From assembly GCA_030390025.1 (NCBI GenBank), contig CM059449.1, positions 13,702,001 to 13,766,000 on the forward strand: 64,000 nt of DNA, in the 5' to 3' direction. Shown here piece after piece: positions 1 through 64,000 of the stretch. The notes beneath the pieces were generated by a model. That model worked only from the letters and a program-made list of their open reading frames with translations. It was not told the origin of the DNA and did no database searches. This DNA comes from Squalus acanthias. Lineage: Eukaryota. A program made the position numbers and the translations under genes. Position 1 is the first letter of the stretch; each line of letters begins with the position of its first letter.

Positions 1-558
1 GTCATCACCGTGCACAGTACCCCATTTTCACCCCGCCTGCATAATTGGCCCACGCCCCCTGAATCTGCACCGGGCCATGACAGCGACCGATTCAGGGGGC
101 GGGAGCGGAGTGGCTGGAGGCTTGCGGGGCGCTAAGTAAAGGGGAGGTGGTGGGCAGGGAAAGTACATCGATCGACTTACTCATCGCAGCCCATTGCGTG
201 TTTGAACGGGGGGTCCATGCCGTGATCTGGCAGCCCGGCACTCTCTTGAGTGCTGGGCTATTGGCAAGGCACCCCGCTCCCCGATGGTCCAGGTAGGGCC
301 CCGCAGAGTTGCGGGCTTGGGCCCTCCACTTTAGTGAGGGAAGGGGCCCTTCCATGCGGCAGCGCTATGTGGCCCAGTGCGTAGCGCTACAGAACGCACC
401 ACCCCGATATTTGGGGTTAGCACTCTAAGAAGGAAGTGGAGCACTTGAATTAGCGCTCCACCTCCCTCTTGGAGCACTAAAACTGAAGTTCCCGATCGCC
501 GGCGCTATTTTTCACGGCGATGTTAGCGGCCCAAAATGGTCGCTAACTAATTTTTCCT
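1..558. mobile_element. Partial GC-rich DNA element cut by the window start
   Basis: Shares motifs (tagcgctccac, gaagttcccg, ctaattt terminus) with the right half of 5211-6104. Confidence 0.45.
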
Positions 559-1732
559 AAATGTAGAATGGAAGTTTTTGATTTTTCAATCGCTGGTAAC
601 TGTCTATTGATTGGGCAGTCAACCCCCACACATGTCATTTTGAATGTTACAAATAAGTTAAGGCAAGTTTTGCTCAGAAAAGATAAACTTGCAAATGGAA
701 ATGGAAGATTTGTGGAAATTGCAAAAATTAGCAATAAAGCGGCAAAAAACAAAAATAAATGCATCTATATATAATACCTTATCAAGTTTTTCAGAAATAT
801 CAAGCCCCCAATTTGCCTCAATGTTATGTAACCCACACCCTCAGTTGATATTGCATAAGATACTATTGATAGAGTCCATTATCGCCAAAATAATTATGTA
901 CCAACTTTTAAAATAATTGTGCATGTCATTTCATTTTGAGTTATTAACAGGTGAGCCAACCTTTTATGCAGATTATAATACCATGCAATAAATTGGTAAG
1001 TATAGATATCTATTTATCTCAGTTCTAGTTTTATTTATCCTTTTGGCATTATTTTGTCCACAGTGGAAGGATCAGGTTTAGTTCAAGTACCTGTTCCTGC
1101 CACATCTCTGGGTTGCACAACTGCCTGGGCTTCAGCACCAGCTCTCGCAGTGGCCAATTTAAAATTAACACGGCCAGAATACCGCCGTACCAATTCATTA
1201 CACCTCTAATATTACCAAGAGCAAGTTCCAGATTATACTTTATTCCTCCCCCCCCCCCTCTCCAAACTTCTCAGTCTCTCAACCCGTTGACTCCTACTGG
1301 TGTCGATCGCCTTCAGTGCATCGCCTATGTAGTCATTTTCTCTGGGCTGATTTCAAACAGTGAGCACTGGCATTCGCCGTGGATGGAACGGGAGAGTACC
1401 TGATATTGCTCTCACCCAGGGCCACAAACGTCCATTTTCCAACAGGGGTCATTTGATATTGCTCAGGAGCAGGTACCCTAGCTGACTTTTCACATTAGCC
1501 CAGGGACATGGCTCCAACTGTCGAGCGCTAACTCTTGTTCCGTTCATCAGCACGAGCCGGAACTGTTCCGAAATGATTCAACCCGTGTTCACAAGAGACA
1601 CAGTAACAAATATTGGGAGGGATGACCGGTAATGGCGTGAGACCTGCAGCAAAGTGTCGGCAATGGTGAGTTGTAAACAGATGATATAGAACGGTCTGAA
1701 AGTCACAAGCGGTTTATTCATCATTATATAAT

Positions 1733-2497
1733 GGCCCGAAAATTAGACCTAATACGGGAGATTACGCACTGTGTACTCTCGCGTATTAGGTCCCGAAGTG
1801 CCGGTTTCCTGCATGCACTGCGCATGCATGGGAAACTGGCACTCATGGCATTGCAAAGGGGGCGGTTCCTAAGTGAACCGCATGCGTGCTACAGGTTGTG
1901 GGCACGCAGCGCACTTAGTTTTTTTTTCAGGTTTGAACACGCAGGTAAGTGTTGAAGATTTTACACATGAAGAAAGCAGGCGTAAGACCCCCTTTTAACA
2001 AGATAAGTAGTTAATTAAGTATTATTTTAAATTTTTTTCAACAGTTTTATCTTTTTTAGAGACTTTAAAGAAAGGTAAGTTTATTTTTATAACTTTTAAA
2101 AAGAATTTAAATTTTTTCAAAAATTTAAATTTTTATTTAAAGTGGTTAATTTATTTAACTATAGTTATTTTATTAATGTGATGGTTTTTTTTAAAATTTA
2201 ATTGAGGTTTAGCTGTTCTTTTGGGGGCAAGTTGTATTCATAGCTTTGACAGCTCTTGCTGTCAAAACTATGAATGAAAGATGGTGTGCTGCCATTGGCT
2301 CTAACTGGCCCACGTGATCACAGAGGTAGCATCGAACTAACTGCGCCTCTGGGACATGCACACACTGTGCGCAAGCACCAGGGAGAGGCCCAGGAACTGA
2401 AGTTCGTGTGGGCCAAAATCATAAAGATAGGCGCGGAGTGCGATATCGCGGGGGATCCTTACCCCCGCGGCAACCATCGAACTCCAATTTCTGGGCC
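1733..2497. mobile_element. Non-autonomous DNA transposon, PIF/Harbinger-like
   Basis: Termini ggcccgaaaatt / aatttctgggcc, 3-bp TSD AAT, internal hairpins and an AT-rich core shared with 26653-27440. Confidence 0.7.
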
Positions 2498-3019
2498 AAT
2501 GTTACAGGCACATGAGAGTGGCCTTTCAACACACACTAATGCGTGGAGTATGGCATATACCGTTGAGGGCGTTGGTGGGACTTCATGTGACAGAAAAAGG
2601 TAAGATATGCAAATTTTAGGGACATCTCTGAATGAATATACTGACCGATGCACATTGGTGCGTGGGCAGATACACTCTCGAAAGACTCTTTTGGGACACT
2701 TTAACTCGGTGGAGATCTCTACGGTTTTCCATTGCCTGTATGTGTATTCAGTCGTGCAATATGGCACAGTTCAAAATCACTTTCTCGGCTTCCCATTTGC
2801 TGGTTTACCTGGATGAAGGAACACGCTAACTGGTAGCAGCATTGACTTGCAGTACAATTACAATACAATACTGAAGTCTTTGACCATGTGTGTATTACTG
2901 CTAATTCTTTATCTGCCGGGCTATAGTTGAAAAGCACTCTTGCTGTTCGTAAAACATGTTCCTGGGGACCGGAGAAGGGCAGGTGTTACTCGCATTTTGT
3001 TAAATGGCAGCGAAGTTAT

Positions 3020-4275
3020 CAAAGGATTACATAGGATATACGGCACAGAAACAGATCATTCGGCCCAATCAGTCCATGCCGGCGTTTATGCTCCACACGA
3101 GCCTCCTCCCGTCTTTCCTCATCTAAATCTATCAGCATAACCCTATAATCCCTTTCCCCCTCATACACTTGTCTAGCCTCCCCTTAAATGCATCTATAAT
3201 ATTCGCTTCAACCACTCCCTGTGGTAGCGAGTTCCACATTCTCACCACTCTTTGGGTAAAGAAGTTTCTTCTGAATTCCCTATTGGATTTCTTGGTGACT
3301 ATCTTATATTGATGGCCTCTAGTTATGCTTTTCCCCACAAGCGGAAACATTCTCTCTGTATCCACTCTATCAAAAGCTTTCATAATTTTAAAGACCTATA
3401 TTAGGTCACCCCTCAGCCTTCTTTTTTCTAGAGAAAAAACACCCAGCCTGTTCATACTTTCCTGATATGTAAACCCTCGCATTCTCGTATCATCCTTGTA
3501 AATCTTCTCTGCACCCTCTTCAGTGCTTCTATATACTTTTCATAATATGGCGACCAGAACTGTACGCAGTTTTCTAAGTGTGGTCCAACCATTGTTCGAT
3601 GTAGGTTTAGCATAACTTCCCTACTTTTCAATTCCACCCCTCTAGAAATAAACCCAAGCGCTTGGTTTACTTTTTTATGACCTTGCTAACCTGCATCGCA
3701 ACTTTTAGTGATTTGTGTATTTGTACTCCGAGATCCCTTTGTTCCTCTACCCCACCTAGACTCGCACCCTCCAAGTGATAAGTGACCTCCCTATTCTTCC
3801 TACCAAAATATAATACCTCACATTTATCTGTGTTGAACTTCCATTTGTCAATTATTAGCCCATTTTGCAAGTTTATTAATGTCCTCCTGGAACTTGTTGC
3901 TGTCCTCCTCAGTATTGACTATTACACCCCCCCCCCCCCCCCCCCCAATTTGGTGTCATCCACAAATTTGTTTTTGATTCCTAGGTCTGAATCGTTAATG
4001 TAAATTGTGAACAGCAGTGGTCCCAGCACTGATCCTTGTGGAACACCACTACCCACTATGAATAGCTGCCCTTTACTCCCACTCTCTGCTTTCTGTGCTG
4101 AAGCCAGCCAGCAATCCATTCTGCTACTTGTCCCCTGACTCCGCATTCTCTGACCTTGTTCATCAGTCTATTATGGAATAGCTTGTCAAAGGCCTTTTGA
4201 AAATCCAGATCAATTACATCCACTGCATTACCATTGTCTACTCTCTCTGTTACCTCTTCAAAAAAGTCAATATGG
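3020..4275 (-). mobile_element. CR1 LINE, 5'-truncated ORF2 (RT) and 3' UTR
   Basis: Fragments [48 protein letters not shown]. Confidence 0.92.
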
Positions 4276-5210
4276 TGACCCAGGAAACTACAGACCATTG
4301 AGTTTGACGGCCACTGTGGGTAAAGCTATGCAAACCTTTATTAAAGAAAAGATCACACAGCATCTGTCGTAAAAGATAAGGAATTTGGGTTCATGAAGAG
4401 GAGGTCTTGACCACGACAAGCGGTTTCACCTTCTCCAGAACGGGACGCCCCCTGTGCCTGAAGGGGTTACAGTCAAAACTAATCTGCAGAAACATTATTT
4501 AATTGAGAGAGTGGCAACTCGTGACTAAAATGGATCGTGCGGCTGATCCAATATCGTTTACACTATCACTTAATGTTAAAATTACAACCTCTTCTAGCTT
4601 GTCATAAAATTGAACTGCAGTGCAAGTTATAATGAGAAGCAAATGCGATTTTTATAAATGTGATTGACAGGATCAGTTGTGCAAATGTTTCATCAGCAAG
4701 CTCCTTTGACCTTTGACGTTTGACACGATGCACTGTTCTATAAAGCAGCTTAAACACCCATCTCTTCCATTTAAAGCGCCATAAATACTTTGGTGCTATA
4801 ACTGCAATCACACTGTGAATGAAACATCAGTTACCAATCGAAAGAGGAAATGATACCATTTAACTAACACTGATATTTTAATATCCTGCATCCTTTACTG
4901 TCCTGTTACCGCACTTGCACAGAGTTGCACCGCTCTCTCTCTCTCTCTCTCAGCTGGTGAGGGCGCTTCAGCCCAGACAAACCTTTGCAGTTGTGGTCTA
5001 TTCTCGCTCGGTCGACTTTGTTTATCTTAGTGGGTTATTCCGTATAAAATTCATGCCTAAACAGTTCATAATTATTGGTAAAAATTCACAAACAGAACAG
5101 CAGCCCAATGTGTGGAACATTGTACCATGTTTTATAGGATTGCTCCTGTGAGTCACCCCCCTCTCCCCCCCCCCCCCCCCGTGGACAACAAATCTTAATA
5201 AAACTATTGA

Positions 5211-6104
5211 GGGTAAAAATTCACTTGGTTGCGCCACCTGTTAGCGCCTTAAGAGGGCGCTAATGGGGCGCAAAGCCGCTAACGCCCGGGCGCAGCGATG
5301 TTTGCGCCGCTCGAGAACGTAACTTGAGATTGTGCGGCGGCGCTAAAACTTACCGCTGCGACCACCTGCGCGCGCAGATTGTGACGTCATTCCATGGTGC
5401 AACGCCCTTGGGGCGCCCCGTAGCGGAAATTGAGTGGCGCCCCCTGCCTTACCGCCTGGCGCTTCCAACGACCAGAAGACTGGAACGCTATCAATCGCTG
5501 TGGGGCTGGGGGGGGGGCGCTATTTAAAGGGGGCCTCTTCCTGTCTTTTATTGTTGGTGGCATTTTTGAACTACGCATTCTGAGAGAGAGAGGGAGAGAC
5601 TTCTGGAGAGATTCAACGTTGTGTGAAGGAGTTTTGGGTACTGAGCAGCACTTTGCAGGTTCATTTTGATTTGCCATTCCTTGTATCGATTTAGCAGAGA
5701 CCGTGGGAGCTGCACTCTGAGCTCTTTGCCTGGTGCTCTCAATTGTTCTTTCCAGCACATTTGATGTGCAAGTCTCTCCAGGCCGAGATTCAAGGCAGCA
5801 ATGAACAGGATGTGGATGGAAAGCAAGATTAACCATCCCCTTTAAGAACTGGCCCGTGCCATTGTGTGTGTGTTCCATTGCTGACTGACATTACATGAGC
5901 TTCGCCAGCGCTCCGAGTTAGCGCCTCACTGCTCGGCCTTTGCACCTTAAGAGAGGTGTGCAGCGCCTGCTTTAGCGCTCCACTCACCTCCCGGGGCGGT
6001 AAAAGTGAAGTTTCCCGTCAGTGCAGATAATTAGCGCCAGGCGCTAATATTTGCGTCCGGACGATATTTGCGCCCCAAATGGGGCGCGACCTAATTTCTA
6101 CCCT
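5211..6104. mobile_element. Non-autonomous DNA transposon (Harbinger-like)
   Basis: Termini gggtaaaaatt / aatttctaccc, GC-rich subterminal inverted similarity, TGA on both flanks. Confidence 0.65.
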
Positions 6105-6445
6105 TGATATTTCAGTTGGTTGCTTCATATATATTATCTTGATTTCAAGTTATAACTGTCTCATATGAAACATTGTGTATTTTACAATGATGTATTTCTG
6201 TTTCATTCTTCGAGATATTATTTCTTAAAATAGGCGTGACCGTCGGCCGTAAGAGCCCATTTTAACTTTAAATTTTAATTTTGGGCGATAGCGCAAAATG
6301 GGCGAATTCGAATTAGCCACTTATTATGCACCCGGCCGGTTTTTCCTTCCATTGACTTACATGGAAAGGAGAATGAGAAGTGGTGCACAATGCGCAGCTA
6401 ATTCAATATTGTTCATTCTGCACAATCGCCCAAAATTAAAACTAT

Positions 6446-7078
6446 CCCGAGGATCGCATTCAACTTCGGCGGGGGCGCAAAACAGGCGCTACGGGATGAG
6501 CAGCACTTTATACACCCAGCCCGGTCCTCCTTTCTACTGAAGTCGAAGGTGGTGAGGGTGGCGATTTTCGCCGAATATTTAAGTCGCTACAGAGGTGAAG
6601 AGGCGGCCTAGCTGGGGTCTTAAGCTGAAACGCCGGTTTAGCCACGTTTAACGCATGACGCCATCTTGGTAAAGGAGTTGAAGCAGCGCTAGGACCGTTA
6701 AACAGCTGATTGCCACTGAAAATGCCTGCTAGTTCTCACTAAATTAGCTGCAGGGCATTTTGGTGGCTAGCGCTTCAACTAATGCCCTCTCCTAACAGCG
6801 ACCAGCTGTTTGGGAGTAAACACCTTGTTGATGTCGATTGCAAGCGCTACTTAAAGGGATACAGACCACATAAAGGATACTTACCAATTCATGACCACTG
6901 CTGCTGGAGCTGTGAAGCGGTCCTCTGAAACAAGACTTTCTGGGACATTTTGCCAAAACTTCACCAACACTCGAACAATAATGACTGCAATGGAAGTGAA
7001 TGTTGGGCGCTGCGTATAACGGGCGGCCGATCTGATACCGCCCGTTTAGCGCCACCACCCGAGACGAATTTCTACCCC
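6446..7078. mobile_element. Related non-autonomous DNA element
   Basis: Ends in aatttctacccc like the 5211-6104 element; imperfect subterminal inverted similarity. Confidence 0.5.
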
Positions 7079-7379
7079 TTTAACTTTTGTGCCTGAGCGA
7101 GAAATGAGTAATAGTGAATGACTTCTCTGGAACAGAATATAGCGCGAGGTGTAAAACGGGCGGCCGATAGGCTGTCATCCAATTTTCGCTGGGAAATAAT
7201 AGCTAACATTACCCCAGCTTTGTGAATGTGCCCCTGCTATGGAAACCGTCCGATTTTCATTTCCATTCACTTCAACAGAAATAAAAATCAGGCGGTTTCT
7301 ATAAAGGGTGAACAGTTCTCAATGCCAGTTTTATGTCAGGACCGGGGGCGTGTGGGGGGGGGGGGGGGGGGTGCAATTG

Positions 7380-8260
7380 TAATGAAAACAGTAAATCCTG
7401 GAAACACTCAGCAGGTCAGGCAGCATCTGTGGAGAGAGAAACAGAGTTAAGCTTTCAGATCGATGACATTTCGCCAGAACTGGAAAAAGTTAGAGATGTA
7501 ACAGGATTTAAGCAAGTACAGAGGCAGGGAAAGGGTGGGGGGAGGAAAGAACAAAAGGGAAGGGTTGTGATAGGGTGGAAGGCAGGAGAGATTAAAAGAC
7601 AAAAGGTATGATGGTGCAAGGCAGAAGGACATGATAATGGGACAAGTAAAGAAACAAAAGATGGGTTTAGAGGAGGAGTAAATGAGAATATTGGAATCAT
7701 CACCTGTTGCCGTCCAAAAAATATGGGGGCAGAGGTTATGGTCTGAAATTGTTGAACCCAAATTGAGTCTGGAAGGCTGTAAACTACCTAATCGAAAGGT
7801 GAAGTGCTGTTCCTCGAGCTTACGTTGAGCTTCGTTGGAACAGTATAGGAGACCTGGGACAGAGTGGTCAGAGTGGAAGTGGTGCAGAGAATTAAAGTGT
7901 CAGGTGAGTGGAAGCTCAGGGTCACGCTTGCAGACTGAATGGAGGTGTTACGCAATCTGCATTTGGTCTCCCCAATGTAGAGCCGACCGTATCGTGAGCA
8001 GCGAATATAGTATACTAAATGAAAAGAAGTACAAGTAAATCGTTGTTTTACCTGGAAGGAGTGTTTGAGGCCCTGGACGGTGGAAAGGGAGGAGGTAAAA
8101 GTGCAGGCGTTGTATCTGCTGTGCTTTCATGGGAAGGTGCCTTGGGAAGGGAAGTGGGTGTTGCGGGTGACTGAGGTCTGAACCAGGGTGTCGCGGAGAG
8201 AGCGGTCACTTCAGAATGCTGATAGGGGAGCGGAGGGGTAGATGTATTTGGGAGGGTCAT
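7380..8260 (-). mobile_element. Penelope-like element fragment (same family, reverse strand)
   Basis: Reverse-complement similarity to 10275-10930 (GIY-YIG region and terminal repeat); frameshifted. Confidence 0.8.
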
Positions 8261-8629
8261 TTGTAATGTTCGATGTCAATGGAAAGGATAATTGGGTGAG
8301 GTGTACAATTGGGCGAGGTCGATCGAATAGCAGGACAGGTGTGCCACAGATTCGATTTCCAGTCTGCCTTATTTTGCCTCTCAGTGGGAAAGCCAAATCT
8401 GCTTAGTGCTCCTGGTTAAGGATGGGAAATGTCAGCTATCATTCCCATTCCCAATCACATTGCATGACCACTGGACATCCACGTGTGGTCATTGGGCGAG
8501 GGCAATATTGGACTCGGTTGTGATGCCCTTTACAGTCGCACTCATCACCTAAACTCAGACTGAAAAATGGCTGAGGTACAGCATGGTTGGTTTCTGTCGT
8601 TGGAAGTTTACCCCACCATCAGTCAACAG

Positions 8630-9160
8630 CTTGCAGGAAAGATGTGATTGCACTAGAGAGGGTACAGAGGAGATTTACGAGAATGTTGCCAGGACTGGAG
8701 AATTTTAGCTATGAGGAAAGATTAGATAGACTGGCATTGTTTACTTTGGAACAGAGGAGGCTGTGGGGAGATTTAATTGAGATGTATAAAATTATGAGGG
8801 GCCTAGATAGAGTGGATAGGAAGGACCTATTTCCCTTAGCAGAAGGGTCAATAACCAGGGGCATAGATTTTAAGTAATTGTTAGGATGTTTAGAGGGGAG
8901 TTGAGGAGAACTTTGTTCACCCAGAGGATGGGGGGGGGGGGGGGGAGGGTCTTAAACTCACTGCCGGAAAGGGTCGTGGATACAGAAACCCTCATCACAT
9001 TTAAAAAGTACTTGGATATGCACTTGAAGTGCCGTAACCTACAAGGCTATGGACCAAGAGCTGGAAAGTGGGATTAGGCTGGATAGCTCTTTTTCGACCA
9101 GCACAGACACGTTGAGCCGAATGGCCTCCTTCCGTGCCGTAAATGTCTATGATTCTATAA
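8630..9160 (+). mobile_element. CR1 LINE 3' fragment
   Basis: KDVIALERVQRRFTRMLPGL...; CR1 3' UTR. Confidence 0.88.
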
Positions 9161-10132
9161 TCTCACATTGATGTAGTTGTAGATTATGATTTACTTATGT
9201 GGTTTGGTTCAGCTGCTAAAAGTATGCTTGAAGATTGTAACAGAATATAACCACCCACAAAATCTGGAGTAGTATTATAATCTAAAAATAGTATATAGTT
9301 CGCTTATTTTTAACGCGATAGTTATATTTTCAATGTTTTTTTTAAACAAGAATCGCTTCAGATCATGGTTAGTCAGTAGGACACACTACTGTTCCATTTA
9401 ACACATTTCACCTATATTGGTGCATTATTTCCACTTTAATTATTTGCATTTATTGTTACATTGTTCTACATTTGCTGCCAACTGGCCTAGTTATATACTC
9501 AAAAGGTCCATATTCCACATAAGTGGTGGCATGGCTCCTCGTCGAATTTTACTGTAAATATTGAGCTCCTCCATTTGACGGGCAATTTATTGATATAAAC
9601 CACTGGACTAGCCAATAATAAACTTTTCCTGCTTCAAATGATTCTAATTTATGTCTATTAGCTGTTTCATAAGGTGAAGCAGACTTTCTATCCAGCTCAC
9701 ACTATCCCATAATATCCCTTCTAATCTCACCCATTATTCGCTGTTGCAGAACCTTGTTAAACGTTGTATATGTCCTTCCATGTTTAACAATATTTCCATT
9801 CTGCACCGTCATACGAACGTTTTCTGAAAATCTCTTCGACATTGTACAAAGTGAAAGCTATTGCAGATGTTCTCATCTCTCCGCAATTATATTTTTTCAA
9901 TGGTATTCATATTATATCTTTGCTTACTCGTTATTGTTCTATAGTATCGCATTAAGAATTAATTTATTCAGCTGTAGCCAGAGGTATTTCTCTTTTTTTG
10001 GCGAGCTATATGCCTGAACCATGTTGAAACAATCAGCACGCTTAATAGTCTCCAAATCAAGCAAAAGAGAGGAAACACTTGCATTTAGCTAGCGTTTTAT
10101 CAGATGTTTCAGCCCATCCCAAAGCATTTCAT

Positions 10133-10932
10133 ATAATACAATAACAAAATACTGCGGATGCTGGAAATCTGAAATAACAACAGAAAATGCTGGAAAACTC
10201 AGCAGGCCAGGCAGCAACCGTGGAGAGAGAAACAGAGCTAACGTTTCAGGTCTGGGACCCTTCACCAGAACATGCAACACCTGCCCTTTTATCTCCTCCC
10301 TCCCCACTGTCCAGGGCCCCAAATGCCCCTTCCAGGTGAAACAGCGATTTACTTGTACTTCTTGCAATTTAGTATACTGTATTCGCTGCTCACGATGCGG
10401 TCTCCTCGACATTGGAGAGACCAAATGCAGATTGGGCGACCACTTTGTGGAACACCTCCGTACAGTCTGTGAGGGTGACCCTGAGCTTCCGGTCGCCTGT
10501 CATTTTAATTCTCCACTTCACTCCCACTCTGATCTCTCTGTCCTCGGCCTTTTACACTGTTCCAATGAAGCTGAACGTAAGCTCGAGGAACAGCACCTCA
10601 TCTTTCGATTAGGCACTTTACAGCCTTCTGGACTCAACATTGAGTTCAACAATTTCAGCCTATAATCCCCTGCCCCCATTTTTCAGGCTGTTTATGATTT
10701 TGCCATCCACATTTGCAGCATTTTATCTCTCCTGCCTCTTACCCTAGCACAGAATATTCCTTCCTCCCCTCCCCTCCCCCTTTCCCTGCCTCTGCACCTG
10801 CTTAAAATCTGTTACATCTCTAGCCTTTTCCAGTTCTGATGAAGGGTCCCAGACCTGAAACGTTAACTCTGTTTCTCTCTCCACGGATGCTGCCTGGCCT
10901 GCTGCGTGTTTCCAACATTTTCTGTTGTTATT
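10133..10932 (+). mobile_element. 5'-truncated Penelope-like retroelement with GIY-YIG endonuclease end and inverted terminal repeat
   Basis: ORF 10336-10665 has NLVYCIRC..C...DIGET..R and a Cys/His pattern typical of PLE GIY-YIG. The 3' repeat (to about 10930) recurs inverted at about 10140-10270. A 14-bp duplication ccaaagcatttcat lies at 10119-10132 and 10933-10946. Confidence 0.88.
10832..10868 (+). ncRNA. Minimal type I hammerhead ribozyme motif (Penelope-associated)
   Basis: agtt-CTGATGA-a-gggtc(cca)gacct-GAAA-cg-TT-aact: stem I agtt/aact, intact core boxes, stem II and palindromic AACGTT stem III. Confidence 0.75.
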
Positions 10933-11229
10933 CCAAAGCATTTCATGTTCCATTGTTGTGTGTGTAATTGACAGTATTAGAATCATCGAATTATAGAATG
11001 ATACCGCACAGAAGGAGGCCATTCGGCCCATCGAGCCTGTGCCAGCTCTATTATTTTATATTAGTCTATACTCAGGTAACCTTTTTTCCCACTTAACTAA
11101 GCAATGTTGCAGACTTACCTGGAGCCCAGCAGGAAATACGTTACCTCCAGCAGCAGTTCCATCGCTCCAAGTCCCATCGACGACCCAGACTCTATTGCTT
11201 ATTATGAAGAAAGCCGCTGAGTACTTGTG

Positions 11230-14150
11230 AAAGTATTCAACTGGAGGAGTGCTAAGTTTAGGGACTTGAAAAGGGATCTGGCCCAGGTGGATTGGAATCC
11301 AGGATTGGCAGGTAAAACAGCAAATGAGCAATGGGAGGCCTTCAGAGTAGATAGTTCAGGTACAGAGTAGACACACTCTCATGAGGAGGAAAGGAAGGGT
11401 TTCCAAAGCTCGAGTTCCCTGGATGACTAAAGATATCGAAATTAAAATGAAACAGAAAAAGGAGGTTTATGTTAAATGTCAGGTTCATAATTCAGTAGAG
11501 AACCAAGCTGAATATAAATAGTACTGGGGAGAACTGAAAAATGAAGTAAGAGGGCCAAATAGAATATATGGGAATAGATTAGCAGGTAACTTAAAAGAGA
11601 ACCAAAATCATTTATAAATATATAAATAGTAAACAGCTAGTCAAAGGAACGGTGGTGCCGATTAGGCACCAGAAAGATCATCTTGTTGAGACAGAGGGCA
11701 TGGCTGAGGTAATAAATGAGTACTTTGCATCTGCCTTCACTACAGAAGAGGATGCTTCCAATGTCACAGTAAAGGTGGAGGTAGTAGAGAAATTGGATAG
11801 GATAAAAATATATCAAGAGGAGGTACTTAAAAGATTGGCAGCGCTCGAAATAGAAAAGTCACCCAGTCCGGATGGGATGCATCATATGTTGCTGAGGGAA
11901 GTAACAGTGGAAATTGCGGAGGCTCTGGCCACAACCTTCCAATCCGCCTTAGATATGGGATTGCTGCCAGAGGACTGGAGGATTGAAAATGTTACACCCG
12001 TGTTCAAAAAGGAGGAGAGGGATAAACCCGGCAGTTACAGACCAATATGCCTAACGTCGGTGGTGGGGAAACTTTTGGAGTAATTAATCCAGGACAAAAT
12101 TAATTGGCACTTGGAAAATATGGGTCAATAAATGAAACCCAGCACGGATTTGTTAATGGCGATGTCGTGTATATGGACTTACAAGAGGCGTTTGATAAAG
12201 TACCACAAAATAGACTTGTGAGCAAAATTAAATCCATGGGTTTAATGAGGCAGTGGCTGCATGGATACGAAATTGGCTAAGGGACAGAAAGCAGAGAGTA
12301 GTGGTGAATGCTTGTTTTTCTGACGGGAGTGAAGTATACAGTGGTGTCACCCAGGGGTCGGTGTTGGGACCAATGCTTTTTTTGATATACATTAATGACC
12401 TGGCCTTGGGTGTACAGGGCATAATTTCAAAGTTTGCAGATGACACGAAACTCGGAAAAGTAGTAAACAATGAGGAGGATAGTAACAGACTTCAGGAAGA
12501 CATAGACAGACTGGTGAAATGGGCAGACACATGGCAGATGTAATTTGACGCAGAGAAGTGCGAAGTGATTCTTTTTAGGTAGGTATAATGAGGAAAGGCA
12601 ATATAAACTGAATGGTACGATTATAAAGGGGGTGCAGGAAAAGAGAGACCTGGGAAGGTAGAAGGACAAGTTGAGAAAAAAGATAAAAAGGCTTACAGGA
12701 TCCTTGGCTTTATGAATAGAGGAATAGAGTACAAAAGCAACGAAGTTATGCTAAACCTTTTATAAATCACTAATTAGGCCCCAGTTGGAGTATTGTGGCA
12801 ACTTCTGGGCATCACACTTTAGGAAAGATGTCAAGGCATTAGAGAGGATGCAGATGAGATTTACTAGAATGGTACCAGTGATGAAAGACTCAGGGCACGA
12901 TCTTACCTTTTGGTGCGAGTGGGGAGCGGGTCAGCTGACCTGCGGGTTCCGATCCCGCCCCCAACGACGCCCGACGCACAGACGCTATTTTGCGTCCATT
13001 GGCCTTGTTAAGCCCGCCCTGCGGGCTTGCCGGCCAATTAAGAGAAAATTGGTGTCAGTTGATGACGCGTTATCTGCCGTTTTTCTTAAAGGGGACATGC
13101 TCATTTTTGTTTGATAGATGACTTTTCAGTGTTTGACAGCATTGAGGTGCTGCAAACGCTGACAATCACTGTACAAAGGGGAGCCCTTGCACCCAGACTC
13201 TCCAAAGGCTCTTTCCTTAGGATAAAACAGATGGCAGCTGCAGGTGAGGTTACAGAAGCGATCTGTCACTGGTGAGAGAGGTTCTCCAAATGAGGTGGGA
13301 CTACACAAACACTTCAAACCTTATTACCTACAGAAAAGTCTAAATACATTAAATATGATTTTCCCAGCATTTTCTTACCTCTGAAACTCACCAGTGTACC
13401 ATTGGATCCTTCACACCACTTCTGCAGCTGTCATCAATGAAGTAACATTACAGTAGACTCACAACAGGACTCACTTACCTGGCGTTTTGTCCGGACGTCG
13501 GGAAGCCCACAGTCGATCTGGCAAAATTGAAAAAAGCCTCTTAATTGCCTGTTAACTACCTGTTAACAGGCAGTTAAGTGCCTATAACCCTCTTCCCGCC
13601 GCTAGGTGTCGGGTCCCTGCGCAATTCGGGGACCCAACACTTGGGAAGATTGTATGGAGGCGGTTGATAGCGGGTTCGGGACCCGCTGTCAATCTTTGCA
13701 ATTTTGCCAGCAGTCCCGCCTCCAAACTCGCCCCCTGAGTGCCGGCAAAATTCCCCCCTCAGTTGCGTAGAGTGACTAGAGAAACTCAGGTTGTTCTATT
13801 TAGAGCAGAGAAGGGGAAGGGACGATTTGATGGAGATGTTCAAAATCTTGAAGGGATTTGACAGAGTAAATAAAGATAAACTGTTTCCAATGGCAGAAAG
13901 GTTGCTAACCAGAGAACACCGATTTAAGGTAAATGGCAAAATAACCAGAGACAACATGAGGAAAAAATACACAGCGAGTTGTTATGATCTGAAAGGCACT
14001 GCCTGTAATGGTGGTGAAAGCAGAATCAATGGTAACTTTCAAAAGAGAATTGGATAAATACTTGAACAGGACAAATTTGCAAGGCTTTGAGGAAAGAGCA
14101 GGGGGGTGGGATTAATTAGGGGCACGATGATCTGAGTGGCCACTTTCTGT
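11230..14150 (+). mobile_element. Degenerate CR1 LINE ORF2 (interrupted by a DNA element)
   Basis: KSPSPDGMH, PEDWRIENVTPVFKK, YRPICLTS, QGSVLGP, FADDTKL; multiple stops and frameshifts. Confidence 0.92.
12893..13758. mobile_element. Non-autonomous DNA transposon nested in a CR1
   Basis: Interrupts CR1 ORF2 sequence; GGG...CCC termini with imperfect TIRs; 3-bp TSD TCA (12890-12892, 13759-13761). Confidence 0.7.
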
Positions 14151-14159
14151 GCTTTATTT

Positions 14160-14650
14160 TATTCGTTCCTGGGACGTGGGCGTCGCTAGCAAGGCCAGCA
14201 TTTATTGGCCATCCCTAATTGCCCTTGAGAAGGTGGTGGTGAGCCGCCTTCTTAAACCGCTGCAGTCCTTGTGGTGAAGGTACTCCCACAGTGCTGTTAG
14301 GGAGGGAGTTCCAGGATTTTGACCCAGCGACGATGAAGGAACGGCAATATATTTCCAAGTCAGGATGGCGTGTGACTTGGAGGGGAACTGGCAGGTGATG
14401 GTGTTCCCATGCACCTGCTGCCCTTATCCTTCTAAGTGGTAGAGGTTGCGGGTTTGGGAAGTGCTGCCGAAGAAGCCTTGGCGAGTTGCTGCAGTGCATC
14501 TTGTAGATGCTGCACACTGCAGCCACGGTACGTGGGTGGTGCAGGGAGTGAATGTTTAAGGTGGTGGATGGGGTGCCAATCAAGTGGGCTGCTTTGTCCT
14601 CGATGGTGTCGAGCTTCTTGAGTGTTGTTGGAGCTGCACTCATCCAGGCT
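14160..14650 (-). mobile_element. Non-LTR retrotransposon ORF2 C-terminus and 3' tail (second LINE family)
   Basis: LKKLDTIEDKAAHLIG...KSWNSLPNSTV...FKKAAHHHLLKGN; near-identical copy at 18010-18580. Confidence 0.8.
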
Positions 14651-15192
14651 GTATAATTCTATTATTCCATGATACATACGGGCTGCTTGGCTCAGCTATC
14701 AGGTTTGCAAGTCTATCACAGACGGTCGAACTATTTTCGCATCTCCAGGCTTGAGATGCTGGCGTCAAACTGCCTCCAAAGAGACCCCGATTGTCCACAA
14801 ATATGATTTTCACTACTGGTCATTAACAACTGTCAACTACCGCTTTGAACCTTCACTGCTCGAACAGGAGATGGCAACAGTGCTTGCGAGGTGAGCAACA
14901 GAACACACAAAACATTTCTGAGCTGCATTGCCACCGTCCTCGTGATTACAACGTGAATGCCACGTTATATCCAAAGGCATAACTGTTCCTTCAGTAGGAA
15001 GTGTGGAGGTTCCGCAAAGGCCGTGTATCTGTCTGAAAACTATGATCTTAAGGACATTAGAACATATCTACATTGCTTTAAAATGTTCTTTGCACTTTTT
15101 AAATTTGCAGCATGGGTAGGTAGAGGTTTTTAATCACCCTTCACAATGATAATACGCGTTTAAATTTGCGGCCTCTTAAAATGCTTGATGTA

Positions 15193-16465
15193 CGGCAGCA
15201 TAGTGGTTATGTTACTGGACGAGTAATCCCAAGAAGCCTGGACAGGTTGGGTGATTGGGCAGATGCATGGCAGATGCAGTATAATGTGGATAAATGTGAG
15301 GTTATCCACTTTGGTGGCAAAAACAGGAAGGCAGATTATTATCTGAACAGCAATAGATAGGGAAAAGGGGAAGTGCAACGAGACCTGGGTGTCCTTGTGC
15401 ACCAGTCGCTGAAGGTAAGCATGCAGGTGCAGCAGGCGGTTAAGAAGGCAAATGGTATGTTGGCCTTCATAGCGAGAGGATTCGAGTACAGGAACAAGGA
15501 TGTCTTGCTGCAGTTGTACAGGGCCTTGGTGAGCCTACACCTTAGAGTATTGTGTGCAGTTTTGGTCGCCTTATCTGAGGAAGGATGTTCTTGCCATGGA
15601 GGGAGTGCAGCGAAGATTCACCAGACTGATACCTGGGATAGCAGGAATGATGTATGAAGAGAGATTGGGTCGATTGAGCTTGTATTCGCTAGAGTTTAGA
15701 AGAATGAGAGGGGATCTCATTGAAACTTATAAAATTCTAACAGGACTAGACAGACTAGATGCAGGAAGGATGTTCCCGATGGCGGGGGAGTCCAGAACCA
15801 GGGGTCACAGTCTAAAGATAAGGGGTAAGCCATTTAGGACTGAGATGAGGAGGAATTTCTTCACCCAGAGAGTGGTGAACCTGTGGAATTCTCTACCACA
15901 GAAGGCAGTTGAGTCCAATTCATTAAATATATTCAAGAAGCAGTTAGATATATTTCTTAAGGCTAAGGGATCAAGGGATATGGGGAGAAAGCAGGGACAG
16001 GGTACTGAATTTGGATGATCAGCCATGATCGCATTGAATGGTGGAGCAGGCTCGAGGGGCCGAATGGCCTACTCCTGCTCCTATCTTCTATGTTTCTATG
16101 TTTCTATGGACAAATGATCCAGATACACGAGTTCAAATCCCACCACGCCAGCAGTGGAATTTAAATTCAAATAATTAAATCTGGAATAAAAAGCCAGTAT
16201 CAGTAATGTTGACCATGAATCTACCGGATTTTGTCGTTAAAAACGACATCTAGTTCACTAATGTCCTTTAGGTAAGGAAATCTGCCCCCCGTACCCGGGC
16301 TGGCCGATAAGTGACTCCAGAAATGTAGTTGACCCTGAACTGCCCTCTGAAATGGCCTAGTAAGCCAATCAGTTGTTACCACCACCTTCTCAAGGGCAAC
16401 TAGGGATGAGCCATAAATGCTGGCCTTGCCAGCGATGTCCACATCCCATGGCTGAATTAAACAAA
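15193..16465 (+). mobile_element. tRNA-type SINE split by a CR1 insertion
   Basis: A-box-like agcatagtggtt near 15200 and B-box-like gttcaaatcc at 16131 are separated by the CR1 copy. The 3' end accaccttctcaagggcaa...gctggccttgccagcg matches the tail of the 14160-14650 LINE. Confidence 0.65.
15245..16106 (+). mobile_element. CR1 LINE 3' fragment
   Basis: WQMQYNVDKCEVIHFG...FFTQRVVNLWNSLP; (tttctatg)n tail; tggaca duplicated at both junctions. Confidence 0.92.
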
Positions 16466-16899
16466 AATGGAATCAGAAGTGATATTTCTCATCAGATCTC
16501 TGAAGGACAACCGCCGTTGTTGTGGTGGGAGGAAGGCTCGACACTTTAGAGTTTGCCATGTGACAGCTGCCTAAAGGCTCTGGGCATCCATGTCCAAAGC
16601 CACACTACAGGCTTACTCTTCGACAACTGTTCCATCCAGCTGTTCTTTTATCAATAGATGTCCGCACCATAAGGCCTGTCAGGACACGGAGCAATGGTTA
16701 ATACCAGAACTCTAACCCTCCCTAGCACTGTTGATTGCTTTTACCAAAAAAACTACCTTCCAGCTTAGTTATGGATCCAGCGCATTGATGGAAGGAATCT
16801 ATTCCGAACTGTAGGGGAAGAATAGCTCGTGTGGTTGTTTTCAGTTTCAACATAAACACATTTTTTTTCGAATGAATTGATAATGCCGTTACATAGACT

Positions 16900-17290
16900 T
16901 GTGGAATATTACAACACAGAAAGAGGCCATTCTGCCCATTAGTGCCTGTGCCATCTCTTTGAAAAAGCTATCAAATTAGTCCCACTTCAACGCTCTTTCT
17001 CAATTGCCCTGAAAATTCAAGTATTTATCCAATTCCCTTTCGAAAGTTTCTATCGAATCTGCTTCCACCACCCTTTCAGGCAGTCCAGATCATAACAACT
17101 CGCAGTGTAAAAGAAATATCTCGTCTTATTTCTGGTTCTTTTGCCAATTATATTCAATCTGCGTCCGCTGGTTACCCACCCTCCCACCAGTGGAAACAAT
17201 TTCTCCTTCTGGGTTCTATCAAAACCATTTTGAACGTCACTATTAAATTTCCCCTTAACCTTCTCTGCTCTAAGGGGAACAATCCCAGCG
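16900..17290 (-). mobile_element. CR1 3' fragment
   Basis: KEKLFPLVGGWVT; CR1 3' UTR. Confidence 0.75.
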
Positions 17291-18009
17291 GGCCCAATAC
17301 ACATGGGGACCAGAGAAGTTCTTCCGCCTGTAGAATATCTTCTGTAGACCAGTAGATTAACTTAAATTAAAATGTGTAAGGGACCTTGTGGCTTTGGTTT
17401 TAAAGTGCATAAAACCATCAAGTATTTGTACATGTTGCCTTTTCATTGCAGACGCCCGATGTGACTATACCACTGAAAGCTCTAACCACCGTACAACTAA
17501 AGCTTATATACGTGTTTGAGTATAGATTATGGTCAATTATTCAGTGTATTGGAAAATATATTTCGCAAGATCAATAAACCAATTACCGCTCCAGTTTTTA
17601 ATGTGAAACTACCAGATATGCGAAAGAATGCTTGCGTGGGTGTCAATTGCTTGTAACAAACTTAAACCACAAGACATTATCTGATAAGAAACAACTATGC
17701 CAGGTATTGAAGTAATACTTTCCATCAAAGGTTAACGAGAGCAGAAATTATTTGCAAGACAGATTGAGAAAATGTCATTTATAAATATTAAACAAAGACA
17801 TTGCAAAACAAGATATCTTTTCTGAGAAAAAGAAAGTGTGGAGTGATAGAAAAATAAATCATTCATCTTCTGGTTATATATTTTTCAGGCTTGAAGTGAC
17901 CTTAAAAGGATAACATTTATTTTAATAGAAGACAGATTCTAGAGTGGTTTTAATATTCTGTTAAAATACATATTTCAATCTACTGCTGAGACAACAATGG
18001 AGAGTAATA

Positions 18010-18580
18010 TTATTCCTTCATGGGATGTGAGCGTCGCTGGCAAGGCCTTGGGAAAGTGGTGGTGATCCGCCTTCTTGAACCGCTGCAGTCCGTGTGGTGA
18101 AGGTACTCCCACAGTGCTGTTAGGGAGGGAGTTCCAGGATTTTGACCCAGCGACGATGAAGGAACGGCGATATACTTCCAAGTCAGGGTGTTGTGTGACT
18201 TGGAGGGTAACTTGGAGGTGGTGGTGTTCCCATGCGCCTGCTGCCCTTGTCCTTCTAGGTGGCAGAGGTCGTGGGTTTGGGAGGTGCTGCCGGAAAAGCC
18301 TTGGCGAGTTGCTGCAGTGCATCCTCTAGATGCTACACACTGCAGCCACGGTGCGCCGGTGGCGGAGGGAGTGAATGCTTAAGGTGGTGGATGGGGTGCC
18401 AAACAAGTGGCCTACTTTGTCTTGGATGGTGTCGAGCTTCTTGAGTGTTGTTGGAGCTGTACTGATCCAGTCAAGTGGAAAGTATTCCATCACACTCCTG
18501 ACTTGTGCCTTGTAGATGGTGGAAAGGCTTTGGGGAGTCAGGAGGTCAGACACTCGCCGCAGAATACCCAGCCTCTGAGC
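18010..18580 (-). mobile_element. Second copy of the same LINE 3' end
   Basis: IYKAQVRSVMEY...KSWNSLPNSTV. Confidence 0.8.
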
Positions 18581-20379
18581 GGGGTTTAAAACCGACGTTG
18601 CACCCTATCTCGCCAGTTTCCCGAGGTTGCAGGTTAAGTTAAAATTGCCCCCGACATTTCTGCTTTTATCGGTTTGGACTTCAGTACATTTCAATATTCT
18701 CAGCAGTTTGTTTAAGCTGCAGGCTCCTTACGTTTTTACCATCCTTTGCTAAAATATGAATTAGCTCTGCTGGGCTTCAAGTCTTTAATGGTTTATATTT
18801 CTAGCTCACTTACAGAACAATGTCTCAGAACATTTCACATGGCAGAGAGAAAAATATATAAGCACATAGTATAAGGGGGCAGAGATTGAGGAAAGAACAA
18901 TAGGGATCATAGGCACAAAGTGGTAAAAAGCAGATTTATTGACTGGTGCTTTTATACAAAAAATATAGATGCACTCCCTACATTGTATTCCCCTTTAATA
19001 CTAAGCTCAAGATGTATGAATTGGCCGCATATATAAACTTTAATCCTGTATTTGCTTTCTGCTTCGGTTTTAAAGGGTGTGTGAGACCATATTTTATCTG
19101 TATGTGGTTAAGTACTGCTGAAAGAAATATTACCTGACTAAAAAGTACTTAATTGGCTGTAAAGTGCTTTTGTACGTCTGGTGGTCGTGAAAGGCGCTAT
19201 ATAAATGCAAGTCTTTCTATCTCTGTTTGTGCAAGTGAGTAAATTTAATAAGAAGACTGTAAAGCAAGAATAAGTCATTGCTTGTTTGCATGCAGTTTAG
19301 AAGCAAATCTGTTCGTATTGATATTTGACAGAAACTCTTATTTTCCTGGGCTCTGGTTTTGTAGAAGGTAGAAGCCAAATTACTCCTAAACTCATCTCAC
19401 ACATCGGCCAAATATTTCTCTTCGAAGAAAGATCTTAGGAAATACAACAAAAGGGAGAGGGGACAATGGGTAAGGCTACATCTGAGGACGTATTTGCTCA
19501 CCACAGTGCGAGATTGATATTGCTTTGCCGCAGATGGCAATTTATTCGGCCATTATGCCCTGGTAGGCCGAAACTCACTCCATAATTCTGAACACCTTGC
19601 TGCATCCTTCCTTTTAAAAGCCATTTTGAAACATTTCACTTCCAAAGATAATTTTAGATGAGAGAAGCCATGCGGTCAAACCTAATCACCCTTCCATGTA
19701 AACCTACTACTCCCCCATTGGAGAATTTCAATTGTTTTTGGAATGACCCCACAGTTTTTGCCTCCACTAAACAACTTGGAGAATCTATAGTCTTCTGTAT
19801 AAAGAAGTATTTCCTGACAACAATCTGTAAATCAACTTTTTTTTAACCAGGTAGTACCTATGCTCCCTTTTGTCCTTCCCTCCATCGCTGTCCCCTATTA
19901 CTAGGTGTTTACTTTTTTCCCACTATGCTCTGCGAAATGCTCTGAGACATTGTTCTGTAGGTGAGCATCTCTGTAGAAATAAAGACTATTATTGACATTT
20001 ATGCTATTATTATTTAACTGTATAGCAACAATTCCAATTGGTTGTTACCATGAACAGCAATAGGAAAACAACAAATAGTCGGCCTGAAATGCAGTTTAAT
20101 TGATAAGGGCTAGAACGTTACATTTCACAATACAAAACTGTAAAACTGTGATACATTGAAGCATACATATCAGCCCGCACATACGTTCAAACTTGTTGTT
20201 GCAAAATAGGAGGGTTACCTATAAGAAGTCCAGATTATTAGTTAAACACATGTAACAATTTGCTCTCCGGACAGAGCGTTACTTAAATAGAGACACAAAT
20301 TTCTGTTAAACTGATACAAGTACTATTAATCACGTGAAATAATTCTTAAAATAACGGAAAATCGCATAACAATCTTACG

Positions 20380-20560
20380 AAATAACAACAGAAAACGCTG
20401 GAAAAACTCAGCAGGCCGAGGCAGCATCCGTGGAGAGAGAAACAGAGTTAACATTTCAGGTCGAAGACCTTTCATCAGAACTGGAGACAGCAGGAAATCA
20501 AATAGATTTAAAGCAAGGATAAAGCTGGGGAAAGGGGGAGGGGATAAAAGAAAAAAGGAG
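20380..20560 (-). mobile_element. Solo Penelope-like terminal repeat
   Basis: Matches the 10740-10930 repeat in reverse; contains a hammerhead motif at 20446-20482. Confidence 0.75.
20446..20482 (-). ncRNA. Minimal hammerhead ribozyme motif
   Basis: Minus strand reads agtt-CTGATGA-a-aggtc(ttc)gacct-GAAA-tg-TT-aact. Confidence 0.65.
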
Positions 20561-20709
20561 AGATTAAGAGACATTAAGAGATATCAAGGCAAGAGGTGGT
20601 GTTAATGTGTTAAGGCTGAAAGAAGTGTGAAATGCAATGGCAGTCTTACGAGTTGCTTTCAGTGCATACATGCAAACCTACATTAATATCATGCATTATA
20701 TGTTATATT

Positions 20710-21450
20710 TATATGGCACAGTTTTAAAGAGTGTGCAGGGACAGGGGGACCTGGGAGTTAATGTGCATAGGTCCCTGAAGGTGGCAGGACATATTGAGAG
20801 AGTGGTTAGCAAAGCATATGGGATCTTGGGTTACATAAATAGAGGTATTGAGTACAAAAGTAGAGAAGTTATGCTGAACCTTTATAAAGTGCTGGTTAGG
20901 CCACAACTGGAGTATTGCGTCCAGTTTTAGTCACCACACTTTAGGAAGGATGTGAAGCCACTTGAGAGGGTGCAGAGGTGATTTGCCAGAATTGTTCCGG
21001 GGAAGGGGGATCTTAGCTACAAGGACAGGTTGGAGAAGCTGGATTTGTTTTCATTAGAGCAAAGGAGGTTGAGGGGTGATTTGATAGAGGTGTACAAGAT
21101 TACGACGGGTTTGTATAGGCTAGACGGGGAGAGGCTGTTTCCACTAGTTGATGGTACAAGGACTAGGGGACACAGATTTAAGGTTTTGGGCAAGAGATAC
21201 AGGGGGCATGTGAGAAAAAACTTTTTTACGCAGCGAGTGGTGAGGACCTGGAACTCACTGCCGATGGAAGTTGTGGAAGCGGAAACACTCAATGTTTTCT
21301 AGGGGTGTCTGGATAGGCACTTGAGGAAAATAAACTTGCAGGGCTACGGGATAGAGCGGGGGAATGGGACTGACTGGATTGCTCTGCAGAGAGCCGGCAC
21401 GGACTCGATAGGCCGAATGGCCTCGTTCTGTGCCGTTATGACTATGATTC
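20710..21450 (+). mobile_element. CR1 3' fragment
   Basis: LYKVLVRPQLEYCVQF, FFTQRVVRTWNSLP. Confidence 0.9.
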
Positions 21451-22543
21451 TAATAATGTTGTTTCCTTTTTTTTACTGATAGGTGGTGTATGTTCTACTG
21501 AAGTGCCTAAAATTCCTATTTGATAGACAGTGAGATATTTGTACACATATACATTCCTTTCAGTTCTGCTTGTTCCTATACTTCATGTTTTCAGTTGCTA
21601 GTTAGAGGCAATGTACGGGAAGACACATTGTATAGAACGCCCTTCCCCAGTTCAAAGTGGCATTATCAAGGTTTTTGCCTTCCAGATTAACAGTGAAAAT
21701 AGTCGGGATAAGGAAGACTTTCTCCAGTCAACAGCTGTCTGGAGTGCAAACCTTCGGATACCAATCTGGGGGCCATCTGGTAATATTGTTTCCTATGTCA
21801 GCTCCAACAAACAACTGTACAGCACAACACACGTAACAAGGGCCACTTTTATCATTGAGAAAGCCAGGTGTAGGGCTGAAACCCGCTGTAAGGAACACAA
21901 CAGAGGTTGCAAAAAGTCAGGAAAAGGGCATTAGTTGGTGTCAAACTTAGGTTTTCAAAGCCTTTGAATTATAGGAGGCTGGGTGGACCGAGAGAATCGA
22001 GAAACCCCGCATTTCTAAAGTCCTGGGGAAGAATGACTTCAAGCTGCACATTGGGCCATTAGTCTATCTTTGAAAAGGATGAAGGTACAAGGAGGAGAAA
22101 GAAAGCACAGATCGGAGCACTTGTAGTATGAGAGGAGCAAGAGAAACTCAGATAAGCAATGAACATAGTGGCATCGATAAAAGACAAGTCAGAATAGCTG
22201 CAACAAAAAAAGGTGTATAAGTATATTCCTTTCTAATATTTAGGTATTCGAAAGCACTTCAGTGGAATGCACCTTTTCATTATTTGTGAATTGTATCTGA
22301 CAGTTGGTTACACAACGGTAACAGCAACTTCAAAGAGGGGAGAGGTTTATAAACTGAAAAAGGAACAGTACCACCTATTTAAAATGTTATACAACATGTA
22401 TTCTACATCAAGGTTTAAAAACTAGGTATCACACGAAACCAAAAGATTGTAATTAGATGTTCTTATCATACGGTTTGTTTGATACAGCCGGGTGGTGAAA
22501 TAGATATGTGATAAAAATCAGAGGTTGCCGCGCTGGTTGAAAT

Positions 22544-22627
22544 TTACTGCCTGTTCCTTCTTGTCTGTGGTGCACGTTTACTCTTCATCTGAACTTCGTT
22601 ACCGTGACAATGAAGGTAACTATCTTC
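22544..22627 (-). CDS. Gene A putative terminal exon (EDSYLHCHGNEVQMKSKRAPQTRRNRQ*)
   Basis: Acceptor atgttcttgcttcaaatcag|, phase 0 matching exon 6, 27 codons then TAA. No nearby poly(A) signal identified, so less certain. Confidence 0.55.
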   Translation of the reverse strand, partial: EDSYLHCHGNEVQMKSKRAPQTRRNRQ

Positions 22628-22809
22628 CTGATTTGAAGCAAGAACATGAACATTACGTTGGCTAGCATCAAGGTAGAAGGAAGGCATTTTTTCCCCCACT
22701 TAATTTTCTACAGCAAGCATTTATTTCATAACCATTGCTTTCTTTCCTTCAGACCAGTCCTAAACTTGTTTCGACCCAGAAATTATGCTGTGCAAAATTA
22801 GGTTTTCGT

Positions 22810-23080
22810 AAGGCACCACCATTGGCGGCCGTGCCTTCAGCTGCGAAGGACCGAAGCTCTGGAATTCCCTGCCTAAACCATTCCACCTCGCTACCTCTCT
22901 TTCCTCCTTTAAGATGCTCCTTAAAACCTGCCTCTTTGACAAAGCTTTTAGTCATCTTCCCGAATATTTCCTTATGAGGTTCGGTGTCAAATTTTGTTTG
23001 ATAATCGCTCCCGTGAAGCGCCTTGGGACGTTTTACTACGTCAAAGGCGCTATATAAATGCAAGTTGTTGTTGTTGTTGC
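22810..23080 (+). mobile_element. L2 LINE 3' end
   Basis: ggcggccgtgccttcagc...ctctggaattccctgcctaa...gcgctatataaatgcaag followed by a (gtt)n tail. Confidence 0.75.
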
Positions 23081-24389
23081 AAGTGTAAAATTTACAGTTA
23101 TTACACCCTGAGGAAAACGAGTTTCGATGGGAGGCGGTCCCCGGAGTCTATGATGTTTACGGAGTGAGGATGCAGAGAGCAGGAATAGGACAAGGTATGG
23201 AGGACTGAGACATGGAAGATCATAGGGCCAGTGTCAGTATGAATAAAATGGGGGGGGGGAACTTAAAAGGTTGCCACGGTGAAGGAGAGACAGGTAGAAA
23301 AAGATTCATATTAGTGTATTGCTAGATTACATTGTAGAGCCACAGTTACCCTGCACTGCAGGTCTCACTTCCAGGCATACACAGAGTTGCTCTCTTTAGA
23401 AAGCTTCCAAAGGAGAATCTTTGCTTTGTAAACATTTTAGATAAAACGCTTTAAAAGAAAGTGCCCAAGAGCTCCATATAACTTCCTGGGTACTTCGCAA
23501 AGCAAATATCACTCCACCGGGATTTACGCTCTATGCAGTGCCAAACATAACACTCGCTAATCTAGCTCAAGCCCTCACTCTGGATTGGCAGCACGGGTAT
23601 AATGTTGTGCCAAACAGAAACCAGGGCTCAGCATGCCAATAATTGTGCCATCGATGCTCGTTAATTAAAACCCACACGATTAATTGGTCAGATTAAGGAG
23701 CACACAGCAGTCTCTAGAATCGTTATTCTGTATTTTCGAGGCAGGAATCAGTGCCCAAATTGCGAGCTAAGGCCACAAAATAGATGGGGAGTGCTGTGTT
23801 GGAAATCACTGTCTGATTCGTGCAGTGCGCAAGCTTCCTGCTGGCATTCTAGGCCAACGTAAAGAGTTGTCACAGGAGAACTTTGGAGAACTGCATTCAA
23901 AAAGTGAAAGTAATTTAAATAAGGTACTTGGGATCTAAGAAGGACGAATAACACTTTGCATTGGTAGTGCATTGGTCTCCACGTGGAATGACTGCAGTGA
24001 GCTGGAGGTCTTAAAAGAATCGTCGCTTTTTTGTATCTTCTTTTCATTTTCACTTTTTCAGTACCGTAATGTTACTGGGTTTTATTATTGGTTTCATGTT
24101 GCTATTAATTACCTGTCATTATTTTTTTGCATTTTTAATTGTAGTTTGTTTTTTTTAATATCAGAATACATTGGGAATGTAATAGCAAGGTATCTGAAGA
24201 GTCTCTCGAAAGCCTATTGCAATTGAAGCATTTACAAGATATCAGTTTAACAGCGAAAGCTTTAAAAAGGGGGACCACATATCAAGAGACTGAATATAAA
24301 TACTGTTATGGGAGTTCTGGGAGCAACACGGCATCGAAATACAATCTGAAGACTCCCATGGATGTTACCATATTAAGGTACAGTTAATA

Positions 24390-24910
24390 ATGGGTGCACA
24401 GTTCTGGTCTCCTTCTTACAAAAATGATACCGAGGCACTGGAGAAGTTGCAAAAAGGATTTACGAGGGTGATACCAAAACTGAGAGGTTATAACTATCGG
24501 GAAAGATTGAACAGGCTGGGGATTTTTTCTCTGGAAAAGACAAGGCTGAGAGGTAACCAAATAGATGCTTTAAAATGATGATGGGTTCGATAGTGTAGAC
24601 ATAGAGAAGATGTTTCCACTTGTGGGGAGCCTACAACTAGGGGCCATAAATATAAGATAGTCACTAATAAATACAATAAGGAATTCAGGAGAAACTTCTA
24701 TACACAGAGAAAGGTAAGAACGTGGATCTACCACAAGGAGTAGTTGAGGTTAATAGCATAGATGCCTTTAAGGGGAAACTAGGTAAGTACATGAGGGAGA
24801 AAGGAATAGAAGGATATGCTGATAAGGTGAGATAAAGCCGAGTGGGCTCCAGTGGAGCATAAACACCGGCATAGACCAGTTGGGCTGAACAGCTTGTTTC
24901 TGTGCTGTAA
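24390..24910 (+). mobile_element. CR1 3' fragment
   Basis: QFWSPSYKND...LEKLQKGFTRVIP. Confidence 0.85.
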
Positions 24911-24914
24911 TGTG

Positions 24915-25660
24915 ACTGAACCAGACTGTTTTCAATCTTGGCATCCTATTTGCCCCTGAACTGAGCTTCTGACCCCATATCCTCTCCAACACCAAGACCG
25001 CCTAATTCCACCTCCGTAACATCACCCATCTCTGCCCCTGCCACAGCTCATCTGCTGCTGAAATCCTCATCCATACATTTCTTACCTCTAGACTTGACTA
25101 TTCCAATGCTCTCATGGCCGGCCTCCCATCTTCCACCCTACATAAACTTGAGCTCATCCAAAACTGCTGCCCATATCTTAATTCGCAGCAAGTTGCGCCC
25201 ACCCATCACCCCCGGTGCTCGCTGACCTATATTAGATCCCGGTCCGGCAACACCTCGATTTTAAAATTCGCATCCTTGTTTCCAAATCCCTCCATGGTCT
25301 CGCCCCTTCCAATCTCAGTAACCTCCTCCAGCCCTACAACCCTCCGAGATCTCTGCACTCCTCCAATTCTGGCCTCTTGCGCATCCCCGATTGTCTTCAT
25401 TCCAACATTGCCGGCCGTGCCTTAAGCTGCCTAGGCCCTAGGCTCTGGAATTACCCACCCCTTTCCTAAACCTCTCTCTCTCTCTCTCTTCCTTTAAAAA
25501 GGTTCTTAAAACCTGCCTCGTTGACCAAGCTTTTGGTAAACTGCCCTAATATCTGCTTATGTGGCTCGGTGTCAAATGTTGTTTGATAACGCTCTTGTGA
25601 AGCGCCTTGGTACGTTTCACTATGTTAAATGCGCTACATAAATGCAAGTTGTTGTTGTGA
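24915..25660 (+). mobile_element. L2 LINE 3' fragment
   Basis: SRLDYSNALMAGLPSSTLHKLELIQN-type sequence; same (gtt)n tail as 22810-23080. Confidence 0.82.
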
Positions 25661-26253
25661 AAGAAGTGTACCATTGACAAAAAAATAGGCAGCCGAGCTG
25701 GAGTGGCTGAGTAAGGACAAGTGCCATTGCAGCTCATGGCACAGCCGAGAGTCAGGTGTAAAAATACAACATATACAAGGTCTGTTTTGGAACGTCAATG
25801 TGATGCCAGCGGTGTATCACATGGTTGCTCTACGATGCATCAGTCAGCATCGCCAGCGCTAACATTTCATCCCTTTGTCAATAGCAATGACGGCATGATG
25901 TGACTCATCAATGTCACTGCATTATAGCATTTTCCACTGTGCCGGGATCATTGACGGCAGCCAAGTAACCATCTGCACATTAGGCTTCGACTCGCCCTCA
26001 TGCAACCCACCGCTTCCTCATCATCAACTGTACTCTGTGACACAACTTGTGCTACCTCCTCAGCTTCTGCCAGGATGTGTGTTGCGGTGCTGGTGCTTGC
26101 AAACGTTGCTGGGAAAGATGTCTTGTTTTGGGCTACTGGCAGTACTGTCAGTACTTTCTCTCCCGGTTTGCAATGGCAACAAAAAATGTTAGAATGCTGC
26201 TCCCAAAATACATCTGTAAAGAATGCATGCATTGCGCGGGGGGTGGGGGGGGG

Positions 26254-26407
26254 GGGCAATTTTAACCCAATCCGCCGATCGGGAAACTGACGGGATCGAG
26301 TGGCAATGCTTGTTTTACGTCCCGTACGAATATTGGGCTGGGCGAGAAACTGGTGTTTCCATTCGATCCCGTGATTTCCCGCCCGGCGAGTTGGATTAAA
26401 ATTGCCC
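26254..26407. mobile_element. About 150-bp hairpin MITE
   Basis: Imperfect TIRs of about 30 bp: gggcaattttaacccaatccgcc / ggcgagttggattaaaattgccc. Confidence 0.7.
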
Positions 26408-26652
26408 TACCGTGTGATAGCTGTGCGGTTGTGTGTATGCCTATGTGACAGTGGCTAAGAAGAAGATAAGACATAACAACAGCATAATGCTGTGCTTCAG
26501 ATTGGGGCAAGGCGGTATTACATCTTTCTCTAAGGGGTACGTGTAACTTCTGAGTCCTCCTCCAGGTCAGCTCTTTCCCCCTGTATCGTCTGCCATCTTG
26601 CAGAGAAATAGCGTGGACGTGTTGAAGGAACACGCACACAGCAATAGGCATC

Positions 26653-27440
26653 GGGGCAGAAAGTCGGGTCCCCACGGGTGAGTACGCGCTGTGTTCTCAC
26701 CCGGAGGGCCACCGGAAGTGCCGGTTTCGCGCATGCACTGCGCATGCACGTGAAACCGGTACTTCCGGTCTCGTGAAGGAAGGGATTCGAGAGTCAAACG
26801 CTTGCGCCGTAGAGGCAGCGAACTTCCGGGTTTTTTTTACCGGTTTTCCCATGAGGGTAAGTCCCTGGCAGCTGCAAGGCCTGCTTTTAACAAGGTAAGT
26901 AGTGAATTAAGTTAAATTAAAGCATTTTTTCCACAGGTTTATTATTTTTAAATACTTTAAAGAAAGGTAAGTTTATTTTTAGCTCCGTTAAAAACAGTAA
27001 TTAATTTTTTCAAAAATTTAAATTATTGTTTAAAATAGTTATTTTATGTAATTTATAGTAATTTTAAAAATGTGATTTAAAAAATTTTTTTTTGAAGTTT
27101 TAGTTAGGTTTTGGGGCCGATCTCTATTCATAGATTTCACAGGTCTTCCTGTCAAATCTATGAATGGAGATTCCCTGCTCCGATTGGCTCCCCATGGCCC
27201 AAGGCTAAAGCGATCAAGGGATATGGGGAGAAAGCAGCGACAGGGTTGTGAATTTGGATGATCAGCCATGATCTCATTAAATGGCAGAGCAGGCTTGAGG
27301 GGCCGAATGGCCTACTCCTGCTCCTAGCAGGCCCAGGATCGGAATCCCACGCGGGCCCAGAGCACAACGGCAGGCGCGCTATGTAAGTGCACCTGCTATG
27401 CTTGCACCCGCGGAAAGCCTCCGACCCGAATTTCTGTCCC
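26653..27440. mobile_element. Non-autonomous DNA transposon, PIF/Harbinger-like, with a nested CR1 3' tail
   Basis: Termini ggggcagaaagtcgggtc / gacccgaatttctgtccc, 3-bp TSD ATC; CR1 3'-end fragment at about 27200-27325. Confidence 0.75.
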
Positions 27441-28519
27441 ATCATGTCCAACCTACAGTCCGCCCTGTGCGCTGGCAAAAACCCGTAAATGATGCAATTA
27501 TTTCTGCCCTTTGAAATTGCTAGTCCGCCAAAGGTTTCCATTGTAATTTGCACTTTGAATGTGTATACTCTTGATCCGCCGGTATGAGAGTGTAAAAATA
27601 GACAGAGTTGTAGGGTTGTGTTACTGATTGTAGGATGGCATTCGGTGTTTTAAGGTAAAATAAGTTGTAACGTCACTGCGGGCGAGGAATGGAACTTTAA
27701 TCTTATTTTCATTATGAAGTAATTTCTACAGATTGGCAAAATAATATCTTCAAACGAGCGCGTTATTTCTACCCCCCATTCCACGTTGTGAAGCATATTG
27801 GCACCTCTACATGAAAGGAGCGACATAATTACATGTTGTGGTCAAAAGTAAGATGATGAAATAAGCAGTAAGATTCCACTCAACGTTTCTGTCTACTTTT
27901 TAAAAGAACCACAGAAATTAAGAGTGACCGTTTAGACTTTTGTGAACGGAAGCTCTTGCTGGAATGCTTTCTATTGGCAGATTCCAGCAGCAGAATGTAT
28001 TTTTTATCAACAACTATTTAAATCATGACTCCAAGTAGTCGGAATTTTGCAGAGACTTCGCTTTCAAATGGGGCAGAAAAATCGGGCGAAGTGCGCTATT
28101 ACCCGTTCAAGGTTAAAATTACCCCCCATTTTGTTTGAACGTGCTGGCCGTGCCATCGTGTATGTTGAGAGCACAAAAACATATAGAAATTACAAGCTGT
28201 GACTACTGGAAATTTGAAAGTGGAAGAGAGGCGAATGACCTGAAACCTGCTTTCTGGTTCTATCTCCTTTTGCGATTTTGTATTGTCTACCTTTTATTTC
28301 AACTAAAAACACGTTTTATGGTATTTTGCTTTGATCATACATTGTTCAGCTATCCCTGCACGTCAAATCGCTATCATTCCAACTGTTTTACTTGATGCAT
28401 TTTTGATAATTATTTTGATCTAATCAATACATTTTGCTCCAAAATCTGCACGTGAAATTGTCTCCTATTTTGTACATGACACACAACACCTGCAACTAAA
28501 TAGACAGACATGCATTTAC

Positions 28520-28563
28520 CTGATGATTGGGAGGATTTGGTAGTTTGGTTCTGGGTGGCAATT
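28520..28563 (-). CDS. Gene A exon 6: proline-rich cytoplasmic exon (ELPPRTKLPNPPNHQ)
   Basis: Acceptor ttttattcctgttttgtcccaaacag|, donor CAG|gtaaat; 44 nt, phase 1-0; forms PELPPR across the junction. Confidence 0.7.
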
Positions 28564-31500
28564 CTGTTTGGGACAAAACAGGAATAAAATTATTGGAATG
28601 CTTAAGGAAACGCCTTTAAATTATACATGAGTTTTTTTTGGTGATAACATTTCCATTTTCAAAATGTACTCTTGGATGCATTTATAGTCAAGTTTCCAGC
28701 CTGGTAGCATTTCGGTTATGTTGCATGCTCCACCTGGAATTACCCTGCTCATGAAAGAGCTAAGTGGATGCCTGTTTAGAGAAATGCACAAGTCACCCTC
28801 TCACGATTTTAAATAAACTTTAAAGAAGAAATGAAAGACTTGCAATTATCTAGTGTCTACCACGACCTCAGGTCCTTCCAAAGGGCTTTACAACCAATGA
28901 AGTATTTTTGAAGTTGTAAGATACCCTAGCCATCTATACATAGATTAGGGTTTGGTTTCATCTCATATGATTGGGGTTTTTGCTCCCTTTTTACTTATAA
29001 ATGGCTTGTAGATTTGTACTGTAGCTAAAAATAATGAAATGGTTAAAATTGTTCATTCTCAGGATGCCTTATGGTTTAATGTGTCAGGGTACAATTTAGC
29101 TGAATTTGCTGTTTAGCTGCTGATGAGGTGCATGATGTGTGTTTGGTGCCTGTTGACTTCTTTTTGTCGCCACACTGTGAAACGAGATAGCCAAGAAAGT
29201 CTTGAAGTCTAGAAAGTGGGACAATAAGCCAGGATGGTAAACAAGTTAGCATCTCTTTTAGCATCGCATTTCTGGGGGTCTTGTTCACAATAACACTTGT
29301 CATTCCATAATTAATCAGCAAGGACAGTGTGTGTGACTAGAGACCTATAAAGATCTTGAGCTTTCCTTAACAATTTGTGGAGCGAGTCAGCATCGAAAGG
29401 ATTGAAGCAGTTTACGTCTCTAAACAGAGAAAAATGGGACAACTGCATTTATTTTTCTGTATTTCTACTGTTTAGAGACATTGTGTGTGCCTAGACTTGG
29501 TCAGACACAATAAAAGGATTACAATGCAGCCATATTTGGTTTGTCAGATTCGAATTGTCTTACAATTGACGACGAGGCAGGATCTGACTAGCAACACTTT
29601 TGCTTGTGTGACACCAAGTACCGAGAACAATCTGGACTTGTACAGAACTGAATTTCATTTGGGTAGGAAACTAATTGACATAGCCGGTAGTGAGGTGGCC
29701 AACCATAATTACCAAAAGAGACGAGCCACATGTGATGGCAATGACCCAAGTAGAGGAGTTGGTGAATGAGGAAAAGATTAATTTAAAAGCAGCGAGGCAT
29801 TTGTTAGGATACGCAGTTCACTTTTGCACACAGGTAAGTGAAAATGGAGTAAGTGATGCATTATAAGAGAAAGAGAAGATTGAGGCGACACCGACAATGA
29901 ATGGACTATGTATCAGTGATGCCAGATCAGTTACAACTGGCAGCTACCACCGCTACAGCCCAAGGGTTAGAAAGTCGACAGGCAATACAGGAAATTGGAT
30001 ATTTGCAAACAAAGAGCAGGAGACTGAAACAGGAGTTAGAAAATGCTAGAGGAGCCTTGTGGCTTATGACTCAGCCAGTGAGAGCGGTGGCTCACATGCA
30101 ATGTAAACTAAAACTATGAATTTAAGGGACATGAGGTGCTCTTGCCTCTGTTGGAGGGAGAGCTGCTTAAAACAGTAAGAGACCATGTGGATAGTCAGGT
30201 AAAGAACAACAAGTTCTTTGTAGAGAAATGGCGGAAGTTTTTGTGCTATGCTGCTCACTGCTGTGCAGAGCGAACCACGATGATGTGGCCAAGGTATGGT
30301 TACACATAGGAAAACTCTCTTTGGAAAATAAGATAGTTTGGAACAGGGTAAAATCTTGTTGGAATGAGGCGGGTCAGATACAATCAATGGCTGCTACTTC
30401 CTATGAGTATTTTTTTTGAAGGGAATAAGCAGGAACAGTTAGAAATAGAAACACAGGAGAAGGAAATTCAGAAATTCAAAGAAAGATTGTTGACCAACAA
30501 AGGCTTATTCAGGAGTATTTAAAGTTTCTATAAAATGGGACCGTCTGGAAACTGAGAGTGAAACTGAACAATTAGCCCTTTTGCAGATGACAAATGTAGC
30601 ATCCGCAGTATTTTGCTATCGTATTAATGTTGCAAAGCGGTTCTGTTGAAATTCCTTTGTTAAATATGAGAAGAGGAAGAGCAGATTTAGGACGAGCACG
30701 AAATTGAAAGCCCACAGCCAATATCAGAGATTGAAGTTGTTGTGAGAAAACAGGATTGAAGTAACAGACGAACAAACTTTCTTTTGTGTGAATGTACCTT
30801 CAATGTTTTGTCTCTTTAAGTGTGTGTTCTGCTTCCTGTTGTTTTATGTTGTCGTGCTTTACAGAACAAAAACAGCTTGACCCTTTGTGGTCCCTGTTGT
30901 TGCTATTGACAGTAATGGAAGTGTTTTGATCAGTGTCTTTTCTATGAGCATATGCTGACTTGTGTTTGTTAATTGTTTTCTCTTTATATGTATACAAATA
31001 TGTTGATTTTACGATATTGAGTTCTTCTAGTTATGGGTTTGAAACTGAAATTAACAGACCGAGTGTCTGATCAAATTATGAATACTGGTTTTCTGTGGCT
31101 GGCCATTACGGGCAACTACATATTTAAACTATGTTAATATTCCTTGTGTGTACGATGCGGGATTGTCACATAGAATTTGGCACTTTTGAGTTAATCAACC
31201 TATAACAAGTAATACATATTTTAAGGTGGATGAGAGCAAATAAGGCTGAATGTGATTAAGGTACCTGGAGTTGTTATGAGCGTGTGAATGTAGTTGTTAA
31301 AATTACTGTATGTTCATTTTAATTTAAGATTGTTCCCCCAAATAAATGGAAGATTTAAGGAAGCCTTTGTGCTTTCATAAAAAAGTGTTTGGTTGTATAC
31401 TTTTTGGGTTAAAGTTTGACTGTAATTTGCATTAGACAACTGCTCAAATGCACAGACTTTTTTGTAACAGGTAAGATCAGCTTTGGAAATTTACAAAGGT

Positions 31501-31959
31501 ACAGTCGAATATTGTCAGCGTCATTTTTAATTGACTTCGCACCACATCTGAAACTACTACGGTGCTGGACGCCTCCGAATGGTTATAACTATGTGGAAGA
31601 CAGTTGTAAGTGAGTCTGAGTGAGACTGAGATCTTAAAATACCTGTGTTTTGATGGTAATTAGAGGAACTGCGTTTAAAAGAACTAACGTCTTTTGAATT
31701 TTAAAGCCATAACTAGTCATGAAAGAGCATCCCTGAAGCCCCTCTATGCTGCCTCAGTGACTGATATATTAAAACAAACCATTGCTGCTGAACCTTTTCA
31801 GGGGCACCAACCTTTTAAAAGGCCTCCCCTTTTTCAGTTCATACTCATTAAATATCTGATTAAATTCGAACCTGTGTGGAGAGCTATTTATTTTTAGGTT
31901 GCAAGGATGGCGCGGGCCCCATCTTGTTTTTTTTCTCTCTCTCTCTCTCACATGGCAGC

Positions 31960-32285
31960 TGTCGATCATTCTGCCATTTACATTTCATCTAGAGTCATCT
32001 TTTGTTTCTTAACTTGTCCCATTATCATCTCCTTTTCCCTTGCACCATCATCCCTTTTGTCTCTTAATCTCTCCTGCCTTCCGCCCTATCACAGACCTTC
32101 CCTTTTGTTCTTTCCTCCCCTCCCCCCTTTCCCTGCTCCTACACTTGCTTAAAAACCTGTTCCATCTTCAACTTTTTCCAGCCTGACGAAGGGTCATCGA
32201 CCTGAAACGTTAACTCTTGTTTCTCACTCTCCACAGATGCTGCCTGACCTGCTGAATATTTCCAGCATTTTCTGTTTTTATTGCG
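31960..32285 (+). mobile_element. Solo Penelope-like terminal repeat in a gene A intron
   Basis: Same repeat as 10700-10930, with ctgacgaagggtcatcgacctgaaacgttaact. Confidence 0.75.
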
Positions 32286-32634
32286 GAAGTCCCTTGTTGC
32301 TCTGAGGAAGGAGATGCCAACCTACCCGACTAATTCTCTTACTAATGGCAGTTAGTCGTTCCAGATGGATTGATATTTGTCTGGCAGAATGATGCACCCA
32401 AAACTTTAATTTTTCAAACAACAGCATGTTTATATGTTCTATTTATGCTTGAGCTTTCCAATCCTGGGTTATCGGAAATAGTTAAATCGAAGCAATACAA
32501 GAACACACATACAAGCACAGTTATACAAGCACACACACACACACACACACACATATGCACACGAGCATTCTTCATCTTAATACAAGCAGTTCACAGACTC
32601 TTAAGCAAGCCAAATAAAGGTGTGAACTACTTAC

Positions 32635-32669
32635 CCGGCTCTTTTGCCAAATCGAAAGAAGAACATTCT
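32635..32669 (-). CDS. Gene A exon 5: 35-nt cytoplasmic exon (RECSSFDLAKEP)
   Basis: Acceptor tttcttctcattctacag|, donor G|gtaagt; phase 2-1, consistent with both neighbours. Confidence 0.75.
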
Positions 32670-32791
32670 CTGTAGAATGAGAAGAAATTTAGCAAATGTG
32701 TTATCTAAATGTAATTTTTCGGAGCGTGCAACCTTTTAGAATAAAGCATTAAATGACTACAAATCAGTAAGCAACCTATTGATTGGCTTAC

Positions 32792-32810
32792 CTGACAAGC
32801 AAAGCGTAAG
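32792..32810 (-). CDS. Gene A exon 4: 19-nt cytoplasmic microexon (AYALLV-R)
   Basis: Strong acceptor ttctcttcttctttacag| and donor AG|gtaagc; phase 1-2 links exons 3 and 5 without a stop. Confidence 0.75.
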
Positions 32811-33189
32811 CTGTAAAGAAGAAGAGAATGGCGAAATATAATTGTGGTTAAGACTGTTATTGATATTGCTGTTGTCGATTAATGTAACAATACAATGACA
32901 TTATCTCTCAAAATTATGAAAATCCTCCCAAGGTACATGTATCTCTGCTGAAGTTACTTTACTTTAAATGTGGTTGTTGTTATAAATGGTGACTTAACGT
33001 TAGGATTTTAATAATAATGTGCAGTGCTCCTAATATTTTTTTAATTTACTGGTTAATGTCTCCTTATTTGTTTTAATTTTCACTATATTTGGGCGATGAT
33101 AACAAATTACATATTAAGACAAACTTACTTGTTATCACACATTCCCTGAAAAGTACAGTGTGCCCCAGCACATTATCACAAGTTTGAAA

Positions 33190-33740
33190 ATTTACATAGT
33201 ATTTACAGCCATTCAGCCCAATAGGTCTATGCCGGTGTTTATGCTCCACACACGCCTCCTTCCACCCTTCTTCATCTCATCCCATCAACATATCCTTCTA
33301 TTCCTTTCTCCCTCATGTGTTTATGTAGCTTCCCCTTAAATGCGTCTATGCTATTCACCTTAACTACGCCTTGTGGTAGCGAGTTCCACATTCTAACCAC
33401 TCTCTGGGTAAAGAAGTTTCTCCTCAAATCCCCATTGGATTTATTAGTGACGATCTTACAGTTATGGCTCCGAGTTCTAGTCTTCCCCACAAGTGGAAAC
33501 ATTTTCTCTACGACGACCCTATCAAACCCTTTCATAATCTTCAAGACCTCTATCAGGTCACCCCCCCCCCCCCAGTCTTCCCTTTACTACAGAAAAGAGC
33601 TCCAGCCTGTTCAATCTTTCCTGATAAGCATAACATCTCAGTTCAGGTATCATCCTAGTAAATCATTTTTGCACCTTCTCCAGTGATTCTATGTCCGTTT
33701 TATAATATGGAGTCCAGAACATTTCACAGTACTCCAAAAG
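33190..33740 (-). mobile_element. CR1 3' fragment in gene A intron 3
   Basis: KIMKGFDRV...FFTQRVVRMWNSLP. Confidence 0.88.
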
Positions 33741-33924
33741 TGAAAATCATTCGTTTCATAAGGTTCCGAATTCATTGCAAAATGGAAAATCTATTCAATC
33801 TTCACCACAACATTGCAAAAAGAAAATGGTATCGTATTATGATGATTTATTGTTATTGTGAGGCATGAGTTAGAAAATGTGACGATTCCATAAGATGGCT
33901 ACCATGTTTTAATATTTAAAATAC

Positions 33925-34059
33925 CTTTATTTCGTTGAACAAGGACTGTGATCACTATGAGCAGAGTCACAGTAATCAGCAATGTCACTCCACCTAACAC
34001 TGCAAGCCAAAACCAATCAAACGGAGAATCAGTTGAAGAGTTTCGTTTGCCACAAGGAT
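33925..34059 (-). CDS. Gene A exon 3: stalk and transmembrane segment
   Basis: Acceptor ttttttctttctacag|, donor G|gtattt, 135 nt, phase 1-1, in frame: HPCGKRNSSTDSPFDWFWLAVLGGVTLLITVTLLIVITVLVQRNK. No charged residue within the TM. Confidence 0.92.
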
Positions 34060-34416
34060 CTGTAGAAAGAAAAAAGCAATAATTAGTTATTTATTCGTAA
34101 GTCTAGCTAGTAAGAACAACAGCAAAGAAAACAGTGATACAAAGAGACGCCGACGGAAATAAATAGGGAGAAAGGCACACAGGCAGAAAGGCAAAGTAAT
34201 ACAAGAAAGATGGACGGGGTGGGAGAGAGACAGAGATAGAGACATGCAGCACCCATGGGCAGAAAGAGTGAGAAAGACAGAGAGGCAGACACTGAGGAGA
34301 GCTGAACAACAACAGAATTACCCATCAGGAAGGAAAGGGTGAAGGAAGCGGTAGAGAGTTTTAAATCTGGAAAAGATATCCCAGTGCCTTAATGTTATAT
34401 TGTTGGGTTCTCTTAC

Positions 34417-34743
34417 GCTTTACGGTAACCGTGGTTCCATTACCGACAGCCTTCCTCTGTCCCATTATTTCAATCTCGCAGTAGTACACGCCAGACTCGC
34501 ATTCTGTCATATTCTTAATTTGGATTGATGCATCTTTCCTCGAATTGAACGCATTCGTGTCGGCCTTTGTCAATCTGTTCTTGTATCTCGGAGAATCGAA
34601 GTCTATGGGATTGTTATCTATTCTCCAGCTGTAGGTACCCAACCCTAGTAATGTAAAGGTGCAATTCAAAATCACACTTTCGCCTTGGAATATTTTAACT
34701 GAAGGGGGGTGTTGCACTACTCCAGATGTAGCAGCCTCCATAC
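34417..34743 (-). CDS. Gene A exon 2: single VJ-type IgV domain, NKp30/NCR3-like
   Basis: Acceptor tttctttgtgcgtccctag|, donor C|gtaaga, 327 nt, phase 1-1. Encodes ...VVQHPPSVKIFQGESVILNCTF...YSWR...PRYKNRL...DASIQIKNMTECESGVYYCEIEIMGQRKAVGNGTTVTVK with B-strand Cys, C-strand Trp, xSGxYYC and a GNGT G strand. It resembles NKp30 as I recall it (PEFRGRL..., C-x-VEVLG...GNGT). Confidence 0.93.
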
Positions 34744-35204
34744 CTAGGGACGCACAAAGAAACACAAGGATTGATTAGCCATTGTTAAAGTAATGCGCAT
34801 TATCCACCGTGTACCGGTGCCGTCTTGGTTGAGTAGTAGCACTATCGTCTGTGACTCAAATGGTTGTAGGTTTTAAGCGTGGGTTTGAGCGCATTATTCT
34901 AGGATGGCACTTCAATGCAGTACTAAGGGAGTGTGTTTTTTATCCCCCAAAGCGGAGAATGTTCTCCCCGTGCAGTAGCCAGCGTTCAGTCTTCAAAAAA
35001 CGCCACCAAAACAGCTTATAAGCCATTCGTCTCATTACTGGTTGACGCGTATGCCTACAAAGCAACAAAGATTAGTCATGCATTGGCTGTGAAGCGCTTT
35101 GGGGTGGCTTGAGGCTGCGAAAAATACAATAGTTCTTTCTTTATCCAATGCTGCCTCAAATTACACTTTTGCTTTCGTTCAATAGCATGTTATTGTTAAT
35201 TCCA

Positions 35205-35880
35205 AAGAAATCACTAAAAGTTGCGACGCAGGTTAGCAAGGCCATTAAAAAAAGCAAACCAAGCAGTAGGGTTTATTTCTAAAGGTATAGAATTGAAAAG
35301 TAGGGAAGTTATGCTAAACCTGTAACAGAACCTTGGTTAGACCACACTTAGAGTACTGCATACAGTTCTGGTCGCCATATTATAAAAAGGATATAGAGGC
35401 GCTGGAGAGGCCGCAGAGAAGATTTACAAGGTTGATACCAGAAATGCGAGGGTATATATATCAGGAAAGGATGAACAGGCTGGGTTTATTTTCTCTTGAA
35501 AGGAGAAGGCTAAGGGGTGACCTAATAGGGGTCTTTAAAATTATGAAAGGTTTTGATAGAGTGGATACAGAGAGAATGTTTCCACTTGTGGGGAAGAGCA
35601 CAACTAGAGGCCATCAATATAAGATACTCACCAAGAAATCCAAAAGGGAATTCAGAAGAAACTTCTTTACCCACAGGGAATGGTTGAAATAAATAGTATA
35701 GATGCATTTAAAGGGAGACGATACAAGCAAATGAGGAAGAAGGGAATAGAGGGTTATTCTGATAGATTTAGATGAGGAAAGACGAGAGGAGGCTCGAGTG
35801 GAGCATAAACGCCGGCATGGACTGGTTGGGCCGAATGTCCTGTTTCTGTGCCGTATATCCTATGTAATCCTATGTAAATT
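35205..35880 (+). mobile_element. CR1 3' fragment in gene A intron 1
   Basis: VRPHLEYCIQFWSPYYKKDI; (atcctatgta)n tail. Confidence 0.9.
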
Positions 35881-37124
35881 ATTATATGAATGAAAGAAAG
35901 GAGATAGAGAGAAAGAGAGAAAAAAAATAGAAAAAATAAAATGTTGCATTTCTAATTGCTTCATTAGTAATAGTATGGAGTAATAAATCACTTAAATATA
36001 CTTTATATCCATATTTAATTATCTACGGATGTCTGATTTCCATATGAGGTAAATATAAGAAAACACGTTTAGTTAATATATAGAGGTGGAATTTGACTGA
36101 AATCCTGGTGTTCGATATTAGAGGGTTGCATATATTCAACCACAAGATATATGTTGTACAGTAAATCACTGCAAACTGTGTATATCTTAAATTCGGGGAA
36201 ATTAAAACATTGGCCCATGTGAATTCAGTGATCCGACCGACAGTGATTATCGAGTCTTATGCACCAAGCAACCGTCAGAAAATGAATTCGTTCAGGAAAG
36301 TGTGGCCATTATGAGGAGTTTGTGAAGCTGTCCGAGCCGCTGTTTCTTTAGTGAAGACGCGCACTATTCGCTCTTGTGAACATAAGGTCCCATTTGTCCA
36401 ACCAAGTTTCTGTACGCAGAGCTGCATCACTTCAGTGTTCAACGCCATGCTAATAAATAAATCAGCTTAATTTACTTCCTAGATTTAGAGATGATCATCT
36501 CGGATCCGGGCCCTACCTAGTGTCATGATTATTTCATTTGGATGCTACCCTCAAAGCGAAAAATTCGCTATGTCTAGATATATAGGATGTGCCATGTCAA
36601 AAACACAGTTATTGTAATCATTTCACATTTACAAAGCATAATTACTGGTTGTCCATGTACGTGTGCCCCTGATGGCTTATTCATTTAAAGGTTAATAAGG
36701 CTGGCGTAAGAAAATAATCGATTTTCAAGTATATCTAGCATCGTTAAACAAAACAATATGAACAATAGTATTCAACTAACAAGCAACAAATATTACTCTG
36801 ATCGCTATCCGAACTGTGTGTGCTAACACCCGAGAAAACATTCTGCCAGGAAGAACAACAGAGCACTGTAGTTACTATTCTAAATGTGGTACATATGGCT
36901 GCAAATGTTTTGGAACTAAACAATTCGGTGATTATATGGGTTGATTTTCAAACATATTAACACAGCTACACAATGGCACCGAGTGTTAATTCCAAAAACG
37001 CCAGCTTATTTGGAATTCAATATTGATTTGAACTGTTACTACAGGACATCTGAGCTTGGATATAATGCGATATCATCACTGATCGTGCTCTGCAAACCAT
37101 AAGTGAAATACCTTGATGCTAAAC

Positions 37125-37640
37125 ACTTGCCATAGAGGGAGTGCAGCGAAGGTTCACCAGAATGATTCCTGGGATGGCAGGACTGTCGTATGAGGAGAGA
37201 TTGGGTCGACTTGGCCTGTATTCACTAGAGTTTAGAAGAATGAGAGGGGATCTCATTGAAACGTATAAAATTCTGACAGGGCTAGACAGACTGGATGCAG
37301 GGAGGATGTTTCCCCTGTCTGGGGGGTCTAGAACAAGGGGGCACAGTCTCAGGATACGGGGTAGGACATTTAGGACTGAGATGAGGAGAAATGTCTTCAC
37401 TCAGAGGGTGGTGAACCTGTGGAATTCTCTACCACAGAAGGCTGTGGAGGCCAAGTCACTGAATATATTTAAGAAGGAGATAGATAGATTTCTAGACACA
37501 AAAGGCATCAAGGGGTATGAGGAGAGAGCGGGAATATGGTATTGAGATACCGGATCAGCCATGATCATATTGAATGGCGGAGCAGGCTCGAAGGGCCGAA
37601 TGGCCTACTCCTGCTCCTATTTTTCCATGTTTCTATTTTT
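37125..37640 (+). mobile_element. CR1 3' fragment (near-identical to 58420-59005)
   Basis: QRRFTRMIPGMAGLSYEERLGRLGLYSLE. Confidence 0.9.
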
Positions 37641-51835: not shown

Positions 51836-52654
51836 CAACTTTCTTACACTTTAATTATTTTTTTCCAGATTGCACGTCCGTTAATGTTAATGCATTCTGA
51901 GCCATCGAGTGGAAATGTTTGCAATAGCCCAAACTCCACGGTAAACATAACAAAGAACAAAGCGGTTTCACAAGTTCTAACTGCAATTTGAAAGGACTGT
52001 ATCCAAGATAAAGCTGCCGCCCGGGCACCTATACGATTGAAGAATTAGGTAGCCACCTCCCGCATCTTCCAAGTAATCCCTTCAAGAAACCCTCTTGAGC
52101 CAAGCAAAACCTTAATACAGCGCTGGGATGCCGATCTGTCATACCCACTGGTTAACCCGTTGTTCAAGATAACAAGTAGAGAAAATATGAGATTGTAGGG
52201 AACATTGGTGTGAATGCGAGTTGAACAAAATGAGACAACACGATTAAATAGCATTCATGTTTATTTCAGTAAATGTTTTGACCCTGCGCATTCATTAGCG
52301 AAAATTCGGGTTTCTCAAAGACATTAAAAAGCCTATCAGAAATAACACTATTTAGATACAAAAACGTTATACGGTGCTGGAAAATCACTGCTTGATTGCT
52401 CCTGGTTGGCAATATGATGAGGCAGCACGGCTTTTGCTATTAACTTCAAAAGACCTATCCGCCCCAACCCACCGCAAACACCCCCCCGGCTGTGGCGAGG
52501 CGTAACCTTGGCGTGCACTGCGCGAAAACACACACGCGTGTGACTGAAGGACGAGTGGAATATGCCGCAAATAGAACCAGTGATGTTAGGCCTCCGTTTG
52601 GCACTGGTGAAATACCAGGCAATATCAAGTGCGTTCTGGAGCGGATGCTCAGTA

Positions 52655-55600
52655 CACACACACCACAACCTCCCCCCCCCCCCCCCCCACCACACACACA
52701 CACAGCCGCACACACACACACACACACACACCGCCCCCCACACACACACACCAGCCCACACACACAAACACACACCACCACTCCCCCACACAGACACACA
52801 CCGCCCCCCCATACACACACCCCAGCCCACACACACAAACACACACCACCACTTCCCCACACAGACACACACCGCCATCCCACACACACACCCCAGCACA
52901 CACATCGCCCCCCACACACACACACACACACACACCCCCCACACACACACAGCCCCAGCCTCACACACACACACACAGACCGCTCACCCCCACAGACACA
53001 CACATACATACCGTCACTCCACACACACACACGCACCGCCCTCTACCACACACACACACACACCGCCCCCCCCCCACACACACACCGCCCCCCCCACACA
53101 CACACACAGCCCCCCCCCCACACACACACACCGCCCCCCACACACACACACACACTGCCCCCCCCCACACACACACTACCGCACCCCCACACATACACAC
53201 CGAACCCCCCCCACACACACACACACCGCCACCCCCCCACGCACACACACCGCCAGCCCACACACACCCCGCCCCCCCACACACACACACCGCCCCCCCC
53301 ACACACACACACACAGCCCCCCCCACACACACACACCACCCCCCACACACACACACCGCCCCCCCCACACACACACTTTCCACCCCCACACACACACACA
53401 CCCACACCGCACACACACACACCACACACACACCGCCCCCCCCACACACATACATACACACCGACCCCCCATACACACACACCGCCCCTCGCACACACAC
53501 ACACACCGCTCCCCCCCACACACACATGCACCGCCCCCCCCACACACACACACACTGCCTACCCCACACACACACACCGCCCCCCACACACACACAAACC
53601 GCTCCCCCCACACACACACACACACCCCACACACACACACCGCCCCCCCACACACACACACACTGCCCCTCCCACACACACACACACCGCCCCCCCACAC
53701 ACCGCCCCCCCACACACACACAAACTCACACCACCCCCCTCACACACACAAACTCACACCGCCCCCCCCCTCCACACACGCACACACACACTGCCCCCCA
53801 CACACACACAAAATCACACCGCCCCCCCACACACACACACCGCCCCCCCACACACACACTGCCCCCCCACACACAAAAACTCACAGCGCATCCCCCCACA
53901 CACGCACCCCCCCCCACACACACACACACACACACACTGCCCCCCCACACACACAAACTCACACCGCACCCCCCACTCACACACACATACCGCTCCCCCC
54001 AACACACACATCGCCCCTCCACACACACACACACCGCCCCCCCACACACACACGCCGCTCCCCCCAAACACACACACCGCCCCCACACACACACACACCG
54101 CCCCCCACACACATACAAACCGCCCTCCCCCACACACACACACCGCCCCCCCCACACACACACACACACACCGCCCCCCACACACACACACCAGCCCACA
54201 CACACAAACACACACCACCACTCCCCCACACAGACACACACCGCCCCCCCCATACACACACCCCAGCCCACACACACAAACACACACCACCACTTCCCCA
54301 CACAGACACACACCGCCACTCCACACACACACCCCAGCACACACACAAACACACACAAACATCGCCCCCCACACACACACACACACACACACCCCACACA
54401 CACACAGCCCCAGCCTCACACACACACACACAGACCGCTCACCCCCACAGACACACACATACATACCGTCACTCCACACACACACACACGCACCGCCCTC
54501 TACCACACACACACACACACCGCCCCCCCCCACACACACACCGCCCCCCCACACACACACACAGCCCCCCCACACACACACACACCGCCCCCCACACACA
54601 CACACACACTGCCCCCTCCCCACACACACACTACCGCACCCCCACACATACACACCGAACCCCCCCCACACACACACACATCGCCACCCCCCCCACACAC
54701 ACACACCGCCAGCCCACACACACCCCGCCCCCCCACACACACACACCGCCCCCCCCCACACACACACACACAGCCCCCCCCCACACACACACACCACCCC
54801 CCACACACACACACCGCCCCCCCCACACACACACTTTCCACCCCCACACACACACCCACACCGCACACACACACACACACACACACACATCCCCCCCACA
54901 CACATACATACACACCGACCCCCCATACACACACACCGCCCCCCACACACACACACCGCCCCCCACACTCACACACACACCGCTCCCCCCCACACACACA
55001 TGCACCGCCCCCCCCCACACACACACACACTGCCTACCCCACACACACACACCGCCCCCCCACACACACACAAACCGCTCCCCCCCACACACACACACCC
55101 ACACACACACACCGCCCCCCCCACACACACACACACTGCCCCTCCCACACACACACACACCGCCCCCCCACACACCGCCCCCCCACACACACACAAACTC
55201 ACACCACCCCCCTCACACACACAAACTCACACCGCCCCCCCCCCCACACACGCACACACACACTGCCCCCCACACACACACAAACTCACACCGCCCCCCC
55301 ACACACACACACCGCCCCCCCACACACACACTGCCCCCCCACACACAAAAACTCACAGCGCATCCCCCCACACACACACACCCCCCCCACACACACACAC
55401 ACACACACTGCCCCCCCACACACACAAACTCACACCGCACCCCCCACTCACACACACATACCGCTCCCCCCAACACACACATCGCCCCTCCACACACACA
55501 CACACCGCACCCCCACACACACACGCCGCTCCCCCCAAACACACACACCGCCCCCACACACACACACACCGCCCCCCACACACATACAAACCGCCCTCCC

Positions 55601-57310
55601 CCACACACACACACCGCCCCCCCACACACACACACCGCCCCCCCCCCACACACACACACACACACCGCTCCTCGCACACACACACACACTCCACCCCCCT
55701 CACACACACACACTCCACCCCCCCCCACACACACACTCCACCCCCCCCCACACACACACACCGCTCCCCCCCCACACACACACACACCGACTCCCCGCAC
55801 ACACACACTCCGCCCCCCCCCACAGACACACAGACACACCGCCCCCTCACACGCACACACACCGCCCCCCCCCCGCACACACACTGCCCCCATCACACAC
55901 ACACACACTCCGCCCCCCCAACAGACAGTCACACACACCGCTCCCCCCCCACACACACACTCCGTCCCCCCACACATTCACACACACCGCCCCCCCCCAC
56001 ACACACACACACCACCCCCCCCACACACACACACCACCCCCCCCACACACACACACACCGCACCCCCACACACACACTACCACCCCACACACAATCACAC
56101 CGCTCTCCTTCCCACACACATACCGCCCCCCGCAGAGACACACACACTACTCCCACCCCCACGCACACACACCACCCCCCTCACACACACAAACCACCCC
56201 CCCCACACACACACACCACCCCCCCCACACACACACACCACCCCCCACACACACACACACCGCCCCCCTACACACACACTACCACCCCACACACGATCAC
56301 ACCGCCCTCCCTCCCACACACATACCGCCCCCCGCAGAGACACACACACCACTCCCCCCCCCACACACACACACCACCCCCCTCACACACAGACACACTG
56401 CCCCCCCACACACACACACCGCCCCCCCCACACACACCACCCCACCACACACACACACACACCGCCCCCCACACACACACACACTGCCCCCCGACACACA
56501 CACACCAACCCCCCACACACACACACACCACCACCCCCCTCCCCACACACACACCACCCCCCCCACACACACACACCATCCCCCACACTCATACACACCG
56601 CCCCCCTCCACACACATACACACACTGCCCACACACACACACATACACCGCCCCCCTCACACACACACCGGCCCCCCCACACACTCAGAAACCACCCCCC
56701 ACAGACGCACACACACACACCGCCCCCCCCCCACCCCCCCCACACCCCCCCCCCACACACACACACCACCCCCCCACACACGCACACTGCCCCCCCCACA
56801 CACACACACACCGCCCCCACCACACACACACACACACACCGCCACCCCCCCACACACACACACCGCCCCCACCACACACACACACACACACCGCACCCCC
56901 CCCCCCACACACACACACCACCCCCACCACACACACACACACACTGGCCTCTACACGCACACACACCGCCCCCCACACACACACACACACCACCCCCCAC
57001 ACACACACACTGCCCCCCCACACACACACACTGCCCCCCACACACAAAGACAATGCCCCCCCACACACACCATCCCAAACACACACACACACATTCCTCG
57101 CCACGACACACGCACATTCCCCCCGACCCCACCACACACACACCGACACACCCACACACACTTACACCCACACACACACGCACACATCGTCCAACACTCA
57201 CACACTCACACATTGCACCACGTCCCCCGCTACCCCCGCACAGTCAGCGTCTCACACACACCACCTCCCCCACCTCCCCGCACCCCTCCGCCCACACACA
57301 CACAAACAAT
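52655..57310. repeat. 4.6-kb C/A-rich compound repeat with higher-order duplication
   Basis: Units of roughly (CA)n-CCG-Cn. Diagnostic variant blocks recur about 1.44-1.47 kb apart (ccagcccaca at 52751 and 54191; cagcgcatcc near 53884 and 55357). Confidence 0.95.
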
Positions 57311-58419
57311 AGCCAAAGCACATCCACACAGAGGGAAGGTTAAGGTCGACCATAGACAACGGGCTCCAGGCAGCAGGATAGCGATAACCCAGTCCAGTGC
57401 TCTAACCGGCTAGTCAGTGACCCCCTTCCTAGCTTAGCCACCAGTACCATCCTAAACACTGAAATCTGCAATCAGTTTACACAAGCAGGCTAGCAGACTT
57501 ATATCACATCGTACTCCTGCAAATGTCCTGTACACATGTTGTAAAATTATTTAGAAAGAAACTAAACTAGGTGTTTGGCGTTGGGTTTCAGTCTTTCCTC
57601 AGACGTGGTCCTTGGGTCTCAGTCTTCTAGTGGGCACATCATTGAAGATGGGTAGAGATCTGTTCATTTAGGATTTTAGGGAAGCATCTTCAAGCGGGCA
57701 CATTGATCTGAGTTTAAGTAAAGGAACGTGGGAATAAAATCAATAATATTTTGGTTTGAAATAATTGGCGATAGAGGGCAGAATGAGAGACCCTACTGAT
57801 GGCGCAGGATCTTGGGATATTCCGCCCATATGGGTTGATGACAATGTGGCAAGAGAGGGAAGTCAACAGCGTTTCACGGTATGAATTGGACCAATCTTTA
57901 AAGACGATTAAAATTTCAGAGCGATATTTACTGTCCTCACAGCACAGGTGCTATTTCTGATCAACGCTCTTCCCTACCAACTGAAACTGGCGGGGTGGGG
58001 GTAGGGAGGTAATCTTTACTCACCTGGCCGGGCGGAATACACCGGATCGGGTGGAAAGCCGGTTTTGCACGCTGCCCAAAATTAATCTACATTTCCTTCA
58101 ATGCAGAGCAAAATCGGGCGCATGTACAGCCAGCGGTGCACCCCTAGACCCGCCAGTTTCCCAACAGGCGGTTTAGGTTAAAATTGCACCTTCTCTCTAC
58201 ACTTATCAACCCTTAAAGCAGTTTTAAATCGATTAACTGTTCGCATGGTACCAGCGCTGTTGGGGAAACACGCCACGCATTCGCCATGAAAGCTGTTCAG
58301 CTTCTCAAGTCGTATAAAGCACGAAACGTTGTTGTATGATGGGAAGAACATTCGAATATCAGGGCATTACTAAGTCATTCACGTTTTTTAAACATGTAAT
58401 TAACGGAATTCTGAGATAC

Positions 58420-59005
58420 AGGGTCTTGGTGAGACCACACCTGGAGTACTGTGTGCAGTTTTGGTCTCCTTACCTAAGAAAGGATATACTTGCCATAGAG
58501 GGAGTGAAGCGAAGGTTCACCAGACTGGTTCCTGAGATGGCAGGACTGTCGTATGAGGAGAGATTGGGTCGACTAGGCCTGTATTCACTAGAGTTTAGAA
58601 GAATGAGAAGGGATCTCATTGAAACGTATAAAAGTCTGACAGGGCTAGACAGACTGGATGCAGGGAGGATATTTCCCCTGGCTGGGGGTCTAGAACAAGG
58701 GGTCACAGTCTCAGGATACGGGGTAGGACATATAGGACTGAGATGAGGAGAAATTTCTTCATTCAGAGGCTGGTGAACCTGTGGAATTCTCTACCACAGA
58801 AGGCTGTGGAGGCCAAGTCACTGAATATATTTAAGAAGGAGATAGATAGATTTCTAGACACAAAAGGCGTCAAGGGGTATGGGGAGAGAGCGGGAATATG
58901 GTATTGAGATAAAGGATCAGCCATGATCATATTGAATGGCGGAGCAGGCTCGAAGGGCCGAAGGGCCTACTCCTGCTCCTATTTTTACATGTTGCTATGT
59001 TTCTA
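58420..59005 (+). mobile_element. CR1 3' fragment just downstream of the gene B stop
   Basis: VLVRPHLEYCVQFWSPYLRKDI. Confidence 0.9.
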
Positions 59006-59250
59006 TATTCTCCAGAATGCAATTTCAGAAAGCCAAAATGATGCAAAGTTACCGATGGAGTACAAGACATCAAGGGGGAGGTGAAATTCGTCTTCTGCAG
59101 TAGCACAACGTGGGCGATAGCTCATCTTCTGCTCCGTCCGATTTCATTCTCCATTGGAATAGAAAATCGGGTGGACTGAATACGGGCTGCCCATGCTCTA
59201 TAACTCCACTGCCGCTTTCACCCCCACTGTCTTTCCGCACTGTTTAAAAT

Positions 59251-59460
59251 TTATCTTGCCCCCCTGAGGTCACGAGAATTGACGTATCTGAACTCAGGTC
59301 GTCGAGGTTCGGAGAACACGCATGTACTCAGTGAGTTTACTGTGGCGTATTCTACGTGATCTGCTCTCCTGTTCACTCTGTCCTCCTTTCTCCCTTGCTG
59401 TCTATTCAACTGGGCGTAATGCAGAGACTCCTCCTGAGCAACGCCATGATCGGGAAGTGC
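59251..59460 (-). CDS. Gene B terminal exon: ITIM + ITSM-like + YxN tail
   Basis: Acceptor attttaatgcttttag|, phase 0, 70 codons including TAA: ALPDHGVAQEESLHYAQLNRQQGRKEDRVNRRADHVEYATVNSLSTCVFSEPRRPEFRYVNSRDLRGAR*. This frame is absent from the ORF track. Confidence 0.88.
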   Translation of the reverse strand, partial: ALPDHGVAQEESLHYAQLNRQQGRKEDRVNRRADHVEYATVNSLSTCVFSEPRRPEFRYVNSRDLRGAR

Positions 59461-60429
59461 CTAAAAGCATTAAAATATTAAGCTGATCAAGAAACAACAA
59501 TTGCCAGCATTGAAACTCTGTGCTTTTTTGAGATTTCAGCCCAATTGCCGACGTTCTCTTCCACACTGTACTAAAATCAAGACACATGGCAGTTTCTCCT
59601 GATTTAACTCATGCATTCCAGGAACTCGGAGTGGGGAAACTCCTTAAATTAATGAACCTCCCCTGAATCTAAAAAACTCAGTCTTGTTTCATCTAATCAA
59701 GTATTTTTAATTTGTCTGCTCTTCTCTGCCACTTCAGCATCGGTGGGCCCATGCCCTTCTGCAAGGTTACCAAAATCCCAAGACCACAAATATGCTGTCA
59801 ATCAAATGTTTCTAATGAGACAAGTAAAGGATTCCGTATAAAAGAACCCCAGTTATAAATCGTCGGGAGCGCCAGTAAGTTCATCTTTCTGTGTTTAGGA
59901 AGGTGTTGGATGTATGGAATAGTTTCCACTTCCATAGCATGGGGCAGTTAATGGTCGCGCACAACATAGGGCTGGATGCAAAAGTACAGCTTCCTCGACT
60001 CTATAAATGGGCCATATCAAGGAGCTCAAACGAGCGCTCCTGTGCCAGAATTGCAACATTTTTCGACTGTCCACTGGTCTGAGTCAAGAGCGATCTGAGT
60101 GAGATTGTCAGTTTGATGCAAATCTAACGCCAATTTTCTGACCGAGGCAAATATAGACTAGGAATTGGGTTGGGGTGCATTGAACCCGTTTCAATGCGAA
60201 CAAGTACAAACGGAAATGATTCGGGGGTGATTAGCTTTCGGCGGTAGCGCAAAATGGGCGATATCAAATCGGCCGCCCGTCTTACACCTCGCCGGATTTT
60301 GTTTTCCATTGACTGCAGGGCTGACAGTTCGAAATCGCCGTTTTCCGCTACCGCCCAAGCCCAATTTTATCCCCTAGATTTGCATCCCGTTAGATTGAAT
60401 TGATTTGAATTCAAATCGTAATGCAGTAG

Positions 60430-61170
60430 GAGGGTGGTTGCAGTTTGGAACTTTCTGCAATTGATGCTGGGTCAATTGTTAATTTTAAATCTAAGATTGA
60501 CAGATTTTTGTCAACCAAAGGTATTGAGGGACACGGGGCAAAGGCGGGTATATGGAGTTTGGTCACAGATCAGCCATGATCTCATTGAATGGCGGTGCAG
60601 GCTCGAGGGGCTGAATGGCCTCCTCCTGTACCTATGCTCCTAAGCACAGAAGGAGGCCATTCGGCTCATCGTGACTGTGTCGGCTCTTTCAAAGAGTTAC
60701 CAAATTTGTCCTCTTTCTCTGTCCTTTCTCCGGAGCCCTACAAATGTTCCCCCTTCAAGCATTTATCCAATTCCCTTTCGATATTTATTATTGAATCTGC
60801 TTCCACCACCCGTTCAGGCAGTGCAATTTGGATCATAAAAATGTTCTGCGTAAAAAAAAATCTCCTCATCTCCACTCTGGTACTTTTGCCAATTACTTTA
60901 AATCTGCGTCCTCTGGTTACCGACCCTCCTGCCACTGGAAACAGTTTCTTTACTCTATCAAAACCCTTCATGATTTGGAACATCTCTATTATATCTCCCC
61001 TTAACCTTCTCTGCTCAAAGGAGAACAACCCCAGTTTTTCTAGTTTCTCAACGTAACTGCAGTCCTGTATCCCTGGTGCCATTCCAGTAAGTCTCCTTTG
61101 CACCCACTCTAAGGCCTTGACATCCTTCCTAAAGTATGGTGCCCATAATTGAATGCAATACACCAGCTGA
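60430..61170. mobile_element. Two CR1 3' fragments joined tail to tail (plus 60430-60640, minus 60641-61170)
   Basis: Plus-strand 3' UTR abuts the minus-strand ORF YCIQLWAPYFRKDVKALE. Confidence 0.8.
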
Positions 61171-61323
61171 NNNNNNNNNNNNNNNNNNNNNNNNNNNNNN
61201 NNNNNNNNNNNNNNNNNNNNNNNNNNNNNNNNNNNNNNNNNNNNNNNNNNNNNNNNNNNNNNNNNNNNNNNNNNNNNNNNNNNNNNNNNNNNNNNNNNNN
61301 NNNNNNNNNNNNNNNNNNNNNNN
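61171..61323. other. Run of N within a gene B intron
   Basis: 153 N. Confidence 0.99.
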
Positions 61324-61449
61324 TTTATTGACGGCTTTATGCTTCAGATAATGATGATTTTTCACCCCTGAGGCCTTAAAATATTGGAACCGTAAAATCC
61401 TGTTACAACCGTCTATCTGTTGACATGTATAACATTTGATAGTTCTTAC

Positions 61450-61514
61450 TTGTGTTGTTGCCTGTACATCGCTGGAACCTGTGGGAATGATGATCGTGCC
61501 AGACGCATGAAATG
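61450..61514 (-). CDS. Gene B cytoplasmic exon (TFHASGTIIIPTGSSDVQATTQ)
   Basis: Acceptor aatttaattttttcag|, donor CAA|gtaaga; 65 nt, phase 1-0 bridging the TM exon and the ITIM exon. An internal cccacag acceptor in the same phase is also possible. Confidence 0.7.
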
Positions 61515-62279
61515 CTGAAAAAATTAAATTTGTCATATAACAGGAATGTTAATGCAGCTACTTAGATAGCAATATGAATGAACAAGAAATCTCATCTCGG
61601 ATCTCAGATAATAACTGTAACAAAAAATTGAATGATTTCCCTTCCTATTAAACTCTACCGAACAAAAAAGAAATTAAGAAAAAATAAAATTGATAAATAA
61701 CCTCTGATTCTTCCCCTGTCAATTATAGCATCTTCACCATGTTATGGCAATTCAGTAACAAAGTGTTGTAACTCAGTGACATCCCCTAGCCTGCTCCCCA
61801 GTGGCATCATCAACCTTTGAAAGTTTGAACAAAATGGTTTATTTAATTCTCCAGGAGTCACAATCCCTTGTCGTTCTGCTTTAGAATAACACCCAAATCA
61901 TCAGTTTGTCGTTAAATGCTTAGAAATGGTGCATAGCAATTACTCTGGTCGCTATGTGTAGCGGTGTGGTGAGTTCGTTACGATGTCCTCTGGTCCCCAC
62001 TTCTAGCAAAATCGTAAATGCATTTTAATCGAATTATGTTCAATCCCCTCAACAAAGGGTGCGGCAGAATGGTTCTGACAGTTGACCTCATGACCCCTGC
62101 ACCCAGGAAGAGGAAAAAAAGCACCTCAGGTTCTGTTAGGAACTGTCCCCATGTTGATGCCTGTCGAGGTTAGTTGGGCACCCTGCGGACCTTCTTCTCA
62201 AGGGTCCCATATGGCCAATAGTCACTTGGACATGTTACCAAACAAATCCTTCCGGGCTGAGGAACACTATCCCTACATC

Positions 62280-62482
62280 TGTGAGAAGTCGCACAACACC
62301 AGGTTATAGTCCAACAGCTTTATTTGAAATCACAAGCTTTCGGAGCTGCTGCTCCCTCGTCAGGTGAAGGAGCAGCGCTCCGAAAGCTTGTGATTTCAAA
62401 TAAAGCTGTTGGACTATAACCTGGTGTTGTGCGACTTCTCACATTTGTCCACCCCAGTCCAACACCGGCATCTCCACATCAT
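62280..62482. mobile_element. Short hairpin Penelope-like insertion
   Basis: Inverted repeat 62280-62443 plus a short tail; flanked by a 12-bp duplication tatccctacatc (62268-62279, 62483-62494). Confidence 0.8.
62330..62367 (-). ncRNA. Minimal hammerhead ribozyme motif (second family)
   Basis: Minus strand reads tcac-CTGACGA-g-ggagc(agca)gctcc-GAAA-gc-TT-gtga. Confidence 0.7.
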
Positions 62483-62548
62483 TATCCCTACATCGTCAAC
62501 GCTTTCAGAAGAGGGCAATATTTAATTTGGTACAACGACAATACAAAC

Positions 62549-62668
62549 TTTTATTGCCCCAAATCAGTCGAAATGTCAGAAATACGATTAACACAGCTAT
62601 CAACGCCAGCGCGCCCAGCAAAATCGGTGTTATGTCGGTCCTCGCATTCTTCGTTTCCTTTGTGCGGC
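62549..62668 (-). CDS. Gene B transmembrane exon (ectodomain exons presumably beyond window end)
   Basis: Acceptor ttcattctatttatttcag|, donor A|gtttgt; 120 nt, phase 1-1: RTKETKNARTDITPILLGALALIAVLIVFLTFRLIWGNK. Ends in NK plus one nucleotide, as the gene A TM exon does. Confidence 0.85.
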
Positions 62669-62929
62669 CTGAAATAAATAGAATGAAGTCAGAGTTTTTC
62701 ATTGATACTGAAACGTGAAACGAATCATCTAAAGGAAGCAGTTTCTGTACTGAGGGAAAATGTTCGCATCTCAGTGGAACCAGAATACTTGTACTCCTGC
62801 CAGGACTGTGTCTTACCAGCAAAACTTCGCCCTCACCTCCCTTCTTCCAGAAGCTGAGCTGCCCTCCCTGCATTAACAGGACCACCTCCTTGAAAGAAAA
62901 TGGGGGTGGCAGCTAAGACCAATGTTCAG

Positions 62930-63165
62930 AACATATCCTTTCAGCGTCCCAGCAGAAAGATGAAGCTGCTCCTGAAACTTCCATAGGCTGACTTGGAACA
63001 CCGCAGGAAGTAAAAGACACTGAATTCAAAGTGGGGATGGGACAGGGACTGGAAGTTCAGCCACCTGGAGGTCAAGGTCATATTTCCGGAAAGAATGAAG
63101 GTGTCTAACAAAGCAGTCGCCCAATCTGCATTTTGGACTCTGCAGTGCAAAAGGGACCACACTAT
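62930..63165 (-). mobile_element. Degenerate Penelope-like GIY-YIG fragment
   Basis: Translation KCRLGDCFVRHLHSFRKYDLDLQVA matches KCRLGDHFVEHL...DPELPVA in the 10336 ORF. Confidence 0.65.
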
Positions 63166-63365
63166 GTACAGTGAATACTGGGGTCGTTTTCTCTGTTCCG
63201 ATGCCTGGGGCTATTGGATCACCTGGGCACAGCCAATCGAGGCGGGCAGAAGTGCACACCCACAAAGAATCCCGCCGGTTTATAAACACATTGACATATG
63301 ACCAGGCAGTCTCCCTTGCCGGCGTGCACTCTTCCCCAGCGGATTTTCTGTACTCACCGCGGCTC

Positions 63366-63532
63366 ATTTTAACTTTGAGCGAGATAGTAAAATGGGCGAT
63401 ATCGAAATTTGCGCCCATTAATGCCTGATTTTACCTTCCATTGACTTCAGTGGAAAGGAGAATCAGGGGTTGTGTGTAATGGGCTGCTGGTTCGATATCG
63501 CCCATTTAACACTTTAGCCCAAAGTTAAAAGT
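63366..63532. mobile_element. Hairpin MITE (related copies near 6272-6443, 58006-58190, 59075-59225, 60222-60374)
   Basis: TIRs ttttaactttg...aaatgggcgatatcgaa / ttcgatatcgcccattt...caaagttaaaa; central ttccattgacttcagtggaa hairpin, with similar cores in other copies. Confidence 0.6.
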
Positions 63533-63762
63533 ACCTCCACCCTGCTTAGAACATCCAATGCACCCTGTCGCATGAACATAAATGTCTACCTCACAGTATT
63601 GTAAATCGGAGGAGGTAATTCCATGGTTGTCCAACATAGAATGAGTGTTTGCAGCCCCAGGCAATGTTGTCAGAGAAATTAATAGCTAATACTGCACGAC
63701 AAAGTTTCAACTAAAGGGCAGCTGCAAGTCAGCGTGGTGGGAGAGTGAACATGGTTATTTGA

Positions 63763-63981
63763 CATGATGCGGAGATGCCGGCGTTGGACTGGGGTGGACA
63801 AAAATGAGAAGTCGCACAACACCAGGTTATAGTCCAACAGATTTATTTAAAATTACAAGCTTTCGGAGCTGTCGCCCCTTCCTCAGGTAAAGTAACTTTA
63901 CCTGAGGAAGGGGCGACAGCTCCGAAAGCTTGTAATTTTAAATAAATCTGTTGGACTATAACCTGGTGTTGTGCGACTTCT
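63763..63981. mobile_element. Short palindromic Penelope-like insertion
   Basis: Perfect palindrome 63804-63984 (90-bp arms, 1-nt centre); 13-bp duplication catggttatttga (63750-63762, 63982-63994). Confidence 0.82.
63898..63935 (+). ncRNA. Minimal hammerhead ribozyme motif (mirror copy at 63853-63890, minus strand)
   Basis: ttac-CTGAGGA-a-ggggc(gaca)gctcc-GAAA-gc-TT-gtaa; present on both strands because it lies in a perfect palindrome. Confidence 0.7.
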
Positions 63982-64000
63982 CATGGTTATTTGAGAGGAA

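What the first reader, a model, noticed from the sequence alone, without database searches (positions are those of the whole stretch)
22544..62668. Tandem IgV receptor cluster with contrasting tails: candidate paired activating/inhibitory system
Seen: two same-strand type I membrane genes about 20 kb apart, whose TM exons are both phase 1-1 and end in ...N-K plus one nucleotide. Gene A has an NKp30-like VJ domain and a Pro-rich tail without a canonical ITIM; gene B has a dual-ITIM tail. Known: paired receptors (CD28/CTLA-4, SIRP, CD300) use related ectodomains with opposing signalling, and NKp30/CD28-family receptors bind B7-family ligands. Inference: A and B are paralogues forming a costimulatory/checkpoint-like pair in a cartilaginous fish.
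Basis: partly seen in the sequence, partly recalled or inferred. Interest (0 to 1): 0.85.

Follow-up and report, generated by a model that had tools for sequence, protein, structure and literature searches.

The report
Two tandem shark NKp30-like receptor genes
Two neighbouring immune-receptor genes of the shark NKp30-like family sit here, one complete with an unusually conserved tail of unknown function and one with a classic double inhibitory motif, but nothing shows that they work as an on/off pair.

Summary
Both genes are on the minus strand. Gene A (39305-22544) is complete: 7 exons, 234 codons, and every internal junction is AG/GT. Its V exon matches human NKp30 best, by sequence and by predicted fold. 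Orthologues of about 235 aa exist in 15 named shark and ray species. Only the 3' part of gene B lies in the window: the TM exon, a 29-nt exon and an exon with two ITIMs 23 residues apart, all in frame. B orthologues exist in Heptranchias and Pristiophorus. Their V domains are distant relatives of A's (28-31% identity; hhalign 97.7%).

So A and B are old tandem paralogues. The "paired activating/inhibitory" reading is only half met. B looks inhibitory, but A has no charged TM residue, ITAM or known costimulatory motif, and its "Pro-rich" stretch is not conserved. No assembly gap touches an exon.

Two further points. A's membrane-proximal tail is 89% identical between sharks and rays. Skipping B's 29-nt exon removes the ITIMs, as predicted isoform X2 does in Heptranchias.

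Three small RNA(?) runs did not cover B's exons. The scan holds 32 notes naming NKp30 elsewhere in this genome.

The parts
39245..39305 (-). Gene A exon 1: ATG and leader, ends in phase 1, donor gt
   Evidence: Read. tblastn with shark orthologues P0001-P0003 gives 9-14 of 21 identical. Exon table.
34417..34743 (-). Gene A exon 2: single V exon with a fused J-like end (GNGTTVTVK), 327 nt, phase 1-1
   Evidence: V-set E 4.6e-10; human NKp30 best, E 7.7e-9; model pLDDT 90.2; top 4 fold matches are NKp30.
33925..34059 (-). Gene A exon 3: stalk with Cys, uncharged TM segment, ends RNK plus g; 135 nt, phase 1-1
   Evidence: (66% identity to Heptranchias P0001).
32792..32810 (-). Gene A exon 4: 19-nt micro-exon (AYALLV), phase 1 to 2
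   Evidence: (7 of 7 identical to 11 of the 16 orthologue models compared; no hit reported for the other 5).
32635..32669 (-). Gene A exon 5: 35-nt micro-exon (ECSSFDLAKEP), phase 2 to 1
28520..28563 (-). Gene A exon 6: 44 nt (LPPRTKLPNPPNHQ), the 'Pro-rich' patch, phase 1 to 0
   Evidence: The Pro content is not conserved in orthologues.
22544..22627 (-). Gene A exon 7: last coding exon (EDSYLHCHGNEV...), stop at 22546-22544
   Evidence: (74% identity to P0001).
62549..62668 (-). Gene B TM exon: 120 nt, phase 1-1, ends GNK plus a. The first two bases, gc, fit the stalk Cys codon of the orthologues.
   Evidence: 79.5% identity to Pristiophorus P0004. 77% identity to Heptranchias P0006.
61450..61478 (-). 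Gene B 29-nt exon (SSDVQATTQ), phase 1 to 0. It sets the ITIM frame; skipping it shifts the frame.
   Evidence: It matches the 10-residue stretch between the TM and ITIM parts of P0004 and P0006. It is absent from isoform X2, P0005.
59251..59460 (-). Gene B ITIM exon: 69 codons plus stop, with LHYAQL and VEYATV 23 residues apart
   Evidence: Matches: P0004, E 1.3e-10; 66% identity; 58% identity to P0006.
61171..61323 (.). Assembly gap inside gene B's intron, between the 29-nt exon and the ITIM exon
   Evidence: It lies 127 nt from the nearest exon edge. It was not bridged.
44360..47035 (.). Two assembly gaps (44360-45244 and 46884-47035) in the A-B intergenic stretch
   Evidence: They lie 5,055 and 7,579 nt from the nearest exon edge.

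Best explanation
The region holds two tandem, same-strand members of the elasmobranch NKp30/NCR3-like family. These are single V domains with a fused J-like strand, a stalk cysteine and an uncharged transmembrane segment.

Gene A is complete, and its orthologues are found across sharks and rays. Its V domain is the part most like human NKp30. Its 60-residue tail has no ITIM, ITAM or ITSM. The tail does carry a membrane-proximal block (AYALLVRECSSFD.AKEP) that is almost unchanged between sharks and rays, so A probably signals or traffics through a partner that is not yet known (inferred).

Gene B lies upstream on the same strand, and its leader and V exon are beyond the window. It ends in two ITIMs 23 residues apart. 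By analogy with other ITIM receptors, these would recruit SHP-1/SHP-2 after tyrosine phosphorylation and damp activation (inferred from the motifs, not shown).

A 29-nt exon sets the ITIM reading frame. Leaving it out gives a short tail without ITIMs, as in the predicted isoform X2 of Heptranchias.

A and B are old paralogues, about 30% identical in the V domain. Each is kept separately in other sharks. They are not a recently split activating/inhibitory couple.
For: Gene A:
- All 7 exons are in frame with AG/GT sites, 705 nt including the stop.
- Each exon matches the shark proteins P0001-P0003.
- 18 proteins with E<=0.001 were found among 8000 scored candidates. They come from 8 shark and 7 ray species, and two are named 'natural cytotoxicity triggering receptor 3-like' by NCBI.
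- NKp30 is the best solved match by sequence, E 7.7e-9 against 6.3e-7 for SIRPa. It is also best by fold: ranks 1-4, E 1e-10, TM 0.80.
- Shark-versus-ray identity is 45% in V, 22% in the stalk, 58% in the TM and 89% in the proximal tail.

Gene B:
- The exons are in phase.
- An exhaustive search with the ITIM exon found 1 protein, P0004 of Pristiophorus japonicus, E 1.3e-10.
- P0004 is a fused model that runs B V-TM-29nt-ITIM and then A V-TM.
- Heptranchias has XP_067830066.1 with the ITIMs and XP_067830067.1 without the 29-nt exon. Both are on the same 21.08-Mb contig as the A orthologue XP_067830063/64.

A versus B: BLASTP gives 28% identity over 141 aa, E 2e-8. hhalign gives 97.7% probability.
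Against: - There is no RNA support in this species. Runs X20-X22 (about 100-120 million letters each, RNA only by guess) had zero depth on all three B exons and covered only repeats.
- B's V exon is outside the window, and an unchecked scan note says it is one nucleotide out of phase.
- The B-type V domain is below Pfam's V-set cut-off (19.8 against 26 bits). Its best solved matches are antibody VH domains, not NKp30. Its AlphaFold model was poor, pLDDT 53.
- With a 4-sequence profile, NKp30 leads SIRPa and TCR alpha by only 2-3 bits, and two multi-Ig proteins score higher overall.
- A second individual's contig differs at 6 sites in the 210-nt ITIM exon. All 6 change a residue or a stop, and one turns the first ITIM's L into F.
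- B-type proteins were found only in two squalomorph sharks.
Confidence: 0.78

Rival explanations
1. A and B are a functional costimulatory/checkpoint pair, like CD28/CTLA-4. Their related ectodomains see the same B7-like ligand; A gives a positive signal and B a negative one.
For: - They are tandem paralogues on one strand, with the order kept in Pristiophorus and Heptranchias.
- V identity of about 30% is in the range I recall for CD28/CTLA-4.
- Both have a stalk cysteine: A, the B orthologues.
- B has two ITIMs.
- A's tail is strongly conserved, so it does something.
Against: - A has no charged TM residue, no ITAM, and no YxNx or YxxM motif.
- The Pro-rich patch is not conserved.
- A's CDR3-like loop has no proline motif of the kind given for the CD28 family in PMC11599192 (passages read).
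- No ligand or expression data exist.
- B-type was found in only 2 other species, against 15 for A-type. A is therefore kept in many species where no B partner is annotated.
Confidence: 0.15
2. Gene B is itself the switch. Including or skipping its 29-nt exon gives an ITIM-bearing or an ITIM-less receptor with the same ectodomain. This is the CEACAM1-L/S principle (recalled), so the 'pair' is two isoforms of one gene.
For: - The exon is 29 nt, not a multiple of 3.
- In the window, skipping it gives a 19-codon alternative tail that ends in a stop.
- Heptranchias has both forms as predicted isoforms, X1 (217 aa, ITIMs) and X2 (184 aa, none).
- The alternative frame of the window aligns with X2's tail: 61% over 23 aa, including the stop.
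Against: - The isoforms are computer predictions whose RNA support I could not see.
- No RNA covered the exons here.
- The alternative-frame similarity follows from DNA conservation alone.
- Both splice sites of the 29-nt exon look ordinary (ag, gtaaga).
Confidence: 0.3
3. Gene B is a decaying or null copy in this genome. The intact-looking 3' exons are a remnant.
For: - An unchecked scan note says its V exon is one nucleotide out of phase.
- Three RNA(?) runs gave zero depth.
- All 6 differences in the second individual's ITIM exon change a residue or a stop. The exon differs more than the flanking intron: 6 of 210 against 5 of 1024 sites, Fisher p 0.005.
Against: - The three exons in the window are open, with canonical splice sites.
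- The second allele keeps an open frame of 72 codons and both tyrosines.
- The TM exon is 77-80% identical to the orthologues.
- The Heptranchias orthologue has a short V that starts at ESQSV. A 'phase problem' seen by eye may therefore be an internal acceptor.
Confidence: 0.15

Closest known systems
NKp30 / NCR3 and the shark NCR3 gene family. Kinlein et al. 2021, Immunogenetics 73:333, was seen only in reference lists; its content is recalled. Flajnik et al. 2012 was likewise seen only in reference lists.
   Same: - A single V domain encoded by one exon with a fused J-like strand.
- A's V is closest to human NKp30 by sequence and by fold.
- NCBI names two A orthologues NCR3-like.
- Many such genes are noted in this genome. 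This fits the multi-subtype, MHC-linked family that I recall from the 2021 paper.
   Different: - There is no charged TM residue for CD3-zeta/FcR-gamma coupling. The tails are long: A's is conserved and of unknown type, B's has a double ITIM.
- Whether A or B equals one of the eight published nurse-shark subtypes could not be checked.
CD28 / CTLA-4 (tandem paralogues with opposite signs)
   Same: - Neighbouring single-V type I genes.
- Low ectodomain identity.
- A stalk cysteine.
- Tyrosine motifs in the tails.
   Different: - There is no proline motif in the CDR3-like loop (criterion from PMC11599192).
- A lacks YxNx and YxxM.
- B uses two ITIMs, which CTLA-4 does not (recalled).
Classical paired receptors (KIR, SIRP, CD300, PIR)
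   Same: The genes are clustered and one partner has ITIMs.
   Different: - The ectodomains are about 30% identical rather than nearly identical.
- There is no partner with a short tail and a charged TM residue.
CEACAM1-L/S (recalled): a frame-shifting cassette exon decides whether the ITIM tail is made
   Same: An exon of a length not divisible by 3 lies just upstream of the ITIM exon. Long and short forms are predicted in Heptranchias.
   Different: The family is unrelated, and both isoforms remain unproven as RNA.
PD-1 / BTLA (ITIM plus ITSM)
   Same: A single V domain, an uncharged TM segment and two tail tyrosine motifs.
   Different: - The second motif is V-E-Y-A-T-V, an ITIM and not TxYxx[VI].
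- The YVNS that follows it is absent from the Heptranchias orthologue.

Membership tests
NKp30/NCR3-like VJ receptors | One V-set domain encoded by a single exon that ends in a J-like GxGTx(L/V)xV strand | tested here: met
   - A: the exon 34743-34417 ends in GNGTTVTVK, and Pfam V-set gives E 4.6e-10. The J consensus is as quoted in PMC11599192.
- B orthologues: only NGTTLEV or NGNTLEI, with the first G lost.
NKp30/NCR3-like VJ receptors | Closer to NKp30 than to other V domains | tested here: met
   - A: NKp30 is first by phmmer (E 7.7e-9; next is SIRPa at 6.3e-7) and by Foldseek (ranks 1-4). The margin is small with the 4-sequence profile.
- B-type: not met against the PDB, but it is closest to A-type.
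NKp30/NCR3-like VJ receptors | A charged TM residue that couples to CD3-zeta/FcR-gamma (mammalian NKp30; recalled) | tested here: not met
   The TM cores of A and B have no D, E, K or R. The only basic residues sit at the cytoplasmic edge.
NKp30/NCR3-like VJ receptors | Linkage to the MHC | not testable with these tools
   No MHC gene lies in the window. Only an unchecked scan note places a nearby locus in the class III region.
NKp30/NCR3-like VJ receptors | Binding of B7H6 or a B7-family ligand | not testable with these tools
   This needs protein binding assays.
ITIM inhibitory receptors (gene B) | [SIVL]xYxx[ILV] in the cytoplasmic tail, in frame with the TM segment | tested here: met
   LHYAQL and VEYATV. 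The frame runs through the 29-nt exon.
ITIM inhibitory receptors (gene B) | Two motifs about 20-30 residues apart, conserved in orthologues | tested here: met
   The tyrosines are 23 residues apart (translation). Both tyrosines and the +3 residues are kept in P0004 and P0006. A second individual has F at +3 of the first motif.
ITIM inhibitory receptors (gene B) | Tyrosine phosphorylation and SHP-1/SHP-2 recruitment | not testable with these tools
   This needs biochemistry.
Classical paired activating/inhibitory receptors | Near-identical ectodomains in the two partners | tested here: not met
   28% identity (Heptranchias B against A). 29-31% identity (B orthologues against the window's A V exon). 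B's own V exon is outside the window.
Classical paired activating/inhibitory receptors | An activating partner with a short tail and a charged TM residue, or an ITAM | tested here: not met
   A has an uncharged TM segment and a 60-residue tail with no YxxL/I-x6-8-YxxL/I.
CD28/CTLA-4 family | A proline motif in the CDR3 loop (PPP or E-I-P, as given in PMC11599192) | tested here: not met
   A's loop between YYC and GNGT holds no Pro. The criterion was read in passages only. That paper's alignments are in supplements that I could not open.
Splice-switched ITIM receptors (CEACAM1-L/S type) | A frame-shifting cassette exon upstream of the ITIM exon, with both forms expressed | tested here: inconclusive
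   The exon is 29 nt. Predicted X1 and X2 exist in Heptranchias. No RNA lies over the exons here.

The most novel reading that the evidence does not exclude
Two linked ideas that the data do not exclude.

(1) Gene A is the conserved core NKp30 of elasmobranchs. On this reading it signals through a so far undescribed tail module: the near-invariant AYALLVRECSSFD.AKEP block, together with the conserved Cys and His residues and a second tyrosine further on. That would be an ancestral way for NKp30 to signal without CD3-zeta/FcR-gamma.

(2) Its upstream neighbour B is an NKp30-family checkpoint whose ITIMs are switched on or off by a 29-nt exon. A and B would share a B7-like ligand, which would make this a CD28/CTLA-4-like pair built from the NKp30 lineage.
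Probability: 0.12. Interest if true: 0.75.

Novelty: new member of a known kind. Interest (0 to 1): 0.4.

Why it matters
NKp30 is, as I recall from the literature, the one natural-killer receptor traceable from sharks to humans. How it signalled before it coupled to CD3-zeta is an open question.

This locus gives a clean, complete gene model for a shark/ray-wide NKp30-like gene. Its tail is better conserved than its ligand-binding domain. Its neighbour is a double-ITIM relative.

That gives concrete things to test: the tail block, the 29-nt exon and possible ligand sharing. It also corrects database names for A orthologues, which read 'uncharacterized' or 'myelin protein zero-like 1'.

It does not by itself show a new kind of system. 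A diverse shark NCR3 family is already in print, and the 'paired' claim lacks its activating half.

Tried and rejected
**Frame of gene B.** I first misread the donor of B's small exon. That made the exon 30 nt and put the ITIMs out of frame, which would have made B a pseudogene or implied a 1-nt insertion. Re-reading base by base showed 29 nt, with the sequence caa|gtaaga at the donor. Everything is then in frame, and I dropped the frameshift idea.

**Alternative acceptor.** An acceptor 36 nt upstream (exon start 61514) would also stay in frame. The orthologues have the short form.

**Terminal micro-exon.** I looked for a small last exon like the end of P0006 downstream of 59250 and found none.

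**Possible V-exon remnant.** The weak hit at 2760-2876 shares only a short patch of about 20 nt with A's V exon in a DNA alignment. I rejected it as unsupported.

**A's tail.** Pfam found nothing beyond the Ig domains. The protein atlas gave no usable hit by features, and its structure rows are meaningless short helices.

**B-type fold.** The AlphaFold model of P0006 had pLDDT 53.1. It was too poor to search, so no fold search was run on it.

**RNA.** The single look-up of sequencing runs and read-laying runs went to gene B. Only repeats were covered in the RNA(?) runs. Gene A's junctions were therefore not tested with reads.

**Papers.** Three papers are not held: PMC8273117 (Kinlein 2021), PMC3709836 (Flajnik 2012) and PMC4594805 (Ohta & Flajnik 2015). 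The searches found no open paper describing signalling tails of shark NKp30-like genes. This covers the held library only. Supplements were not opened.

**Spliced models.** All window searches were exon by exon, and database orthologues stood in for full-length proteins.

Full report
**What is there.** The features lie on the minus strand.

A hydrophobicity scan found two TM-bearing open segments, at 33902-34090 and 62508-62912. Reading the DNA shows that both are exons flanked by ag and gt.
- Gene A's TM exon is 34059-33925, 135 nt. Its in-frame translation ends in RNK, followed by one extra g.
- Gene B's TM exon is 62668-62549, 120 nt. It ends in GNK, followed by one extra a.
Phase 1-1 is the rule for IgSF exons in general, so the phase alone says little.

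**Gene A.** The V exon, 34743-34417, is 327 nt and phase 1-1. It ends in a J-like strand, GNGTTVTVK.
- It scores as a Pfam V-set domain: E 4.6e-10, 40.1 bits, cut-off 26.
- Its best match among solved structures is human NKp30 (E 7.7e-9). SIRP-alpha follows at 6.3e-7 and antibody light chains at about 4e-6.
- A search limited to the V part returned 3 proteins out of 5 candidates, all from sharks, 234-235 aa long and 70-74% identical.
- Laying those proteins on the window recovered all seven exons. The sequence confirmed an ATG, six AG/GT introns, consistent phases and a stop: 705 nt, 234 codons.

A profile of three orthologues then found 18 proteins with E<=0.001 among 8000 scored candidates. 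They come from 8 shark and 7 ray species. NCBI calls two of them 'natural cytotoxicity triggering receptor 3-like', one 'myelin protein zero-like protein 1', and the rest uncharacterized.

An AlphaFold model of the window's V exon, built on a 15-row alignment, reached pLDDT 90.2. Its four best Foldseek matches in the PDB are all human NKp30 (E 1e-10, TM 0.80). SIRP-alpha follows at 6e-9.

One result weakens this. With a 4-sequence profile, NKp30 (36.4 bits) leads SIRP-alpha (34.0) and a TCR alpha chain (33.5) only narrowly, and two multi-Ig proteins have higher whole-chain scores. 'NKp30-like' is therefore the best-supported label, but not by a wide margin.

**Gene A's tail.**
- The TM core has no charged residue.
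- The tail, exons 4-7, is about 60 residues long. It has no ITIM, ITSM or ITAM.
- 'Pro-rich' rests on exon 6, with 5 Pro in 14 full codons. The same stretch has 1-2 Pro in the orthologues, so this is a species quirk.
- What is conserved is the membrane-proximal block encoded by the 19-nt and 35-nt micro-exons. In a 12-species alignment, shark-versus-ray identity is 89% there, against 45% in the V domain, 22% in the stalk and 58% in the TM.
- One tyrosine (in AYALL), one cysteine, and further on a histidine are invariant. A second tyrosine, a second cysteine and another histidine are nearly so.
- I found no family or look-alike for this tail.
- A YxxL four residues after the basic stop-transfer residues could be an endocytic signal. 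The Cys/His set could bind a metal or a partner. Both ideas are guesses.

**Gene B.** An ITIM pattern scan of the minus strand found two matches in one open segment, LHYAQL and VEYATV, at 59338-59424.
- The exon starts right after an ag at 59460, in phase 0. It runs 69 codons to a stop at 59253-59251.
- Between it and the TM exon lies a 29-nt exon, 61478-61450, with ag and gtaaga. This exon carries phase 1 to phase 0, so the three exons read through.
- An exhaustive HMMER search with the 69-residue exon found exactly one protein at E<=0.001. It is a 480-aa model from the sawshark Pristiophorus japonicus, E 1.3e-10.
- That model runs through a V domain, a TM stretch 79.5% identical to B's TM exon, a 10-residue link matching the 29-nt exon, and the double-ITIM stretch (66% identical). 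It then continues straight into an A-type V and TM (71% and 72% identical to gene A).
- It looks like a fused prediction of two neighbouring genes. That shows the same B-then-A order on one strand in the sawshark.
- Searching with its B part found one further protein among 167 candidates, from Heptranchias perlo.
- That protein's cluster holds two predicted isoforms: XP_067830066.1 (217 aa, with the link and both ITIMs) and XP_067830067.1 (184 aa).
- Both sit on the same 21.08-Mb contig as the A orthologue XP_067830063/64 and have neighbouring accession numbers.

**The 29-nt exon as a switch.** The 184-aa isoform lacks the 10-residue link and reads the ITIM exon in another frame, ending without ITIMs. 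The window behaves the same way. Joining the TM exon directly to 59460 gives 19 codons and a stop, and this alternative frame aligns with the Heptranchias X2 tail (61% over 23 aa). I could not see whether the Heptranchias isoforms rest on RNA.

**Are A and B related?** B's own V exon is beyond 64000, and nothing like it lies in 62669-64000. Using orthologues instead:
- Heptranchias B against A gives 28% identity over 141 aa, covering V, stalk and TM up to the shared RNK, with E 2e-8.
- B-type V domains hit the window's A V exon at 29-31% identity.
- A profile-profile comparison gives 97.7% probability, E 1.5e-12, over 95 columns.
- The B-type V is divergent and short. It starts about 15 residues later than A's, is below Pfam's V-set cut-off (19.8 bits), and finds only antibody VH domains weakly in the PDB.

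They are paralogues, but old ones, and each has its own orthologues.

**Gaps.** The three N runs are at 44360-45244, 46884-47035 and 61171-61323. None touches an exon; the nearest exon edges are 5,055, 7,579 and 127 nt away. The first two are intergenic, so the 19,946-nt spacing is approximate. The third is inside B's intron, next to a repeat with very high depth. No contig crossed it. I did not try to fill any gap.

**Reads.** The run search returned DNA runs of 'organism A' and three small runs guessed to be RNA. I laid 59200-62700.
- The RNA(?) runs X20-X22 covered only two repeat blocks, 60370-61188 and 62242-62592. They had zero depth over all three B exons. These runs are small and of unknown tissue, so this does not show silence. 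It does mean that no junction is confirmed.
- A DNA run from another sample (X5) covered the ITIM exon with a contig that differs at 6 sites in the exon, plus a 2-nt insertion near its end. The following 1,024 intron bases differ at 5 sites plus a 1-nt deletion (Fisher p 0.005).
- All six exon differences change the protein or a stop. One replaces the L at +3 of the first ITIM by F.
- The other allele still has an open 72-codon frame and both tyrosines.
- The contig could come from a very recent paralogue rather than an allele.

**Comparison with what is known.**
- The family is known. Shark NKp30/NCR3 genes were reported in 2012, and a diverse, MHC-linked, multi-subtype shark NCR3 family in 2021. 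I saw these two papers only as entries in reference lists, and their content here is recalled.
- Open papers that I read in passages treat NKp30 as a non-rearranging, MHC-linked VJ gene of cartilaginous fish (PMC12227049; PMC10751288).
- The CD28-family survey (PMC11599192, passages) gives proline CDR3 motifs as family marks. A lacks them.
- Classical paired receptors need near-identical ectodomains and a charged-TM partner. Neither condition is met.
- The scan's other first-stage notes name NKp30 32 times in this genome, listed from 188 kb before this window to 1.87 Mb beyond it, several with the same 'paired' idea. These notes are unchecked leads. One says B's V exon is out of phase.

Noticed in passing
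window 62290-62450 and 63790-63995: Two copies of a hairpin-like (self-complementary) repeat lie in gene B's introns. The copy at about 62242-62592 had very high contig depth in DNA and in the RNA(?) runs. No Rfam family reached its gathering score in 59000-64000, so the hammerhead motifs that another scan note mentions are not confirmed at that threshold.
   Followed up: partly
window 52676-57212: A 4.5-kb CA-rich low-complexity array (period 2, or a 48-nt C/A-rich unit, 69-72% matches) lies in the A-B intergenic stretch. It produces long spurious ORFs on both strands.
   Followed up: partly
window 59251-59460 (run X5 contig): A second individual's ITIM exon differs at 6 sites. All 6 change a residue or a stop. 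Two of them (codons 20 and 26) match the Pristiophorus residue. The exon differs more than the adjoining intron. This could reflect gene conversion from a paralogue, diversifying selection or relaxed constraint.
   Followed up: partly
window 39445-39507 (minus strand): A stretch upstream of gene A's ATG matches the 21-residue N-terminal extension of the Cetorhinus model P0007 (62% identity, E 2.5e-8). It may be a conserved 5' leader or an upstream ORF.
   Followed up: no
B orthologues P0004 and P0006 (TM segment), window 62549-62668: The B-type TM segment is identical over 25 residues between Heptranchias and Pristiophorus, while their V domains are much more divergent (55% identity overall). 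The window differs at 3 of those 25 residues. This hints at a specific partner inside the membrane.
   Followed up: no
window 8587-8877, 11652-12543, 15554-16018, 35333-35692, 37141-37545, 49927-51833, 58336-58746, 60738-61163: Many ORF fragments share the same short protein motifs, and one holds a YINDL..FADD stretch. I take them for retroelement (reverse-transcriptase-like) pieces on both strands, filling the introns and the intergenic DNA. This label is my own reading and was not tested.
   Followed up: no
Heptranchias protein P0017 (146 aa): A predicted A-type isoform lacks most of the V domain and joins the early V sequence directly to the stalk.
   Followed up: no

Follow-up and report, generated by a model that had tools for sequence, protein, structure and literature searches.

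A 64,000-nucleotide stretch of the Squalus acanthias genome, here called the window, carries on its minus strand an exon that encodes a short cytoplasmic tail with paired tyrosine motifs of the inhibitory type. This raises the question of which receptor family the tail belongs to, and whether the protein that bears it would still signal. The gene, designated gene A, is very probably a shark member of the NCR3 (NKp30) family, a paralogue of ITIM type that is predicted to recruit SHP-1/2. All coordinates below are positions in the window.

Exons of gene A and their predicted splicing

The terminal cytoplasmic exon of gene A occupies positions 59251..59460 of the minus strand. It starts at a polypyrimidine/TAG acceptor (TTTTAG), is entered in phase 0, and encodes 69 amino acids followed by TAA. 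It contains a first ITIM, LHYAQL (59407..59424, minus strand), a second one, VEYATV, at an ITSM-like position (59338..59355, minus strand), and a distal YVNS (59275..59286, minus strand), a candidate YxN site of the GRB2/GADS type. The tyrosines of the two ITIMs lie 23 residues apart, and YVNS follows 21 residues after VEYATV. An earlier note on this DNA had described these three motifs in a single terminal exon missed by the open reading frame track. Both points hold: the motifs lie in one 69-residue stop-to-stop frame, and the omission is plausible, since ATG, GTG and TTG starts yield only a 52-residue open reading frame without ITIM 1. According to the definitions given in PMC12151841, (S/I/V/L)xYxx(I/V/L) for ITIM and TxYxx(V/I) for ITSM, VEYATV matches the ITIM pattern and not that of ITSM.

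Such motifs are short, and their chance frequency was estimated from frames of at least 60 residues in the window, with the CA repeat cut out and frames containing N left out. Two ITIM/ITSM-pattern tyrosines 18-30 residues apart occurred in 3 of 306 frames, and only one of the 306 also had a later YxN. Shuffled sequences (n=20) gave, among 193 frames, a mean of 1.05 with the pair and 0.05 with the pair plus YxN. The pair alone is thus barely above chance, and it is taken as real because of its homology to gene models of four other species. Pfam gave no match for the tail, and the 69-residue exon used alone as a homology query returned four candidates, none of them at E<=10.

The stalk and transmembrane (TM) segment are encoded by an exon of 120 nt at 62549..62668 (minus strand, phase 1-1), recognised by its borders and hydropathy; its start at 62668 coincides with the outer limit of the range given in the earlier note. 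Its hydrophobic core is free of charged residues; a single Arg lies at the inner edge and is absent in Mobula. The exon is 79.5% identical over 44 amino acids to the Pristiophorus model P0001 and 76.9% identical over 39 amino acids to Heptranchias P0023. Its donor is weak (A/GTTTGT), and read-through meets a stop 14 codons on.

The TM exon ends in phase 1 and the tail begins in phase 0; no direct in-frame splice between them is therefore possible, and a linking exon is needed. The splice of tail to TM exon that the earlier note presupposed would thus have to run through such an exon. A suitable exon of 29 nt is located at 61450..61478 (minus strand, phase 1 to 0), with a CAG acceptor and a CAA/GTAAGA donor. 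Compared with the corresponding segment of P0001, it scored highest (31) among 133 candidate phase 1-to-0 exons, the next one scoring 18. An alternative in-frame acceptor at 61514, using the same donor, gives the same score of 31 and would add 12 amino acids. Taken together, the TM, linking and tail exons are open, have proper borders, and their phases chain in frame.

The linking exon may also be skipped. In Heptranchias isoform X2, which lacks it, the tail is entered in the other frame and has no ITIMs; in the window the corresponding frame stops after 18 residues and contains no tyrosine. Skipping of the 29-nt exon, seen in one automatic gene model, may represent a regulated switch or splicing noise. 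RNA data were compared from four of eight small-share runs, where coverage fell nearly all on repeats, with trace coverage at 58990-59373 in one run. The exon borders of gene A were unmatched by the 15 RNA joints listed out of 62, which has no bearing on expression either way. Within about 1.9 kb of the gene A stop there is no AATAAA or ATTAAA signal, only variants of it.

Neither a paralogous TM exon nor a paralogous tail exon is present elsewhere in the 64-kb window. The Ig exon of gene A is also absent from it, as an NCR3-type V profile finds there a single V exon, at 34720-34418, which belongs to the neighbouring gene B. The Ig exon of gene A thus lies outside the window, and all that is known of the ectodomain comes from orthologues.

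Orthologues and relationship to the NCR3 family

Orthologues of gene A were found as automatic gene models in four cartilaginous fishes, two of the four being annotated only as fusions. The chain of exons from the window is identical at 71 of 96 positions to the Pristiophorus model P0001 and at 63 of 99 to Heptranchias XP_067830066, both of which join V domain, TM, linker and tail. The Scyliorhinus torazame model P0017 (42/87 identical) retains the TM segment, the linker and ITIM 1, and no V domain is recognisable in it. The Mobula orthologue is represented by XP_062903495/6. Alignment of the tail to the four orthologue tails gave z values of 11.7-31.5, and in each case none of 1000 shuffles reached the score.

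The first tail tyrosine is kept in all four models, within LHYSQL, QYYAQL, LNYTQL or VQYSQV; in QYYAQL, the Pristiophorus version, the residue at -2 is not hydrophobic. The second tyrosine is present in all three models that reach its position, within LEYASV, VEYASI or TEYASV, and the spacing is 22-23 residues. The YxN site is less constant. In Mobula the site reads YSNS, with xDL after it, once a gap of 11 residues is allowed in the alignment; the two fused models do not cover the site, and Heptranchias X1, whose tail stops earlier, lacks it. Of the three tyrosines whose conservation the earlier note set as a check, the ITIM pair is kept in sharks and a ray, while the YxN is shared with Mobula and missing from Heptranchias X1. 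The view that this is a genuine type I receptor tail is supported, as are the conservation of its two ITIM tyrosines from sharks to a ray and the uncharged TM core.

The sole neighbour identified within the 64-kb window is gene B (22544..39305, minus strand), a complete NCR3-like gene of seven exons encoding 234 amino acids, located about 20 kb downstream of the gene A tail on the same strand. Its exons (39305-39245, 34743-34417, 34059-33925, 32810-32792, 32669-32635, 28563-28520 and 22627-22544) form an open chain with AG/GT borders. The product has an intact V domain, an uncharged TM segment and no canonical ITIM, and its tail does not match the gene A tail exon (z -0.5). The best PDB match of the V exon (34743-34417) is human NKp30 (E 4e-10). 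A search with gene B matched nine shark proteins, whose clusters include nurse-shark NCR3 QTT61900.1. The same order, A then B, is repeated in the two fused models, among them P0001, where V, TM, linker and tail of gene A type precede gene B, and in Heptranchias, where XP_067830066/67 lie on the same contig as gene B of that species, under adjoining accessions.

In order to place the ectodomain, Heptranchias P0023 was compared by phmmer with 1.84 billion representative sequences, which gave 13 matches at E<=0.001. These were P0023 itself, the Pristiophorus and Mobula orthologues, nine V proteins of NCR3 type (sharks, turtles and one frog), and P0027, which was dropped as an unrelated repeat protein. 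Eight of the nine V proteins were looked up, and four of the nine are named NCR3 or NCR3-like by their source. The best match outside the orthologues was nurse-shark NCR3 QTT61901.1 (E 1.8e-18), with 42 of 93 V-domain residues identical, and for QTT61901 the best PDB match is human NKp30 both by sequence (E 7e-10) and by fold (E 6.9e-10). An ESM Atlas feature search likewise ranked an NCR3-like cluster first (0.97).

The link to NCR3 has two steps, by way of QTT61901, because the gene A V domain itself does not retrieve NKp30 in PDB. Compared directly, it found weak antibody or other Ig matches; a profile of three orthologue V domains gave 12 weak PDB matches (best E 0.011) with no NKp30, PD-1 or BTLA among them, and a fold search with the low-confidence V model returned generic V domains only. 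The V-set Pfam score of the Heptranchias orthologue, 19.8 bits, is below the 26-bit cut-off. In a V-domain tree of 18 rows, built without a PD-1/BTLA outgroup and not used as proof of NCR3 descent, gene A joins a node with QTT61901, P0035 and P0029, where the fork is open and Mobula forms a very long branch.

The tail provides a second connection. Heptranchias P0035, an NCR3-like paralogue, has the tail exon in common with gene A (z 14.5), its two tyrosines likewise 23 residues apart, and the NCR3 paralogues P0035 and P0024 both have VEYATI at the position of ITIM 2. Like gene A, QTT61901.1 and Heptranchias XP_067829801 combine a single V exon, a TM segment, one or more short linker exons and a VEYAT-type tyrosine in the terminal exon; XP_067829801 also has both tyrosines 23 apart and lies on the same Heptranchias contig. 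The gene A orthologue models differ from them in having no A strand in their V domain and no extra juxtamembrane segment. The gene A tail extends past the second tyrosine and, in the window as well as in Mobula, includes the YxN.

Shark NCR3 subtypes of ITIM type have already been deposited (QTT61901.1), and they may be among those described in Kinlein et al. 2021, where eight divergent MHC-linked NCR3 subtypes are reportedly distinguished in nurse shark. NCR3 is described as MHC-linked, and eight accessions are listed as NCR3 genes, in PMC12227049. A literature search that did not include the main papers on the family found no published account of the truncated V domain or of the frame-switch exon of gene A.

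Predicted signalling and an apparently eroded outer domain

For its activating signal human NKp30 relies on an arginine in the TM segment together with CD3zeta/FcRgamma, and its alternative tails have opposing output (PMC6514059). Gene A, as represented by its orthologue models, resembles it in one IgV domain and putative alternative tails, and differs by its own ITIM pair and a TM core without charge, in which the arginine of the activating mammalian type was not found. Judged from sequence, the two conserved ITIM-pattern tyrosines and the uncharged TM segment give gene A the features of a tandem-ITIM inhibitory receptor. By analogy with such receptors, the tail would likely recruit SHP-1/2, and the most likely effect of gene A would be to switch cells off.

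The following course of events may be proposed. Gene A, which lies head-to-tail upstream of gene B, would have arisen when an NCR3 subtype that carried ITIMs was duplicated, and its product would span the membrane once at the surface of lymphoid cells. Its two tyrosines 23 residues apart would be phosphorylated by a Src-family kinase, and the phosphorylated pair would bind SHP-1/SHP-2 (or SHP-2L) through the two SH2 domains of the phosphatase, damping nearby activating receptors. Unlike human NKp30, the protein would not pair with CD3zeta/FcRgamma. In some lineages its YxN may add GRB2/GADS binding, and the 29-nt exon, when kept or left out, could toggle the tail from inhibitory to signalling-dead.

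Mammalian NKp30 is known for activation, and this locus indicates that the family in cartilaginous fish includes conserved inhibitory-type members. Paired activating and inhibitory NCR3 signalling would then have existed near the root of jawed vertebrates. Gene A is a cloneable candidate for inhibition of shark NK or T cells.

The outer part of the protein appears less well preserved. The V domains of the Heptranchias, Pristiophorus and Mobula models all set in at one alignment column, immediately ahead of the first cysteine, so that the A strand is missing; both cysteines are kept and the sequence starts at the B strand, a pattern that could also be a modelling error. The Mobula domain is much eroded. 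Between Heptranchias and Pristiophorus the V domain is identical at 47 of 93 positions in gene A versus 66 of 103 in gene B, while the TM exon shows the reverse, 32 of 40 in gene A versus 27 of 45 in gene B. With 12-sequence alignments as input, the alignments for gene A and QTT61901 differing in one row, AlphaFold2 gave block pLDDT values of 48-63 for the gene A V domain versus 65-94 for QTT61901. The pattern in these three predicted gene models fits an eroding domain, and in sharks and rays the outer domain looks partly eroded and the signalling tail kept.

A possible, though unlikely, extension is that gene A has become an NKp30-derived inhibitory subunit that no longer binds ligand, its IgV domain eroding since the A strand was lost before the shark-ray split and its TM segment and ITIM tail remaining under selection. 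It would donate its ITIMs in cis to another receptor, perhaps the product of gene B, and the 29-nt exon would act as an on/off switch of frame. If true, a cis ITIM-donating gene A would do for inhibition what the ITAM adaptors do for activation, and would descend from a receptor.

The same erosion could instead mark a decaying duplicate, recognisable as a locus, whose protein has lost surface expression or signalling, be it in certain species or in every one. This is rather improbable. It would account for the truncated V domain, for its condition in Mobula, its unrecognisable state in the S. torazame model and its low-confidence structure, as well as for the fused annotations and the weak TM donor. 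It is weakened by the three exons in the window, which are open and properly bordered, by the TM exon, better conserved between Heptranchias and Pristiophorus than that of gene B, and by the persistence of both tyrosines with their spacing in sharks and a ray.

Comparison with BTLA and PD-1

The preferred assignment to an ITIM-type NCR3 paralogue departs from the earlier note, which had taken PD-1 and BTLA as the frame of reference. That frame is unsupported, given the NCR3-type IgV domain of the orthologues, the NCR3-like neighbour and the different TM segments and tails of shark PD-1.

Gene A is very unlikely to be BTLA or some other receptor with ITIMs (CD300, SIRP, CD28HL3) adjoining an NCR3 gene by chance. 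Many receptors carry tandem ITIMs with a spacing of about 18-30 residues, and a BTLA cluster did appear in the ESM Atlas feature search, at rank 10 (0.95). The V-domain identity to QTT61901 and the tail exon held in common with an NCR3-like paralogue argue against such a receptor. In BTLA a membrane-proximal YxN precedes the ITIM and ITSM. Gene A shares the YxN and the ITIM plus ITSM-like pair with BTLA, whereas its YxN is distal and not universal and its ectodomain and neighbour are of NCR3 type. The tandem ITIM/ITSM pair of BTLA is noted in PMC12151841, and PMC11599192 reports that Chondrichthyes yielded no CD28HL3, a relative of CD28 with ITIMs.

Least credible is that gene A represents shark PD-1 or a duplicate of it: its tail lacks the PD-1 signature of D/E at ITIM -1 and F/Y at +5 of both motifs, gene B is NCR3-like, and no PD-1-named protein was among the 13 phmmer matches of the Heptranchias orthologue. 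The PD-1 tail consensus, (I/V)(D/E)Y(A/G)(E/V)L(D/E)F and (T/V)EYATIx(F/Y), is taken from PMC12151841; in supplement 1 of that paper, compared by eye, the PD-1 sequences of catshark and skate show DYAVL and YATI(V/I)F at a spacing of 25, and their TM segment is a different one. PD-1 and gene A have in common the IgV-TM-tail layout, two tyrosines about 25 apart, an EYAT(I/V) second motif and probably the same SHP logic. They differ in that shark PD-1 has another sequence, the consensus residues are absent from gene A, and the one neighbour identified within the 64-kb window is NCR3-like and not a published PD-1 marker.

Several further points bring the two closer. NKp30 is placed within the CD28/PD-1 structural family (PMC6514059); according to PMC12151841 and PMC11599192, the ITIM pY+1 residue of PD-1 in cartilaginous fish is Ala, and primitive PD-1 has no Thr at ITSM -2. 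In nine supplements of PMC11599192 the only gene A motif is HVEYA in sterlet PD-1. Bichir and sterlet PD-1 carry DHVEYATI, close to the VEYATV of the window. The VEYAT resemblance is real at the sequence level, but VEYATI is also found in shark NCR3 paralogues, and 'PD-1-like' tails do not identify PD-1.

The downstream neighbour and its shark orthologues

Gene B, the tandem neighbour of the ITIM-tailed NCR3-family gene (gene A), is a complete NCR3-like gene on the minus strand (39305-22544), encoding an intact V domain and an uncharged transmembrane segment, with only two tyrosines in the tail, located in KAYALL and DSYLHC. It is conserved across nine shark proteins. The catshark orthologue P0018 (XP_038672820) has an accession number near that of catshark PD-1 (XP_038672536), and this proximity hints that the two genes lie on one chromosome.

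Fused gene models and related ITIM-bearing proteins

Gene A is joined to gene B in the orthologue models of both Pristiophorus (P0001) and Scyliorhinus torazame (P0017), and these fusions may represent either mis-annotation or read-through splicing. The P0001 model exits the gene A tail directly past the second ITIM, and the site matching this join in the window, at 59327, carries a weak phase-1 GT. Additional NCR3-type proteins with an ITIM were found in catshark and turtles (P0028, P0031 and P0032/P0037). The catshark model in this set comprises two units in succession, the first of ITIM type and the next another V unit whose tail is short, a layout resembling a paired-receptor tandem.

Repeats and sequence gaps

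A degenerate CA-rich tandem array of about 4.5 kb (52691-57212), with a higher-order unit of 48 nt, separates genes A and B and gives rise to spurious reading frames of 1600 aa. Two LINE-end copies (58488-59002 and 37125-37640), which we take to be CR1-type, share 95.5% identity, a closer match than among other copies within the window. Runs of N occupy 44360-45244, 46884-47035 and 61171-61323; the last is located inside the gene A intron between the linking and tail exons, and could conceal a small exon. Two MITE-like near-perfect palindromes (62280-62482 and 63764-63984) are 94-99% self-complementary and 84% identical to each other, with a partial copy also present at 41267-41330. The element at 62280-62482 lies immediately 3' of the donor of the gene A transmembrane exon.
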